A DNA stretch of 43,266 nucleotides from positions 1-43,266 of the IMG/VR virus record IMGVR_UViG_3300045988_018111; one strand, given 5' to 3'. The translations under genes and the position numbers were made by a program. The notes below the pieces were generated by a model. That model made no database searches and was not told the origin of the DNA. It saw only the letters and a list, made by a program, of their open reading frames with translations. Below are positions 1 to 43,266 of this stretch, one piece after another. Numbering within the stretch: position 1 is the stretch's first letter; each line of letters opens with the position of its first letter. Source of the stretch: a virus.

Positions 1-141
1 ACGCCATCTTTTATTTCTCACCACGGGCGTGGAAACTTTCTCTCCCTCTTCCTGTGCTCTCCCTTGTATAGTTACATACACACAACATAGATACATCCTG
101 CATATAGCACCCTCTCCCGAAAGAAAAGAAATATAAAAGAA
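1..141. repeat. Terminal overlap, left copy (identical to 43126..43266)
   Basis: Compared base by base: acgccatcttttatttctcaccacgggcgtgg...aagaaatataaaagaa is present at both window ends, 141/141 identical, direct orientation. Confidence 0.97.
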
Positions 142-165
142 AAGAAAGGGGTTCTCCCTCACGGC

Positions 166-199
166 AAAAAGAGAAGCAGGGCTTTCGCCCCGCCTCTTC
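166..199 (-). terminator. Rho-independent terminator closing the early operon
   Basis: Minus strand GAAGAGGCGGGGC-GAAA-GCCCTGCTTCTC hairpin (with G:U pairs) followed by TTTTT, directly after the stop of 200..676. Confidence 0.7.
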
Positions 200-676
200 T
201 TATGCCATTTTGAGCTTTCTTTTGAGCCACGCCCACAGGTTGTGCCACGGGTGGGCTTCTGCGTAATTGGCGCGCCCAAGCTCAAAAGCGGCTCTATCCG
301 TCATTTTAGTTACGTCATTCCGCAGCGCGTTCTTTTCAGCTGCAGAATCCGTCAACTCTGCATTCGCCCGCCAAAGCGCCGCCTCGGTGGCATCGAGCTT
401 GTTCCGCATCGCGTCCGCGTCAGCTTTCAGATTCGCGATCACATTCTCGCGGGTGATGGCCTTGCCATTCATCTGGCTAATCTGCTCAGTCAGAGCGGCG
501 TTCTTTCGCTGCATCGCCGCCTTTAAATTCGCATATTCGGCAATCAGATCATTCTTCTCGTCGATACAGTTTTTCAGCTCGATGATCTCTGCTTCAAGCG
601 CCGCAGTCTTCTCCTGCGCGTCCTCCACCATCTTCGCCATCTGGTCTTTGGTGTACTTTTTGATGTTGATGCTCAT
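200..676 (-). CDS. Hypothetical coiled-coil protein (158 aa), last gene of early operon
   Basis: ORF track. ATGA overlap with upstream gene. Heptad-like A/E/K/L-rich sequence. No recognisable catalytic motif. Confidence 0.75.
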   Translation of the reverse strand: MSINIKKYTKDQMAKMVEDAQEKTAALEAEIIELKNCIDEKNDLIAEYANLKAAMQRKNAALTEQISQMNGKAITRENVIANLKADADAMRNKLDATEAALWRANAELTDSAAEKNALRNDVTKMTDRAAFELGRANYAEAHPWHNLWAWLKRKLKMA

Positions 677-1140
677 TCGGCCACCGCTTCCCCGACGATC
701 ACCCAGTCATCAGCCAGCATGTCGGCCTGCGAGGCTAGCCATCCGAGCTGTACGCCGGACGTGCCAACAAAGGCAAGCGCTTTGTTTCCGATGGCCTCGT
801 GATTGGCGTTAATTACCTCGTGCACGGCGTTCTCGTAGCTGATACGCTCCGCAAGCTCGACGTACTGGTTCTTACCGTTCCAACCGCGGCGTGCGATCTT
901 CATTCCTTTCTTCGCTGCCTCGATAGCAAGTCCAAAGCTCAGCCCGTCAGTCGGGCGATACGCCTCTTCAAAAACCTGCTTCGGGCTGAAAGATTCGTAC
1001 CCGTCAGGGTAGCGGACTTTGTAGCCATCTTCCTCGGTGTCCATGCTTCTCGGGATGGGATGGGTCTTCTCGTAAACTTTGCCGCCCTTGCGGATAGCCG
1101 GTGCCGCCTCGATAAGTTTCGTTCCGATGTACTTTTTCAT
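673..1140 (-). CDS. DUF2829 (Tad2-family-like) protein with N-terminal YIGTK...SPK..FE.AY module
   Basis: C-terminal half FGLAIEAAKKGMKIARRGWNGKNQYV...GWLASQADMLADDWVIV matches the hallmark DUF2829 pattern (A.kGkkvaR.gWnGk ... WlaSq.DmLaeDW). The N-terminal domain is of the kind commonly fused to it in phages. Confidence 0.75.
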   Translation of the reverse strand: MKKYIGTKLIEAAPAIRKGGKVYEKTHPIPRSMDTEEDGYKVRYPDGYESFSPKQVFEEAYRPTDGLSFGLAIEAAKKGMKIARRGWNGKNQYVELAERISYENAVHEVINANHEAIGNKALAFVGTSGVQLGWLASQADMLADDWVIVGEAVAE

Positions 1141-1172
1141 AGCAAAATTCCTTTCTTTTTCGCCCGCAGGCG

Positions 1173-1325
1173 TTATTTCATTTGTAGCTGTTCTTCCCGC
1201 CCCCGGTCGCTCTCGATCTTCACGACCTTACAGTCTCCGTAGCGCTCAATGTCCATGGCGATGCGCTCCTTAATGCCCTGCGCGTCAGCGGCGGGGACGT
1301 TGGCTTTAATCGTGATCGTTAGCAT
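1173..1325 (-). CDS. Small hypothetical protein (50 aa)
   Basis: Internal ATG at 1325 preceded by GGAGG. The longer track ORF N-terminus overlaps the upstream gene and looks Arg-rich and spurious. Confidence 0.5.
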   Translation of the reverse strand: MLTITIKANVPAADAQGIKERIAMDIERYGDCKVVKIESDRGREEQLQMK

Positions 1326-1563
1326 GGAGCGCCTCCATCTCAATCTCAAGCGAACGTTCGCGCAAGTCTCCAAATCCATACTCGTCTTGCCATCCTAACT
1401 CAGAAGACGCTTTCTGACAGCTCTCGCACAGATAGCACGTCCACGGCGTTCCATCGAAAACGCAACTGCGCTCCATCATAGCCCCTTGCTCGAATTTGCG
1501 CCCGCAACCAAAGCACACATGAGCCGCCCGCGTTTTAACAACTTTTCGCCCGACAACGTCCAT
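1306..1563 (-). CDS. Cys-rich zinc-finger-like protein (85 aa)
   Basis: CFGCG...CYLCESC cysteine pairs. ORF track. Confidence 0.6.
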   Translation of the reverse strand: MDVVGRKVVKTRAAHVCFGCGRKFEQGAMMERSCVFDGTPWTCYLCESCQKASSELGWQDEYGFGDLRERSLEIEMEALHANDHD

Positions 1564-1617
1564 TCATTACCCCTCCTTCGGCTCTCCGTAGCTGCAAAAA
1601 TCGTCACCGCTCACGTT

Positions 1618-2313
1618 TCATCGCACGCCACCTCCCGAAAAAAACAAACTCCCTTGTGAGATGCATTCCTCAAAGCGCCTTTCCTGCGCTTCGTAGTAGT
1701 GCTCGTCAATTTCGTACCCCACAAAATCGAGTCCAAGCTCCAATGCAGCGATGCGGCTGCTTCCGCTGCCGAGGTGTGTATCGAGTATCTTGTCTCCGGG
1801 CTTGGCGTACTTCTGCAGCAACCACACGTAAAGCGCCACAGGCTTCTGCGTCGGATGGATGCGCTGCTCGTTCAGTGCCTTATTCCCTTGCTGGATAAAC
1901 CCCTCTGCGATGCTTTTGCCCTGCATCATGCCATTCCACATGTAGCGGAAAAGCCGCACGCTGTCATGGCAGTTTGTAGCTGCGATCTCGCAATCGCTAA
2001 AAGAGCTGCCCTCGTTGCACTTGTCCCAAACAATGCGCCCCGGCGCAAAGTGATAGTCGAAATAGTTGCAGCCCCAAACGATATAGCGCTTTGCGACCCG
2101 TTCCAGCTCATCGAAATATTCACATGTCGGAATGTCCCACTTCGGCGATATGTGGTAGGCTCTGTGCACGCCGATTTTGCTGACCTTGCAGCCATAATAT
2201 CCGCGCCGCTCCGGCCCGCTGAAATACGGCGGATCGACCACAGCGAGGTCAAAAGCCTTGTCCGGCAGCTTCTTCATCGCCTTCATACAATCAACATTTT
2301 CAGCAATGTTCAT
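1618..2313 (-). CDS. DNA methyltransferase, N6-adenine/N4-cytosine (beta class)
   Basis: VVDPPYF (motif IV), HPTQKP, LDTHLGSGSS (motif I) in beta-class order. Start trimmed to ATG 2313 (MNIAENV) behind GGAGG. The upstream part of the track ORF overlaps the ASCH gene. Confidence 0.85.
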   Translation of the reverse strand: MNIAENVDCMKAMKKLPDKAFDLAVVDPPYFSGPERRGYYGCKVSKIGVHRAYHISPKWDIPTCEYFDELERVAKRYIVWGCNYFDYHFAPGRIVWDKCNEGSSFSDCEIAATNCHDSVRLFRYMWNGMMQGKSIAEGFIQQGNKALNEQRIHPTQKPVALYVWLLQKYAKPGDKILDTHLGSGSSRIAALELGLDFVGYEIDEHYYEAQERRFEECISQGSLFFSGGGVR

Positions 2314-2857
2314 CGCGTACCTCCTCCACATAGCACCAGCTCTGCGGCGCGCGTTTGATCTGCAAGCTCTCGTTTCCGCAGGTTCCGTTGTTTTCCCAGT
2401 ACATGGCACAACTCTCGCAATACCAGCTATTCGGGCACGCTCGGCGGAACTCACTCAATTCGCGCGGCGCGTCGTATATTTTCAGGTTGACGATATGCCA
2501 GCCGTAACCGACATTTTCGCCGAAGTAGTTTCTGAACTCTTCTGAGGTTAAGCAAGTATCTTTGAGCCGATTGTCGAGCTGCTTCCCGCTATCGTCCCAG
2601 AATCCGCAGATGTTCACACGGGTAATTGCGTCGCAGATAAACTCGCCAATGACCTTGCCGCCGCCGTAAAACTGTGGCCTTGGATAGTCCGTCGCAATGA
2701 AGTCCTCGTGCGGATATTTTGGCAGCGTGCAGTAGATATAGCACTTAAACGGCGTGTTCAGTTTCGGCTTGGTCTTGCGGACTTCGATAGTCTTTTCGCC
2801 GTTAGCGATCTTCTCACACCACTTGGGGCGGATGCTCAGCATAACAGCCTTACTCAT
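2300..2857 (-). CDS. ASCH (PUA-like) domain protein
   Basis: N-terminus MLSIRPKWCEKIANGEKTIEVRKTKP is the typical ASCH opening (S.rqPwa..I..G.KtiE.R). Confidence 0.65.
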   Translation of the reverse strand: MSKAVMLSIRPKWCEKIANGEKTIEVRKTKPKLNTPFKCYIYCTLPKYPHEDFIATDYPRPQFYGGGKVIGEFICDAITRVNICGFWDDSGKQLDNRLKDTCLTSEEFRNYFGENVGYGWHIVNLKIYDAPRELSEFRRACPNSWYCESCAMYWENNGTCGNESLQIKRAPQSWCYVEEVRDEHC

Positions 2858-3395
2858 CCTTCATCGCCTCCAATGCCGCTTCCGCCTCCTCGCGGGTGAG
2901 GAATACGGTCTTGCCGAAGCCCTTTATCGATACTCCGTATTCCCTTCCGCGAGCGCCTATTGGCTCGATGCCAACAAAGCCAATCTCATTACCCAACCCG
3001 ATCTGCTTAACCTCGCACTCGCTTATATGCTTGTCCGTGTCCAGTAAGGCAAACACCCGCTGGCCCACCTTGCACGGCAGCACCACCAGCCGCCCATCCT
3101 TGTCAGCCTCGGCCAGCTCGCGCAGGCGGACATCGTCATCTGTCTGCGCGAGCAACTTGTCGAGCCGTTCGATGATGCTGTCAGCGTGTTTGTTAATGGC
3201 GTATTCTGCTTCTGGCGGTATTTCCCGCACACTCGCCAAATCGTTAATTTCCTCCGGCGTCAGCCCCGTGTCCTCGTAGGCGGCGAGGCGGTCTTGCAGC
3301 ACGCTAATCCACTCTTGCTCCGTGTATTTCTCCTCGTACTCTGATGCCATAAGGACCTCTCCGGTCCTAAGTCGTTGTGTCAGTCGTTCCATCAC
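2850..3395 (-). CDS. Hypothetical phage protein (181 aa)
   Basis: ORF track. Contains the RLAAYEDTGLTPEEI motif seen in many Firmicutes phage proteins of unknown function. Confidence 0.7.
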   Translation of the reverse strand: MMERLTQRLRTGEVLMASEYEEKYTEQEWISVLQDRLAAYEDTGLTPEEINDLASVREIPPEAEYAINKHADSIIERLDKLLAQTDDDVRLRELAEADKDGRLVVLPCKVGQRVFALLDTDKHISECEVKQIGLGNEIGFVGIEPIGARGREYGVSIKGFGKTVFLTREEAEAALEAMKDE

Positions 3396-4072
3396 TCCGC
3401 CTCCTCACAGATTTCTACAATGTGCTGGCACAGGGCGGGAGGAATCTTTGACCTTTCCATACTGTTCTTCAGCGCACTTGTTCCACCACGGGGAAGGATG
3501 ATACCCATTTGCTTTGCCTTCCTGATGGTTGCCCCGCGTGGGCTTCTTTCGTGGCATGGATCACCGTTTTTGCAAATCGGCTTAAACTGCGGATCAGGAT
3601 GGTTTGTCCAGATGTCAGTTGGCTTCATTCTTGTGTCCCCATACTGGCAGTATGTAACCGTGTAACGGGGAAGCCCCTGCATCCAGGTCATCTTTCTCAT
3701 GCCACCACGGGGATTTTCGATGAAGTAAAACTTCGGTTTCAGCTCACGGATAAGCTGTAAAACATGCTGATCGACTGCATCGCAGAATCTCGCATAATCG
3801 CTGACAGGATCAAGATTGCCGGTAACGAAGTTCTTGCGTCTGTGATGGCTGATTGCCGCAATGCTGAATGTCGTGCAGTCCGGGCTTGCCCATATAACAT
3901 CCGGTCTGCCGAACCGCTGAATGATGTCATCAGCCTTGACCGTCATGATGTCGGCATACAGGTCAATGTTTTCAAAGTGCTTGTCCCACTCGACAGAAAA
4001 CACTTCGTGACCGTGGGCTTCAAACGCCTTGCCGATGCTTCGCGTCCCCGCAAAAAGCTCTAAAACCTTCAT
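3392..4072 (-). CDS. DNA (cytosine-5) methyltransferase, short phage type
   Basis: MKVLELFAGTRS (motif I), WASPDCTTFS (PC motif IV), IENPRG (motif VI). Start trimmed to ATG 4072 (ATGA overlap with upstream HTH gene, GGGAGAAG SD). Confidence 0.78.
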   Translation of the reverse strand: MKVLELFAGTRSIGKAFEAHGHEVFSVEWDKHFENIDLYADIMTVKADDIIQRFGRPDVIWASPDCTTFSIAAISHHRRKNFVTGNLDPVSDYARFCDAVDQHVLQLIRELKPKFYFIENPRGGMRKMTWMQGLPRYTVTYCQYGDTRMKPTDIWTNHPDPQFKPICKNGDPCHERSPRGATIRKAKQMGIILPRGGTSALKNSMERSKIPPALCQHIVEICEEAE

Positions 4073-4314
4073 CTTCTCCCCTCGCATTCTCCGAACAGCT
4101 CCCGGAACGTCATCCCCGTCAAATCTTCGAGCGCCAGCAGCAGCCGCACCGTTGTATCGCGGTCGCCGCGCACCCACGCCGACACCGTAAACTGCGATGC
4201 GCCGAGGGATTGCGCCAGTTCGGTTTGATTGTAGTTCGTCTTTTCCAACGCTTCCTTGAGCGCCGGATAAGCGCAAAACTCAAACGGCGTCTTCGGTCTC
4301 ATGATCTTGCTCAT
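4069..4314 (-). CDS. Small HTH DNA-binding protein (81 aa), paralog of 4311..4547
   Basis: NQTELAQSLGASQFTVSAWVRG helix-turn-helix. Aligns along its length with the neighbouring 78-aa protein. Confidence 0.75.
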   Translation of the reverse strand: MSKIMRPKTPFEFCAYPALKEALEKTNYNQTELAQSLGASQFTVSAWVRGDRDTTVRLLLALEDLTGMTFRELFGECEGRR

Positions 4315-4547
4315 GCGCGCACCTCCCCGAAAGCCTCTTCAAATGTCAGCCCAGTCACCGCAAGAATCGCCTTAATCACGCGAATACTGAATTCGTTCTT
4401 CCCCGTTGTCCATCGCCACACGCAGAGCGGGGAAACACCGAGCTTCTTGCTCAACTCCGGCGGGGTGATACCGGATTCCTGCAAAGCTTCCCTGAGCTGT
4501 GGATATACGACCGTCTTAAACGGCACGTGGTTCGTGTTCTCACTCAT
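4311..4547 (-). CDS. Small HTH DNA-binding protein (78 aa), paralog of 4069..4314
   Basis: TPPELSKKLGVSPLCVWRWTTG helix-turn-helix. Both paralogs share YP.L.EAL ... TG(M/L)TF.E.FGE. Confidence 0.75.
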   Translation of the reverse strand: MSENTNHVPFKTVVYPQLREALQESGITPPELSKKLGVSPLCVWRWTTGKNEFSIRVIKAILAVTGLTFEEAFGEVRA

Positions 4548-4986
4548 TTTCCTGCACCTCTCCGAGCAGCGTCCCGACGGTCACACCCAGCGCTTCGGCA
4601 ATGTACTGATACGTGGTTAAAAAGCTCATGCACTTGCCGGTCTCAAGGTTTCGAATGCTGTTGCGCGATACGCCTGACTTTTCTGCCAGTTTCTTCACGC
4701 CAAGCCCCCGCATGGTTCTCCATTTGCGGATGTTTGCGCCCACTTCCTCCGGTGACAGCATCCCATCCTTTGACGACGGAGATTCCGTCAAAATATCACT
4801 TACGGAAATATTCAGCGCTTCGCTGATCTTGTACAGCGTCGGCAACTTCGGGTAGTGCTCACCCTTTTCCAGCTTCCCAATATGTCCCTGCCCGCATTCC
4901 ACCATTTCGCCAAGCCGAAACTGGCTGATGTGGCGCACTTCGCGAACATTTTTGAGCCGTTCGCCCAACTCTTTTTCTGTCAACAT
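4540..4986 (-). CDS. XRE-family protein with two tandem HTH domains (148 aa)
   Basis: Two Cro/C1-type units: ISQFRLGEMVECGQGHIGKLEKG and GVKKLAEKSGVSRNSIRNLETG. Confidence 0.8.
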   Translation of the reverse strand: MLTEKELGERLKNVREVRHISQFRLGEMVECGQGHIGKLEKGEHYPKLPTLYKISEALNISVSDILTESPSSKDGMLSPEEVGANIRKWRTMRGLGVKKLAEKSGVSRNSIRNLETGKCMSFLTTYQYIAEALGVTVGTLLGEVQENE

Positions 4987-5001
4987 CTTTTCTTGCTCCC
5001 T

Positions 5002-5199
5002 TTATTTTCTCAGCTTTTGGCCACGCCGCGTTTTGAACTGGCGCGCTCCCAAATAATCGTCTTTTGCCTGCGTCTGCCGCTTCTCTTCGGCCTTCGCCGC
5101 CCGGACCTTCGCAATATCCTCCGCATAATGCGGGCAATGGTCCTGGCAGCCGGGATAGCGCACGGGTGGCAGGCAGCTGTGGCAGTGCTCAAAGCTCAT
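5002..5199 (-). CDS. Cys/His-rich small protein (65 aa)
   Basis: HCHSC...YPGCQDHCPHY cluster followed by a basic tail. ORF track. Confidence 0.55.
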   Translation of the reverse strand: MSFEHCHSCLPPVRYPGCQDHCPHYAEDIAKVRAAKAEEKRQTQAKDDYLGARQFKTRRGQKLRK

Positions 5200-5200
5200 C

Positions 5201-5647
5201 TCACACCTCGCGGATCGTGATGCCGTACTTGTCCTGCATCAGTTTCTTTTTCAGCAGATAGTCTTTCGTTTTCACGCCCTTTGCGTCCTCGACCTCGCGC
5301 AGCCAATGCACCGTGCCGTTGCAGTCCGGCCCAGTTGCTCGCTCGTAAACAAAATCCGCGCGGTAGACCATCGGCTTGATTCTCTCGCCCTCGATGGTCG
5401 TGTATCCATCAACGAGCGTAAAATTCGCTTGCAACCGTAAATCGCGAATCTTGCCCATCGCGCGCAGCACTTTCAGCTCGCCGAACCGCGCCGCCTCGCG
5501 CTCGGAATCAAACTTGATGCCGTCGCGCACGACCTTGCGGTTGCCGTACTTGCTTTTCTTCGGCTTCTGCGTGCCTGCCAGCTTGTCAAGCACCTGCTTC
5601 TGCGCCTGCGGCCCGAGCCGTGCAAGGTCAGCTGATGTCAGTGCCAT
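5201..5647 (-). CDS. DUF1064 protein (putative PD-(D/E)XK nuclease/resolvase-like)
   Basis: SKYGNRKVVRDGIKFDSEREAARFGELK... is the characteristic DUF1064 signature. Start trimmed to ATG 5647 behind GGAGGC. Confidence 0.75.
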   Translation of the reverse strand: MALTSADLARLGPQAQKQVLDKLAGTQKPKKSKYGNRKVVRDGIKFDSEREAARFGELKVLRAMGKIRDLRLQANFTLVDGYTTIEGERIKPMVYRADFVYERATGPDCNGTVHWLREVEDAKGVKTKDYLLKKKLMQDKYGITIREV

Positions 5648-6002
5648 CGTGTGCCTCCGCCTTGCTGTCCGCGGGATCGTCCCGCAGGCCGACGCCGATG
5701 ATGTAGTTTTCGCCATCCCTTCTGGCATGCACTTCGTACTTACGATAGGTTTCCCGTGCGTCGAACTTTGGCAGCGTCAGGCGTTTGCCGATGACCGCCC
5801 CCGTGTCGGGGTCTACTGCGTCCTCACCGTAGGCAATCGCCACCTGCGCAAGCAGCGCGTCGGTTGCAATGCTGATTTCGGCAACGCCGCTGGCGCGCTT
5901 GGAAAGCTGCGCGTTCAGCTTCATCAGGTCGCCGCAGCGCTTTTCGTAGCGGCCAAGCTCGTATTTGAGCTTCTTGATCTTGTCTCTGTTTCTTTCGCTC
6001 AT
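5628..6002 (-). CDS. Hypothetical protein (124 aa)
   Basis: Start trimmed to ATG 6002 (MSERNRDKIKK), ATGA overlap with upstream ORF. The N-terminal extension in the track is Arg/Ala-rich. Confidence 0.6.
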   Translation of the reverse strand: MSERNRDKIKKLKYELGRYEKRCGDLMKLNAQLSKRASGVAEISIATDALLAQVAIAYGEDAVDPDTGAVIGKRLTLPKFDARETYRKYEVHARRDGENYIIGVGLRDDPADSKAEAHDGTDIS

Positions 6003-6205
6003 CGGTTCTCCGTCCTTTCGTAGTGCAGCGTCAGCGCCCGGGCGATCGGGCAACGCCGCCATTCTTCGTTGGCGCAGTAGCGCCGCGTGTATTCGTCCAG
6101 CTCTTCTTTCGGCAGCTTGACTTGCGCACCCTCGCAGTTGAGATAGTCGCGGTAGTCCCGCGAGTAAAACGGGCACTTGAAAATGCCCCCGCGATACCCG
6201 CTCAC
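5999..6205 (-). CDS. Cys-rich small protein (68 aa), GTG start
   Basis: A GTGA overlap with the stop of 6202..6585 gives VSGYRGGIFKCPFYSRDYRDYLNCEG...RYCANEEWRRCP. The longer track ORF overlaps the upstream gene. Confidence 0.45.
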   Translation of the reverse strand: MSGYRGGIFKCPFYSRDYRDYLNCEGAQVKLPKEELDEYTRRYCANEEWRRCPIARALTLHYERTENR

Positions 6206-6585
6206 GGCGCACCGCCCGCCATTTCGGCAGCCGCCGCTTCCCACGTCATCCCGTGTTCTCTCGCATAACGCGATACGCTCGGCATGAATTCCTCCTGTTC
6301 GGCTATCCTCTCGATGTATGGCTTCATCCACGCCACCGAGACTCGCGGGGAAGCTGTGCCCCTGATTTTTGCAAGCACTTGGCCGACCTTCGGGGGGAAT
6401 CCCCTCGTATCCTCGGCGATCAGCGCATTCACTGCGTCCATCGCTTCGGCGGGGTCTTCATTGCCCAGCATGTCCGACCAGAGGGAAACCAGCTCTTCGG
6501 CTTCTGCGCGGGTCATCTTGGCATAGGCCTGCGGATAAGCCTGCTTTAAACGCCCTAAAAGGCTAATTACGTCAGCTCTTTCCAC
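6202..6585 (-). CDS. G39P-like helicase loader/inhibitor domain protein
   Basis: GTG 6585 lies 9 nt after AGGAGG. ISLLGRLKQAYPQAY...EELVSLWSDMLGNEDPAEAMDAVNALIAEDTRGFPPKVGQV follows the SPP1 G39P-type pattern (..AYP......e.v.lW...L.d.d.e.v..A........kFpPs...i). Confidence 0.6.
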   Translation of the reverse strand: MERADVISLLGRLKQAYPQAYAKMTRAEAEELVSLWSDMLGNEDPAEAMDAVNALIAEDTRGFPPKVGQVLAKIRGTASPRVSVAWMKPYIERIAEQEEFMPSVSRYAREHGMTWEAAAAEMAGGAP

Positions 6586-7402
6586 GGTTCTTTTCCTCCT
6601 CAAGCATCTCGGCGAATACATCGCCGCCGACAAACGGCCTATTCTGCGGCGCTTTGCCGCCCTTGTCCTGCTCTCTGGCAAGCCAAGCGGTGATGAAACG
6701 CTTAATCCCTCCGCGAGTCTTCCGCTTGGTATGGTTTGCATCGCACCACCCTGCCATGTTTCTGAGCTGTTGCAGAACGTCAACGTTCGGATAGAGCTGC
6801 GACCATTTGGCCCTGTCGTTCTCCGACACGTCGAAAAAAGTCCCGTCATTCAGCGGCAAAGAAATCACCGGCGGCGCGTCAGCCGCTTGCGGCTCAGCGC
6901 ATAATATGTACTCTTCTTTACTCTTCTCTACTCTACTTTTCTCTACTTTACTTTGTCGTTCGATGTCAGCATTTTTTGAAAAAATGTTTACATTTTTCGC
7001 AGAAATGTAAACATTGGGCAAAATTTGGGCAACATCAACCAGAAGGATGTTGTAATCGACTTCAAGAGTTTTGCGGCGGCTGACTGCCTCGAAGTACCTT
7101 TCCTGTATGCCTTTAGAGGTCAATACGTGGTACTTGTCATACTTCTCTTTGTCGAACATCCCTCGTCTGATAGAAGCCTCTATTATTTCGGAAACGACGC
7201 TCCCGCCCAACCCGACCTTGCGGGCGAACAAAAGCGCAACCTCCTCTGTCCATTCAATGTAGTAACCCGCCTTGCCGTAAATCTCTTGCAGCAAGTGAAC
7301 GACTACACCAAATCCTGTCAAGCCAAATTCTGCTTCTATCAGTTCAAACTTTGCGTTCAATGTGACATCAAGCGGAAAGTAATCGATCCCGCTCTTTGCC
7401 AT
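6572..7402 (-). CDS. Replisome organiser, DUF4373 (Lin1244/Lin1753-like N-terminal) domain
   Basis: MAKSGIDYFPLDVTLNAKFELIEAEFGLTGFGVVVHLLQEIYGKAGYY is the typical DUF4373 N-terminus. Contains an internal iteron block. Confidence 0.8.
   Translation of the reverse strand: MAKSGIDYFPLDVTLNAKFELIEAEFGLTGFGVVVHLLQEIYGKAGYYIEWTEEVALLFARKVGLGGSVVSEIIEASIRRGMFDKEKYDKYHVLTSKGIQERYFEAVSRRKTLEVDYNILLVDVAQILPNVYISAKNVNIFSKNADIERQSKVEKSRVEKSKEEYILCAEPQAADAPPVISLPLNDGTFFDVSENDRAKWSQLYPNVDVLQQLRNMAGWCDANHTKRKTRGGIKRFITAWLAREQDKGGKAPQNRPFVGGDVFAEMLEEEKNRGKS
6909..7014. repeat. Origin-like block: five 10-bp-phased iterons plus two inverted repeats
   Basis: tactcttctt/tactcttctc/tactctactt/ttctctactt/tactttgtcg at 6909..6958. 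Palindrome cattttttgaaaaaatg at 6970..6986. atgtttacat-N11-atgtaaacat at 6984..7014. Locally AT-rich inside the organiser gene. Confidence 0.6.
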
Positions 7403-7413
7403 AGACTACTCCC

Positions 7414-7824
7414 TTAGAACGGCAGCCCGCCGTCGTCCTCGCTGACCTCTGCAAAGCCGCCTGCGGCGCTCTCTACGGCGTATTGCGGTGCGGTGGTATC
7501 ATTGCCCTCCGCGCGCCTGTTGTCTGCGAAATACACGCTGTCAGCCTGCACCTCGTAGCTCCTGCGCTTGTTGCCGTTCTTGTCCGTCCAGTCGCGCATC
7601 TGCAAGCGCCCCTCGACGCCGATCAACCGCCCGCGTCCGGCGTAGTTGCAGAGCACCTCCGCCGTGCCGCGCCATGCGACGACATCGATCCAGTCTGTGC
7701 CGCCCTCTTTGCCGTTGCGATCAACGGCAAGAGGGAACGACACAACGGATACGCCGCTGTTCGTCTTTTTCAGCTCCAAGTCACGCCCGATGCGTCCCAT
7801 CAGGCACACGCGATTCATGCTCAC
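7414..7824 (-). CDS. ssb: Single-stranded DNA-binding protein
   Basis: OB-fold pattern NRVCLMGRIGRDLELKKT...VVAWRG...GRLQMRDW and acidic tail DDGGLPF. Start is GTG 7824 or ATG 7818. Confidence 0.92.
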   Translation of the reverse strand: MSMNRVCLMGRIGRDLELKKTNSGVSVVSFPLAVDRNGKEGGTDWIDVVAWRGTAEVLCNYAGRGRLIGVEGRLQMRDWTDKNGNKRRSYEVQADSVYFADNRRAEGNDTTAPQYAVESAAGGFAEVSEDDGGLPF

Positions 7825-8681
7825 TGTGCGTCACCGTCGCTTTCGATGACCTCGCCGGTCGTCTCGTCCACGGTGTAGTTGGCGTCAATGGATTCCTCTT
7901 CCTGCGCATCTGCGGCGATCACGTCGGCAAGCTGTTTGCCCGCGTCGCGCGTCTGGTAGTCGATGGACATAACACCCCACTTGCCAATCAAAATGCGGTA
8001 GACAGTCTTGCGCGCCATGGCGTCCCAATCATCGCGCCAGCCTTTCCCCTGATATTCACCTTTGCGGAATTTCTTTTCATGTGCGGTGATGGCCTTGACG
8101 CTCATGTAAACAGTCTTTTCGGCCCCATTGATAAGGCGGTAATAACCGACGTATCCGATGACAGGAAGCGCCTCGCGCGCGTCCTCGTCCTCAACGAAAT
8201 CAATGTCAACCTCTTCGGTCAGGCGGTTGTAACTTTTCAATTCGCCCTCGCGCACGTCCACGACGTTGATGGTCTTGTATGCGCCCGTGCGAAGTGCGAG
8301 CTGGTGCATACCTTTCCAGCCGAAAATGAATGTCGCTTCCATCTTTTTTGCGCCAATATCCTTCTTGTAGTTCTTGAATGGCACAATGTAGGCGTAGCCC
8401 AAACTCTGGTCGATGGGGAGGTCAAACATCGCCGCTTTCAGCGAGGACTGAATGACCGTCATCGGGGATTCGTAAAAGGCCTGCTGCAAATTTTTGTCTG
8501 CATTGACCATCGAAACGATGGACGAAATAAACTGCGGCGCGCGCTTGCCAAGCAGCTCGTCAAAGCGCTTGCGCATACCGTCGCGGTCAAGCATATCGTT
8601 TACCAACGCCGTGACGGATACCTGCTTCTGCTGAGGTGATTTCTGCATCGCCTGCGCATTCTGAATCAATCCTTCCTTCAT
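7821..8681 (-). CDS. recT: RecT-family single-strand annealing protein
   Basis: FISSIVSMVNADKNLQ...SLKAAMFDLPIDQSLGYAYIVPF is typical RecT. Start trimmed to ATG 8681 (GGAGG SD, ATGA overlap). Confidence 0.88.
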   Translation of the reverse strand: MKEGLIQNAQAMQKSPQQKQVSVTALVNDMLDRDGMRKRFDELLGKRAPQFISSIVSMVNADKNLQQAFYESPMTVIQSSLKAAMFDLPIDQSLGYAYIVPFKNYKKDIGAKKMEATFIFGWKGMHQLALRTGAYKTINVVDVREGELKSYNRLTEEVDIDFVEDEDAREALPVIGYVGYYRLINGAEKTVYMSVKAITAHEKKFRKGEYQGKGWRDDWDAMARKTVYRILIGKWGVMSIDYQTRDAGKQLADVIAADAQEEESIDANYTVDETTGEVIESDGDAQ

Positions 8682-9664
8682 CTTTCCTTGTCCTCCTTCA
8701 CCGCAAATTTGCGGAAATTTGTCGTTTTGTAGTAACTGCTCAAGTCCATTTCTGGGTGATCCTTGGCAAACGCCCTCGCGTCGAACGTCTGGCGGCTCTG
8801 CCCCTTCCAATCGACCGTGAATCGCCCACAGTAGCCGCGCTCGTTGTCGCCGAGGTCGTTCATGAGCTGCTGCTTGATGGTGTCCGCGTCCTCCTCGATG
8901 ATTTTCTTTTGGCTCATCAGGTACTGATATTGCTCGATCAGGCTCTCGCGCCCGAACAGCTCAACCTCGTCGCCTCCGCCCTCGTAGATGCTCGTGATCG
9001 TCTCCGTCGTGCTCTCCATACCGTCCATCGGCGGCGGGCTGTCAGCCTCCACGTAGTCGTGCCAGAAGTCCGCGGCGCAGCGTTTCAGAGCCTCGATCTC
9101 TTCCGGGCTGACATATACGCTGCTCTCGCACCATTCCGGTGTGTCATCGGTGGGAGTTGTCGTAATCTGGTAGCAGTAAAAGCCCTTGCCCAGCACCAGC
9201 ACCGCGAGATACCACCGCGCCCAGCCGGTCACGGCAAGATACGTCACGCACTGTGCATAGTAGCTCTCGGGGAAATCCCCGCCCTCGTAGCGCTTGAGGC
9301 TCAGCGCGCTCGCAGTCTTGCACTCAAGACCCGCGTTAAGTCCGACCACCTTTCGGTCAATGTTTGCATGCAGGTGTGGGCAGTCATTGCGGCGCATCAG
9401 GTAGTTCATCCGGCGCACCGGCATGCGGCTCACTTCTTCAAAGCGGCTCGCGACGTACTGCTCAAGATCACGCCCCTGCCGCATCGCCTCGTTTTCCGGC
9501 TCTTCACCGATCCTGCCGGTCTTTTCCGCCCATACCGTGTATGGCGAGCGGTATTTGTTCAGCCCCAGCACCGCGCCCATGTCGCTGCCGCCGAGACTCT
9601 TCTTGCGCTCTTTAAGCCACTCCTTGCGGCTCATCCCGCGCGTCGATATCTTCTGCATCTTCAT
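8678..9664 (-). CDS. YqaJ-like (lambda Exo-type) recombination exonuclease
   Basis: WLKERKKSLGGSDMGAVLGLNKYRSPYTVWAEKTG is the YqaJ N-terminal signature. Sits directly upstream of recT. Confidence 0.88.
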   Translation of the reverse strand: MKMQKISTRGMSRKEWLKERKKSLGGSDMGAVLGLNKYRSPYTVWAEKTGRIGEEPENEAMRQGRDLEQYVASRFEEVSRMPVRRMNYLMRRNDCPHLHANIDRKVVGLNAGLECKTASALSLKRYEGGDFPESYYAQCVTYLAVTGWARWYLAVLVLGKGFYCYQITTTPTDDTPEWCESSVYVSPEEIEALKRCAADFWHDYVEADSPPPMDGMESTTETITSIYEGGGDEVELFGRESLIEQYQYLMSQKKIIEEDADTIKQQLMNDLGDNERGYCGRFTVDWKGQSRQTFDARAFAKDHPEMDLSSYYKTTNFRKFAVKEDKER

Positions 9665-9812
9665 CTTTCTTTACCTCGATGTCTTCCGCCCCGCAGAAGG
9701 GGCAGCATAGTGTCGTTTGCGTCTCCACGCCGCGCTCACCGTCAAGGTTCTCGCGCCTGCGCAAGCCGTCGGGCTCGTCAAAGGTCAGCCCGCACCATTC
9801 GCAGCGGTACAT
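9612..9812 (-). CDS. Zinc-ribbon protein (66 aa)
   Basis: MYRCEWCG...CCPFCG. Start trimmed to ATG 9812, overlapping the stop of the preceding micro-ORF. Confidence 0.55.
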   Translation of the reverse strand: MYRCEWCGLTFDEPDGLRRRENLDGERGVETQTTLCCPFCGAEDIEVKKDEDAEDIDARDEPQGVA

Positions 9813-9928
9813 CACATCATCGCCGAGACCGCGATGAGCACCGCCGCCAGCAACAGGCAGATACCGGCAAAAAGCATCGCCTCGTCCGCCTTGCGCTGCT
9901 CTCTCGTGCGCTTGTCGTGCCGTCTCAC
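9812..9928 (-). CDS. Micro-ORF, 38 aa, single hydrophobic helix
   Basis: Not in the track (shorter than 60 aa). GTG overlaps the upstream stop (GTGA). VRRHDKRTREQRKADEAMLFAGICLLLAAVLIAVSAMM. Its stop overlaps the next ATG. Confidence 0.35.
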   Translation of the reverse strand: MRRHDKRTREQRKADEAMLFAGICLLLAAVLIAVSAMM

Positions 9929-10080
9929 CGTCTGCACCCCCTGTCGATATACGGCAGCAGCTCATACAGCACCTTGCACACCGCGCACGCGCCGATGACT
10001 GCGAGGCTCGTCGTGAAGTCGCAGCCGTTGAGCACGATCACCGTAGCGGCGATGCTGCCGAAAAATAACGTGTCGATCAT
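9925..10080 (-). CDS. Micro-ORF, 51 aa, hydrophobic
   Basis: Not in the track. ATGA overlap with 10077..10286. MIDTLFFGSIAATVIVLNGCDFTTSLAVIGACAVCKVLYELLPYIDRGCRR. Confidence 0.4.
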   Translation of the reverse strand: MIDTLFFGSIAATVIVLNGCDFTTSLAVIGACAVCKVLYELLPYIDRGCRR

Positions 10081-10286
10081 GCCTCCACCTCATATCCAAG
10101 AAATTTCAGGAACGAAAGCCGCGGGATGACCGTGATCGTTCCGATGCGGCTGACCGGAAATCCGAGCTGTTCGGGATGGTCTTTCGCCGCAATGCTGATC
10201 GAATAGGGCTTCCGCCCGAGTACCGGCGCGATATCCGCCGGTGTCAGCACCGGCTTGTCCGATGCAAGCATTTCTTCCACCGTCAT
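10077..10286 (-). CDS. Small DNA-binding protein, excisionase/HTH_17-like candidate
   Basis: LTPADIAPVLGRKPYSISIAAK...GFPVSRIG...IPRLSFLKFLG resembles Xis/AlpA-type winged HTH. ATGA overlap with the antirepressor gene. Confidence 0.45.
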   Translation of the reverse strand: MTVEEMLASDKPVLTPADIAPVLGRKPYSISIAAKDHPEQLGFPVSRIGTITVIPRLSFLKFLGYEVEA

Positions 10287-10996
10287 TTGCGTGCTACTTC
10301 CTCTCCAAGAAACTTCTGAATGAAATACTGCTGGCCTTTGCCGGTGACTTTCGTGGTCTTGCTCACCGTCACCGTGCCGTCAGAATGTGTGATCGCCGTT
10401 TCCTTAACGGTGAAAAGCCCCAAGTCCATTGATTTTTGCGTTGGCATATTGAAGTCCGTGCCGTTCCGGCGAATCAGATAGCCGTTTTCGCGCATCCAAC
10501 GGAACAGCCGATGCTGCCCGATATCCACGCCGTTTTGTTTCAGCAACTTCGCCAGCTCACCGACGAGGATCGAAGTCTTGCTTGCGCTGACCGCATCGGC
10601 AAAAAGCACCTTCGGCGCGTCGGCCTCGACCTTGCTTTCAAGCCGCTTGAGCTTGTCCCCTGCGATTTGCAGCGCGCGAGCCATGACTTTCTCCGGGCTG
10701 TTCCAGTCCTTTTCGATTTGAAGAAAATACTGGCGGGCCTGCTTGCCCTTTTCATTGCGCTGGATCATGCAAAGCTCTTTCGCCATGTCGATGGTGAGAA
10801 CCGCGTCCTGCGCGGGGCGGCCTCCGGTACTTTCGCTCAAAAATGAGCAGAAGTCTTCGCCCTCGGTGAACCCGTACTCGCACATTCTCGGGAACCAGTC
10901 TTTATAAGCCGTCTTCACTTCGAGAAAGTCGTGCAGGTCTCGCGCAGAGACCGCAGGGCGGTCATTGTTGTAAGTGATCTTGATTAGCTCGTTCAT
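10283..10996 (-). CDS. Phage antirepressor (AntA/ANT N-terminal plus KilAC C-terminal domains)
   Basis: VSARDLHDFLEVKTAYKDWFPRMCEYGFTEGEDF (AntA-like) and ILVGELAKLLKQNGVDIGQHRLFRWMRENGYL (KilAC-like). Confidence 0.85.
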   Translation of the reverse strand: MNELIKITYNNDRPAVSARDLHDFLEVKTAYKDWFPRMCEYGFTEGEDFCSFLSESTGGRPAQDAVLTIDMAKELCMIQRNEKGKQARQYFLQIEKDWNSPEKVMARALQIAGDKLKRLESKVEADAPKVLFADAVSASKTSILVGELAKLLKQNGVDIGQHRLFRWMRENGYLIRRNGTDFNMPTQKSMDLGLFTVKETAITHSDGTVTVSKTTKVTGKGQQYFIQKFLGEEVARK

Positions 10997-11208
10997 GCGT
11001 CCTCCTTATCCTCGGCGCGCCGTTCAATGATCGCGTCGATTGCGCCCTCCACTCGCTTTCGCGCATCGGGCGGCTTGCGCCTTCCGTTCAAGATCATGCT
11101 GATATAGGCTCTTGTCACGCCCATCTCAGCCGCGACTTCTTCAAACGAAATGCGGTTGGTGTGCATCTTTCCGACTGCACGGCCAGTCCATGCTTCAAGC
11201 AAAGCCAT
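10993..11208 (-). CDS. Cro-like HTH protein, first gene of early operon
   Basis: FEEVAAEMGVTRAYISMILNGRRKP helix-turn-helix. GGAGG lies only 1 nt before ATG 11208, so TTG 11202 (7-nt spacer) may be the real start. Confidence 0.7.
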   Translation of the reverse strand: MALLEAWTGRAVGKMHTNRISFEEVAAEMGVTRAYISMILNGRRKPPDARKRVEGAIDAIIERRAEDKEDA

Positions 11209-11235
11209 TCCTCCCTTTTCATTCTGTTAATTTTG

Positions 11236-11249
11236 TTGACTGCGGCAGG
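11236..11249. promoter_or_regulatory. Operator-like 14-mer TTGACTGCGGCAGG (copy 1), palindromic core CTGCNGCAG
   Basis: The identical 14-mer is found inverted at 11511..11524. Copy 1 overlaps the -35 of P1. Confidence 0.5.
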
Positions 11250-11264
11250 GAAGTTTGCTATACT
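11236..11264 (+). promoter_or_regulatory. Near-consensus sigma-A promoter P1 (TTGACT-17-TATACT)
   Basis: ttgact 11236..11241, exact 17-nt spacer, tatact 11259..11264. Reads rightward, antisense to the early-operon leader. Confidence 0.7.
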
Positions 11265-11302
11265 GCTTTCGCGGGGTTATCTCCATAAAAGGGGGTGATC
11301 GC

Positions 11303-11422
11303 ATGAGAAACGCAGCACACACTTCGTCCGAGCTCGCGTCGCTTGCTGGCAAGTTGATGCATCACGAGGACAAGGACGTTCGTTCTCTTGCCGCCATCGC
11401 CTTAGCTAACCGGCGAAAGTAG
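11303..11422 (+). CDS. Possible 39-aa ORF on the P1 transcript
   Basis: Not in the track. GGGGGTG lies 6 nt before the ATG. MRNAAHTSSELASLAGKLMHHEDKDVRSLAAIALANRRK. It could equally be a non-coding antisense RNA. Confidence 0.3.
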   Translation: MRNAAHTSSELASLAGKLMHHEDKDVRSLAAIALANRRK

Positions 11423-11471
11423 GTCAGCTAACAGGAGAAAAGATGAAGCTACTCGCACATTTTTGCCCCGC

Positions 11472-11510
11472 AGCCGCCTTGATGCTCACGCATCGGGGCG
11501 GCTTCCTTTT
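11472..11510 (+). terminator. Stem-loop with T-rich tail, candidate terminator of the P1 transcript
   Basis: AGCCGCC-tt-GATGC-tcac-GCATC-gg-GGCGGCT followed by tccttttcc. Confidence 0.4.
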
Positions 11511-11524
11511 CCTGCCGCAGTCAA
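11511..11524. promoter_or_regulatory. Operator-like 14-mer (copy 2, inverted)
   Basis: cctgccgcagtcaa is the reverse complement of TTGACTGCGGCAGG. It ends 9 bp upstream of the -35 of P2. Confidence 0.5.
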
Positions 11525-11532
11525 ATTTGGGG

Positions 11533-11561
11533 TTGCATAAGTTAACTAACCGTGCTATTAT
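11533..11561 (+). promoter_or_regulatory. Sigma-A promoter P2 (TTGCAT-17-TATTAT), candidate repressor promoter
   Basis: ttgcat 11533..11538, 17-nt spacer containing the palindrome AGTTAACT, tattat 11556..11561. Confidence 0.65.
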
Positions 11562-11650
11562 GCAGATAGCCGAACCACATAAGAGCTTGACACGGACGAA
11601 TGAATCGTCGGGGTCTGGTTTTATGTTCCCTTTTTCAACTCCACGTCCAA

Positions 11651-11679
11651 ATTATACGGTTAGAATAGTTAGAAGTCAA
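11651..11679 (-). promoter_or_regulatory. Consensus-like sigma-A promoter P3 (TTGACT-17-TATAAT), candidate early lytic promoter
   Basis: Minus strand: TTGACT (11679..11674), 17 nt, TATAAT (11656..11651). It is the only strong minus-strand promoter I found in the 11209..11729 gap. The spacer carries tandem GTTAGAA on the plus strand. Confidence 0.7.
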
Positions 11680-11729
11680 GGCAAAATTGTTAACTTTTCT
11701 ATCTTCGTCGATCTGTTCAAAAACGTCCT

Positions 11730-12074
11730 ATGGAATTAACTACTTTTTACAAAAATTTCGTATCCCTCTGCACTAAAAACGGTCTGAACCCATCAGGTGT
11801 AGCCAAAGCAATCGGCCTTTCAAATGCTGCTGCGACCGGATGGAAAAAAGGGAAAATGCCAAATGATACTACTCGGGAAAAATTGGCAAACTATTTCCAC
11901 GTGACTGTTGCCGATCTAATAGGGGACGACTGCGCAGAAAAAGAAGCCGCCGCCCCGAAGGACGTCGGCCTTTCCCCGATGGAATCTCAGTTAATGGAAT
12001 ATGTCCGCACACTTACGGACGATCAAAAGAAGATGCTGCTGGCACAGTTGCAGGCGCTAAAGAATCAAGAATGA
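11730..12074 (+). CDS. CI-like XRE-family repressor (114 aa)
   Basis: FVSLCTKNGLNPSGVAKAIGLSNAAATGWKKGKMP HTH. Divergent from the early operon. No SD before the ATG. Confidence 0.8.
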   Translation: MELTTFYKNFVSLCTKNGLNPSGVAKAIGLSNAAATGWKKGKMPNDTTREKLANYFHVTVADLIGDDCAEKEAAAPKDVGLSPMESQLMEYVRTLTDDQKKMLLAQLQALKNQE

Positions 12075-12138
12075 TACGTTTCTGTTCATCGCTGAGATCG
12101 CGGAACGCCTGTAAGATTTCGCTGTCGATGTCTTTCAT
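12013..12138 (-). CDS. 41-codon ORF convergent with and overlapping the repressor 3' end; mimics the repressor C-terminal tail
   Basis: Not in the track. GGAGG lies 8 nt before ATG 12138. MKDIDSEILQAFRDLSDEQKRIILDSL... aligns with the repressor C-terminus ESQLMEYVRTLTDDQKKMLLAQL. Confidence 0.4.
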   Translation of the reverse strand: MKDIDSEILQAFRDLSDEQKRIILDSLAPATVPAASSFDRP

Positions 12139-12231
12139 CTATGTATCCTCCGTATGTAAATAGTTTCACTTATCATATACCGCGCCGAGGTTCATTTCGC
12201 CACGGCGGAATGGTTTTAGGAGGTCTTGTGC

Positions 12232-13182
12232 ATGGGATTGTATACCGACCCGAATTACTTTGAAAAGCAAGCGCACTACCAGCACCGCAAAGTAAAGAAA
12301 GTCATTAAGGCGGTGTCCTCTAAGTCAAAGCAGCCTGCCCCTGATGAGGCGGTATCAGAAACCTCGACGCAGGTTGAGCCGGAATCCGCCTCACGCGATA
12401 TCCATGATTATCCCGTTGAACCAACAGTTGATGAATTTGACGAATCTCCCGGCCTAACTCAAATGACGCAAGAAGAATACGACGCGTTCATGATGGGAAT
12501 GACCGTCGAGCAATACCGCGTCTATCGTCAAATGGTTTTAGAAAACGAAGCCAAGCGAAACAGGCAGAAGCAGCCAAATAGGAAGCGGCGCTCTCCGGAA
12601 GTTGATCTTCTGCTGGCAGCATTGAAACCATTGTGCTTCGCGCTCGTCATCTGCGGGGTCATCTGGATTTCAATCGAAAAAGATGTCCCTTTGAAAGAAT
12701 CTGACATGAATGACACCCCACCAATAAAGTCAACAACTGAAACAACTGGCGGCGGGGGCGGCAGGCTCGTTCCATTGCAGCCTGTGCCCATTCAAAACGG
12801 ACAGATTGTCACATATCCGTCTGGCGATCAGGTCGCACCTTTGACAGTACAAACCGCCGGCGGCTCAAATTTCTATATCGTGCTAAACCCAATCGACAGA
12901 GAGGCAATATCTAACGGAGCGATGTCTTTCCTCGTGTCGGCAAAAAGTGCCGAAGTAGATGTTCCTCTCGGGACATACGAAATCTATTATGCGTATGGTT
13001 CGGACTGGTACGGGAAAGAATATAAGTTTGGTGAAAACACCGAGTACTTCAAATGCAACGAAATGTTTGAATTTACCGCAGATGACGAGATGGTTTACGG
13101 TTGGACGCTTACTCTCTATAAAGTATCCAACGGGAATATGAGCACTGATATAGTGCCAAAAGATTCTTTCCCGGATATTTAA
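12232..13182 (+). CDS. Single-pass membrane protein of unknown function (lysogeny-module cargo)
   Basis: ATG 12232 lies 8 nt after TAGGAGG. Charged N-terminal region, TM helix LLLAALKPLCFALVICGVIWISI, then an approximately 165-aa C-terminal domain (…VPLGTYEIYYAYGSDWYGKEYKFGENTEYF…). AT-richer than its neighbours. Confidence 0.7.
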   Translation: MGLYTDPNYFEKQAHYQHRKVKKVIKAVSSKSKQPAPDEAVSETSTQVEPESASRDIHDYPVEPTVDEFDESPGLTQMTQEEYDAFMMGMTVEQYRVYRQMVLENEAKRNRQKQPNRKRRSPEVDLLLAALKPLCFALVICGVIWISIEKDVPLKESDMNDTPPIKSTTETTGGGGGRLVPLQPVPIQNGQIVTYPSGDQVAPLTVQTAGGSNFYIVLNPIDREAISNGAMSFLVSAKSAEVDVPLGTYEIYYAYGSDWYGKEYKFGENTEYFKCNEMFEFTADDEMVYGWTLTLYKVSNGNMSTDIVPKDSFPDI

Positions 13183-13188
13183 GTAAAA

Positions 13189-13224
13189 GCCCTCGCCGCC
13201 TCTGCAACACCGGCGAGGGCTTTT
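13189..13224 (+). terminator. Rho-independent terminator
   Basis: gccctcgccg-N12-cggcgagggc perfect 10-bp stem followed by tttt. A second GCAGCGG/CCGCTGC hairpin follows. Confidence 0.8.
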
Positions 13225-13339
13225 CAGCAGCAGCGGGGAGCGGTCGCCGCTGCTTGCTTTGACCATATCGCGCTTTACCTTACCACTTCAATACCAAGAC
13301 CTTGCAACACGACGGCATTCGACCGCGTTCGACAGACCC

Positions 13340-13359
13340 ACTTTTGGCACCCCAAAAGT
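13340..13359. promoter_or_regulatory. Perfect 8-bp-arm palindrome ACTTTTGG-cacc-CCAAAAGT upstream of the HTH-TM gene
   Basis: Read directly. Lies 30 bp before ATG 13390. Candidate operator or hairpin. Confidence 0.4.
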
Positions 13360-13389
13360 ACGAAAACCGGAAAAGTTAAGGTGATATAA

Positions 13390-13803
13390 ATGAACATTCA
13401 AGAGCTGTGTAGAATCCGTAAAGAAGAACTGAAACTGACCTATCAGGACATTTCCGACGCTTCCGGCGTGCCGCTGTCCACCGTCCAGAACTTCTTTTCC
13501 AAGCTGTCGAAAGCCCCGTCCATTTATACCGTCGCGCCGATCTGCAAGGTGCTCGGCATATCCCTTGATGAAATATTCGGAATTTCCGAACACTTGACGC
13601 CGACCGAGGAAACTTTGCAGGCGCGCAATGATGAGTTGGAACGCCATGTTGACGCAAAGGCTGATACCATTGAGATCATGCGGCGCGGCGTCCGTATCCG
13701 AAACGGCGTGATTTTAATTCTGTTTATCATGGTGGTGTTGCTGGCTGCATGGGGTTTGTATATCGATATGCACTGCGTCGACTATGGATTTTGGAGGGGC
13801 TGA
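13390..13803 (+). CDS. Membrane-anchored XRE-family HTH protein (137 aa)
   Basis: N-terminal HTH LTYQDISDASGVPLSTVQNFFSK, central helical region, C-terminal TM VILILFIMVVLLAAWGLYI. AAGGTGAT SD. Confidence 0.75.
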   Translation: MNIQELCRIRKEELKLTYQDISDASGVPLSTVQNFFSKLSKAPSIYTVAPICKVLGISLDEIFGISEHLTPTEETLQARNDELERHVDAKADTIEIMRRGVRIRNGVILILFIMVVLLAAWGLYIDMHCVDYGFWRG

Positions 13804-13804
13804 C

Positions 13805-14932
13805 ATGGCGAATTGCATCAAATGTAAAGCAGCGCTGCCGGATGGCGCGCTGTTTTGTCCTATATGCGGAAAAAAGCAAGCATCTGTCGACCGAAAAGCC
13901 ACAAAACGCGGCAACGGGACGGGGACGGTCTATAAGCGCGGCTCTTCATGGGTAGCCGAAATCACCAAAGGCTACCGTGAAGAAGACGGCAATCTGACCC
14001 GCGTGAAAGCGAAAAAATGCGGCTTCCGCACAAAACGAGAAGCCTTAGAATATATCCCCATGCTGCGGACGCAAAAGCCCCGTGAAAAGGATATCACTTG
14101 GCGCAAGGCATATGAGCTTTGGTTCCCAACGCATCGCGCCGACAAGTCCACGCTGAATTGCTACGCCGCTGCCGAAAAGTATTTTGCACCGATCGAATTT
14201 ATGAAGCTGGCCGCGGTCGAGATTGATGACATCCAAGAATGCATTGATGACTGCCCGCGCGCCAAACAGACGAAAAAGAATATGCGCACCGTGTGCAGCC
14301 TGATCTACAAGTATGCCGTTCCGCGCGGATATGCCCCTATGAGTATGGCCCCGTATCTCACCGTCACCGGCGAAAACGCCGCGCCGCGCGCGAGCTTTGA
14401 TGCCGACCAGATCGAGAAGATAAAAGAGGCGTGCGGCGTGATTCCATACGCCGACTATATCTACTGCATGTGTTACCTCGGCTTCCGCCCTACAGAATTT
14501 CTCGGCCTGTCGATTGATAACTACGACAAGAAAGAAAAGGTGCTTCGCGCTGGTATCAAGACTGAAGCGGGCAAGAATAGAACCGTCACGATATCACCCA
14601 AGATTCAGCCCATCATAGACCGGCTGGCGAAAGACAAGATATCCGGCGCGCTGTTCTGTAACGAAGAAGGAAAAGCGTTCAGGTATGACTATTTCCGCGA
14701 CGAGGTTTTCTATCCCACATTAAAGGCAATCGGCATTGACAATCCAATCGAAAACAAGCGGCACAAGTATTCCCCCCATACATGCCGTCATACGTTCGCG
14801 ACGCTGATGAAAAACATTCAGGCATCGGACAAGGACAAACTCGAGCTGATCGGTCACGCAAGCCCCGAAATGCTGCGGTATTATCAGGATGTCAACCTCA
14901 CCGACCTTCGAAAAATCACCGATGCGATATAG
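13805..14932 (+). CDS. int: Tyrosine integrase with N-terminal zinc-ribbon
   Basis: Start trimmed to ATG 13805 (GGAGGGG SD). CIKCKAALPDGALFCPICG ribbon. Box I LGFRPTEFLGL. HTCRHTFATLM and LIGHASPEMLRYYQ catalytic R-H-R-Y pattern. Confidence 0.9.
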   Translation: MANCIKCKAALPDGALFCPICGKKQASVDRKATKRGNGTGTVYKRGSSWVAEITKGYREEDGNLTRVKAKKCGFRTKREALEYIPMLRTQKPREKDITWRKAYELWFPTHRADKSTLNCYAAAEKYFAPIEFMKLAAVEIDDIQECIDDCPRAKQTKKNMRTVCSLIYKYAVPRGYAPMSMAPYLTVTGENAAPRASFDADQIEKIKEACGVIPYADYIYCMCYLGFRPTEFLGLSIDNYDKKEKVLRAGIKTEAGKNRTVTISPKIQPIIDRLAKDKISGALFCNEEGKAFRYDYFRDEVFYPTLKAIGIDNPIENKRHKYSPHTCRHTFATLMKNIQASDKDKLELIGHASPEMLRYYQDVNLTDLRKITDAI

Positions 14933-14937
14933 TTTTT

Positions 14938-14959
14938 CTGTTACCCCCTCGTTACCCCC
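14938..14959 (+). repeat. Arm-type repeat pair CTGTTACCCCC-tc-GTTACCCCC (left of attP core)
   Basis: The same pair recurs at 15134..15156 in the same orientation. Candidate integrase arm-binding sites. Confidence 0.55.
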
Positions 14960-15017
14960 ATCGAACGATTTCCCGTTGATATTCCGTCGTTTTTCGGTGA
15001 CTGGGGGTCAAGAGGCC

Positions 15018-15045
15018 GTGAGTTCAAGTCTCGCCACTCGGACCA
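15018..15045 (+). other. tRNA 3'-end-like segment (T-arm, acceptor strand, A, CCA): probable attP core
   Basis: GTGAG-TTCAAGT-CTCGC (5-bp T-stem with one G:U, canonical TTCRANY loop), then CACTCGG-A-CCA. No matching 5' half upstream, so it is a fragment and not a gene. Confidence 0.55.
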
Positions 15046-15051
15046 AGAAAA

Positions 15052-15083
15052 ACCTCGAAACCGTTGCGGTTCCGAGGTTTTTT
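15052..15083 (+). terminator. Rho-independent terminator after the tRNA-like segment
   Basis: acctcgaaaccg-ttg-cggttccgaggt (one mismatch) followed by tttttt. Confidence 0.75.
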
Positions 15084-15133
15084 CATATTTAGACTATTCT
15101 GGCAAATTCTCGATTATGCCCAATATTTCTATC

Positions 15134-15156
15134 CTGTTACCCCCGCAGTTACCCTC
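15134..15156 (+). repeat. Arm-type repeat pair CTGTTACCCCC-gca-GTTACCCTC (right of attP core)
   Basis: Direct repeat of 14938..14959. Confidence 0.55.
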
Positions 15157-15160
15157 GCAT

Positions 15161-15196
15161 AAAAGGCCTCTACCCATTGCGGGCAGAGGCCTTTTT
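15161..15196. terminator. Bidirectional terminator between lysogeny block and minus-strand cargo genes
   Basis: aaaa-GGCCTCTACCC-attg-CGGGCAGAGGCC-ttttt (one mismatch), with A-run and T-run on either side. Confidence 0.75.
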
Positions 15197-15226
15197 GGCT
15201 AATAGTGCATCATTTTTTGGGCTCGC

Positions 15227-15538
15227 TCATCCCTCTCGAAACATCCCTTGCATCGTCCGAACCTCGGCAGCTCTCTCGATCTGCTTCCTGTGCAGATAGT
15301 CATAGAGACACTTCATGCCCTCGGGCGGCTCGCCCTTCTCCTGCTTATACTTCTGGATGACGCCGGCGACCTCAGCGTGTAGCATCGTCATGTGATGCAT
15401 CTCTTCACCGGAAAGCTCGTAAAAAGTTTTCGCAAGAGCAGGACATTCGTCCTTGTACTCGAGGGCGCATTTCGCGTACTTCATCGCGTCCTCGATTTCC
15501 TCGTCGACCATCGCCGACAGTTTTTCAATGAGTTTCAT
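15227..15538 (-). CDS. Four-helix/ferritin-like small protein (103 aa), function unknown
   Basis: Start trimmed to ATG 15538 (GAGGAAG SD). EIEDAMKYAKCALEY...ELSGEEMHHMTMLHAE is helical with E/H-rich pairs. The assignment is weak. Confidence 0.55.
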   Translation of the reverse strand: MKLIEKLSAMVDEEIEDAMKYAKCALEYKDECPALAKTFYELSGEEMHHMTMLHAEVAGVIQKYKQEKGEPPEGMKCLYDYLHRKQIERAAEVRTMQGMFREG

Positions 15539-15683
15539 TTTCTTCCTCGCTTTCTGCGGTCGGCTTCGGCATTGCTTTTTTGATCTCCGCCAGTGCCGCG
15601 TCGCCGATCTGATTGCCGATGCTGCGCCCTGTGGGCGTGGCCACCATCGCGCCAAGCAGCATCCCGATCAAGAGCTGCACCAT
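15525..15683 (-). CDS. Small glycine-zipper membrane protein (52 aa)
   Basis: Start trimmed to ATG 15683. MVQLLIGMLLGAMVATPTGRSIGNQIG. Confidence 0.5.
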   Translation of the reverse strand: MVQLLIGMLLGAMVATPTGRSIGNQIGDAALAEIKKAMPKPTAESEEENETH

Positions 15684-15693
15684 CGCGCACCTC

Positions 15694-16095
15694 TCAGATC
15701 CGCTGCACGCGCAGCGCCACATTATTGACCGTAGCAGCGGCACCGGCGAGTACCAGCGTCAGAGCGGACCCTTCCGCGCAGCAGACCTGACGCACAAGCG
15801 CCGGAATGCTGAGATCGACCGTGCCGTTGGCGGCGGCAGTCGCCGAGGCGGTCGCGCCGGGGACGGCGACGCCGTCCTTGTAGAGTGTAACGGTGACGGT
15901 TCCGGCAGCGGCAGGCGTGACGGTGACCGAGGCGTCGACATCGTAGTAGCCAGCGCCGGTGATGTTGACAGCGTTGCCGTTGAGGGCCACGTCGCAGCCG
16001 TAGCGGCGGATAAGGCTGCCAAGAGGAATGACGCCGTCGACCGCGACAGCGGTAGGCGTCTGCATGGCAGCGTAAAGAGCAGATTTACAAGACAT
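15694..16095 (-). CDS. Stand-alone BclA-C/ExsF (C1q/TNF-like) type jelly-roll candidate (133 aa)
   Basis: Start trimmed to ATG 16095 (GGAAGGAG SD). The pattern IPLG...NITGAGYYDVDASVTV...VTLYKDGVAVPG...LTLVLAG...VALRVQRI resembles exosporium BclA C-terminal/ExsF domains. By eye only. Confidence 0.45.
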   Translation of the reverse strand: MSCKSALYAAMQTPTAVAVDGVIPLGSLIRRYGCDVALNGNAVNITGAGYYDVDASVTVTPAAAGTVTVTLYKDGVAVPGATASATAAANGTVDLSIPALVRQVCCAEGSALTLVLAGAAATVNNVALRVQRI

Positions 16096-16111
16096 TTTTA
16101 TTCTCCTTCCA

Positions 16112-16141
16112 TAAAAAATAGGCGGGGCTATTGCCCCGCCT
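16112..16141 (-). terminator. Rho-independent terminator
   Basis: Minus strand AGGCGGGGC-aata-GCCCCGCCT followed by ATTTTTTAT. Confidence 0.8.
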
Positions 16142-16191
16142 GTTACCCGGCCATAGGGGCCTGCCATGTCCCCCGAGCGGGGAATATGGTC

Positions 16192-16734
16192 TTAAAGGTT
16201 GACGTTGCCGTTGCAGCCGCAAGACGCGGGGATGATCTGGCCTGCGCAGGTCGAAGCCACTCCGTACAGTGCGGGCTTGGTCAGCATGCGGCCCTCGATC
16301 GCATCCAGACGGCGGTTGAAACCGCAGCAGCAATCGGAGATCTTCGCCGCCAGGGCGTCTGTCTGCTCCTTGGTGAAGATGCCGTTCTTGAGGTTCTGGT
16401 TCTCCATCTTGAGGTCGAAGATGGTCTCCTGCAGGCGCTGCTCGTAGATGCGGCTGGCCTGACTGGTGATCGCCTCAGTGCTGGCGTTGATTGCCATGCG
16501 CGTGTCGTTGCTCTGCTGCTCGATGAGATACTGCGTGCGGGACGTGTCGATGATCCCCTGCTTTTCGACCTCGCAGTTGCTCACGCGGTTGCAGCCGGTG
16601 TCATTGACGGGATACGGCATATTGCCGCGTCCAAAGCCAAAGCCGTTGCCAAAGCCGCCAAACAGCGCCGCGATGACGATGATGATAAACAGTACCGCGA
16701 GCCAGCTCATGCCGGTGCTCTGATCGTTGTTCAT
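16192..16734 (-). CDS. Membrane-anchored Cys-rich protein (180 aa), unknown function
   Basis: Start trimmed to ATG 16734 (AGGAGAATG SD). TM WLAVLFIIIVIAALFGGFGNGFGFG, coiled middle, C-terminal DCCCG...STCAG...ASCGCNG. Confidence 0.65.
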   Translation of the reverse strand: MNNDQSTGMSWLAVLFIIIVIAALFGGFGNGFGFGRGNMPYPVNDTGCNRVSNCEVEKQGIIDTSRTQYLIEQQSNDTRMAINASTEAITSQASRIYEQRLQETIFDLKMENQNLKNGIFTKEQTDALAAKISDCCCGFNRRLDAIEGRMLTKPALYGVASTCAGQIIPASCGCNGNVNL

Positions 16735-16770
16735 GGTGCATTCTCCTTTCCTCAAAAATTATTCCAACAG

Positions 16771-17115
16771 CTATTTCAGCCGGGGGAATTTGGTTGAGTG
16801 CCCCGCTTTGCCCTTTTGCGGGGCCTGTGAACCGTTTTGTGTGCCGCCGAGTATTTTATTGGCGTCAGAGCGCAAAGCCTCTGGGGTCGTGCCGAGAAGC
16901 CCGCACAGGGCCTTCGCCTGCATTGTGCGCCCGTAGCGCGAATATAGGCTGTCGGCGATACCAGGATCAATGCCGAGCCTGCGCGCCGTGCTCTGCACGC
17001 CCTCCAGCGTGTCAACCGTCCCGCTGATCGCCTGCTCCGCTTTCTCCGCCGCGCCTTGCAGGTCGGCGCTGGGAAACATTCTCGCCGCTGCCGCTAAGAG
17101 TTGCTTGAGGTCCAT
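16771..17115 (-). CDS. Hypothetical protein (114 aa)
   Basis: ATG 17115 behind AAGGAG. Overlapped for 104 nt by the tail of the upstream ORF in another frame. Confidence 0.6.
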   Translation of the reverse strand: MDLKQLLAAAARMFPSADLQGAAEKAEQAISGTVDTLEGVQSTARRLGIDPGIADSLYSRYGRTMQAKALCGLLGTTPEALRSDANKILGGTQNGSQAPQKGKAGHSTKFPRLK

Positions 17116-17416
17116 TTTCCTTCAGCTCCTTTACCTGATCGGTCAGATTTTTGATGACCGCAGCCATGTCGCTCATAGCCGACTGCATTTCGCCCATTAG
17201 CTCCTCCTGCGTCTTGGGCGGAGTGATGACGCCCAGCTCAACAAGCTTGTCGTAATACTCCTGCGTGGTGGCTTCCAGCTCGGCGTATGCCGAAGAGGTC
17301 TTGCCGATGAGCTGCTGGCGGTTGCCGAAATAGTCGGTCTGGAAAATATCACCGTTGTCGATAACACACATCATGCAGTTTCCGCCGCTGTATCCGGCAA
17401 TTGCAAACTGGTCCAT
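17012..17416 (-). CDS. Hypothetical protein (134 aa as drawn; last approximately 34 codons doubtful)
   Basis: ATG 17416 behind AAGGAGGTG. MDQFAIAGYSGGNCMMCVIDNGDIF... After codon 100 the frame becomes R/G-rich and overlaps 16771..17115. Confidence 0.55.
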   Translation of the reverse strand: MDQFAIAGYSGGNCMMCVIDNGDIFQTDYFGNRQQLIGKTSSAYAELEATTQEYYDKLVELGVITPPKTQEELMGEMQSAMSDMAAVIKNLTDQVKELKENGPQATLSGSGENVSQRRPARRGGESGAGDQRDG

Positions 17417-17501
17417 GCGCGCACCTCCTTTTGTTGTCTCAATGATAACGAAAAAGAGGCCCCGCAAAGAGCCTGAAAAAGGTCTTTGTAGGGTCTCTTC
17501 T

Positions 17502-17741
17502 TTATGTGTTTTTGATGCCGTCCGCGATTTTGCTGTATGCCCGGCGTCGCCGCGTCTTCACGTACTCCGGTGAGACGTGCAGTGTCTCCGCGACTTCGAC
17601 GCGGCTCTTCCCGCGCACATCGCATTCAATAAGGCAGTACGCTTCGTCCTGCGGCAGCTCAAACGATAAGATATACGCCACAGCCCGCTTGGGGGCCATA
17701 GAAGATAATTGCGCGCGGATTGACCTGTGCTGACTGTCCAT
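17502..17741 (-). CDS. Sigma-70 region-4-like HTH protein (79 aa)
   Basis: LPQDEAYCLIECDVRGKSRVEVAETLHVSPEYVKTRRRRAYSKIADGI matches the region-4 pattern (L......vl.l....G.s..EiAe.l.vS..tVk....RA..kl). The track N-terminal extension overlaps the endolysin gene. No clear SD. Confidence 0.55.
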   Translation of the reverse strand: MDSQHRSIRAQLSSMAPKRAVAYILSFELPQDEAYCLIECDVRGKSRVEVAETLHVSPEYVKTRRRRAYSKIADGIKNT

Positions 17742-17824
17742 GCCCGTGTAGGGCTTGCAGAGCGCTTTCGCGTGGCTTTCGCCGCCCGCTCCTTCCTTAC
17801 TTTTTCGACCGCTCCAACTCCGGG

Positions 17825-18469
17825 TTACTTCATCGCCGCGAGCTTTCGGATCAGGTCGCCGCCGTATTTGTAAGCGGCGAGGTAGTCCATCGTCGCATCC
17901 GCCAGACCGGAGCGCTTTTTGAGCATTTCGCGGTAGTCCGGCTCCGCAAGCCTGCTCTTGAACTCCTTTTCCCACTTGCCCGCGTTTTCCTTGCCCGACC
18001 AGTAGGCGGGGCACAGCTTGCCCGTCACGTCGAAGTGGCGGATGACGTTGCTCGCGGGGATGTTGTACTTCTTCATCAGAGCTTTCGTCAGCTCAAGTGC
18101 CTGCGCGACGGTCTTCGCGCCCGGCGCGTATACGCCGTTCTTCTTCTCATCGCACAGCTCAATGCTGATGCTGTTTGCGTTCAGGCAGCGGCCGTGCAGC
18201 GTCCCGCCGCCGGTCTGCGCGCAACTCGGGTACTTCTTCCCGCCGACCGCCCACGCGATGCGCAGGTCGTCCACGCTCTGGATGACCTCTTTCTCGTCCA
18301 CGAAGTAGTGCGCGCTCGTCTTCACCACGTTCGATGCGTAGTATTTGGCGTTGTTCAGCGCCGTGTCGCCGTCGTTTCCGGTGTAGTGGATGACGATGTA
18401 GCGAATGCCGCTCGCCGCGCGCGTGCCGCCGACGTTCCCCGCGTTCGCGGGATATTTGCGGATATTCAT
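17825..18469 (-). CDS. Endolysin, N-acetylmuramoyl-L-alanine amidase (Amidase_2/PGRP type)
   Basis: IRYIVIHYTGNDGDTA...SAHYFVD...NSISIELC...NVIRHFDVTGKLCPAYW are the Zn-amidase_2 hallmarks. Confidence 0.9.
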   Translation of the reverse strand: MNIRKYPANAGNVGGTRAASGIRYIVIHYTGNDGDTALNNAKYYASNVVKTSAHYFVDEKEVIQSVDDLRIAWAVGGKKYPSCAQTGGGTLHGRCLNANSISIELCDEKKNGVYAPGAKTVAQALELTKALMKKYNIPASNVIRHFDVTGKLCPAYWSGKENAGKWEKEFKSRLAEPDYREMLKKRSGLADATMDYLAAYKYGGDLIRKLAAMK

Positions 18470-18473
18470 GCGT

Positions 18474-18668
18474 TTATTCTCCCTTCGCGCTGCCCGCGGC
18501 GTTCTGTGTGCCGAAGTAGAACGCGATGACCATGAGGTACACGGTGTTGAATTCCTGCGTCACCTTCGACTGTACTGTCAGCGCGCAGAAGGTCGCCGTC
18601 AGCGCAATCGTCACAAGGCTTTTCACGCTGAGAAGGTTTGCGATTCTCTTGTTCAGTAATTCGTTCAT
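18474..18668 (-). CDS. Holin (two TM helices, 64 aa)
   Basis: LLSVKSLVTIALTATFCALTV ... VYLMVIAFYFGTQ, a clostridial phage holin-like pattern, immediately upstream of the endolysin. Confidence 0.75.
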   Translation of the reverse strand: MNELLNKRIANLLSVKSLVTIALTATFCALTVQSKVTQEFNTVYLMVIAFYFGTQNAAGSAKGE

Positions 18669-18669
18669 G

Positions 18670-18864
18670 TTATTCGTCCTTTCCCTTGATTTTTATTCCC
18701 GCCAGCAGCCCCAGTTCCGCCGTCCACGCGGCGAACCACGCGACGGTCAGGCTATCCGGCACTACCTTGTCATGCGCGGTCAATACGAGCACCGCAATGC
18801 AGTACCAGCAGAGGTTGAGCACTGCCGCGATGACGTACTTGTCCCGCTTTCTCAGCTTTTTCAT
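18670..18864 (-). CDS. Second holin-like membrane protein (64 aa)
   Basis: Start trimmed to ATG 18864 (ATGA overlap). Two hydrophobic helices VIAAVLNLCWYCIAVLVL and VAWFAAWTAELGLLAGI. Confidence 0.6.
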   Translation of the reverse strand: MKKLRKRDKYVIAAVLNLCWYCIAVLVLTAHDKVVPDSLTVAWFAAWTAELGLLAGIKIKGKDE

Positions 18865-19163
18865 AGGGCTACACCAGAAATCAGCCACGCGATAAACGCA
18901 CCAGCCAGCGCCGCGAGAGCCTTGTCGACCAGACTGTCCCAGCGTTTCCCCGCCTTTCCCGTGATGGCCTTTACATCCTCTTTGATTTCTTTGACGTCTC
19001 CCTCAACGGTTTCCTGCTTGGTCGCCAACACCTCGACCGACGTCGCCAGCCTGTCGAGCGCCGTTTGGTGCTCCTGCAACTCATTGATTCGATGCGTATT
19101 GCTCTTGCAGCGTGCATCGATCAGCGCGATCTCTGCGTCATCGTAGTGCTTTGCATTGTCCAT
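18861..19163 (-). CDS. xhlA: XhlA-like lysis-module protein (coiled coil plus C-terminal TM)
   Basis: Coiled N-terminal part, VEGDVKEIKEDVKAI, C-terminal LAALAGAFIAWLISGVAL. The position before holin/holin/amidase mirrors PBSX xhlA-xhlB-xlyA. Confidence 0.5.
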   Translation of the reverse strand: MDNAKHYDDAEIALIDARCKSNTHRINELQEHQTALDRLATSVEVLATKQETVEGDVKEIKEDVKAITGKAGKRWDSLVDKALAALAGAFIAWLISGVAL

Positions 19164-19203
19164 TTTTCACGCCCCCTTATTTTTATGGTGTTCTCCATTG
19201 AGC

Positions 19204-19237
19204 CTATCATGCCGCCTCCGCAAATTCACCACGGGGC
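19204..19237 (-). promoter_or_regulatory. Late bipartite motif, site C (GCCCCGTGGTG-N17-TGATAG) upstream of lysis cassette
   Basis: Same geometry as the sites at 38738..38770 and 43121..43153 (see findings). Confidence 0.5.
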
Positions 19238-19273
19238 AAAAGAACCTGTCGGACCACCGACAGGTTCTTTTTC
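19237..19273. terminator. Bidirectional rho-independent terminator after the giant gene
   Basis: aaaa-AGAACCTGTCGG-acca-CCGACAGGTTCT-ttttt, perfect 12-bp stem. Confidence 0.85.
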
Positions 19274-19274
19274 T

Positions 19275-22200
19275 TTACGCCGCTTTCTTCCTCATGATTG
19301 CAAGCTGCTCGTCCACCCGCGCGCGGTTCCAGTGGCGAATGCTCTTCCCGACGCCGAAGTCCTCAAATAGGGCCGCGCGCTGTTTATCGGAAAGCCCCTT
19401 CTGCTGATAAACAAGCTCCATGATCTGTAATCCCTCGCTGTTGCTGATGGTATCACCATTTTTGTCCTTCAGGCTTTCGATCCCGCCTTTTGCCAGATAA
19501 AGCGCAATATACTGGGCTTCTGAAACGCCCGTTTTTTTGACGGTATCTATGGCCTTTGCCGCCCATCCGTCCGTTTGGTAATTGCTCACGCTCATTTTCC
19601 CAACGATGTTGGCATATTCGTAGGCTTTCGCAACGGCATCTGCCTTATCGCCGTCGCTCATGGACTTATAGCTCGCAAGTCCCGTGAGCTCGCTGACGAT
19701 CTTATAGGAAGTCTGCCCGCGCTTTGTGGCGTACTTGACGTATTCCTCGCCGGTCAACTGTTTGTTTTCCTTATTCACGGTAAAAGATTTCGGTGCGCGC
19801 TGCGGCAGGACTTTGGCCTCACCGGTCGCCTCATACAGGCGGCTCAATTCATCTTCCATTTTGCTGCCGCTTACCTTCGAGGTATACGCGGGATTCGCAA
19901 AATTGTTAAATGCCCGCGCGATCACTCCTCCGGAGCTTTCCGTGCGTCCCCATGCGTCGATAAAGGGGATCTGCCCGTAGTCAACGCCCGGAATACGCGC
20001 GCTGGCCTTGCCGAGCGCATATTGCATATCCGGCGTCAGGAATTTGTTCTTATCCGTATAGGTCGTCATGCGCTCGCTTTCGCCCGTGCGCTCCGCCTGC
20101 CCGAAGACCGTCGGGATACCCTGCGTCAAATAACTCGTCGCCGCGCTTGCTACCGCACTGGTTAGTGCGTTTGTGTCCCCGGAGGACGCATACCCCACCG
20201 CGTCAAAAACGTCGTTCAGGCTTTGCAGACAGCTCATGGAAAGAAGCGGGTCCGTCACGTTGCTTGCTGCCTGAAGCATATCACTCATAGTGAGATACCC
20301 GTTGTTCGCCTGCATTTGCTCGTAAAGGTTTGCCCCGACGAAAAACGGAAGCGCTTCCGGCGCAAGCCAATCCAGCGTAATACTCGTGCCATTTGGCAGC
20401 TCCATCGCATATTCCTGATGCCCTTGCAGCTCGTCGAACTTTTTCTTCTTCTCGTCATCACCGCCGCTGCCGCGAAGAATGCCCTCTTTCGCCATATAAA
20501 GGCCGAGCATCATCAGCCCCGTGCCGGTCAGACCGGCGGCGGCACGGTCGATCATTTCGGTCGCCTGCATATTACCCTTCTGCACCTGCACAAGGTCATA
20601 GCTTATGCTTTTGAGGAAACCAATAGGGCTGTATTCCACGCCGCGCACCAGAATGTTGGCTGGTGTCTTGCGGAACGGCAGGATTCCTTCGGCGAGGGTG
20701 CTTCCGAGGCGTTTCATCTTGTTATCCCCGCGGTATCTGCCGAGATCGGAGATCATCTGTGAAAACGCATTGGTGTCTCGATAGGTTGCTTTCTGCGCCT
20801 CTCTGATCGCGTATTCGCGTGCCGCTTCAATGCCTTTCCCGCCAGCGACCTGCTCCGCGGTAATGCCATTTGCTTTGCAGAATTGCGCCAGCGCCGCCGC
20901 GTAATGCGGCTTGGAGAACCATGCGTCTTCCGCATCCAGCGCCGTGCTGTTAGATTTGCGCATCGCTTCCAGCAGCTTTGGTTTGAAGATCGTGCGCCCT
21001 TCCTCGATTTCCTGTCGCACATTGACATTATCATTGTACTTGCCGCTGCCGAGAGCCTGCTCGCGAATGTTGGCATAGTCACTCCATGCCGCCTTGATAA
21101 GCCCTGCGTCCTTCGTCGTCAGGATTGCCTTCGTGCGTCCGACTTTGCCGCCGCTCACCGCGTTCGCAGCGCTCTCAATGCCTGCGCCGATGACGTTCTT
21201 TACCGTGACAGCAGGAACAAATCCTACGTTGCCAACGATGTTGCGCACATGCGTGCGTGGATTACCAAGCATCGAAAAGTAGCGCCAAGCGTTCCATTTG
21301 TCAATGAAGCGGCTCGGCATCTGTCTGCCGATATCGCGATAGATTTCCTTCATCGCCTCGGTGCGCGCATCGTCGTCCTTTGCGTTCAGGAACTTCTCAG
21401 CGAGGTCGCGGTCAATCTCCAGATCAGGGGCCTTTTCCCCGTACTGCTTTTTGAGATCTTCTGTCAAGTTCTCCACGCTGCGCTGCGCCGCATAAAGCTG
21501 CGTACCGGGGTCCTGCTGCTTGAGCAGCCGCGTTGCCTGCAACGCCTGTGCCGCATTTCTCTGGCGCTTTACGATGGTGTCGAGCACATCGATAGCTGTC
21601 TCCACATCACCGCTGTTTGCTGCATTGTTGTAGAGCGCCCAGCCAATCGCCGTATTCTCCTTGCTGATTCCCTCTTTGGTGGAATTTTTCCATTTATTCA
21701 AGGTCTTTTGCCAGCCTTCGGTTTTGATGCGGCTTTCTGCGTCACTGATGGACTGCTTGTCCGTATAGCGGTCGTAGGAGAAATCTCCTTTTGCCACCAT
21801 TCGTTCCAACGTCGGCACCATTGCGTCCGGCGTTGCCTTTGCTTCCAGCACCGTGCGGATCGTGCGGCTGACGTATTTGTCGTCCGCCGTTTTCTTCGGC
21901 ACTTGTACCTCTCGGTACGCGCGCTCGCCCGCCGGGATATATCCGTACTTCTTTTTCAACGTTTCGTAGTTTGCCTCAGGGATCTCGCGGGAGAATGCCG
22001 CGTCATTCACGCTGTTGACTTTTGCTAAACGGTCCGCCTCATCTCCGGCGATATATTCCACCGTGTTGACCCCGGCATCCTGCAATGCGGCTTTCAGACG
22101 GTCGCTGCTGTTGTCCGGGATCACCGCTGCCAAAACTTCGTCAAACCCAACGGCGCGCTGGGGCTTGGCCTCAAAGTAGCCGGTGGGCATTTCCGCCGCC

Positions 22201-25200
22201 TCCTGGTAGACGGCCTGGATGTCCTGGGCCGTCTGGCTGCTGATTTTGTACCCCTCCTTGGAGAAGGCCCGCATGATAGCGTCCACCGTCCTCTTGCCCT
22301 TGGACGTTTCCATCAGGATGCTGCCGATGATGTCGCTCTCGACGAAGGAATTGTCGGAATGAGCCTTGTTTCCCTGCTTGATCTTCGTGATGATGCTGCC
22401 GATCTGGTCATCAATGGCCTGGAGCTTTGCTTCATACTCGGTCCCCTCGTCCATGCCCAGCCGCCCACTGTCCGCCTTGATCTCCTGGATGCTGCGGTAT
22501 TCCGGCGTCGCCACGGATTGCAGGGTCTTGGCGCTTGCGCCCCAGGTGCTGCCGCCGCGCTCCTCCTGGCCCTCCTTCATCGCCTTGACGATGTTCTCCA
22601 GGGTGTAGGCATAGTGGAGCTGCGAGAAACTGCGGAGATTGCCGGAGGGGGTGTAGGGGTCCTTGCCATTGTAGATGCCCGCCTCGCCCAGCAGGCCGTC
22701 CAGCTTCCCGGCAATCCACTCCTCAACGGCGTGGTCATCCACGGAGCTGCGCAGCGCGTCAGAGGTAGCCATCCGGTCAATTTCGCCCTTGGTCGCGCCG
22801 CCGTCCTGGTACATATCCCATGCGTGGTGAACGATGTCCTCCAGGGTGAAGATGGAAACGCCGTCCATGGAATTGTCGATGCGGTTCTGCCGTCTTTCGT
22901 TGATCTCCGCGTCGGTCCAATGCCTCTTGACGGCCATTCTGCGGAGCATGGGTTCGCCCTGTTCCCGGTAGTAGTCCCGGAGAATGTCGCGGATGACCTC
23001 GGCATTCTCGCCCAGGGCGTCCTTCACGCTCTCACCGGTCTCCAGGTTGGCCTCGATTTCAGCCAGCGTGTTCACGCCCAGGCGGTCAACCACCTTTTGC
23101 AGGGTGTCGTTACCGAACTTGTCCCACACCTTGTCCATCTTCACCGGCTCCAGACTCTTGCCCTGGTCTGCCAGATAGGCCGCCCGCACCGTGTCCGTGG
23201 AGGCCAGCTTCTCCGCCAGCTCTGCCGTGCTCCTGGTGCTGGTGTTGTCGATGCCCATAGAGCGCAGGGCGGCGCTGTTCCCGAAGATGCCCCCGGCCAC
23301 GGAGACATCCCCGGCCAGCCGGTGCAGCTCGTGCTCCACCTGGGATGCCTTTTTGCTGTTCACGGGGTAATCTACTCGCGGAGCTGTCGGCGTCCAGGCA
23401 TCGCCACCGTACACCTTGTTGGCGCGGAATAGCTGCGGGTCGATGGTGTCCTTGCTGAACACAAGGGAGATGGGGCCGTACTTGGTGTGCCCGTCCCTGG
23501 CTTTTACAATGGCGATAGAGGGCATGGGCAGGCCGCCCAGCTTCAGCGCGGACATGATGCTGGCCTCATCCTTGTTGTGGACGGCGATCAGTTTGTCAGT
23601 CTCTTCGACCGGCGTTTCCATGCTGAACTTCAGCTTGACATTTTGTACGCCACGAGATAGACTATCTACAGAAGCATTCCCTCGCAGAGCGCCGCTGTCC
23701 GCAGCGGAAGAGCCATTAATTTGGGGGATGCTTCTTTCTTGCATCTGCCCAATATTATAGATCATCTTACCGTCTGCGCTCTGCGCCGTCGATATCGTAA
23801 CCTTGTAATATTTCCCGTCAAAGTCTTTGAAAAACGCCGTGCGATAATTCCAACCGCTACTTGCCATGTCTCCATGTCGACTGTTATGATCTACAACGTT
23901 CCTGTCCCCCTTGACAGAAACCTGCGCCAACTCGTCAATATGCGATGCTGCATTTACTTTTCGCTCAAATGCCGCCTCGCTCATAGTACGCCCATCGCTG
24001 GTGTGGTTGTCGCTCAGTTTCCCTGCCGAGGTCGCAGTCAGAACCAATTCGTCGCCATCCGCGCCGATAAGCTTAACGTCTTGTCCACGGCGGATTTTCC
24101 CGTTAATATAGTCTTCCAGCTGTTCGCTCCAACTCTGCGGGTCATTTCCAAAAATGACCTGTCTGTCGGCGCGGACATACTTTTTGCCATCGGCAGCCTC
24201 TTCAATGCTCGCCCTGCCATTTATTTTGCTTGGCGGCGCACGCGTGCTTTCCTGCGCAACGGTTTCGCTCTCCACCTTGATATGCGCAAGAAGAAACGCT
24301 GCCGCATCGCTGATCTCACTGTCGGCGAAAATGTTCATATCGCCGAGGCTGTCGCAAACCACCTCTTCCCAAATTTCCTGCGCCGTCATTTCGGTGCCGG
24401 CATAAGCGTCTGCATACGCCGTGCAGAGGGAGTCGACCTCACCGCCGGTAAAGGTCTTATCGATGCGCGTGCGTACCTCGTTCAAATCGACTTCGCCCTT
24501 TGCGATCATATCATGTCCGGCCTCATGCCGCATGATCTGGTACGACGTAAATTCCGGATGATCCGCACGGATAAATACGCGGTCACCTGAAACGTAGCCG
24601 CGCACCTGGAACGTTTTCCCGCTCTTGTCACGGAACGTCAGATTATTTCCGGCAAAAAACGTCACGCGCAGGCCGCGCTCTTTGGCGAGGTCCTTCGCCT
24701 TGCGCATTTCCGCCGTCTCGTTCTTCACAAGATAGACGCTGTCATTGAATGCGCCTCTGCCGATGCCGAAGCTCGCAGTGCTTACTTTTTCTCCATAATC
24801 GAGCGAAGCTGCTTCGCTGTCTGCGAAGTGTCGCCCTTCCTTCCGGCCCGGATTTCGTCCTGCGCCTTCTTCCACGCCTCGTACTTCTCCGCGGGGATCC
24901 GCACCGTTATCCCGTTCGCTGCCGTTGCGTAAATGTACTGCTTCTCCATGTTCGGCTCCTTCCTGCTGCGCATATTCTGTGCGCAGCTCATCCATTGTCA
25001 CATCTCCTGTCTCGAGGGCAAGGCGGTTGTCAGTTACATACTTGTCAAAGCCGGTCGCCTGCACCTCTGCGCCTGCGATCTGCTGCTTTGCTGCAATATA
25101 ATCCGTATTGGGGGCAACCGCCGTTCCATCAACAGCAGTGTACCCATTCGTCAGCATGTCGTCAAGAACGATCTCGAGCGTTTTCGCCGCTTTGACATTC

Positions 25201-26957
25201 TCCTGTCCATTATCGTTGATGATGCGCTGCGCTGCATCAATGATTTGCGTGCGCGTCAGGCCCTCGTTCATCGCCTTGCGCATGGCGGGGGTCTCGAATA
25301 TCTGATTGTTTCTCTGGTATCCGTTTGCCGTCCGCTGCCGCGCGCCCTTCTGCTGTCCGCGCGAAAGGCTTATATCAGCGATACCGGCGATCTGCTCTGC
25401 CGCCGTACTGTAATAACCGTGCAGCTCGGGGTGGTCAAACTGGAAAGCGTTTACATTTCTGCTCGATACATTTTCCTTCGTGCGGCTGTCAATATGCTCG
25501 CCCGTTCCTGCCTCTTTCTTCGCGTCGTTCTGCCCCGCGACATAGCCTGCATAGGCCGTCTCATTCGTCGGGTTCGGGTTCGCCTTTCCCTCCACGCCCG
25601 CATTGTAGGCAGGGATAAAGTCCTTCACGTGCTGTGCCGTGTCCTTGCCCTCCTGATACGAGCCGCGAATCGCTTTTCGCCCGCTCTCACCCAGGGAGTT
25701 ATCAAAGCGCGCGAATCGGTTTGCCGCAGCTTCCACGCCGCCACCAATACCGCCGAGAATGCCGCCAACAAGGAAGTCATTCAGAACCTCCGCCGCTTCC
25801 AGCTCGCTGTAACTCCCACCGAGCGTCTTGCCGTTGTAGATCATCTGCAGCGCGGGCTGGACAAGATCCTCGATCACTTCCTCGCCGCCCTCTTCAATGA
25901 ACGACAGCGCGATCTTGCCCGCCGCGCTGTTATTGAGCCCCGACATCGTGCGCTCGATGACGCTATCTAAGAAGCCCCTGCCGAACATTTTCTTGAACGG
26001 CGCTGCCGCGTTGCCGATCTTCTCGGTTGCCACGCTAAGTGCGCCGCTTGCAAAGCCATAGTTGACCTGCTGCTCGTGCGTTGCGCCCTGTCTGCGTGCT
26101 TCCTGCGCGCTTCCGCCCGTACTGCGGACAAACATCGCAGGGAGTGCACTGCCACCCGTCAGAAGCCCGAGAGCCGCGTCCATGCCCATCTGCGCGCCCG
26201 CCACGCCAACGTCGACTGCAAGCCGCCCCGCGCCGCCAAGATCGCGCTTTGCCTTGCTGATGTCCTTTGCGCCGCTGTCGGCGAGTCGGTCGGCGGCCTT
26301 GTAGATGTTGCCCGCCGTGCGCTCCACCTCGCCGCCCTCGCCGTAAGCTTTTAGGTATGCGGCTTTCCGCGCTTCCAGTGCCGCAATGACATTTCGAGCA
26401 GTGTCGCGCTCGCTTTCGGTGCTGCTGGGGTCTGCAAGCACGTCCCGCTGTGCCTTGATATCCTGATCCCACAGGGCAATTTCGGTGTTTGCTTCCTCGC
26501 GTCGCTGCAATCCGCTGCCGGTCTGCGCCATACCGGTAAGGTTGACGAGCCCCGCGCCATAGGTTTTCGCCGCGCCCTTGACGGTGTTGCCGACGCGCTG
26601 CGCGACCGTGGGGGCTTTTACCTCCTGCACGTGCTGTTCGAACGCTTCTTTGCTCTGGTAGTTCTTCGCGTCCTTCTTCTGTAAGGCCCCCTGCGCAAGA
26701 TTCTGCGCAAGCGCGCTTTGATTTTTTGGCGTCACGACATTCTGCCGCGTGCGGAACATGGGGCTGCTCGACTTTGCGGGAATCGTTGCCGCCTTGCTCG
26801 GTTGCACTGTCGGCTTCTTCTGCACCACATTGCCCGTAGGGGATGTGCGCTTCACATCCCCCGTTCTCACAAGCCTGCCGTGCGTGCCGGTTCCAACAAC
26901 CGTCGTCTGGCCCTTGCTCGCTTCCACTTCCGGATTCGCTTTTACTAATCGTCCCAT
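19275..26957 (-). CDS. Giant 2560-aa virion-associated polyvalent-type protein with zincin HEXXH motif
   Basis: Single open frame, GAGGAGGG SD. Hydrophobic Gly-zipper segments (LAVDVGVAGAQMGMDAALGLLTGG; FLVGGILGGIGGGV). IMRHEAGHDM at aa 809..818 (HEAGH at 24513..24527). Late TM-like LTGTGLMMLGLYMA. Its position between tail genes and lysis is typical of ejection/internal proteins. Confidence 0.7.
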   Translation of the reverse strand: MGRLVKANPEVEASKGQTTVVGTGTHGRLVRTGDVKRTSPTGNVVQKKPTVQPSKAATIPAKSSSPMFRTRQNVVTPKNQSALAQNLAQGALQKKDAKNYQSKEAFEQHVQEVKAPTVAQRVGNTVKGAAKTYGAGLVNLTGMAQTGSGLQRREEANTEIALWDQDIKAQRDVLADPSSTESERDTARNVIAALEARKAAYLKAYGEGGEVERTAGNIYKAADRLADSGAKDISKAKRDLGGAGRLAVDVGVAGAQMGMDAALGLLTGGSALPAMFVRSTGGSAQEARRQGATHEQQVNYGFASGALSVATEKIGNAAAPFKKMFGRGFLDSVIERTMSGLNNSAAGKIALSFIEEGGEEVIEDLVQPALQMIYNGKTLGGSYSELEAAEVLNDFLVGGILGGIGGGVEAAANRFARFDNSLGESGRKAIRGSYQEGKDTAQHVKDFIPAYNAGVEGKANPNPTNETAYAGYVAGQNDAKKEAGTGEHIDSRTKENVSSRNVNAFQFDHPELHGYYSTAAEQIAGIADISLSRGQQKGARQRTANGYQRNNQIFETPAMRKAMNEGLTRTQIIDAAQRIINDNGQENVKAAKTLEIVLDDMLTNGYTAVDGTAVAPNTDYIAAKQQIAGAEVQATGFDKYVTDNRLALETGDVTMDELRTEYAQQEGAEHGEAVHLRNGSERDNGADPRGEVRGVEEGAGRNPGRKEGRHFADSEAASLDYGEKVSTASFGIGRGAFNDSVYLVKNETAEMRKAKDLAKERGLRVTFFAGNNLTFRDKSGKTFQVRGYVSGDRVFIRADHPEFTSYQIMRHEAGHDMIAKGEVDLNEVRTRIDKTFTGGEVDSLCTAYADAYAGTEMTAQEIWEEVVCDSLGDMNIFADSEISDAAAFLLAHIKVESETVAQESTRAPPSKINGRASIEEAADGKKYVRADRQVIFGNDPQSWSEQLEDYINGKIRRGQDVKLIGADGDELVLTATSAGKLSDNHTSDGRTMSEAAFERKVNAASHIDELAQVSVKGDRNVVDHNSRHGDMASSGWNYRTAFFKDFDGKYYKVTISTAQSADGKMIYNIGQMQERSIPQINGSSAADSGALRGNASVDSLSRGVQNVKLKFSMETPVEETDKLIAVHNKDEASIMSALKLGGLPMPSIAIVKARDGHTKYGPISLVFSKDTIDPQLFRANKVYGGDAWTPTAPRVDYPVNSKKASQVEHELHRLAGDVSVAGGIFGNSAALRSMGIDNTSTRSTAELAEKLASTDTVRAAYLADQGKSLEPVKMDKVWDKFGNDTLQKVVDRLGVNTLAEIEANLETGESVKDALGENAEVIRDILRDYYREQGEPMLRRMAVKRHWTDAEINERRQNRIDNSMDGVSIFTLEDIVHHAWDMYQDGGATKGEIDRMATSDALRSSVDDHAVEEWIAGKLDGLLGEAGIYNGKDPYTPSGNLRSFSQLHYAYTLENIVKAMKEGQEERGGSTWGASAKTLQSVATPEYRSIQEIKADSGRLGMDEGTEYEAKLQAIDDQIGSIITKIKQGNKAHSDNSFVESDIIGSILMETSKGKRTVDAIMRAFSKEGYKISSQTAQDIQAVYQEAAEMPTGYFEAKPQRAVGFDEVLAAVIPDNSSDRLKAALQDAGVNTVEYIAGDEADRLAKVNSVNDAAFSREIPEANYETLKKKYGYIPAGERAYREVQVPKKTADDKYVSRTIRTVLEAKATPDAMVPTLERMVAKGDFSYDRYTDKQSISDAESRIKTEGWQKTLNKWKNSTKEGISKENTAIGWALYNNAANSGDVETAIDVLDTIVKRQRNAAQALQATRLLKQQDPGTQLYAAQRSVENLTEDLKKQYGEKAPDLEIDRDLAEKFLNAKDDDARTEAMKEIYRDIGRQMPSRFIDKWNAWRYFSMLGNPRTHVRNIVGNVGFVPAVTVKNVIGAGIESAANAVSGGKVGRTKAILTTKDAGLIKAAWSDYANIREQALGSGKYNDNVNVRQEIEEGRTIFKPKLLEAMRKSNSTALDAEDAWFSKPHYAAALAQFCKANGITAEQVAGGKGIEAAREYAIREAQKATYRDTNAFSQMISDLGRYRGDNKMKRLGSTLAEGILPFRKTPANILVRGVEYSPIGFLKSISYDLVQVQKGNMQATEMIDRAAAGLTGTGLMMLGLYMAKEGILRGSGGDDEKKKKFDELQGHQEYAMELPNGTSITLDWLAPEALPFFVGANLYEQMQANNGYLTMSDMLQAASNVTDPLLSMSCLQSLNDVFDAVGYASSGDTNALTSAVASAATSYLTQGIPTVFGQAERTGESERMTTYTDKNKFLTPDMQYALGKASARIPGVDYGQIPFIDAWGRTESSGGVIARAFNNFANPAYTSKVSGSKMEDELSRLYEATGEAKVLPQRAPKSFTVNKENKQLTGEEYVKYATKRGQTSYKIVSELTGLASYKSMSDGDKADAVAKAYEYANIVGKMSVSNYQTDGWAAKAIDTVKKTGVSEAQYIALYLAKGGIESLKDKNGDTISNSEGLQIMELVYQQKGLSDKQRAALFEDFGVGKSIRHWNRARVDEQLAIMRKKAA
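24782..24949 (-). CDS. Embedded +1-frame ORF (55 aa) inside the giant gene
   Basis: AGGAAGGAG lies 6 nt before ATG 24949. MEKQYIYATAANGITVRIPAEKYEAWKKAQDEIRAGRKGDTSQTAKQLRSIMEKK. Third codon positions are strongly G/C as in real genes here, whereas the giant frame over the same bases is A/T at third positions and R/G/E low-complexity. Confidence 0.45.
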   Translation of the reverse strand: MEKQYIYATAANGITVRIPAEKYEAWKKAQDEIRAGRKGDTSQTAKQLRSIMEKK

Positions 26958-28187
26958 TTAGCCCTCCTCGTAGGAATAGCCGTACTGCGTCAGCAGCTTC
27001 TGCATTTCTGCCTTCTGATCACTCGTCATCAGCGGCCATGCCTTGTCGAGCGTCGAAAGGATACGCTCGCCTTCACCGTTTTTCAGCGACGTGTTGAATC
27101 CGCTCAGTAGAGCAATAAACTGACCCTGCGGCAGTGTCTTGCCGCTGCTGCCGCTTCCGCTGCCGCCGCCCTGCCCCTCGAGCCAGCTCTCATAATCGTC
27201 ATACAAACTGCTTGAAGAGGAAAAGCCGTACTTCTTATAGTTGTTGGAGATAAAGCTCTTGGGATAGCCGCTTGCCTGCGCCGCTGCGAACAAGCCATCA
27301 TAATCCGCCTCGCCGCCGCCCGTAGGCGTGGTGATGACGCGGGTATTTCTTCTCGCGGCCTGCTGCGCGGCCTGCTGCAATTTATACTGCCATTCCGCAT
27401 TATAGCGTGCGTCCTCGATGGCGTCGCGTTCCTTCTGGTAGTCATAGTTCAGCTTGTCCTGCTGCTTCTGATACGCCAGCGCATCCGCCGTCTGCTGGTC
27501 GCCCACCTGATCACGCGCGAGCTGATAGAGGTAGTTTCGGTCAGCCATCCAGCGGTTGTAGTTGTTGTCCTCAAGGCCGATGAGCGTATTCAGGTCGGCG
27601 CGGTCGCCGCTCAATTTATCCTGATACATGCTATAGGCAAGCTGCTGTAATTCGGGGATCTTGTCCGTCATCTGGCTCATCTGGTAGTCGCTCGCCTGTT
27701 GGCTCGCTGCCACCGCCGCCGTGGACGGCATCCCCCCCGTCATCACTGCCGCCTTGCCGAGCACATCCTCAGCGCTGCGGTCTGCCTCGCGCGTGTACTG
27801 CTTGCGATACTGCTGATAGAGCGGGTCGCTCGCCGCGTCGTAGGAAAACGGCGTGCGATTCAGCAGCGCGTCGAGCTTTGCACTGATCTGTCCGCTCTGG
27901 TCGTAGTTGTAGCTGCTGTCGCCCAGCTTATCGAGCCAGCTTGTGTCAGCCTTTGCAGGGCTCGCGCCCGTGCCGAGTTTGATGTACTCGCTGCCGTCCA
28001 CGCCGCCGGAATAGTCGTACTTCGCGCGGATTTTCTCCGCTGCGTCGTGCGCCGCCTGCTGGCCCGCCTTGTCTCCCTCGGCATAGGCCTTGTTGTAGGC
28101 CTCTGTATACTGCCGGATGAGATCAAGGTCGCCCGAATCGTTGATGAGCGTCAGGTCTGTATTCTTGTGTTTGAAATTATCTGCCAT
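26958..28187 (-). CDS. Virion internal/tail-associated protein (409 aa), Q/A/Y-rich
   Basis: ORF track. GTGAGGGGA SD. No recognisable motif. Directly precedes the giant gene. Confidence 0.6.
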   Translation of the reverse strand: MADNFKHKNTDLTLINDSGDLDLIRQYTEAYNKAYAEGDKAGQQAAHDAAEKIRAKYDYSGGVDGSEYIKLGTGASPAKADTSWLDKLGDSSYNYDQSGQISAKLDALLNRTPFSYDAASDPLYQQYRKQYTREADRSAEDVLGKAAVMTGGMPSTAAVAASQQASDYQMSQMTDKIPELQQLAYSMYQDKLSGDRADLNTLIGLEDNNYNRWMADRNYLYQLARDQVGDQQTADALAYQKQQDKLNYDYQKERDAIEDARYNAEWQYKLQQAAQQAARRNTRVITTPTGGGEADYDGLFAAAQASGYPKSFISNNYKKYGFSSSSSLYDDYESWLEGQGGGSGSGSSGKTLPQGQFIALLSGFNTSLKNGEGERILSTLDKAWPLMTSDQKAEMQKLLTQYGYSYEEG

Positions 28188-28194
28188 TGTCCCC

Positions 28195-29781
28195 TCACTT
28201 TCTGCCGCCCGTCACGTATTCGTACTCGAGCGCATAGAGCCGGTATTCTCCTGTGGCTTTGATTTTTAATCTAAAGTGGTCGCAGCGGCGGATCGGGCAG
28301 TTGAGCGTGAAAACGTCTTTCTCCTGTGCCCCGCAGCGGTCGACCTCTTCCCACGCGCCGTCGTCGAACTTGACAAGGAACACGACCGTTGCACCCTTCT
28401 CGCATTCCAGCCGCGCCCGCACACGCTGCACGTGCTTCGCGTCAAACGATCCGCCGTCGTAGTCGGCAAACTCCGCCTCGCTGCTGACGGCTCCCTCGCG
28501 TGTTGCGCCGGTCGGGATATCTGCCGGATTCCCCAGCAGCACGCACCCACCGTCTACTAAGGCCATGATACCGCCCGAATAGGCCATTTGCACCACGGCA
28601 AGCGTATCTTCCTTATGCCACACGCCGTTTTCGCTGCTGTAGCAGTACAGCGCCGCCTTGCCATCCTCTTTCAGGCTCACGTAGTAGTTGAGGCCGTCGC
28701 TTCCTCCCACCGCGTCAGAGAGGCGCGCATCGTCGCCCAGCGTGCGGGAGATACAGCGCGGCATGCCGCCGCTGTACGCCATGATGCCGACCTTTGAGAG
28801 GTAATAGAGCGTTTCCCCCGCCACGGCGAGGCTCTTGTGGTTTCCCTTCATCACACCGAGCACAGCACTTGACATGAGTTGGAAGTTTGTCGGAATCGTG
28901 CCGTACATCTTGAAAATTTTGTCTTCTTTGAAAAAGCACGGGTAACCAAGGTAGCTCACGCACGCCGTGAATGCTCCCGCCGTGCCGCTCTCCACGCTGA
29001 ACGCATCCGTGGATAGTCCGTCAAACACGTTCCAGTTGTACGGGTCGCCGAGCTTTGAAGCAAAGATGCTGTCGCCCTTGCAGCCCCACACGCGGTTCTC
29101 GTTCGTGCAGACAAAATCCATGTCGGGAACGCTGCGCTTGAGCGTGACTGTTCCGGGCTCCGTGATGCTTTCCTGCCCATCGGGCAGGCGGAAAGTGTTT
29201 TCATAAAAGCGCAGCGTCTTTTTGTCTTCGCTGATCTCTCGGATGATGGGCGTGCGGTTGTTGTAGGTCTCCTTTGTACAGCCCGAGATCGTCACGGCGT
29301 CGCCCACGTTGAATGGGAACGCCGCGCCGGTCGTCGTGATGCTGTTTGCCGCCGCCTTTTCGTCGGCATACGTACCATTCCCGAATTTCAGCCCCGCCGC
29401 GGCGTAGCTCGCCTCCATCGGCTTGATCGTGCCGTCCTTTTCACACACGATCTTGTCGGGGAAGATGAGCACGCGCTCGCCCAGTGCACAGAAAGTCTTT
29501 TCGCTGTCTGCGACCGTCGACTTCTCCTCGCCGTTGACGTAGAGCTTCGTTCCGTATACCTCGTAGAGCTTTCCTGCACTGAAAATGCCGTTTGCCGTCC
29601 CCATATCCTTGCGGACGGTATAGCGCCTCGCACGGGGGGAAAGAAGCGGGAAGTATCGCGCCGACAGGTTCTTCATGTCGTAGAGCTCGCCGCCCGCCGC
29701 ACCGAACGTGTGGTTGATGCCTCCGAATTTCTCTTGCTGCACGCGCCGGTTCGTATATGCCGTGATATCAGGCAGTCTCAT
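28195..29781 (-). CDS. Tail hub/nozzle-type structural protein candidate (528 aa)
   Basis: ORF track. Beta-rich repetitive sequence. The functional call rests on position only. Confidence 0.5.
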   Translation of the reverse strand: MRLPDITAYTNRRVQQEKFGGINHTFGAAGGELYDMKNLSARYFPLLSPRARRYTVRKDMGTANGIFSAGKLYEVYGTKLYVNGEEKSTVADSEKTFCALGERVLIFPDKIVCEKDGTIKPMEASYAAAGLKFGNGTYADEKAAANSITTTGAAFPFNVGDAVTISGCTKETYNNRTPIIREISEDKKTLRFYENTFRLPDGQESITEPGTVTLKRSVPDMDFVCTNENRVWGCKGDSIFASKLGDPYNWNVFDGLSTDAFSVESGTAGAFTACVSYLGYPCFFKEDKIFKMYGTIPTNFQLMSSAVLGVMKGNHKSLAVAGETLYYLSKVGIMAYSGGMPRCISRTLGDDARLSDAVGGSDGLNYYVSLKEDGKAALYCYSSENGVWHKEDTLAVVQMAYSGGIMALVDGGCVLLGNPADIPTGATREGAVSSEAEFADYDGGSFDAKHVQRVRARLECEKGATVVFLVKFDDGAWEEVDRCGAQEKDVFTLNCPIRRCDHFRLKIKATGEYRLYALEYEYVTGGRK

Positions 29782-29953
29782 CCGGGCCCTCGCTTTCTTT
29801 CTTCTCTGGCGCTTCCGTGCCGTCGCAGATCATCGCGATATTGCGAAGCGACTGCCGCACCGCCGCCACCACGTCCACCGCGTCGCCGTTGACGTTCAAA
29901 ATGCCGATCAGGCGCATCGCGTGCGCCGCTTCCTGCTTGATCTTTTCATTCAT
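29768..29953 (-). CDS. Small structural-module protein (61 aa)
   Basis: Start trimmed to ATG 29953 (TGGAGGTAAAG SD). The track extension overlaps the upstream gene. Confidence 0.5.
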   Translation of the reverse strand: MNEKIKQEAAHAMRLIGILNVNGDAVDVVAAVRQSLRNIAMICDGTEAPEKKESEGPDETA

Positions 29954-29958
29954 GCTCT

Positions 29959-30438
29959 TTACCTCCAATCGGGTTGCGAATAGCTCCCGTAATTGTTGAC
30001 CGGTCGAACCGATAGCCAATTTGTGTTGTAATACGTCCCAATGTTGACGATCGCGCGGTATCTCTTCCAGTTCGGATAGGCATACGTCCCGACGTTGATG
30101 ACCGCCTTCGCACTGCCTCCGCTGCCGCCGCCGCTGTATGTCGTGGCTGTGCCGGAATCGCTGTAATCTGAGACGATCCACGATCCGCCCCAGTAGTACA
30201 TGTTGCATATCCACTCGTATGTCGTGCCCGGTGTGAGCCCTGTGATCGTGCCGACAAAGGTGCTCGTACCACCGCCGACCTCGCTCGAATCGAACGAGAA
30301 CGTCCCGACGCCCGTGATGCGGATGTCGATTGAGCGCTTATACGTGTAATCCGACGCGCCGCCAGTAAACCGTGCGTAGACGCTGAGCTGTGTCCCGTCT
30401 CCGTCGACCGGCGACAGCGTACAATAAAAGCTCTCCAT
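29959..30438 (-). CDS. Tail protein with FN3-like N-terminal domain (paralog of the 32599..33726 N-terminus)
   Basis: FTGGASDYTYKRSIDIRITGVGTFSFDSSEVGGGTSTFVGTITGLTPGTTYEW aligns with FSGGSSSYKGQRRMDVAVSGVGTFSALSPETSGGENTFSLDITGLTPGTTYNW. Confidence 0.6.
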   Translation of the reverse strand: MESFYCTLSPVDGDGTQLSVYARFTGGASDYTYKRSIDIRITGVGTFSFDSSEVGGGTSTFVGTITGLTPGTTYEWICNMYYWGGSWIVSDYSDSGTATTYSGGGSGGSAKAVINVGTYAYPNWKRYRAIVNIGTYYNTNWLSVRPVNNYGSYSQPDWR

Positions 30439-30441
30439 GCC

Positions 30442-31410
30442 TTACTCCTCGATGAAAAACACCGTGCCATACGGCGCGTGGCTCGGCGGCGAAGCGCCGA
30501 ACGTGTAATTGCCGCTCAGCACCAGATAGCCGCCGCCGAGCGAGACGACAGGGTAGTCGCTGGCATTGTCTTTTCCGATCAATGCAAACGGCCCCAGCTC
30601 GGATTCAAGAAAGATATTTCCCGCTGCGTGCATCTTCATGCCACCATAGGTCGCCGTCAGACCGACGCCGACCTGCCCCGTGCCCGTGTAGGCAAGATCC
30701 ATGCTGCCGACAGGGGTATCTCCGGCCAGCAGGCTCACGCTTCCGCCGCGCAGCGCACCCGCTGTCAGCGTGCCATAGATGTTCACTGCATCCACGCACA
30801 GATCAATGCTGCCCGTGCTCGCTACCTGCACGCCGTTGTAATTGAGCTTGAAGGTCGTGCCGTTCTCGCCGCTCGTCGCGCCCAGCGTGAAGCCGGTCGC
30901 GCTCTGGTCAAAGATGCTCTGCGCTTGCGTCGCGTCGATCTTGGTGCTCACCGTCGCGCGGATGCCGTTCACGTCCGCCGTCAGGTTTGTCACGCTGCCG
31001 TTCAGGTTCGAAATGCTCGCCTGCAACCCCGTCGCCGTCGCTTGCAGCTGCGTGATGTTCCCCTCGGCGTCGCCGATGCGCGCGGCGAGACCGTCTGCTC
31101 TCGCGCCGAGTTGGGTAATGTCGCCCTTGGCGTTTGCAATCTCCGCAGATAGTCCCTCCGCCGTGATGCTCAGCTCATTCACGTTCTTGTTCGTGTCCTC
31201 GATCTTGGCGTAGATCGGTTCGCGGATATTCTTGATAAACTCGCTCAGTGCATTTTGATTGATGTTGCTCCCGTCCAGATTGAAGAGCGTATACCGAAGC
31301 TGTTCCAGAAGCACGAAAAGGTAGTCATAGACCCCGTTGATCTGCTCCTGCGTGTCTTTGCCTTCGCCGTTCGGGAAGGTCGTCTCCACCAGCTGAAATG
31401 TCGTCGGCAC
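30442..31410 (-). CDS. Tail fibre/spike protein with coiled-coil repeats (GTG start)
   Basis: Repeats LSAEIANAKGDITQL / LAARIGDAEGNITQL / LQASISNLNGSVTNL are typical of phage fibre shafts. Confidence 0.65.
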   Translation of the reverse strand: MPTTFQLVETTFPNGEGKDTQEQINGVYDYLFVLLEQLRYTLFNLDGSNINQNALSEFIKNIREPIYAKIEDTNKNVNELSITAEGLSAEIANAKGDITQLGARADGLAARIGDAEGNITQLQATATGLQASISNLNGSVTNLTADVNGIRATVSTKIDATQAQSIFDQSATGFTLGATSGENGTTFKLNYNGVQVASTGSIDLCVDAVNIYGTLTAGALRGGSVSLLAGDTPVGSMDLAYTGTGQVGVGLTATYGGMKMHAAGNIFLESELGPFALIGKDNASDYPVVSLGGGYLVLSGNYTFGASPPSHAPYGTVFFIEE

Positions 31411-31416
31411 TTGTCA

Positions 31417-31782
31417 TCACACCTTCCAGTTGCCCTTGCTTTCTTTGCGGTTTTCGCGCCGCCACCATGCCATAGCATCGGCCACCGCATCGTTGGCAAT
31501 GGCGTGGTCGTTGGCATAGAGCGCGCTGTCCTGATTGTAGGCGTCGAGCTGCGCTGCCAGATATAGGTGGTAACACTCGTTGTGCCCGTCCGGCAGCAGC
31601 AATTCCATATCATCGACGCTTGCTGTGTCATCCTCCACGCTCACCTTGAGAACGGGGGCTTCCTCCCCCATCATCTCGGCGATTCGGTGCTCAAGCACCA
31701 TGAGAATTTCCGCCTTGCGCGGCGTGCTCAATTTGTTAGGCCGCAGCGCATCCGCGTCACGGATAGCTTTCAGCATTTTCAT
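31417..31782 (-). CDS. Head-tail adaptor-like protein (121 aa), uncertain
   Basis: ORF track. YHLYLAAQLDAYNQDSALYANDHAIANDA...WWRRE resembles connector/adaptor families. Weak. Confidence 0.4.
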   Translation of the reverse strand: MKMLKAIRDADALRPNKLSTPRKAEILMVLEHRIAEMMGEEAPVLKVSVEDDTASVDDMELLLPDGHNECYHLYLAAQLDAYNQDSALYANDHAIANDAVADAMAWWRRENRKESKGNWKV

Positions 31783-31785
31783 ACA

Positions 31786-32586
31786 TTAGACCTCCGTGAA
31801 ATACTGTCCCACGAGCTCGTGCGGCAGATACTGGAGAGTGATTTTGTTACCGGACTGCTCACCGATACGCTCGCAGAGGTACGTCTTGCCGTCCTCGCTA
31901 TCGAGGTAGTACTTGCCATACTCGTACTCCATGCCGCGGCTTGCGGGGATGGGGTCATCCTGCGTGCCCGCGTGCGTAACGTCGATCACAACCCACAGCG
32001 CGGGCGTCTTGTCCGGCGTCCAGTCGGCCTGAGAAGTGTGCGCCTGACGGCACTTGTGCACCTTGCCGCCGTAGCTCCTGCGGTCGCCCTCCGCGTAAGC
32101 AACAGGATACGCCCATGCCGTGATGAGCTCGGGCACAGTCGCCGCCTCGCCGTCGCTCAAGCTGACCGTCGCCTGCTCGATGATAGGCCGCAGCTCCACC
32201 GCACGGGCGTATGTGACCGGCGCGCCCGCAAGGGCGGTAACGGTCGCTTTGGCGCTTTCCTCTTCCGCGGGCTTGCCCATCTTGATAGATACTGTGCCGT
32301 CGCGGTGGTCGGTAATGGCCCCGCTCAGGCTGTACGCGCTGTTGTCCCACTCGTTGACGACTTCTTCGGTCTCGCCCGTGGGCTGGCCGTCCGAATCGTA
32401 CTTGGGTACGGTGTCGCGCTGGACGATGCTCCACGGGGTGTTATCAGGCAGCAGCGCCGCCGCCTCGTCGTGGGTCATGGCGAGGTGGATGGTCTTTGTG
32501 TCGCGTCCGTCCCACATGCGGTCGTTGTTTGCACCGCTGACCGCTGCGGGATATTCAGTGTTGTTGACTTTGATGTAGATTGCCAT
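31786..32586 (-). CDS. Tail-associated protein with CBM5/12-like carbohydrate-binding motif
   Basis: AWAYPVAYAEGDRRSYGGKVHKCRQAHTSQADWTPDKTPALW follows the CBM5/12 pattern (Y..Gd.V.y.Gk.y.C.q.HtS...W.P...palW). Confidence 0.6.
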   Translation of the reverse strand: MAIYIKVNNTEYPAAVSGANNDRMWDGRDTKTIHLAMTHDEAAALLPDNTPWSIVQRDTVPKYDSDGQPTGETEEVVNEWDNSAYSLSGAITDHRDGTVSIKMGKPAEEESAKATVTALAGAPVTYARAVELRPIIEQATVSLSDGEAATVPELITAWAYPVAYAEGDRRSYGGKVHKCRQAHTSQADWTPDKTPALWVVIDVTHAGTQDDPIPASRGMEYEYGKYYLDSEDGKTYLCERIGEQSGNKITLQYLPHELVGQYFTEV

Positions 32587-32598
32587 AGTTTCACTCCT

Positions 32599-33726
32599 TT
32601 AAGCGATAAGTTCGAATTCTTCGTTCACGAGGGCGTCGGACGGGAGGATGATGCAGGGGCGGATACCGTTGCTCTCTGTTACGGATGCACTATCGTAGGT
32701 ATACCCTCTTACTAATCCTGCATAATTAATGTCCAAAGTGGTTATGGATCGGAGCCACCACTTGGTGAGGGTTCCGTTATAAGTGGCAAGGTAGGCAGGG
32801 TTATTGATAATGCTCTCTGGGAATCCGTCTAAACCCGCGCCATCCGCCGGAAATATATTTCTAAAGTTGAGTTCATAACCTCCAAGAAGAAACACCTTGC
32901 AGGACAGTCCATTTGCGCCGCTCTGCACACTTCCGCCTTTTCCGCCTTTGAGATACGGAATCTTCGCCTGTTTAATTGCGCTCTGAATGTTGGTATCAAA
33001 CAGGCTCAGGAACGTGCTGTTTAGATAGGAGTGGATAGAGCTATTTTCGTACAATAATTCAGAATTACTGTTCCACTGTCGCATCTCGTAGATGTCCTTC
33101 ATCAACAGCCATGTTCCGTCGCAGCTGCTGTCATACAAGCTGCTCGGCAAGCCCTGCTGGACGACCAAGAATTCCTTCTTCACACCGCTGACGTTCGTGA
33201 ACACCGATTGCCCGACGCCCAGCGCCGACAGCTTCGTCCCCGCGCTCGGGAACGTGATGTCATCCCCCGTCCCGCCGATAAGCGTCCTGCCTTTGAGGAT
33301 GTTGTACACCGTGCCGTTGACGAGACATTTCCCGCCCATAACTTCGTAGGCCGTGCCGTTGACGAGGGTCTTGTGTTTTGTGTATCCACTTGGTAATGCA
33401 GGGGCTCCACTTTTCGTCGTAAAGCTTCCGGATTTATCGAACTGCGATCCTGCTGTCACCCAACTCCCGGACGTTTTTTGGTAGTAGAGTGACGCGCTCC
33501 AGTTGTACGTTGTCCCAGGCGTCAGCCCCGTGATGTCGAGAGAAAAAGTGTTTTCGCCGCCGCTTGTCTCCGGCGATAACGCAGAAAATGTCCCGACGCC
33601 GCTGACGGCAACGTCCATGCGCCGCTGACCTTTATAGCTGCTTGACCCTCCGGAAAACTTTCCGACTGCGTGGGCGATAGTCCCGTTGCTAGAATCTGGC
33701 GTTATCTCTACAGTAAATGTAGCCAT
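32599..33726 (-). CDS. Receptor-binding protein candidate: FN3-like N-domain plus AT-richer C-terminal module
   Basis: The N-domain is paralogous to 29959..30438. The C-terminal part (…WLLMKDIYEMRQWN…SYLNSTF…KVFLLGGYEL…WWLRS…GIRPCIIL) resembles a domain widespread in Firmicutes surface proteins. Its DNA (about 32600..33130) is visibly AT-richer. Confidence 0.55.
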   Translation of the reverse strand: MATFTVEITPDSSNGTIAHAVGKFSGGSSSYKGQRRMDVAVSGVGTFSALSPETSGGENTFSLDITGLTPGTTYNWSASLYYQKTSGSWVTAGSQFDKSGSFTTKSGAPALPSGYTKHKTLVNGTAYEVMGGKCLVNGTVYNILKGRTLIGGTGDDITFPSAGTKLSALGVGQSVFTNVSGVKKEFLVVQQGLPSSLYDSSCDGTWLLMKDIYEMRQWNSNSELLYENSSIHSYLNSTFLSLFDTNIQSAIKQAKIPYLKGGKGGSVQSGANGLSCKVFLLGGYELNFRNIFPADGAGLDGFPESIINNPAYLATYNGTLTKWWLRSITTLDINYAGLVRGYTYDSASVTESNGIRPCIILPSDALVNEEFELIA

Positions 33727-33738
33727 CTCAGTCCCTCC

Positions 33739-35790
33739 TTAGCCGTACACCCAGTTAATGGCGTAGTTTTCGGTTGGCGTGGTCTCCGTTGCAACCAGCG
33801 TCTGCTTGACGATGTTGCCGGATGCGATGTAGTCTATGCCACGCGTCGCCGCAACCAGCCCGCCCGAGCCGTTGCCCTTGATGAGAGAGGTGGTGGAGGG
33901 GACATTGACGGGGCCTGCGGGGCCCTGCGGGCCGGTCGCGCCGGTCTCGCCCTTCGGGCCCTGCTCGCCGGTGTCGCCCTTGGGGCCTTTGATGTTGACC
34001 GTCGCGGGATTCGCAAGCCCGCCGTCGTTCGTCCAACTCAGGTCTCCCACCGCGGACACAGCAGGGGTAAAGGTCGCGCCTTTTGCGCCGTCCGCACCTT
34101 TCGCGCCATCCGCACCGGCGGGGCCCGTCTTGCCTTGGGGACCCGTCAGGCCTTGCGGGCCGGTTTCACCTTGCGGACCAGTCTTGCCCTGCGGCCCCTG
34201 CTCACCCTGCGGGCCCGTCAGGCCTTGCGGGCCGGTTTCACCTTGCGGACCAGTCTTGCCCTGCGGGCCCTGTTCACCCTGCGGACCCCTTGGCCCCTCT
34301 GGTCCGGTATCTCCCTTCGCGCCGTCAGTGCCGGCAGGCCCCCGTGCGCCCGTGTCGCCCTTCGGGCCCTTGAGGTTCACGGTCTGCGGATTCGCCTTGC
34401 CGCCGTCGTTCGTCCACGACAGGTCGCCGTCGTCGCTCATGCTCGGCGTGAACGTCACGCCGTCACGTCCGTTTGTCCCGTCCTTACCCGGCGCACCGTC
34501 TGCGCCGTCTTTCCCAGGCAGGCCGTCCGCGCCCTTTGCGCCGTCCTTGCCGGGGGCTCCATCCGCCCCGGCAGGGCCTTGAGGACCAGTCTCGCCGGGA
34601 TCGCCTTTCGGGCCCTGCGGACCCTCGGGCCCCGTGTCACCTTTCGCGCCCTGCAAGGGGCCGTTGTTGATGAACTCGCCGGTAATACCGTCGAAAATGT
34701 AGATGTCGTAGGGCTCCGCCGTGCCCACGCCGTAGGCATCGCCCGCCGCTGCGGTCGCTTTCTGCGCGGCGTCCAGCGCAGCCTTCGTGCCGTAATAGCC
34801 CAGCACCTTGAAGCCTTTGCCGGTGTCCCCTTTGGGGCCTGCTGGCCCCGTCTCTCCTTGCGGGCCGGTCTGCCCCTGCTGGCCTTGTTCGCCCTTCGGG
34901 CCGCGCGGACCTTCGGGGCCGGTCGGTCCGGTCGCGCCGATGTCACCTTTCTCTCCTTGGGGGCCGGTATCGCCCTTGTCGCCTTTCAGCGCGGCAAGCT
35001 GTGCCGCCGTGAAGTCGGAATAGGTAAAGGCATCGCCCTTGTCGCCCTTTGTGCCCTGCGGGCCAGCGGGGCCAATCTCGCCTTGAATGCCCTGCTCTCC
35101 CTGCGGGCCGCGCGCGCCGGTTTCACCTTTGGGGCCCTGCGGACCGGTCGCGCCGGTTGCGCCGGTCTCGCCTTTTGGACCCTGTGCGCCGGTTGCGCCC
35201 GTGTCGCCCTTGGGGCCGGTCGAGCCTGTGTCGCCCTTTGGTCCCTGTGCGCCGGTGTCGCCCTTGGGGCCGACTTCGCCCTGCGGACCGGTCGCGGCAA
35301 CACCCGTGTCGGCAAAAGCGCCCGCCGTGGCGTCCCACTTGAACCAGTTGCCCGTGGTCTCGTCGACGTATGGCATCTTGGAAACCGCCGTCTCCGCATC
35401 CGCCGCCGCCCGCAAAACTTCATCGACCCAGCTTTGATAGGCCGGAGGCGGTGCCTCTCCGCTGTTTTCCAGCGTTTCGCGCACGCGTGTTTTATATATC
35501 TGGCTCTTCACAATGGTATCGCCAACGGTATAGCGCAGCTCTGCCGCGCCCTCACCGGCCACCGCCGTATCAACACTCGATACCAGCCACACGAGCGCGC
35601 CGTCTTCTTCTGTCACCGTCACGGGATACGGCTGCGCATCGCCGTTTCGCTGCACAATCAGGCTCGCCACGCCCTCGCCATAGCCCTCGCGCCACTTTCC
35701 CAGCACGTCAAAGACGACCTTGCGCGCCTGATTCTCGCCCCTGCGCCCGAGCTTGATCTCTTCGAGCGCGTAAGCATTTTCAATAACCAT
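33739..35790 (-). CDS. Collagen-like (G-X-Y) tail fibre with BppU-N-like N-terminus
   Basis: N-terminal [18 protein letters not shown]...[16 protein letters not shown]. Four long GXY tracts. Duplicated globular inserts G(V/A)[21 protein letters not shown](L/I)KGPKGDTG. Confidence 0.85.
34142..34285. repeat. 72-bp tandem duplication inside the collagen tract (69/72 identical)
   Basis: Units 34142..34213 and 34214..34285 encode [24 protein letters not shown] twice. Confidence 0.9.
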
Positions 35791-35808
35791 GTTGTCACCT
35801 CTCTTATG

Positions 35809-35854
35809 GAAAACGGCGCAGCAAGAGCGACTTTTTCGTCCCTTGCTGCGCCGT
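35809..35854 (-). terminator. Rho-independent (probably partial) terminator between head and tail modules
   Basis: Minus strand ACGGCGCAGCAAG-N16-CTTGCTGCGCCGT, perfect 13-bp stem, followed by TTTTCC. Confidence 0.7.
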
Positions 35855-35892
35855 GTCGCAACTCATTTTTCGTGTCTCGCGGTCGTATTCAC

Positions 35893-36174
35893 TTACGCGT
35901 TGTGGGCCTTCGCGCTCTCAACGTAGTCGCTGCTCATCGTCTGGATGAGATTTGCGGTCGAGGCATCCTGTCTCATCTGGTTCTGGATGGCCCACAGGAA
36001 CTTTCTCTTGACCTGTACGGTCACGCCGCGCTGAATCAGGCAGCTTTCGCCGTTCACGCACACCAGCAGGTCATCCTTGTACTTGCCGCTGTCCTTGAAC
36101 AGGCGGACGCTGACGTACTCCTCGCCCGCGGGGGCGGCGTTCACAGCCGCAACGGCGTTCTTTGCTTCGCTCAT
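35893..36174 (-). CDS. Small head-module protein (93 aa; decoration/unknown)
   Basis: ATG 36174 lies 8 nt after CGGAGGAAAG. The alternative GTG 36213 would add 13 aa. Confidence 0.6.
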   Translation of the reverse strand: MSEAKNAVAAVNAAPAGEEYVSVRLFKDSGKYKDDLLVCVNGESCLIQRGVTVQVKRKFLWAIQNQMRQDASTANLIQTMSSDYVESAKAHNA

Positions 36175-36230
36175 CGGTCTTTCCTCCGTTTCAGTGGCGG
36201 GGGCGGCGTTCACAGCCGCCCCCTTGGTGG

Positions 36231-37490
36231 TTAGGTCAGCGGGGTCTCGTCAAACGTAGAAGTGGTCTCCACGCGAATCATATACGCCTCAACCAGACGT
36301 TCGGCGACCTTGGTCGCCTTCCAGCCGACGGTTGCACGCTGGTTCAGCGGGTCAGCCGTACCGGCAGAGCCGAGCGGCTTGACGATGTGCTCAAGGCCAC
36401 CACCGGTCAGCTCGGTCGTACCGTAAGCCTCCGCGCCCATGATGAGGGTGGAGTAGACGTTGCGGCCCTTCGCACCGGCTTCGCCCGGATAGATGGTGGT
36501 CGACGCCGTCGGGGTGGCAGCAGGCGCTTCTTTCAACGTGATCGTCGCGCTGCCAGCACCCGCGGCCGTGGCACTCTCGATCTCAAGAAGTGCACCACCG
36601 ATGACGACCTCACGGCCAGCCAACTTTGCGGCGTCAGCAGTAGTGATGGCCTCGTTTACGGTCAAGACCTTGCTGGATGCGCTCTTGACGGTCAGGTCGC
36701 GTGCGCCCTCAGTCAGGTCATCCGCGTGGAACACCTTCGCTTCGGTCGTCTCGATAAAGCGGACGCCCGCGATCTTGCCGATCTCGTCGTCGTAGATGTT
36801 GCTGGTGTCCTTGTACTCGTGCGGGCGCTTCCAATCAGGGTCATCCTGAATGTCGTAGGAACAGTCAGGGTGAATGATGGCCCAGTAAGAACCCTCATAG
36901 CGCGGGGCGTTCATGGTTTTCAGGAAGCGAACCGCCTTGCGGACGGCGCGCACCGTGAAATAGTGGTTGCCCGCGGCCTCGCCGCCAACGAGCAGATGAC
37001 GGCCCGTCACCTGACCTTCGCCGTACTGGACGTTGGAGCCGCCGTTGATGACCTCGCGGGTGATGGTGTCGAGCGTGCGGCCCGCCTGAGAGCCGAGCAG
37101 CACCGTCGCTTCCTGCAGGTTGTTGTCGATGGCGGTCAGGTCGAGGATATCGGAAATCTCGACGAAATCGCCGTACTGGTCGACCTGCGCGGTCAGCGTG
37201 GTCATGGACAGCTTACGTCCCTTGGGCGTCACGCCTTCGGTGATGGGCGTCAAGGCCTTGGGCAGCGGATCATACTTACGGAACTCGATTTCCTTGCCCT
37301 TGCCCTTGGGGATGTTGCGCTTCTGCGCGAAGCGGTCATGCACCAGCTCGGGTTCGGCGTTGTCGATCAGGGTGTCGCAGTAGTAGGTCTTCATCTCGCC
37401 CGAGAGACCGGCATCGGTCGTCACGTTCGTCTGGCCCTCAAACAGGCTCAGAATAACGGGCAGAATGAAAATGTCTTTGAACTTCTTCAT
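36231..37490 (-). CDS. Major capsid protein, N4-gp56-like family
   Basis: YYCDTLIDNAEPELVHDRFAQKRNIPKGKGKEIEFRKYDPLPKALTPITEGVTPKG...AQVDQYGDFVEISD follows the N4-gp56-type MCP pattern. Position is after the scaffold gene. Confidence 0.8.
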   Translation of the reverse strand: MKKFKDIFILPVILSLFEGQTNVTTDAGLSGEMKTYYCDTLIDNAEPELVHDRFAQKRNIPKGKGKEIEFRKYDPLPKALTPITEGVTPKGRKLSMTTLTAQVDQYGDFVEISDILDLTAIDNNLQEATVLLGSQAGRTLDTITREVINGGSNVQYGEGQVTGRHLLVGGEAAGNHYFTVRAVRKAVRFLKTMNAPRYEGSYWAIIHPDCSYDIQDDPDWKRPHEYKDTSNIYDDEIGKIAGVRFIETTEAKVFHADDLTEGARDLTVKSASSKVLTVNEAITTADAAKLAGREVVIGGALLEIESATAAGAGSATITLKEAPAATPTASTTIYPGEAGAKGRNVYSTLIMGAEAYGTTELTGGGLEHIVKPLGSAGTADPLNQRATVGWKATKVAERLVEAYMIRVETTSTFDETPLT

Positions 37491-37533
37491 AGAGTTTTGT
37501 CTCCCTTCTTACAGTCGGTAAATTAGGCGGGCA

Positions 37534-38571
37534 TCAGAATACGATGCGCTCGCCGCGCCGAACGCGCCTTGCGATCTCTGCGCGGTCGGCCTTCGTGAAT
37601 TTGCTCGGGTCACTCTTGACAATGACCCCCGGCTGGGAAGTGGTTCCATTCTCGTTCGGGCGCATTCCTTTCGCGCGGACATTGTCCATCACGCGCTTTT
37701 CCATCTCCGCCGCAGCTTTCGCCGCGCTACGAGCCTGAATGTCGCCTAAATGGGATACCTCGTAAGCGTCTTTTACAGGAACGCCAGCACGCAGCATCGC
37801 AATGAAACGCGGATTCTCCGCGACTTCGCGCTTGAGGTCGAAGTCAGGGTACTCGCCCGGTGCGTCCGCCGTGCCGACCAGCTCGCTCGCCTGACGGATC
37901 CAGTCGTTATAAGTCTCGTCGGCTTTCTGCTGGCGCTGCCTGTCTTCTTCCTGGCGTTTGAGCGCTTCGTTTTCCTGCTGCATCCGCGCATACTCGCGGT
38001 ACTGTTCCACGCTCATGCCCATGCTCTCCGCTTCCGCATTGTAGAGCACGCTGTTGAGCGCCGCATCGCCCTCAAAAGCCGCACGCAGCTTACTCATATC
38101 GCCGTCCGACACGCCATAATGGCGCATCAGTGTGTCGATAATGGGCTGCGAATCTGCGATCTTCTGGTCTTTGGCCTTCTCTTCGCCGAATCTGCGGTTG
38201 ATGATGCGCTGCGTCTCCGCGGTATAGACGTCCTTGTATTTGCCGTTTACGAGGTCAAGGAACTCCTTTTTCAGGTCTTCCCTGCCTTTTTCCGCAGCCC
38301 CGGCGTCGTGCTGCTGCATCTTCGCGCCCTCGCCCTTCGGCTCGCCAGAAGAGGTCCCCGTATCGTCAGGTGTCTCCTGCTTGCCGAACACGACGTTGGC
38401 GTATTCGCCCGTTTTGCCCTTCCGGGTGGGAGAAGAGCTTGCATTCGTGGTCTCGCCCTGTGCGCTCGCGCCTCCCTCAGCGCCGCCCGATGCACCGGCA
38501 GCGGTCCCCGCAGCGGCAGCGCCGCCATCAAAGAGACTCAGGATCACGCGAAGCGTAGTTTTGAGGTTCAT
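37534..38571 (-). CDS. Scaffolding protein
   Basis: Start trimmed to ATG 38571 (AGGAGGGA SD). A/G/E/K-rich helical sequence between the portal/protease and capsid genes. Confidence 0.7.
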   Translation of the reverse strand: MNLKTTLRVILSLFDGGAAAAGTAAGASGGAEGGASAQGETTNASSSPTRKGKTGEYANVVFGKQETPDDTGTSSGEPKGEGAKMQQHDAGAAEKGREDLKKEFLDLVNGKYKDVYTAETQRIINRRFGEEKAKDQKIADSQPIIDTLMRHYGVSDGDMSKLRAAFEGDAALNSVLYNAEAESMGMSVEQYREYARMQQENEALKRQEEDRQRQQKADETYNDWIRQASELVGTADAPGEYPDFDLKREVAENPRFIAMLRAGVPVKDAYEVSHLGDIQARSAAKAAAEMEKRVMDNVRAKGMRPNENGTTSQPGVIVKSDPSKFTKADRAEIARRVRRGERIVF

Positions 38572-38737
38572 GGTATCCCTCCTGCTTGTCAAATCGCGGA
38601 TATTCGGCCCTCCGTGTAGGCCGTGCAGCGCTTCCCATCATCCGCAGGGGAGGGGAGAGCGGCGAAAAGATGAAGAAAAACGCCGACCCTCCCTCGCGGG
38701 CGTATGAATAGGAGGAAGCCACTCGCACGCCTAAAGC

Positions 38738-38770
38738 GTAACATGCGGCTTCCTCCGTCTCACCACGGGC
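38738..38770 (-). promoter_or_regulatory. Late bipartite motif, site B (GCCCGTGGTG-N17-TGTTAC) between Prp-like and scaffold genes
   Basis: See findings. Preceded by the A/T tract AAAAAATTTTT. Confidence 0.5.
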
Positions 38771-38782
38771 GAGAAAAATTTT

Positions 38783-39094
38783 TTAATTCTCTTTGACGTG
38801 CACGCAGATCGCGTCCGGCCTCGTGTCTTCCAGCTGCTTGAGCCCGATGCACGCGGCGATGAATGCCGCCTCGATGCGCTCGTCGCCGCCGCAGTGGATG
38901 AGGAAGCGCGGCGCACCATCGTCTATCTCGAAGCCATAGACCTCGCACTCTCCCTCAGCTTCCATGTTCTTCACATAGCCGCCGAAGGCATACATCACAC
39001 CCGTGATGTAATTGCAGCATTTCTCGTCCGCCGAATGTCCTTCGCACAGGATCATGTATCGACCAATTTCGTGCTCGATGTGAACCATCGTCAT
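38783..39094 (-). CDS. Prp-like (ribosomal-processing cysteine protease family) candidate prohead protease
   Basis: Start trimmed to ATG 39094 (GGGGGTG SD). ILCEGHSADEKCCNYITGVMYAFGG gives a His...Cys dyad in a Prp-like context, plus FLIHCGGDERIEAAFIAACIGLKQLE. Portal-adjacent position. Confidence 0.5.
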   Translation of the reverse strand: MTMVHIEHEIGRYMILCEGHSADEKCCNYITGVMYAFGGYVKNMEAEGECEVYGFEIDDGAPRFLIHCGGDERIEAAFIAACIGLKQLEDTRPDAICVHVKEN

Positions 39095-39098
39095 GCAC

Positions 39099-41093
39099 TT
39101 ACACCCCCGGCATTGCCGCGCTGCTTCCCGTGTCCATGTTCGGCTTAGACTGTTCGGCAAGCTTCTGCATGTACGGCGTCTGTGCGCTCTGTGCGTCAGC
39201 GTTCTTGCTCTCAATTCCACCGCTGCCGCTCTTACGTGTCGAGCCGCCACTCTGCGTGCCGCCCGCCGTTCCGATGCCCATGTCCTGTCCCGTAAGCTGC
39301 TGGATAACCGCGAGCGCCTTTTGCAGCTGATCGCTCTGCTGCTGCACGACGTTGTAGAGCGTCGCGCCCTCGTTGACCTGGCTCTTGATCTTGTCGATTC
39401 CTTCGAAGTCCATCATGTCGAGCGCAATCATGCTTTCCTGTGCCCTGTCTGGGGAGAAGAATCCCAGCGAATACAGCTCTTTTGCCCGCTCGTTCTGTTC
39501 CGCACGGGAGAAGGGATTCTTCTTCTGCGCCTTGATCTTGATGTCAAAGACCGGCCTGCGGAACAGGTCATTGCCGAGGCTATCCACACCAGTCACCTGA
39601 TCGCCGAGCTCGTTCACGCCGATCTGCGCATACTCGTAGGGCATTTCATTCGTGATGCGGAAAGTACGCGCTGCGTCGTAGAACTGCCGCATGCGCTCAA
39701 TGCACAGCTTCACGATCTTCGCCTGCGCGCGGTAGCACGCCGAAATCATATCGCGGCTCGCCTTGTTGCCCGCTTCCTGCAATGCGCTGATCGCCGCAGC
39801 AGCTGTCGCGCCGGAGGACGTGCCGCCGTTGGAAACGTCGCGGTTTGCGCTCGTTTCCTTCATCTCGTCGATCTTCATCTGCACGATATTCGCGTAGATG
39901 GAATCGAGCGGGCGCGTCGTTACTTCGCGGAGCCTGCTCTCGTCGATCTGGCCGGACACGTGGATGATCGGCTTGCGCCAGTCAAGGAACTCTTCTTCGT
40001 TGATGTTCAGGCTTTCACTCGCAAAGTACCGGCGCTTGCTGCCCATCATTGAAGTTTCGAGGATGTTGCCCCACAGCTTGTCGATGTAGAGCTGCGGGTC
40101 CTTTGCAATGGCCGTATATCCGAATCCCGCAGGTGTGCCCTTTTCTGGGAACAGCACGTCAAACACGAACGGATATTCGCCGTCTTCGTAGAAGCCGCCC
40201 TCCGCATATTCTGGGTCATTTTCGCTGGCGTAGATGATATGCTCCTCGTCGATAAACTTCGCGTAGTGCAGTACCGTCCTCCCGTCTGTGGCCTTCTTGC
40301 GGTAATACCAGTCGATCACGGCGACCTTGTTGCTCGTGTCCACTGTGTCGTCGTACTCGTATTTTGCCGTTTCAATGCTGCTGCCGCTGAGCTTATCCGC
40401 AAACTGCGGGTATTCGTCCTCGATGATGTCGCGGTCGACGAGCGCCACCGTAAACACGTTGCGGCTCTTCTGGATGTCCTCAATACCCGGCTCCCAGAAG
40501 ATATTCAGCGGGTCAATGCCCTCGATAGCGATGTCGCCGAGCCCGTTGTCTTTCTCCTTGTCCCAAAACACCCCATAGAGCGCCACACCGTGTTTGAGCT
40601 TTTCCCACCACTCGAAGCTGTATGTGCTGTCAAATTCGTTGTATTCCATGATGACCGGCAGCACAGACGAGAGCGTCTGCGCGCTTTCCTCGTCGCTCTG
40701 CTCGCGAGGCAGGCATACGGGCTCGGGGTAGTTGTCCATCGCGTCGGCGTGCTTATTCATGATCGAATTGAACAGCCATGCACTCGCAGGCTCGGGCGAT
40801 TCCCCCGCGTCTTTCGCCCCGCGTCGGATATCCTCCCAATGCCGAAGCTTCCACCAGCGCTCCTCGCTGATGATGCGATTCTCGAAGTTGCTCTTGCCCT
40901 GCTTGTACTTTTGCAGCGTTTCTACGGCGTCACCGATCTCCTTGCTGCCGATGGCTGCGCCGCTGCTCATCGCCGCGTCGCTGTCGCGGAATGCGCCTAC
41001 AAGCGGCGCTTCTGCCTTTGCATCCAACATCGCAGCAGCGCCAGCCGCGTCGGCCTGCTGCTGCGTCTGCGGGAATTTTCTCGTTCCTGCCAT
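39099..41093 (-). CDS. Portal protein
   Basis: 664 aa directly after the large terminase. AGGAGGGGGAAG SD. Acidic and aromatic-rich core typical of portals. The call rests on size, position and general resemblance. Confidence 0.8.
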   Translation of the reverse strand: MAGTRKFPQTQQQADAAGAAAMLDAKAEAPLVGAFRDSDAAMSSGAAIGSKEIGDAVETLQKYKQGKSNFENRIISEERWWKLRHWEDIRRGAKDAGESPEPASAWLFNSIMNKHADAMDNYPEPVCLPREQSDEESAQTLSSVLPVIMEYNEFDSTYSFEWWEKLKHGVALYGVFWDKEKDNGLGDIAIEGIDPLNIFWEPGIEDIQKSRNVFTVALVDRDIIEDEYPQFADKLSGSSIETAKYEYDDTVDTSNKVAVIDWYYRKKATDGRTVLHYAKFIDEEHIIYASENDPEYAEGGFYEDGEYPFVFDVLFPEKGTPAGFGYTAIAKDPQLYIDKLWGNILETSMMGSKRRYFASESLNINEEEFLDWRKPIIHVSGQIDESRLREVTTRPLDSIYANIVQMKIDEMKETSANRDVSNGGTSSGATAAAAISALQEAGNKASRDMISACYRAQAKIVKLCIERMRQFYDAARTFRITNEMPYEYAQIGVNELGDQVTGVDSLGNDLFRRPVFDIKIKAQKKNPFSRAEQNERAKELYSLGFFSPDRAQESMIALDMMDFEGIDKIKSQVNEGATLYNVVQQQSDQLQKALAVIQQLTGQDMGIGTAGGTQSGGSTRKSGSGGIESKNADAQSAQTPYMQKLAEQSKPNMDTGSSAAMPGV

Positions 41094-41108
41094 GTCTTCC
41101 CCCTCCTG

Positions 41109-42539
41109 TCAGTTGTGTTGGAACCACGCATATTTGTCGTAGCTCGGCGTATTGATGTCCAGCGGGTCGTACAAGACCGGCTTCGGCGGCTTATTTACCC
41201 GCGCCGCAATGGGATTCTCCATGCACACATAGCGTGTCATGTCGTAGATATGATCCTCCTGCTCGGTGTTCACGTCCTCAACGTCCTTTTCGTCATAAAC
41301 GAGGTTTGGAACCGTTCGGATGAAATTCTTGCACGTATCGAAGATATACAGCATCGGCACGCCGTTCTCATCAAACGCGAATCGGTTGTGCAGCTGCATC
41401 TTGCCGTCGATGCGGGCGTTATCCCCCTTCTCGAAGTAGACGCGCTCGCGCTCAAAGAGCGATCCGATGCTCTCCGTACCCTGCGTGCCCCAGATCGCGG
41501 GGTCGCCCACACGGAAGATGTGCCGCCCCTTGAGATTCGGGTCTTCTGCCTCAATGCGCTTCATCTCGCGGGCCACTGCCGTCGGTTCCATCTTCACGCC
41601 CTCGTTCGGTGTGCCCGTGCAGCCGTAATATTCCCGGATGTGGTAGAGCCGCCTATCTTGGTCGACCGCGAACCAGCCGATGGCAAACGGCCTTGAATAG
41701 CCCCAGTCCATTGCGCACCAGATTGGCCACTCGCGTGGGATTTGGAACGGCGCGATGACGTGCGTATGGATGCGGTCGCGGTAGTGTTCGTTGTCATTGC
41801 GCCACTCGGTAAACACCTGCCCGGAGAACGTATCCCAATCGCCGTAGAGCAGTGCGTTCTTCTCCGCCTCCGGCATCGACGCAAGGCGCGTCAAATAGCT
41901 GTCGTCGTTCTTGAGCAGTATCTTATTGTCGAATACCGTGCTCGGAACAAAGATGCGGCTCTTCTGCCGATGTTCTTCGTGCCCATCTGGAAAGCGCACG
42001 ACGGCATCCTCGCGGATGGTCCTCATCGGAGGCGCTGCCGTGATGAAACGTTCCTTGACCCATCCGTGCCCCACACCGCCGGGGTTCGCCGTGCTGCGGA
42101 TATACACCCGCGTCCCCGGCCCGTTCGGTCGGTTGCGGGAAAAGAGGTAGCTGTATTCTTCCCATGTAAAGTGGGTCAGCTCGTCGAATGCGATAAAGTC
42201 ATACGCCTGTCCCTGATACTTGATCTTGTCCTTTGCATACTGCATCGAGCCGAAGATGATTTTTGCCCCGCTCGGGAATGTCCATGTGTGGCTGCTGCCG
42301 TTGTAGCGCGCGCCCGGATAGATACGCGGGTAGTAGTTCAGCGTCTTGTCAATGAGCTCGGCAAGCTGTGGGAAGGTCTTTCGCAGGATGATTGCCTTGT
42401 AATACGGGATATTTACTTGACGCAATGCCTCGATGACCAACGCATCGGATTTCCCCCCGCCTAACCGGCTGCGCCGCCGTATAGTGCCTCGTCCTCCCAG
42501 CGGCTCATAAAGAGCGCCTGCTTGGGCTGCGGCTTCCAT
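41109..42539 (-). CDS. terL: Terminase large subunit
   Basis: Walker A-like LGGGKSDAL, FIAFDELTHF (Walker B/coupling), and a C-terminal nuclease part with WGYSRPFAIGWF...DTCKNFIRT. Confidence 0.9.
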   Translation of the reverse strand: MEAAAQAGALYEPLGGRGTIRRRSRLGGGKSDALVIEALRQVNIPYYKAIILRKTFPQLAELIDKTLNYYPRIYPGARYNGSSHTWTFPSGAKIIFGSMQYAKDKIKYQGQAYDFIAFDELTHFTWEEYSYLFSRNRPNGPGTRVYIRSTANPGGVGHGWVKERFITAAPPMRTIREDAVVRFPDGHEEHRQKSRIFVPSTVFDNKILLKNDDSYLTRLASMPEAEKNALLYGDWDTFSGQVFTEWRNDNEHYRDRIHTHVIAPFQIPREWPIWCAMDWGYSRPFAIGWFAVDQDRRLYHIREYYGCTGTPNEGVKMEPTAVAREMKRIEAEDPNLKGRHIFRVGDPAIWGTQGTESIGSLFERERVYFEKGDNARIDGKMQLHNRFAFDENGVPMLYIFDTCKNFIRTVPNLVYDEKDVEDVNTEQEDHIYDMTRYVCMENPIAARVNKPPKPVLYDPLDINTPSYDKYAWFQHN

Positions 42540-42545
42540 ACCACG

Positions 42546-43016
42546 CTACGCTTCGCCATTCGCATCACCTCCCGCGTCCTGCGGAGCAGGCATCACCGCG
42601 GGCAGCTCTGCCACGCCGCACACGCTCTCTCCGCCGTCTTCCTTCTTCTCGTCATTTACCCAGCGGAAATTGTATCTCAGGCTGAATTCAGCGCCACGCT
42701 GGCCGTCTCGGTCGAAGAGCCGTTCCTCTGCGTAAGCCTCGATGCGAGACTTCGCGCGCGTAACCGTGTCAACAAATCCTTTCTTTGCCTGATAGTTCAG
42801 CAGCGCCTGCCTGCTCGTAAATCCCAGCGCAAGCGCGAGCCCCGTCACCGTCGGTGGGCGCTGATGAATGATAAACGGCTGCCCGAATTTGTCGAGGATT
42901 GGCATACCATCGTCCCCTATGATCGGCTCGCCCTTGCAATCCTCGAAGTATTGGTCAATGACGGCCTGCATTTCTTCGACCGTCGCATATTTGGGATGAC
43001 ACCCTGCTTTTGCCAT
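42546..43016 (-). CDS. terS: Terminase small subunit
   Basis: PPTVTGLALALGFTSRQALLNYQ HTH-like motif typical of gp3/P27-type small terminases. Immediately upstream of terL. Confidence 0.8.
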   Translation of the reverse strand: MAKAGCHPKYATVEEMQAVIDQYFEDCKGEPIIGDDGMPILDKFGQPFIIHQRPPTVTGLALALGFTSRQALLNYQAKKGFVDTVTRAKSRIEAYAEERLFDRDGQRGAEFSLRYNFRWVNDEKKEDGGESVCGVAELPAVMPAPQDAGGDANGEA

Positions 43017-43120
43017 GCCGCCACCGCCTTTCTTTTTTATGCTGCAAGCCCCCCGTCCTCGGCCTTATCGCACAGCATTCTTATCCCCCGCTCGGGGAAC
43101 CGAGCTTCCTATTTCCGACG

Positions 43121-43153
43121 GTAACACGCCATCTTTTATTTCTCACCACGGGC
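43121..43153 (-). promoter_or_regulatory. Late bipartite motif, site A (GCCCGTGGTG-N17-TGTTAC) about 100 nt upstream of terS
   Basis: See findings. The upstream half is also present in the left terminal copy (17..28). Confidence 0.5.
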
Positions 43154-43266
43154 GTGGAAACTTTCTCTCCCTCTTCCTGTGCTCTCCCTTGTATAGTTAC
43201 ATACACACAACATAGATACATCCTGCATATAGCACCCTCTCCCGAAAGAAAAGAAATATAAAAGAA
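43126..43266. repeat. Terminal overlap, right copy (identical to 1..141)
   Basis: 141/141 identity with the window start. Confidence 0.97.

Follow-up and report, generated by a model that had tools for sequence, protein, structure and literature searches.

Proteins of the Tad2 family form homotetramers with ligand pockets at the protomer interfaces. Their specificities vary widely across the family and include 3'cADPR, His-ADPR, N7-cADPR, cyclic dinucleotides and cUMP/cCMP, and the specificity is not reliably readable from sequence. Two solved members, SPO1 Tad2 (gp34.65; PDB 8SME/8SMF) and HgmTad2/AcrIIA7 (PDB 8KBI-8KBM), show how gcADPR is held: the pocket consists of W25, N26, W73, S76, T78 and D79 in the former and of W21, N22, G23, W87, S90, T92 and D93 in the latter, with SPO1 W25/N26 and HgmTad2 W21/N22 providing stacking and phosphate contacts (bioRxiv 10.1101/2023.05.01.538930, 10.1101/2023.11.15.567273). 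Binders of cyclic dinucleotides of the HgmTad2 type carry a long insertion between β2 and β5 with the residues R31, S47, F70 and N85. All four tested homologs with the motif WLASQ[T/A]DML, namely Tad2_70, 71, 82 and 83, inhibit type I Thoeris, and Tad2_82 with its SQAD variant inhibits only this type, in liquid as well as plaque assays (Table S2 therein), while several other tested homologs inhibit nothing (bioRxiv 10.1101/2025.08.24.671296). Tad2_71 (W-L-A-S-Q-T-D) acts on Thoeris types I, II and IV, and the type II binders ModTad2, Tad2_68 and Tad2_76 have PS[VIS][SG]D where ASQ[TA]D otherwise stands.

The label Tad2-like is already attached to PF11195, homologs number in the thousands and a two-domain architecture is present in the model phage N4. 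The N4 protein gp49 (Escherichia phage N4, GenBank EF056009, 34003-34485; PF11195 E = 8e-24) sits in an N4-like anti-signalling hotspot, adjoining the Acb4 gene gp48, and we came across no publication that tests its function. A second relevant protein is RyR Tad (gp68 of Pectobacterium phage vB_PatP_CB1), which joins an N-terminal domain to a sponge domain for gcADPR. The crystal structure shows the N-terminal domain as a β1-swapped dimer, the five-stranded sheet being completed by β1 of the partner, and for gp68_N (aa 1-86) 'no apparent activity' was seen against type I Thoeris, the only system tested (bioRxiv 10.64898/2026.06.04.730250).

Here we describe a Tad2-like protein from a window of 43,266 nt, the whole stretch of DNA that was analysed, which is a temperate Oscillospiraceae gut phage. 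As a member of the Tad2 family the gene adds little to what is known. It has the identical two-domain architecture of N4 gp49, from which it differs by its ~39% identity, by the pocket motif (PWVPSQSDVL in gp49) and by its phage, N4 being a lytic Gram-negative podophage. With RyR Tad it shares a homologous N-domain in the same N-terminal place, but the N-domain of RyR Tad is more divergent and its C-terminal sponge is all-helical and RyR Repeat12-like, not Tad2.

Gene organisation and phage context

The gene is a real minus-strand ORF with an ATG start, encoding 155 aa, and its sequence in the ORF list is identical to the one quoted in the original prediction (Table 1). It is the penultimate gene of a leftward early operon and is followed by a coiled-coil ORF and then the terminator. 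The earlier placement at the very end of the operon thus holds for an accessory gene at the end of the phage early region, not for the last gene. The operon also encodes Ant, RecE/RecT, SSB, a replication initiator, a resolvase and two DNA methyltransferases. A location beside methyltransferases had been noted as well, and both are indeed in the operon, yet the nearest one (1618-2454) is two small ORFs away. For the coiled-coil ORF weak sub-threshold Pfam and PADLOC matches consistent with a coiled coil were obtained, and a PHROG search gave no match. PADLOC found no match for the 155-aa protein, as expected for an anti-defence protein.

Table 1: Positions of the Tad2-like gene, its parts and its flanking elements in the window.
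Feature	Position	Strand	Basis
Complete ORF, N-terminal module + Tad2-like domain	673..1140	-	ORF list; PHROG 872 full-length match, E = 2e-45; >7,900 homologs
N-terminal domain, aa 1-66, five β strands + short helix	943..1140	-	AF2, homolog profile
Tad2/DUF2829 domain, aa 68-149	694..939	-	PF11195, phmmer, Foldseek
GWNG motif, aa 86-89	874..885	-	Alignments to solved Tad2; invariant in 76/76 family members
WLASQADML motif, aa 134-142	715..741	-	Alignments
AAGGA ribosome-binding site, 8 nt upstream of ATG	1149..1153	-	Read directly from sequence
158-aa coiled-coil ORF, final gene of the operon; start overlaps stop of the Tad2-like gene (ATGA)	200..676	-	ORF list
Intrinsic terminator ending the early operon (197-172 in reading direction)	172..197	-	11-bp stem, then T-run

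The Tad2 domain and its ligand pocket

The match of the Pfam family PF11195 'Tad2-like' to aa 68-149 reached 70.7 bits (E = 1.6e-19) and covered profile positions 2-73 of 73, which at a gathering cut-off of 25 bits is far beyond chance. Five solved Tad2 proteins were also matched by sequence, with phmmer E values of ~1e-10 for HgmTad2, SPO1 Tad2, ModTad2 and SptTad2. When the AlphaFold2 monomer model (pLDDT 87.6) was compared with the PDB using Foldseek, the 24 best matches were without exception Tad2 structures, with E values from 7e-5 to 5e-3, a probability of 1.00 and target-normalised TM-scores of 0.58-0.82. Profile matches and predicted fold together identify residues 68-149 as a bona fide Tad2/DUF2829 domain, in agreement with the membership proposed earlier from two C-terminal blocks, which we located as GWNGK (aa 86-90) and GWLASQADMLADDWVIV (aa 133-149). 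The domain shares with SPO1 Tad2 and HgmTad2 the Pfam family, the predicted fold of helix α1 and an antiparallel sheet, the GWNG and W-x-x-S-x-x-D pocket motifs and the origin from a phage. It differs from both by the extra 66-aa N-terminal domain, a T to A exchange at the adenine contact and a subclade-specific insertion sequence.

In the alignments W87 and N88 take the places of SPO1 W25/N26 and HgmTad2 W21/N22, and W134, S137 and D140 those of SPO1 W73, S76 and D79. These five residues and G89 are kept and are near-invariant in 76 two-domain homologs, so that the expected gcADPR pocket was recovered with A139 as the only change among its residues, replacing the adenine-contacting T78 of SPO1 and T92 of HgmTad2. 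The 76 homologs have T at this position in 62 cases and A in 12. Tad2_82 (IMG/VR Ga0244015_10031327), which is 43% identical over the domain, carries the same GWLASQADMLADDW motif and with it the T to A exchange; it differs in being a single-domain protein of 80 aa with a different insertion and without the N-terminal module. By analogy to this active homolog, the T139A substitution should be tolerated. The water-coordinating D67 and H71 of SPO1 Tad2 are not kept, as they are aligned to G129 and a deletion, respectively. Between GWNGK and GW the insertion comprises 42 aa, close to the 43 aa in SPO1 Tad2, compared to 61 aa in HgmTad2. Its conserved sequence N-x-N-H-E-A-[IM]-G-N...A-F-V-G-T-S-G-V-Q is specific to the subclade and common to Ruminococcus phage phiRg507T2_3 gp19 and P0335. 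The only tested member with this exact insertion subtype, Tad2_84, was inactive (bioRxiv 10.1101/2025.08.24.671296), which is uninformative as it is a truncated 60-aa fragment.

The original prediction of a Thoeris sponge can be narrowed to a type I Thoeris sponge as the best inference for the role of the gene, judged from the pocket residues and the tested WLASQ[T/A]DML homologs. We therefore favour, at a probability of roughly 0.65, a Tad2-family sponge that would sequester a TIR-made signal, with the N-terminal domain as a dimerising or scaffolding accessory. The protein would be expressed from the early operon of the temperate Oscillospiraceae phage, would oligomerise and would capture, by means of its C-terminal Tad2 domain, an alarm molecule derived from ADP-ribose, most probably the 1''-3' gcADPR (3'cADPR) of type I Thoeris. 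With the signal removed the Thoeris effector would stay inactive, which would allow the infection to go on. The N-terminal 66 aa would be a separate module outside the ligand-binding part. The presence of the gene leads to the prediction that TIR/Thoeris-type signalling immunity confronts the prophages of human-gut Oscillospiraceae (Flavonifractor, Dysosmobacter).

The N-terminal domain

An N-terminal module of approximately 65 aa ahead of the Tad2 domain had been proposed, and it is a separate domain in the AF2 monomer model, where it folds independently with five strands and a helix (pLDDT 90). Per-position conservation gave the signature M-x-x-[YH]-I-G-[TV]-K...A-x-P...G-Y-x-V-x-Y-x-D-G-Y-x-S-[WF]-S-P-K-x-V-F-E-x-A-Y, in which the polar and aromatic residues K8, Y44, D46, Y48, S50, S52 and Y61 are near-invariant. 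Searches of Pfam and PDB sequences with the N-domain alone and as a profile gave nothing meaningful; matches to designed 'Cake' repeat proteins and CD3 epsilon were judged spurious. With the N-domain model Foldseek found no match in the PDB below E = 0.98, and a likeness to Tudor, SH3 and Mfd-RID barrels was regarded as uninformative at a query-normalised TM-score of at most 0.55. In BFVD there were weak matches (E >= 3e-3) to uncharacterised phage proteins including a Yersinia phage RyR-domain protein. As the domain has no Pfam family it would be missed by fusion screens that are built on Pfam domains.

The N-domain is nevertheless present in 1,238 cluster representatives, and of the 150 representatives listed about 133 have it starting no later than residue 9. 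When 271 N-domains were combined into a profile HMM, this matched N4 gp49 at aa 8-78 (E = 1e-28) and RyR Tad gp68 at aa 4-64 (E = 3e-14). The fusion with Tad2 is not unusual but occurs widely (PHROG 872; phage N4 gp49). Among the 84 sponge proteins of Table S2 of bioRxiv 10.1101/2025.08.24.671296 no full-length fusion of this kind was found. In 112 N-domain proteins the fusion partners include Tad2 (42), Acb4 (PF13876; 23) and Sequestin (PF21825; 14). Triple fusions that contain the N-domain together with Sequestin and Tad2 exist, and N-domain proteins are also among the Lockin and Sequestin homologs tabulated in bioRxiv 10.1101/2025.07.12.664507. The domain is thus an extreme N-terminal module of sponges of the Tad2, Acb4, Sequestin, Lockin and RyR types. 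As it marks sponge proteins of many families, its profile could be used as bait for new sponge families fused behind it. Stand-alone and tandem copies exist too, suggesting a possible function of its own. The giant protein P0286 (3,743 aa, 12 repeats) matches the second half of the N-domain only and was taken as a distant or convergent motif.

By analogy to RyR Tad, the best-supported role of the N-domain would be dimerisation or scaffolding via a swapped first strand. We also considered, as a tentative idea only, that it is an unnamed and widespread anti-defence module with an activity of its own, which is attached to at least five unrelated sponge families (Tad2, Acb4, Sequestin, Lockin, RyR Tad) and is also encoded alone. 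If true, it might be a further signal sponge or a general sponge helper, for example one that counters host systems sensing sponges. The more specific form of this idea, in which the N-domain itself binds a second immune signal so that the protein would block two signalling systems, appears doubtful to us. The window protein does resemble the Tad2-type sponge-sponge fusions, known besides Acb4-Sequestin gp59 of phage Ab09 as Acb4-Tad2 of phage Pm86 and Tad2-Sequestin, in joining a Tad2-type sponge to a second small phage domain that is found on other sponges. Both halves of those fusions are proven sponges, however, whereas the partner domain here has no demonstrated ligand. That the N-domain is fused almost only to sponge families, also in the triple fusions, in the Lockin and Sequestin tables and in RyR Tad, would fit a second sponge, since Sequestin itself was discovered by an equal guilt-by-fusion logic, and the free and tandem copies as well as the near-invariant polar and aromatic residues point in the same direction. 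On the other side, gp68_N was inactive in the one system in which it was tested and no ligand was reported in the N-domain of the RyR Tad crystal. Moreover, the known sponge-sponge fusions occur in either order, but the N-domain is almost always at the extreme N-terminus, a near-constant place which fits a structural role of strand β1.

Other ligands, targets and the capsid

A different main ligand of the Tad2 domain is unlikely in our view. The candidates would be His-ADPR (type II Thoeris), N7-cADPR (type IV), the Pycsar signals cUMP/cCMP or a cyclic dinucleotide in the second, dimer-interface pocket. Tad2 homologs of each such specificity exist, and the conserved insertion of the subclade could build a different second pocket. 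The motif W-L-A-S-Q-A-D, however, resembles that of type I binders and not the PS[VIS][SG]D of the type II binders (W-T-P-S-V-S-D in the ModTad2-type His-ADPR motif), yet the type II-active Tad2_71 shows that both activities can go along with a motif of this kind. Tad2_82, having the same C-terminal motif, inhibited type I Thoeris only. The cyclic-dinucleotide pocket residues of HgmTad2 are absent, with A97 standing in the place of R31 and L132 in that of N85, and the insertion has the short length seen in SPO1 Tad2. On these grounds the CBASS signals that the original prediction had admitted were dropped, and no evidence was found for the type III CRISPR signals that it had also named.

Inhibition of Cas9 in the manner of an AcrIIA7-type anti-CRISPR is very improbable: the protein is similar in sequence to AcrIIA7/HgmTad2 (8kbi, 9kzr) and several database records label phage homologs 'anti-CRISPR protein', but Cas9 inhibition by HgmTad2 and other Tad2 homologs was not reproduced in vitro or in vivo (Li et al.), and Yirmiya et al. 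make the case that DUF2829 proteins act against Thoeris.

Equally hard to credit is the idea that the N-domain has an OB-fold like that of Dec, the decoration protein of phage L (PDB 6E3C), and anchors the protein on capsids. It would be in line with a collinear motif likeness (G-Y-L-F-R...S-K-x-x-F-E-x-x-Y in Dec aa 63-86) and with the removal of sponge homologs bearing a 'PDB 6E3C' domain by Hadary et al., a filter that may have removed N-domain proteins if this label means the N-domain. The position also fits, as phage L Dec lies directly upstream of terS, a Kapi1 homolog two small ORFs before terS and the window gene similarly near. Against it, a profile-profile comparison with a Dec family of 18 proteins only gave hhalign P = 0.02-0.06 at a probability below 3%, hmmsearch gave E = 0.003 at 4 bits in a single comparison, no 6E3C chain was among the top Foldseek matches of the N-domain model, and a sponge on the capsid exterior would not enter the infected cell.

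In the window the early operon terminator stands just ahead of terS and terL, and one ORF, the terminator and the circular junction separate terS from the Tad2-like gene. When ten further proteins of the window, the Tad2-like protein excluded, were searched by tblastn in 80 related prophage loci, no conserved partner gene emerged, and the coiled-coil ORF was beside the gene in none of the 80. The sole recurring neighbours were terL or terS, located 1-3 kb downstream in 9 of the 80 loci.

Pocket and ligand of the Tad2 domain

The 155-aa product of the Tad2-like gene most likely acts as a sponge of the Tad2 type that captures a TIR-derived signal based on ADP-ribose, with 3'cADPR of type I Thoeris as the best guess for the ligand. 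Together with an N-terminal domain serving in dimerisation by strand swapping or as a scaffold, we give this reading a probability of about 0.65. The ORF of the original prediction is real, begins with ATG, is preceded by an AAGGA ribosome-binding site 8 nt upstream and translates exactly into the sequence quoted there. Its proposed membership in DUF2829/Tad2 is practically certain, as a Pfam-A scan gave PF11195 ('Tad2-like') as the sole family matched (aa 68-149, E = 1.6e-19, 70.7 bits with a gathering cut-off of 25 bits). In a phmmer search of PDB sequences HgmTad2/AcrIIA7 (8kbi), SPO1 Tad2 (8sme, 8wje), ModTad2 (9eib, 8v3e), SptTad2 (8wjd) and a 158-aa AcrIIA7 entry (9kzr) were matched, every one with E ~1e-10 and confined to the C-terminal half. 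PHROG 872 spans the entire protein (E = 2e-45) and further PHROGs cover just the N-terminal or just the C-terminal half, which shows both halves to be separable modules. The full-length AlphaFold2 model, built from a 76-sequence alignment of two-domain homologs (35-97% identity), has a mean pLDDT of 87.6 and shows five strands and a short helix in the N-terminal unit (aa 2-60) and, in the C-terminal unit (aa 69-149), a helix preceding strands and a short helix. The expected structural likeness to Tad2 was found, with the best 24 Foldseek PDB matches all being Tad2 (probability 1.00, target-normalised TM-scores 0.58-0.82).

In SPO1 Tad2, gcADPR is contacted by W25, N26, W73 and D79 and its adenine by T78, I63 and T65, with D67, H71 and S76 holding waters (bioRxiv 10.1101/2023.05.01.538930). 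The contacts in HgmTad2 are W21, N22, G23, W87, L88, S90, T92 and D93, and its W21A/N22A and S90A/T92A/D93A mutants lost binding (bioRxiv 10.1101/2023.11.15.567273). As proposed for a gcADPR sponge the pocket is present in our protein, where the contacts align to W87, N88, G89, W134, L135, S137, A139 and D140 (HMMER). Throughout the 76-member alignment G86, W87 and N88 are invariant and W134, S137, Q138 and D140 show a conservation of 96% or more; at position 139, 62 sequences have T and 12 have A, the latter forming a gut-Firmicutes clade. The exchange of T for A is compatible with function because the 80-aa homolog Tad2_82, with a motif (GWLASQADMLADDW) identical to that of our protein and 43% identity to its Tad2 domain, blocked type I Thoeris only, in liquid culture and plaque assays (Table S2, bioRxiv 10.1101/2025.08.24.671296). 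The WLASQTDML homologs Tad2_70, 71 and 83 likewise inhibit type I Thoeris (bioRxiv 10.1101/2025.08.24.671296), and type II inhibitors carry PS[VIS][SG]D instead of this type of motif. The insertion of our protein belongs to a subtype (NQY[VI]EL...N-A-x-H-x-A-I-G-N-K-A-x-A-F-V-G) of which Tad2_84 is the sole tested member; this 60-aa protein ends with ...AIGNKAIAFVG and was inactive in all seven assays (bioRxiv 10.1101/2025.08.24.671296). As Tad2_84 is a fragment without the C-terminal, W-x-x-S-x-x-D half of the pocket, its inactivity is expected and uninformative for the subclade.

CBASS and type III CRISPR signals had also been considered as ligands. HgmTad2 binds cyclic dinucleotides in a second pocket formed by a 61-aa insertion with R31, S47, F70 and N85, and SPO1 Tad2 gave no gel shift with other cyclic nucleotides tested (bioRxiv 10.1101/2023.11.15.567273). 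The insertion of our protein comprises only 42 aa (43 aa in SPO1 Tad2), and A97 and L132 take the places of R31 and N85 in the alignment; thus the cyclic-dinucleotide pocket is not conserved and a role as CBASS sponge is not supported. No link of Tad2 proteins with signals of type III CRISPR systems was found, and this part of the prediction was dropped. Many homologs are still labelled anti-CRISPR in database records because of AcrIIA7, whose Cas9 inhibition was not reproducible (bioRxiv 10.1101/2023.11.15.567273), and an AcrIIA7-type activity is very unlikely.

The N-terminal domain

Tad2-type sponges are already known, and in the reachable literature only the function of the N-domain (aa 1-66) and its value in marking sponge genes are still unexplained. 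Pfam gave no match to the domain up to E = 10, and PDB sequences gave no credible one, whether the domain was searched singly or as a profile. Modelled by itself it reached pLDDT 90 and had no significant neighbour among PDB structures (best E = 0.98, with a vague Tudor, SH3 or Mfd-RID likeness). When 1.84 billion cluster representatives were searched exhaustively with phmmer (E <= 1e-3), 1,238 proteins matched. Among the matches listed, these range from ~60 aa (stand-alone) to ~350 aa, and the domain starts within the first 9 residues in ~133 of 150; P0262 is a tandem duplicate. Of the proteins listed, the 112 with 105 aa or more were scanned with Pfam, which identified as partners Tad2 (PF11195) in 42, the Acb4 sponge family PF13876 (bioRxiv 10.1101/2024.12.30.630793) in 23 and the Sequestin sponge family PF21825 (bioRxiv 10.1101/2025.07.12.664507) in 14, along with one sub-threshold match to the Acb2/Tad1-hairpin and a few singletons, probably artefacts of gene calling. 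The N-domain, Sequestin and Tad2 are also joined in triple fusions, and the N-domain motif occurs in many Sequestin and two Lockin homologs in the supplementary tables of bioRxiv 10.1101/2025.07.12.664507, whose text does not mention the domain. The 3,743-aa metagenomic protein P0286 contains 12 tandem repeats (...GDLKVTQPDGSISSIKKDIFDQTYSPVPG...) matching only aa 32-66 of the N-domain and ends with a P-loop kinase-like region.

A BFVD match to a 'RyR domain' protein of a Yersinia phage led to gp68 of Pectobacterium phage CB1, named RyR Tad (bioRxiv 10.64898/2026.06.04.730250). The profile HMM of our N-domain family matches gp68 (aa 4-64, E = 3e-14), from which we conclude that both proteins share the same domain. 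In the crystal gp68_N (aa 1-86) is a domain-swapped dimer in which beta1 completes the five-stranded sheet of the partner, and it showed no apparent anti-type I Thoeris activity (bioRxiv 10.64898/2026.06.04.730250). The N-domain is thus most likely a strand-swapping dimerisation or scaffold module. The main alternative is an activity of its own, as the domain accompanies five or more unrelated sponge families, exists in stand-alone and tandem form, and has polar or aromatic near-invariant residues (K8, Y44, D46, Y48, S50, S52, Y61); however, the negative result for gp68_N, with type I Thoeris as the sole system assayed, and the strict N-terminal placement, which suggests a structural role, argue against it. 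The N-domain motif is absent from all 84 sponges that were assayed by Hadary et al., who took out sponge homologs with 'PF21825 or PDB 6E3C' domains (bioRxiv 10.1101/2025.08.24.671296). PDB 6E3C corresponds to the OB-fold of Dec, a decoration protein of phage L, and a Dec-like N-domain is a lead suggested by a collinear motif likeness, but the similarity is not significant (hhalign P = 0.02-0.06, probability <3%; single-comparison hmmsearch E = 0.003).

Besides gp68, the profile HMM also matches gp49 of the model phage N4 (E = 1e-28), whose C-terminal half is PF11195 (E = 8e-24), so N4 has the architecture of our protein; no report of a functional test of gp49 was found in the literature. The adjoining gp48 is a PF13876/Acb4 protein, and both sponge genes lie side by side at 2106-2959 of the N4 locus (EF056009). 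The Pfam name of PF13876, 'N4 Gp49/Sf6 gene 66', mismatches the GenBank numbering (gp48) and could mislead annotation. Since many Clostridia loci match only aa 57-151, the Tad2 subclade of our protein is joined to varied N-terminal parts. In Ruminococcus phage phiRg507T2_3, gp19 (2746-3255 of its locus, between holin and endolysin genes) carries a degenerate and a canonical DUF2829 domain in tandem, the latter with 70% identity to our C-domain and the same SQAD variant.

Genome context and neighbouring genes

The window represents a temperate gut phage of podophage-like type; over its first 12 kb, ~30% is matched with 93% identity by a phage of 43.9 kb from human faeces. At the genome level, the nearest relatives of the protein occur in prophages of Flavonifractor, Dysosmobacter, Oscillibacter, Faecousia and other Clostridia. 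Among 80 related loci the Tad2-like gene has no conserved neighbours, terL or terS follow 1-3 kb downstream in nine, and in phage Kapi1 the homolog is flanked by the lysis cassette and terS. This is the behaviour of a mobile accessory cassette, placed where the early genes give way to the late ones.

Features of the phage genome
Position (nt)	Strand	Feature	Placement
	-	Ant anti-repressor, RecE-like, RecT-like, SSB, replication initiator, Holliday-junction resolvase	first in reading order
	-	three HTH proteins, C5 methyltransferase, unknown ORF	next
2300-2857	-	ASCH-like protein, 185 aa	next, between two methyltransferase genes
	-	N6/N4 methyltransferase	next
1306-1563	-	small ORF, 85 aa	next; overlaps the 68-aa ORF as called
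1173-1379	-	small ORF, 68 aa	next
673-1140	-	Tad2-like gene, 155 aa	next
200-676	-	coiled-coil ORF, 158 aa	last; ATGA start/stop overlap with Tad2-like gene
197-172		terminator	after coiled-coil ORF
11.7-14.9 kb	+	integrase and repressor-like gene	
19275-26957	-	single 2,560-aa ORF	adjoins internal-virion-protein homolog
28195-29781		internal-virion-protein homolog	
		terS, terL, portal, major head protein, tail fibres, internal virion proteins, 2,560-aa protein, endolysin	across circular junction

The coiled-coil ORF belongs to no PHROG or Pfam family and is absent beside all 80 related loci. Its tail (...ANYAEAHPWHNLWAWLKRKLKMA) is nearly the same as that of P0274 (...ANYAEGHPWKNLWAWVKRKLKMA), a 244-aa metagenomic protein composed of N-domain, Acb4 and a C-terminal coiled coil, which may be a genuine fusion or an artefact of frameshifting or read-through. 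The ASCH-like protein is matched by PHROG 3136 and by PDC-M11B, a candidate defence family of PADLOC (E = 6e-17), and represents a defence-type domain inside a phage early operon. The 2,560-aa ORF falls into PHROG 22978 (unknown function) and may encode a giant ejection or virion protein. The 68-aa ORF more likely starts at an internal ATG at 1325, which has GGAGG ahead of it, and the two CxxC pairs of the 85-aa ORF would fit a zinc ribbon.

Follow-up and report, generated by a model that had tools for sequence, protein, structure and literature searches.

Three conserved sites heading the late gene blocks of a temperate gut Oscillospiraceae phage are probable sigma-A-type promoters with an upstream box

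The phage genome deposited as IMG/VR record IMGVR_UViG_3300045988_018111 carries a promoter-like bipartite motif at the heads of its late gene blocks, which raises the question of what RNA polymerase would read it and whether a phage factor would take part. The transcriptional programmes of phages infecting strictly anaerobic gut Clostridia are almost unknown, since their hosts are rarely cultured. The window, that is, the whole analysed stretch of 43,266 nt, was assembled as a circle, and 141 nt are duplicated at its ends (1–141 is the same as 43126–43266); the phage genome is circular and has a length of 43,125 bp. A first-pass annotation of this DNA had described the motif as a non-sigma-A promoter class. 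The promoter reading agrees with the geometry, orientation, and position of the sites and with the conservation of both parts in relatives; the non-sigma-A part of it does not hold. The three sites, designated A, B, and C, are most likely late-gene promoters of a temperate gut Oscillospiraceae phage. We put at about 0.6 the probability that they are sigma-A-type late promoters dependent on a factor bound to a box at approximately -43 to -32. The firing of the sites, their start positions, the use of sigma-A, and the need for an activator and its identity are what we infer from the DNA and its relatives.

The pattern GTGGTGN17TGWTAS has exactly three matches in the 43,266-nt window, all of them on the minus (late) strand (19204–19232, 38738–38766, and 43121–43149), and none of the 100 dinucleotide-preserving shuffles contained a match. 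The spacing of 17 nt at all three sites, the quoted sequences including the flanking GCCC/CCCC, and the CGGAGG and GCA common to the spacers of sites B and C are all as originally reported; for site C, the quoted span carries one G more than the box (19237–19224). When CCCGTGGTG-N17-TGWTAS was searched with up to three mismatches, only three further matches were revealed, all with three mismatches, at 2.5 expected by chance. One of them (3680–3711) is the looser match already noted in the methylase gene. A position weight matrix was built from 28 non-redundant sites of the phage family described below, and the genome was scanned after removal of the terminal duplicate, which cut site A out. 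Site B scored 27.6 bits and site C 24.5 bits, while the rest of the genome reached 14.9 bits at most. The occurrence of the motif at three sites is real, far beyond chance, strand- and position-specific, and conserved.

Each site is located in a non-coding gap heading a late block (the terS, scaffold, and lysis genes, respectively), in agreement with the initial description. Judging from its sequence and orthologues, site A (43118..43153, minus strand) is the predicted late promoter of the packaging block, which contains terS, terL, the portal gene, and a 155-aa gene. Its box GCCCGTGGTGAGA occupies positions 43153–43141 and includes the -35-like hexamer GTGAGA (43146–43141); TGT is at 43126–43124, the -10 hexamer TACCGT is at 43123–43118, and the predicted start is at about 43110–43113. 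Because the assembly is circular with a terminal duplication, site A straddles the junction, and a truncated copy is found at 1–28. A terminator-like hairpin with a T5 run, read from the sequence (166..199, minus strand), stands directly after the last early gene (200–676) and separates the early operon from site A. The first gene after the site is terS of the GP3_package family (42546..43016, minus strand).

Site B (38735..38770, minus strand) is predicted on the same grounds to be the late promoter ahead of the genes for the scaffold and major capsid proteins. The same box GCCCGTGGTGAGA is at 38770–38758, TGT and the -10 hexamer TACGCT are at 38743–38735, and transcription would start at about 38728–38731. 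An A/T-rich tract lies directly upstream of the site, which sits in a 190-nt gap ahead of a scaffold-like gene (37534..38571, minus strand), the first one after it, with ATG at 38571 and GGAGGG before this ATG. Site C (19201..19237, minus strand), likewise predicted from sequence and orthologues, would serve the lysis block, which encodes XhlA-like and holin-like proteins, an amidase, and a 79-aa protein. It has the box CCCCGTGGTGAAT at 19237–19224, TGA with the -10 hexamer TAGGCT at 19209–19201, and a predicted start at about 19194–19196. The site is 40 nt ahead of the XhlA-like gene (18861..19163, minus strand), which is followed by the amidase gene (17825–18469). A terminator-like hairpin, AACCTGTCGG..CCGACAGGTT followed by CTTTT (19241..19268, minus strand), is located after the gene of a 2560-aa protein, 7 nt before the site C box. 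Thus, terminator-like hairpins precede two of the three sites, A and C; an additional one is found inside the late region at about 35852–35815, with no motif after it.

The hexamers had been considered far from TTGACA/TATAAT, which is not borne out, the second box having been placed with an offset of 3 nt from the actual -10 hexamer. TGnTAnnnT is present at all three sites, with GTGAGA or GTGAAT at the canonical distance of 17 bp upstream: TG at -15/-14 is followed by T-12, A-11, and T-7 in sites A, B, and C (TGT-TACCGT, TGT-TACGCT, and TGA-TAGGCT, respectively), and the final T of TAnnnT is found in 3/3 sites although it lies outside the search pattern. The TGnTAnnnT pattern is characteristic of recognition by sigma regions 2.4 and 3.0 of the housekeeping type. 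The remaining matches are modest. GTGAGA shares four of six positions with TTGACA and GTGAAT shares three, the -10 hexamers are uniformly poor with three matches of six each, and a simple promoter scan that needed 9/12 did not call sites A–C. In its switch region, the phage has promoters of the canonical type (TTGACT-17-TATAAT and TTGACT-17-TATACT). The inner -10 positions favour G and C (TAYGCT) in place of the A/A of TATAAT, and this could reflect either a different sigma or selection for low basal activity. A 4/6 match at -35 together with TG might allow sigma-A to fire without any helper.

Ahead of the -35-like hexamer are five or six more bases that do not vary, (G/C)CCCGTG, and the two together therefore make up an asymmetric box of 12–13 bp at approximately -43 to -32. 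The sites resemble extended -10 sigma-A promoters in having TG, T-12, A-11, and T-7, which are found at each of the three sites and in almost every family member; however, ordinary promoters of this type have neither an invariant 11–13-bp upstream box nor G/C at -9/-8. The sites do not fit ECF-type promoters, which have an AAC core at -35 and CGT at -10 about 16–17 bp further downstream and are read by a sigma with regions 2 and 4: a CGTC is found 20 nt after GTGAGA in site A and is absent from sites B and C, and no region-2 domain is encoded among the proteins scanned.

The motif search in relatives that the first-pass annotation had proposed yielded matches upstream of terS and orthologues of site C at the lysis genes, the latter in about 43 lysis-region loci of close relatives. 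Variants of site A (L002, L011, L077, and L246), site B (L011, L002/L043/L059, and L187), and site C (L072 and L054) keep the boxes, while their spacers and flanks have diverged. The spacing changes from 17 to 18 in L002/L043/L059, and the 80-nt leader of site A is deleted in L077. In L187, TG is lost and the hexamer is improved to TACGAT, and thus the element behaves like a sigma-A -10.

A broader survey covered 80 Oscillospiraceae prophage genome loci (1.18 Mb; Oscillibacter, Pseudoflavonifractor, and others), whose portal proteins are 48–94% identical. The pattern [G/T]GG[T/C]GA[A/G]-N14-16-TGnTAnnnT gave 25 matches on the gene strand and one on the opposite strand, at about 1.7 expected per strand. 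Most matches in distant loci fall in one of two places: ahead of terS, some 2.1 kb upstream of the portal gene, or ahead of the scaffold gene, immediately downstream of the portal gene; an architecture like that of site B is present at the equivalent place in distant phages. Several conserved bases lie outside the search pattern, namely G at box -1 (23/28), A at box +7 (24/28), G at -9 (22/28), and C at -8 (19/28). The box of the window is one lineage's variant of the family consensus cG[G/T]GG[T/C]GA[A/G]A-N14/15-TGnTA[C/T]GCT, in which the -35-like form is G[T/C]GA[A/G]A, 17–18 bp from the -10. Site B regions of distant phages can also be aligned on a conserved GTCCTCC, an anchor independent of the motif. 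The -10 hexamer is exactly 6 nt upstream of the anchor in 12 of the 13 regions listed and 7 nt in the other, and this fixed distance fits a fixed transcription start. In these regions, TG is found in 10/13, TA in about 12/13, and the final T in 12/13.

According to the reading that we favour, the TG and -10 part would be read by the host sigma-A RNA polymerase, and the box would stand in for a good -35 as the target of a phage-specified factor. This factor might contact RNA polymerase from its position overlapping the -35, as in class II activation, or it might stand in for sigma region 4, as happens at T4 middle promoters. As a result, the promoters would stay off in the lysogen, and the genes for packaging, head and tail, and lysis would be switched on together.

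The original proposal of a dedicated non-sigma-A class, in which an alternative sigma or a phage-modified polymerase would owe its specificity to the 79-aa protein or to three HTH proteins, now appears quite unlikely. It would account for an 11-bp upstream box that is identical at three sites and poor as a -35, as well as for the G/C bias of the inner -10 bases. The 79-aa protein (17502..17741, minus strand), which consists of a sigma region-4 domain only, does have the fold ascribed to it: it matches Pfam Sigma70_r4_2 at 28.6 bits (cut-off 25.7), its AlphaFold model has a pLDDT of 93, and its best PDB matches are region 4 of ECF sigma factors (SigR r4, SigD4, and sigma-E r4 on -35 DNA), with target-normalised TM values of 0.7–0.8 and weak E-values of 0.08–0.3. 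A role as the box-reading factor, however, is not supported by the comparative data. Homologues with 73% and 54% identity are encoded in the near-complete motif-less genomes L185 and L186, and others in 26 loci in which the lysis genes abut a tail gene without a promoter gap. Nor does the protein covary with the box: L054 combines an identical box with an allele that is 66% identical and differs in its recognition helix (SVDAVKKYRQRAYHKI vs SPEYVKTRRRRAYSKI). The protein is itself the product of a late gene, and in L271–L273 its gene is flanked by the giant gene and the lysis genes and is therefore late there as well. The HTH trio (4069..4986) is not supported either, since the 5.1 kb preceding terS in L246 and the corresponding stretch in the L011 group revealed no homologues, despite the exact box in these phages. 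No sigma region-2 domain is encoded among the proteins scanned, and therefore no complete sigma factor is present; the housekeeping-type TGnTAnnnT also speaks against this class. At the other extreme, plain sigma-A recognition with no activator, late timing being provided by copy number, derepression, or read-through/terminator control, is unlikely. The -35/TGn and TGn/-10 classes of sigma-70 promoters are known, and a -35 with 3–4/6 matches, a 17-bp spacer, TG, and TAnnnT can suffice (PMC2988021). The A/T-rich DNA upstream of site B fits this explanation, as does the unrelated contig L028, where several (T/G)GGTGAA-N15-TGGTATAAT sites, combining GGTGAA with a perfect TGGTATAAT, precede small, early-looking genes; it could therefore be that GGTGAA is a -35 variant that polymerase tolerates and not the site of a factor. 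However, sigma region 4 would leave (G/C)CCCGTG (about -43 to -37) and the family-wide G at box -1 unexplained, and the early promoters of the phage use TTGACT. In addition, a temperate phage needs its terS, capsid, and lysis promoters to be silent in the lysogen, and every -10 hexamer is poor, at 3/6.

If a host regulator such as Spo0A read the box, late expression would be tied to host physiology, and this is hardly probable at all. The Spo0A box is TGNCGAA, and it can overlap the -35, as at spoIIG. The position of the phage box overlapping the -35 would suit such a regulator, and GGGCGA(A/G) is found in about half of the distant sites and TGGCGA(A/G) in two. Nevertheless, the boxes of the window, TGGTGAG/TGGTGAA, have T where the key C is expected, many distant sites have GGGTGAA, the first base is usually G and not T, and no second or inverted box was seen. 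It is very unlikely that the motif is a non-promoter element acting in RNA or binding a protein, with a function in processing, antitermination, or packaging. In favour of such an element is a very stable hairpin predicted at site B (38711..38756, minus strand; z = -6.4), in which GGAGGAAGCC ... GGCTTCCTCC enclose the spacer and the -10 and which shows some compensatory changes in orthologues; a hairpin and a T-rich tract are also present in the scaffold leader. The site B hairpin can form only in RNA reading through from upstream. Against an RNA element, no comparable structure is found at sites A and C, L077 is devoid of the whole site A leader, the window has no Rfam match, and the site B spacer of distant phages shows no complementarity to the leader. 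Conservation is confined to the two boxes, the spacer between them varies, and their distance has one base of slack; the motif therefore behaves as a promoter.

The favoured combination of sigma-A polymerase and a box-bound factor can be compared with known systems of late and middle control. Class II late promoters, such as those dependent on Mu C/Mor and P2 Ogr, have a weak -35, an activator site abutting or overlapping it, and a box shared by several promoters. The phage is similar to them in the weak -35, the box at -35, and several late promoters per genome; however, their sites are dyad-symmetric or further upstream, and their activators are unrelated. T4 middle promoters combine a sigma-70 -10 with an activator box replacing the -35, have TGn in about half of the cases, and carry the MotA box (a/t)(a/t)(a/t)TGCTTtA at 12 +/- 1 bp from the -10 hexamer (PMC2988021). 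The likeness lies in the host-type -10, often with TGn, in the short asymmetric phage box at -35, and in the control of a later gene class. In contrast, the sequence of the MotA box is unrelated to CCCGTGGTGAGA here, the box of the phage ends about 15 bp from the -10 instead of 12 +/- 1 bp, T4 middle promoters need an excellent -10 whereas those of the phage are poor, and no MotA/AsiA homologue was detected among the scanned proteins of this Firmicute phage.

LtrA, one family of late activators in Gram-positive phages, resembles sigma-70 region 4 and activates the terS promoters of staphylococcal and enterococcal phages (PMC3753634), a precedent both for the favoured reading and for the first-pass proposal. 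With the systems of the Ltr superfamily (RinA, ArpU, LtrA, LtrB, and LtrC), which belong to temperate Firmicute siphophages, the phage shares a promoter, here a predicted one, that is placed between a terminated early operon and terS and that in those systems controls the genes from packaging to lysis; LtrA is also sigma-70 region-4-like, as is the 79-aa protein by its fold (PMC3753634). However, Ltr genes are immediately upstream of terS, while the region-4-like gene of the phage follows the lysis genes, and its occurrence is not tied to that of the motif. Ltr proteins bind direct repeats upstream of one late promoter, and the phage has three predicted promoters, each with a single-copy box that overlaps the -35. 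A single late promoter from packaging through lysis is not what was found, given the three sites and the hairpins before A and C. No Ltr-type gene was found immediately upstream of terS; the genes before it encode a coiled-coil 158-aa protein, a Tad2-like protein, and small uncharacterised proteins. Searches of the proteins scanned against Pfam, PHROG, and NCBIfam gave no matches to RinA, ArpU, Ltr, MotA, AsiA, or Q-like proteins. Control of the lambda Q type is not indicated either: no hairpin with a T-run was found downstream of sites A and C, and L077 lacks the site A leader.

A conserved 68-aa protein with four Cys residues ('cys70'; 5999..6205, minus strand), together with the coiled-coil protein adjoining it (about 5628–6010), is an alternative, speculative candidate for the box reader. 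A bolder version of the favoured reading, which we regard as unlikely, is that the sites represent an undescribed late-promoter class common to gut Oscillospiraceae phages, in which a small phage protein would read the 12-bp box (-43 to -32) and redirect the host sigma-A polymerase as a Firmicute counterpart of T4 sigma appropriation. The box would then be read either by the 4-Cys protein with its coiled-coil neighbour or by the stand-alone sigma region-4 domain replacing region 4 of the host sigma. A new small protein that reads the box and acts on sigma-A, if confirmed, would mean that phages have a further, new means of taking over RNA polymerase; should sigma-A be sufficient by itself, the sites would be a promoter family of the ordinary kind, unusual in its -35 region. 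The family consensus marks the starts of packaging and head operons in metagenomic phage genomes, can be used as a search pattern when genomes are annotated or when induction is read from metatranscriptomes, and sets a concrete biochemical problem, that of finding the box-reading protein.

An additional feature can be noted at site A only: TGTATCTA/TGTATGTA repeats are present in a conserved element 40–85 nt upstream of it.

Three matches to the pattern GTGGTG-N17-TG(A/T)TA(C/G) exist in the window, each of them on the minus strand (19204-19232, 38738-38766, and 43121-43149), and there are none in 100 dinucleotide-preserving shuffles of the window. The count of exactly three in the first-pass annotation is thus confirmed, and the site sequences quoted there, their GCCC/CCCC prefix, and the 17-nt spacing agree with the window sequence. 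A search for CCCGTGGTG-N17-TGWTAS with up to three mismatches revealed three extra matches, each with three mismatches, which is the chance level. The next-best matrix matches in the window (14-15 bits, minus strand) are located in the lysogeny region (12204-12170, CGTGGCGAAAT-N13-GTATATGAT) and ahead of the Tad2-like gene (1167-1133, GCGGGCGAAAA-N12-TGCTATGAA). In both, the spacing is off-consensus or the TG is missing, and they are probably chance matches. An Rfam search of the whole window with E up to 1 gave no match.

Bases 1-141 are identical to bases 43126-43266 and form an exact terminal direct repeat. Therefore, the assembly is circular, the genome has a length of 43,125 bp, and site A lies across the junction; a truncated copy of this site is found at 1-28. 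The phage is temperate, and the G+C content of the window is 57%. The early operon (~11208 to 200, minus) encodes an HTH protein, an antirepressor, YqaJ, RecT, SSB, Lin1244-like, G39P-like, and DUF1064 proteins, as well as three HTH proteins (the HTH trio), methylases, an ASCH protein and, at its end, the Tad2-like (anti-Thoeris) protein (673-1140, minus). The lysogeny block, with an HTH protein and an integrase, is on the plus strand, and the switch-region promoters are canonical sigma-A promoters (TTGACT-17-TATAAT and TTGACT-17-TATACT). The late genes, all on the minus strand, encode TerS, TerL, a P22-like portal protein, the scaffold and capsid proteins, a 683-aa collagen-repeat protein located after the head genes (33739-35790), tail proteins, and a 2560-aa protein, the last of the tail region (19275-26957). 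They are followed by the XhlA-like, holin-like, and amidase genes, the gene of a 79-aa sigma region-4 protein (17502-17741) and, after the lysis block, the gene of a BclA_C-like protein (15694-16167).

The position of the sites in non-coding gaps, as proposed initially, is borne out by this layout. A hairpin with a T5 run, which closes the early operon, is located upstream of site A; site B lies in a 190-nt gap ahead of the scaffold gene; and site C is 7 nt past the hairpin that closes the 2560-aa gene. There is no motif downstream of the terminator-like hairpin at ~35852-35815. Additionally, an A/T-rich element with direct repeats TGTATCTA and TGTATGTA can be noted 40-85 nt before the box of site A (43190-43233, minus). 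It is kept across the window lineage, occurs at site A only, and might serve a second regulator (as Ltr-like repeats) or act in packaging as a signal.

All three sites contain TGnTAnnnT (TGTTACCGT, TGTTACGCT, and TGATAGGCT), that is, TG at -15/-14, T-12, A-11, and T-7, which make up an extended -10 element. The terminal T (T-7) is outside the pattern of the first-pass annotation and is still present in three sites of three; the second box of that pattern is likely offset from the -10 element. The words GTGAGA, GTGAGA, and GTGAAT, located 17 bp upstream of the -10 hexamers, match TTGACA at 4/6, 4/6, and 3/6 positions. Because of these two features, the earlier view of the hexamers as remote from TTGACA/TATAAT is only half true. 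With a conserved (G/C)CCCGTG, the upstream conserved element (the box) reaches about -43. In geometry, the sites correspond to weak sigma-A promoters that carry an additional, invariant half-box on the upstream side. An ECF-type reading of site A (GTGAGA...CGTC) was rejected: the spacing is wrong, and sites B and C have no CGTC.

A motif scan of viral contigs revealed more than 104 loci, mostly from one human-gut phage lineage (L-numbers denote loci or genomes of other phages compared with the window). The search for close relatives in GenBank yielded nothing but unannotated human-faecal contigs with 65-69% identity. In diverged members, the boxes are kept at orthologous sites, and the spacers, flanks, and leaders differ. 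The spacer and leader of site A vary among the groups of L002, L011, and L077, and L077 has lost the 80-nt leader. Site B reads TCCCGTGGTGA-aacggagaaaaccccg-TGTTACGCT in L011; in L002, L043, and L059, TGCTACGCT is one base further away; and in L187 (GGGTACGAT) the TG is lost and the hexamer is improved. For site C, variants are found in L072 and L054. A one-base slack in spacing and a better hexamer offsetting a lost TG are typical of promoters.

A portal-protein search with one genome per species gave 80 loci (1.18 Mb), nearly all from Oscillospiraceae (Oscillibacter, Pseudoflavonifractor, Flavonifractor, and others). The best of them is a 45-kb contig from the Oscillibacter sp. ER4 bin, whose portal protein is 94% identical to that of the window; since this contig has the size of a phage, the assignment to this host is tentative. 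In the 1.18 Mb, the family pattern [G/T]GG[T/C]GA[A/G]-N14-16-TGnTAnnnT has 25 matches on the strand of the genes and a single one on the other, and the number expected from first-order Markov simulations is ~1.7 per strand. In phages with portal proteins 49-60% identical, the matches are mainly at two places: ahead of terS, ~2.1 kb upstream of the portal gene, and ahead of the scaffold gene, just past the portal gene. The GTGGTGA of the window is therefore one lineage's variant of the family box GGGG(T/C)GAAA. Outside the search pattern, G at box -1, A at box +7, G at -9, and C at -8 are conserved. In 12 of 13 distant site B regions gathered by the leader word GTCCTCC, independently of the motif, the -10 hexamer is exactly 6 nt upstream of this word, and such a constant distance argues for a fixed transcription start.

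In the distant phages L192-L217, the conserved GTCCTCC(TG) coincides exactly with the 5' end predicted for the scaffold mRNA. It may be a 5' stabiliser or a translational control element, since it is complementary to a GGAGG ribosome-binding site. A 50-nt tandem repeat in six copies is located upstream of terS in L190 (7723-8037). An unrelated contig with 47% G+C, L028 (IMGVR_UViG_3300025141_000268), has four or five (T/G)GGTGAA-N15-TGGTATAAT sites on one strand ahead of small genes; in these sites, a -35-like word as in the family form is combined with a perfect extended -10 element.

In the window, the site B spacer and -10 element are enclosed in a 46-nt hairpin (GGAGGAAGCC...GGCTTCCTCC; 38711-38756, minus), a structure available only to RNA transcribed through from the portal operon. 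Folding of 38640-38790 gave z = -6.4, and compensatory changes were found at four pairs of the hairpin across six orthologues. Further downstream, the scaffold leader contains another hairpin with a T-rich tract. Possible roles of the site B hairpin are RNA processing, formation of a 3' end, or switching between read-through transcripts and those from promoter B.

Taken together, the best-supported reading is that the sites are late promoters used by the host sigma-A polymerase with a phage-specified factor at the box. The polymerase would read the TG and -10 part, and the factor, overlapping the -35 region, would supply what the weak -35 element lacks. Such a mode would be akin to class II activation or to the sigma appropriation of T4 (PMC2988021). 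What the genomes show directly is the cis element with its conservation and geometry; from these we infer activity, the start sites, predicted at about 43110-43113, 38728-38731, and 19194-19196, the sigma factor used, and the need for a factor and its identity. The first-pass annotation favoured a non-sigma-A promoter class, a view that agrees with the weak -35 element and not with the extended -10 element in all three sites. Plain sigma-A promoters without a helper would account for the latter, and would leave aside the invariant half-box next to the weak -35 element. It is unlikely that the box is read by a host factor, e.g., Spo0A, instead of a phage-specified one. An RNA-level or other non-promoter element, likewise improbable, would be in line with the hairpin at site B, and is to be weighed against the promoter-typical variation there.

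T4 middle promoters and Ltr-controlled late promoters work in a similar way; however, the defining features of both families are missing here. No MotA or AsiA homologue was found among the proteins scanned, and the sequence and distance of the box differ from those of T4 middle promoters. Unlike the Ltr-controlled promoters, there is no Ltr gene ahead of terS, the box is single-copy rather than made of direct repeats, and there are three predicted promoters rather than one. No description of this promoter family or its consensus was found in the searchable literature. If the factor proves to be a new small protein redirecting the polymerase, the interest of the promoter family would rise.

The 79-aa protein is a true sigma region-4 domain that stands by itself: its Pfam Sigma70_r4_2 score is above the cut-off, its family comprises ~80-aa proteins from gut phages, and the best structural matches of its model (pLDDT 93) are ECF sigma region 4. 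In staphylococcal and enterococcal phages, the terS promoters are activated by LtrA, a region-4-like family (PMC3753634). In view of the co-occurrence and covariation checks, the 79-aa protein, one of the candidate trans factors of the first-pass annotation, was dropped as the leading box-reader candidate. Homologues 73% and 54% identical are encoded by two near-complete genomes without any motif. At 26 other loci, the homologues are 77-81% identical and the motif is missing from the 10 kb on either side; in these 26 loci, the lysis genes adjoin a tail gene. In L054, an identical box is found beside an allele with a clearly different recognition helix. In L271-L273, which represent another lineage, the region-4-only gene is located between the giant gene (~2,500-2,560 aa), which it follows directly, and the lysis genes with no promoter ahead, and is therefore a late product there; one of these giant proteins has an ART-PolyVal domain match. 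In the window, a strong Shine-Dalgarno-like AAGGAAGGAG (17788-17797, minus) is located 47 nt ahead of the ATG of the 79-aa gene with no start codon at a usable distance, and the ATG itself (17741) has no clear ribosome-binding site. For the HTH trio, also put forward as trans factors, no homologues were found near terS in L246 and L011, which carry the exact box; they could be elsewhere in these genomes. The proteins e85, e68, e158, and e181 are not box-specific, because all of them are present in the motif-less L185 (MT835513.1) with 61-96% identity. The L185 genome also has a tRNA-Gly(ccc) at 17087-17168, within the long non-coding stretch ahead of its packaging genes.

A speculative candidate for the box reader is cys70, a 68-aa 4-Cys protein (5999-6205, minus), whose gene has a GTG start overlapping the stop codon of the G39P-like gene and adjoins the gene of a coiled-coil protein (~5628-6010). 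At the end of their replication module, motif-bearing phages have a trio in common: the 4-Cys, coiled-coil, and DUF1064 proteins. The 4-Cys and coiled-coil genes are the last two before the terS promoter in L194 and L204, and both are absent in L185 and L186. This co-occurrence with the motif is suggestive, and is confounded by linkage and by variant boxes missed by the pattern. The 4-Cys family comprises 343 clusters (50% identity) of unannotated 65-80-aa proteins with the motif CP[F/Y][F/Y]..CEG..C..C; besides the window, members are encoded among L187-L262. Neither cys70 nor the coiled-coil protein has a match among Pfam, PHROG, and PDB sequences, and the AlphaFold model of cys70 (pLDDT 51) is too poor for use. 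A packaging role instead of a transcriptional one is equally possible, because in L231, L244, L253, and L257 the 4-Cys gene is directly ahead of terS or terL without a box promoter. These four loci (7700-8500 in L231, 7000-8100 in the others) are compact elements with a layout that looks satellite-like: directly after a repressor-controlled TTGACx-17-TATAxT promoter comes the 4-Cys gene and, next, terS or terL, with no replication module in between.

Follow-up and report, generated by a model that had tools for sequence, protein, structure and literature searches.

A giant polyvalent protein of a gut Oscillospirales prophage, probably an ejection protein, with a conserved scaffold, exchangeable cargo and a candidate self-processing peptidase

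Results

A giant gene closes the virion operon of a temperate prophage

The window analysed here, namely the whole stretch of 43,266 nucleotides, represents a temperate prophage of gut Oscillospirales whose portal is of the P22 type, and one homologue of its giant protein carries the name Gemmiger formicilis. The giant ORF occupies 17.8% of the window, so that the size of 2560 aa and the genome share of about 18% given in a first-pass annotation of the sequence are confirmed by measurement. The gene is real and evolves under purifying selection; it is no chance ORF, because its full-length homologues form more than 120 clusters (84-97% identical, on contigs of ~43-44 kb) and dN/dS ranges from 0.06 to 0.5 along its whole length.

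The giant is the last gene in the virion operon, with two internal-virion-type genes directly before it and lysis genes after it (Table 1). A collagen-like fibre gene also lies upstream, and these fibre and phrog_511 genes on one side and the holin and endolysin genes on the other bear out the placement between tail genes and lysis cassette that the first-pass annotation had described. The TAA stop of the 409-aa gene abuts the ATG of the giant, a GAGGAGG Shine-Dalgarno sequence lies inside the 3′ end of the 409-aa gene, and the giant is translationally coupled to the internal-virion-type genes. Homologues of both the 409-aa and the 528-aa protein recur in other genomes, and the minimal relative P0182 has the same terminal position in its virion module. 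With the 413-aa protein encoded upstream of this minimal relative, the 409-aa protein has only a C-terminal stretch of ~40 residues in common (E=8e-5), which makes orthology plausible, though weakly so. Searches of NCBIfam returned no match for the giant or its two partner proteins.

Table 1. Features of the giant protein and of its neighbouring genes, with positions in the window and in the protein.
Feature	Nucleotides	Strand	Residues	Remarks
Giant ORF, polyvalent protein	19275..26957	-	1-2560	2560 aa, ATG start
N-terminal low-complexity region	26238..26957	-	1-240	Ala/Lys/Thr/Gln-rich; by composition
Module A core	25683..26240	-	240-425	glycine-zipper N-terminal anchor; homology block
Module B	25038..25550	-	470-640	separate homology block, 29 distant giants; in minimal A-B-E form
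Module C	24198..24995	-	655-920	HEXXH domain, probable gluzincin-type metallopeptidase; 78 distant homologues
HEAGH	24513..24527	-	811-815	conserved motif
E865-V-V-C-D869 (ExxxD)	24351..24365	-	865-869	in a later helix; candidate third zinc ligand
Junction motif ASIE	24201..24212	-	916-919	C/D border
Module D	23673..24197	-	921-1095	LPD3-like domain; conserved polar residues
Junction motif ASVD		-	1095-1098	second copy at D/P border
Cassette P	21993..23672	-	1096-1655	PBECR5 RNase and ~340-aa uncharacterised region (phrog_22978); recombinant
PBECR5 domain (PF18814)	23004..23630	-	1110-1318	Pfam 225 bits vs cutoff 25, E=1.5e-66
Junction motif FSME	23616..23627	-	1111-1114	D/P border
Junction motif FSRE	21984..21995	-	1655-1658	P/E border
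Block E	19398..21992	-	1656-2520	865 aa, conserved, mostly alpha-helical C-terminal scaffold
C-terminal sub-domain of block E	19398..19850	-	~2370-2520	also alone at C-termini of other giants
409-aa upstream partner gene	26958..28187	-		homologues also found with block-E giants of other genomes
528-aa 'internal virion protein'	28195..29781	-		phrog_511
P22-type portal protein	39099..41093	-		PF16510, 94 bits vs cutoff 26
Lysis cassette	17825..19163	-		two genes, directly downstream of the giant
XhlA-like holin	18861-19163	-		lysis cassette
Amidase_2 endolysin	17825-18469	-		lysis cassette

A conserved scaffold carries shuffled modules

The giant is built of six blocks in the order A, B, C (HEXXH), D (LPD3-like), P (PBECR5) and E, and in its distant relatives (2328 clusters at 50% identity) these blocks are shuffled, the minimal form being A-B-E. 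The length of the giants ranges from 1300 to 3420 aa across relatives through the gain and loss of cassettes. Relatives sharing modules with the giant carry ART-PolyVal (6/17), PBECR3, LPD23, LPD38 and LPD3 domains, and in the giants of phages Ab9 and BF1-TP2 cassette P stands beside a GNAT domain, or beside InPase, ART-PolyVal and LPD38. Against 50,697 phage records, megablast with the giant gene gave no match, tblastn with the giant matched only cassette P and a fragment of module A, and tblastn with block E by itself found nothing even when the cutoff was relaxed to E<=1.

Module A as a whole (aa ~30-425) forms the N-terminus of about 49 distant giants, with a median start at residue 26, and its invariant residues are G244, Q256, D260, R278, T311-E312, E356, E359-E360, G398 and G402. 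The hydrophobic glycine-zipper segments that had been read at the N-terminus could be confirmed at aa 244-412 (DNA 25722-26228), with conservation of the glycines G244, G251, G398, G402 and G405, but they are not membrane-grade. No 19-residue window in the whole giant reaches a Kyte-Doolittle value of 1.6 (maxima 1.34-1.38), and a transmembrane reading is therefore unsupported. The same holds for the membrane-like helices that had been proposed at the C-terminus, since the segment in question, LTGTGLMMLGLYMA (aa 2143-2156), stays below 1.2 and, in the AlphaFold2 (AF2) model, is part of a long helix within a helical domain of soluble appearance.

Block E has 32 distant homologues (25-68% identity), is found in 88 species genomes, and was modelled by AF2 with a pLDDT of 76. 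Among the isolates whose prophages contain it are Lawsonibacter hominis NSJ-51, L. celer NSJ-47, Pseudoflavonifractor phocaeensis and Gemmiger formicilis. A Foldseek search of this model against the PDB gave nothing significant, as did sequence searches of the PDB with the whole giant and with the A-B-E profile, solved ejection proteins included; aa 1-240 gave TolA-like low-complexity matches only. The scaffold modules A, B and E match no Pfam, PHROG or NCBIfam model, and PHROGs holds no family for the minimal A-B-E proteins. LPD38 (PF18857) was considered as a relative of block E and rejected, with no Pfam hit, a non-significant BLASTP result and an hhalign probability of 0.4%.

Module C is a probable gluzincin-type metallopeptidase

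The HEAGH motif, at exactly the position given in the first-pass annotation, is the sole HEXXH of the giant, against a chance expectation of 0.028. Among 62 homologues of 33-58% identity, H811, E812, H815, C868 and D869 show no variation, with E865 conserved at 98%. The AF2 model of module C (pLDDT 88, pTM 0.84) places five strands at aa 764-797 and then the HEAGH helix, in line with the beta-rich segment that had been seen ahead of the motif; in model numbering the elements are a helix at 50-61, strands at 65-98, the HEXXH helix at 106-120 and the ExxxD helix at 160-172. The MPTase core is described in PMC5512222 as an N-terminal helix and a beta-sheet ahead of the HEXXH helix, and the predicted zincin-like order of helices and strands in module C fits this description.

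Nevertheless, Foldseek against the PDB found no solved zincin, ArdC and lethal-factor-type folds included (best E 0.53, TM <0.2), sequence searches of the PDB with the module C profile gave nothing significant, and none of the Pfam zincin models, including PF18818 (MPTase-PolyVal), scored above threshold. In the BFVD, the Foldseek hits of module C fell on parts of other polyvalent proteins (E 3e-4 to 1e-2), and entries annotated as IrrE-like or peptidase came up only at E ~1. Foldseek may overlook a small zincin core, and the PDB negative therefore lowers, and does not exclude, the zincin claim. Thus, of the zincin first read from the HEXXH and of the structure prediction recommended with it, the conserved HEXXH...ExxxD residues and the zincin-like element order stand, whereas neither Pfam nor Foldseek recognises a zincin. 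From the motifs and the secondary-structure order, module C is a probable gluzincin-type metallopeptidase.

Cassette P carries a PBECR5 RNase and is exchanged by recombination

By its Pfam score, the PBECR5 RNase, a signature domain of polyvalent proteins, is the one confidently nameable domain of the giant. The first-pass annotation had found most of the protein unnameable by eye and had advised domain-wise HMM searches; these recognise nothing in A, B and E, but they name PBECR5, which had been missed. A set of 12 non-redundant PBECR5 homologues, down to 34% identity, retains H1127 and T1189/T1191 without exception, and these residues are candidates for the BECR active site as given in PMC5512222, a His in the N-terminal helix with a conserved Ser/Thr. 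Cassette P has a dS of 1.12, versus 0.04-0.10 in the flanking modules, with breakpoints at aa ~1090 and ~1690, which indicates that the PBECR5 cassette has been swapped by recombination among otherwise near-identical prophages; P0024 carries one of the divergent cassette alleles. This clean swap of an RNase module marks cassette P as the arms-race part of the giant and therefore as a candidate anti-defence effector.

Preceding cassette P, module D retains a conserved polar set (K980, K1000, H1006, D1008, E1009, H1028, D1045). The LPD3 model (PF18798) scores 15.8 bits on it, below the cutoff of 27, gives weak full-length matches in 5 of 15 module-D homologues (best E 8e-4), and a PDB sequence search with the module D profile gave nothing significant; module D is probably a divergent LPD3 relative.

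A short motif marks the module borders and co-occurs with module C

The motif [KR]-x-S-R-[ED] marks module borders. All four loose copies in the giant lie at such borders, and three of them (ASIE, ASVD, FSME) are degenerate. Outside module C, the strict motif is enriched in C-bearing giants, at 72 versus 32+-6, but not in C-less giants, at 26 versus 24+-5. An independent genome sample points in the same direction, with 6 versus 2.7 in the C-bearing proteins, of which it holds only six, and 7 versus 17.9 in the C-less ones. Because it is enriched only in giants with module C, the junction motif is a candidate self-cleavage site. The recombination breakpoints coincide with motif positions as well, some copies fall inside conserved domains and not in linkers, and the link between motif and protease could stem from shared ancestry of the C-bearing giants.

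Discussion

Based on these findings, we propose, at a probability of roughly 70%, that the giant is a phage-type polyvalent protein, being the largest internal (ejection) protein of a podovirus-like phage, with a cargo slot and self-processing. First, the scaffold A + B + E would carry a slot for interchangeable cargo cassettes, filled in the source phage by a gluzincin-like peptidase (C), an LPD3-like domain (D) and the PBECR5 endoRNase cassette (P). The giant would be made late, its translation coupled to that of the other internal virion proteins, and once packaged in the capsid it would leave together with the DNA by way of portal and tail. Upon delivery, the module C peptidase could then cut it at the [KR]-x-S-[RIM]-[ED] junctions; early in infection, the RNase and the D domain freed in this way would attack, among other targets, RNA of the host or of a defence system. 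The podovirus morphology itself is deduced from the portal type and the gene order.

The polyvalent nature of the giant follows from its composition, its neighbourhood and its relatives. It combines several distinct effector-type domains (PBECR5 above threshold, the HEXXH module and the LPD3-like module) with a prophage virion-gene neighbourhood and mosaic architectures among relatives, and it is a genuine polyvalent protein because in some relatives the place of its domains is taken by ART-PolyVal, PBECR3 or LPD domains. As with the polyvalent proteins described by Iyer, Burroughs, Anand, de Souza and Aravind (2017; PMC5512222), it is multidomain and stands in a virion gene context; it combines a PBECR-family RNase with an LPD-type domain and a HEXXH metallopeptidase-like hub, and its orthologues are mosaic. 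Unlike them, it contains no MuF, portal-fusion, DarA-N or LPD38 domain by Pfam, and its HEXXH module fails the MPTase-PolyVal model; the searched passages of that paper make no mention of a junction motif tied to the peptidase module.

The placement of the giant further resembles that of known ejection proteins. In P22 (gp7/gp20/gp16) and T7 (gp14/gp15/gp16) these are encoded by three consecutive genes after the tail genes, the largest being last. The giant is likewise the last and largest of three genes, at the end of a late operon beside internal virion genes, one of which matches phrog_511; however, it is 2-4 times larger than these proteins, carries enzymatic cargo, and resembles none of the solved ejection proteins (T7 gp14-16 and others) in the whole-giant and A-B-E sequence searches of the PDB or in the block E fold search.

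Two giant virion proteins offer, by analogy, a precedent for delivery of the giant with the DNA. JC1 gp69, a 'DarB-like' protein of 4515 aa from a Bcep22-like phage, is virion-associated by proteomics (PMC9144972), and like the giant it is the last podovirus morphogenesis gene just before the lysis genes and takes up ~20% of the genome. The likeness lies in description and gene position; neither a methyltransferase nor a helicase (DarB-type) domain is detected by Pfam in the giant. DarB and N4 vRNAP identities were both rejected, with no RNAP, methyltransferase or helicase modules in Pfam or NCBIfam. The second, phi24B gp47 of Stx podophages (2811 aa, LPD5/LPD1/LPD38/MuF-C), is abundant in virions by mass spectrometry, is invisible in the cryo-EM map, and has been proposed as a capsid-packaged ejection protein (bioRxiv 10.64898/2026.04.10.717836). 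Both it and the giant are giant polyvalent proteins of temperate podovirus(-like) phages, the latter presumably packaged too, whereas none of its four domains is found in the giant by Pfam, and its host is a Gram-negative enterobacterium, unlike the gut Oscillospirales. Together with PBECR5, the domains of the relatives and the operon position, these analogues support the polyvalent, probably injected protein that the first-pass annotation had suggested, for which we infer packaging and injection.

An alternative that is unlikely but keeps appreciable weight is that module C is no self-processing protease and instead acts on host or defence proteins or on cell-wall peptides, the motif being a linker or a recombination joint. 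In PMC5512222, effector roles of MPTase domains are listed as possible, and N4 vRNAP and ArdC are delivered unprocessed. In the phi24B study, a peptidoglycan-related function is proposed for the peptidase domain (bioRxiv 10.64898/2026.04.10.717836), and no peptidoglycan hydrolase domain was found by Pfam or NCBIfam elsewhere in the giant or in its partners. The coincidence of breakpoints with motif positions would also suit a recombination joint. However, the motif is enriched only in C-bearing giants and depleted in C-less ones, which a mere linker or recombination joint does not predict.

It is improbable that the giant, although made late, stays unpackaged and acts in the producing cell or lysate, for example by poisoning competitors or by influencing superinfection or the timing of lysis. 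Such a role would suit a scaffold with no recognised virion-association domain (MuF, portal fusion, DarA-N), but translational coupling to internal-virion-type genes, a terminal position in virion modules that is kept across distant relatives, and the virion location of the analogous giants of JC1 and phi24B argue against it. Tape measures commonly have glycine-zipper segments and long stretches of helix, and helices dominate block E. No other ORF in the window is very long, and none besides the giant has the length of a tape measure, as the first-pass annotation had noticed in speaking of a phage that lacks a tape-measure gene; yet it is highly improbable that the giant belongs to a long-tailed phage as a tape measure or tail-lysin into which enzymatic domains are embedded, given the P22-type portal, the fibre genes before and the lysis genes directly after the giant, the want of flanking tail tube, chaperone, Dit and Tal genes and of any tape-measure match in Pfam, PHROGs or NCBIfam, and a length range among relatives unexpected for a ruler.

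Going beyond an ejected polyvalent protein with cargo slot and self-processing, we tentatively suggest, as a possibility and not as the expected outcome, that A-B-E is a plug-and-play delivery chassis of gut Oscillospirales podophages, in which module C, as a dedicated and previously unclassified gluzincin-like module, would cut the [KR]-x-S-R-[ED] junctions after ejection and free the cargo, while the junctions would also serve as joints for the exchange of cassettes, such as the PBECR5 RNase, between phages. If true, this would be the first defined protease/cleavage-site pair for polyvalent proteins, which are thought to deliver several counter-defence activities at the first moments of infection, and the chassis could interest engineered phage protein delivery. 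The locus offers a very large unannotated scaffold family, drawn from abundant human-gut Firmicutes prophages, and pairs a conserved candidate protease with a short co-occurring motif; the processing hypothesis is therefore directly testable.

A further parallel to module C comes from the DUF4157/eCIS_core 'PVC-metallopeptidase' (PF13699; PMC8213781), a HExxH domain found on cargo toxins of a phage-derived injection device, often via long linkers. DUF4157 spans ~80 aa, whereas module C spans ~200 aa with extra helices, and its matches to the module C family lie below the Pfam threshold (17.6 bits versus a cutoff of 22, in 3 of 16 members); these matches cover the strands and the HEXXH helix.

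The giant protein as a probable polyvalent ejection and cargo protein

The reading of the 2560-aa giant protein as a polyvalent effector or ejection protein, put forward by the first-pass annotation, is the best supported one, as a PBECR5 domain lies in the giant itself and ART-PolyVal, PBECR3 and LPD domains occur in its relatives; we regard it as a putatively virion-packaged polyvalent ejection and cargo protein. We infer its packaging, its proteolysis and its RNase targets, and propose that the scaffold formed by modules A, B and E (see table) would provide incorporation into the virion and exit, that the peptidase would free cargo at the module junctions, and that the RNase and D domains would be active at an early stage of infection. 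Precedents for packaged giants are the N4 vRNAP and the P1 Dar proteins, the JC1 gp69 detected in virions by mass spectrometry (PMC9144972), and the phi24B gp47, abundant in virions, invisible by cryo-EM and a proposed ejection protein (bioRxiv 10.64898/2026.04.10.717836). The kind is already known, so that the giant represents no new category; what is new is an A-B-E scaffold family that lacked annotation, a HEXXH module that existing models do not cover, the clean exchange of the RNase module as a cassette and, as far as sequence statistics indicate, a junction motif linked to the peptidase.

The ORF is real, with an ATG start and 17.8% of the window. Its full-length homologues form >120 clusters (84-97% identity, contigs of ~43-44 kb), one of them named Gemmiger formicilis, and in a codon comparison with one relative dN/dS is 0.06-0.5 across the ORF. 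The genes around it all lie on the minus strand, in the order TerS, TerL, P22-type portal (PF16510, 94 bits), scaffold-like protein, major capsid protein, collagen-like fibre, DUF6273 protein, CBM5_12 protein, Gp58-like protein, 528-aa protein (a match to phrog_511, 'internal virion protein'), 409-aa protein, giant ORF, XhlA-like holin and Amidase_2 endolysin. The ATG of the giant lies immediately 3′ of the TAA of the 409-aa gene, with GAGGAGG just upstream, and no second ORF in the window is of sufficient length for a tape measure. P0182, a minimal A-B-E relative, is also encoded at the end of a virion module, and the portal there is again P22-type.

The phage is temperate, as follows from the integrase together with the repressor, ANT and RecT/YqaJ genes present in relatives, and a prophage-host junction adjoining bacterial GerA and LysR genes is found in the related contig L004.

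Coordinates of the giant ORF, its parts and other features
Feature	Window	Strand	Residues of giant	Remark
Giant ORF	19275-26957	-		2560 aa
Ala, Lys, Thr, Gln-rich segment	26238-26957		1-240	
Module A			30-425	N-terminal in relatives
Module A core	25668-26330		~210-430	
Glycine-rich segments			244-412	
Module B			470-640	
Module C			655-920	with HEXXH
HEAGH	24513-24527		811-815	
Module D			905-1100	
Module P	21993-23672		1096-1655 (match boundaries 1100-1650)	with PBECR5
PBECR5 domain			1110-1318	
Segment after PBECR5	21993-23003		1319-1655	~340 residues
phrog_22978 match			1097-1692	function unknown
Block E			1650-2520	C-terminal in all cases
LTGTGLMMLGLYMA			from 2143	
E C-terminal sub-domain	19398-19850		~2370-2520	last ~150 residues
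Junction motif copy	24201-24212		916	C/D border
Junction motif copy	23664-23675		1095	D/P border
Junction motif copy	23616-23627		1111	D/P border
Junction motif copy	21984-21995		1655	P/E border
Tyrosine integrase	13784-14932	+		
409-aa partner, C-terminal segment	26961-27080			
Collagen-like tail-fibre gene	33739-35790	-		

Modular architecture and relatives

An exhaustive search with aa 1-1100 matched 2328 representative clusters at 50% identity, mostly giants of 2000-3500 aa, and the module borders were taken from the match boundaries of these relatives. The smallest are A-B-E, of ~1560-1830 aa, and in larger ones C, D, P or unmatched segments are inserted. Among 17 diverse relatives, Pfam finds ART-PolyVal in six, and PBECR5, PBECR3, LPD23, LPD38 and LPD3 in one each. 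In the giant itself the HMM searches name PBECR5 as the sole Pfam domain (E=1.5e-66) and phrog_22978 as the sole PHROGs family. The P cassette alone is common to the giant and the giants of two cultured phages, namely that of Acinetobacter phage Ab9 (2839 aa; it carries a GNAT domain, and its gene is placed after internal virion proteins) and gp68 of Bacteroides phage BF1-TP2 (3633 aa, with InPase, ART-PolyVal and LPD38).

Within the PBECR5 domain, H1127 and T1189/T1191 are kept down to 34% identity, in agreement with the active site of His plus Ser/Thr given for BECR RNases by Iyer et al. (PMC5512222). The segment that follows always accompanies PBECR5 and is common to phrog_22978, Ab9 and BF1-TP2; no family names the region, which may serve as a partner of the RNase or as its specificity domain. 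In module D a set of polar residues is strongly conserved (K980, K1000, H1006, D1008, E1009, H1028 and D1045), and 5 of 15 members gave weak matches that span the LPD3 profile; the module is probably a divergent LPD3, a domain of unknown function.

Block E is conserved in 32 distant giants at 25-68% identity, its invariant residues being mainly Pro, Gly and Asn; its AF2 model is mainly helical (pLDDT 76), and neither fold nor profile search found a PDB match. The C-terminal sub-domain, the best-predicted part of E, is also the C-terminus of seven giants devoid of the rest of E, and may act in targeting or packaging. Among species-representative genomes, a scan detected block E in 88, nearly all gut Oscillospirales or other Clostridia (Pseudoflavonifractor, Lawsonibacter, Oscillibacter, Dysosmobacter, Faecousia and Gemmiger), invariably at the end of 1300-3420-aa ORFs and often downstream of genes homologous to the 409-aa and 528-aa partners.

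Both the glycine-rich segments and the string LTGTGLMMLGLYMA are present as first annotated, but the label 'membrane-like' is unsupported, because the hydropathy maximum over all 19-residue windows of the giant is 1.38, below the classical transmembrane value of 1.6. Residues 1-240 matched nothing but low-complexity sequence of the TolA domain-II type, suggesting that the N-terminal segment is extended or disordered.

The HEXXH module

The HEAGH lies where the first-pass annotation placed it and is the single HEXXH in the giant (0.028 expected by chance). H811, E812, H815, Y848 and D869 are invariant in 62 homologues (33-58% identity), in which E865 is 98% conserved, and C868 is invariant in a 16-sequence alignment; E865-x-x-x-D869 is spaced like the Glu helix found in gluzincins of the thermolysin and neprilysin type. 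The AF2 model is confident (pLDDT 88, pTM 0.84), comprising a helix at 50-61, five strands, a helix at 106-120 bearing HEAGH, two helices, a helix at 160-172 bearing ExxxD, and a last helix. This order agrees with the MPTase core described by Iyer et al., wherein a variable insert separates the two catalytic helices (PMC5512222). Sub-threshold matches to PF13699 (DUF4157, HExxH 'PVC-metallopeptidase') in 3 of 16 members cover the last strands and the HEXXH helix. Among viral models, Foldseek found one homologue (TM 0.85) and segments of other phage polyvalent proteins (E 3e-4 to 1e-2). Against solved structures it gave no match (best E 0.53, TM <0.2), profile searches of PDB sequences were empty, and no Pfam zincin model rose above threshold. 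The zincin claim stands as to conserved residues and model order but not as to a solved fold or Pfam model, and module C is likely a zincin-like metallopeptidase, assigned to no named family.

A junction motif associated with module C

The motif [AFMTYK]-S-[RIMV]-[ED] has four copies in the giant, 4/4 at module borders. Across 150 distant giants there are 143 copies of the strict form, x-S-R-[ED], versus 68±8 in shuffles, in the context [KR]-[AFY]-S-R-[ED]-[LT]-D (e.g., DIRYSRE, KKFSRE and GKASRE). The motif lies ≤25 aa from 23% of homology-segment ends versus 5% of random positions; some copies fall within conserved domains. The enrichment is limited to C-bearing giants (72 versus 32±6, z 6.6, the copy beside C left out), whereas C-less giants of like length have 26 versus 24±5. 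Independent giants from genome loci point in the same direction, with 6 versus 2.7 in six C-bearing and 7 versus 17.9 in 45 C-less giants. Such a pattern would be as expected from a protease with cognate sites, in statistics that do not control for shared ancestry. In the searched passages of Iyer et al. (PMC5512222), none on such a motif was found.

Cassette exchange between prophages

Close relatives share 96-100% identity over aa 400-1100 and 1650-2560, versus 60-79% in the P cassette. Against the relative L003 (10001-17662), the P cassette has a dS of 1.12 (dN/dS 0.5), and modules B, C, D and E have values of 0.04-0.10, with breakpoints at aa ~1085-1100 and ~1650-1700; therefore, the P cassette was replaced through recombination with a divergent allele between otherwise near-identical prophages. 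The homologue P0024 shows 86% identity overall, and 46% in the PBECR5 domain. The module A core is a divergent allele too (dS 0.86), but, in contrast to the P cassette, under strong purifying selection (dN/dS 0.09).

Additional observations

The N-terminus of the tyrosine integrase gave weak, sub-threshold zinc-ribbon model matches. Likeness of the 409-aa partner to the 413-aa protein upstream of a minimal A-B-E relative (L006:8741-9979) is limited to the last ~40 residues (E=8e-5), which may be a conserved interaction tail. Four block-E contigs, L030, L056, L066 and L070, are labelled Bacteroidales, Escherichia coli, Lentisphaeria and Alloprevotella; since they sit among ~80 Clostridia records, the labels are probably metagenome binning errors rather than true hosts. 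The part of the window richest in GC (0.63-0.66) contains the collagen-like tail-fibre gene, whose product differs in length among close relatives (650 aa in L005, 680 aa in L003 and 743 aa in L004).
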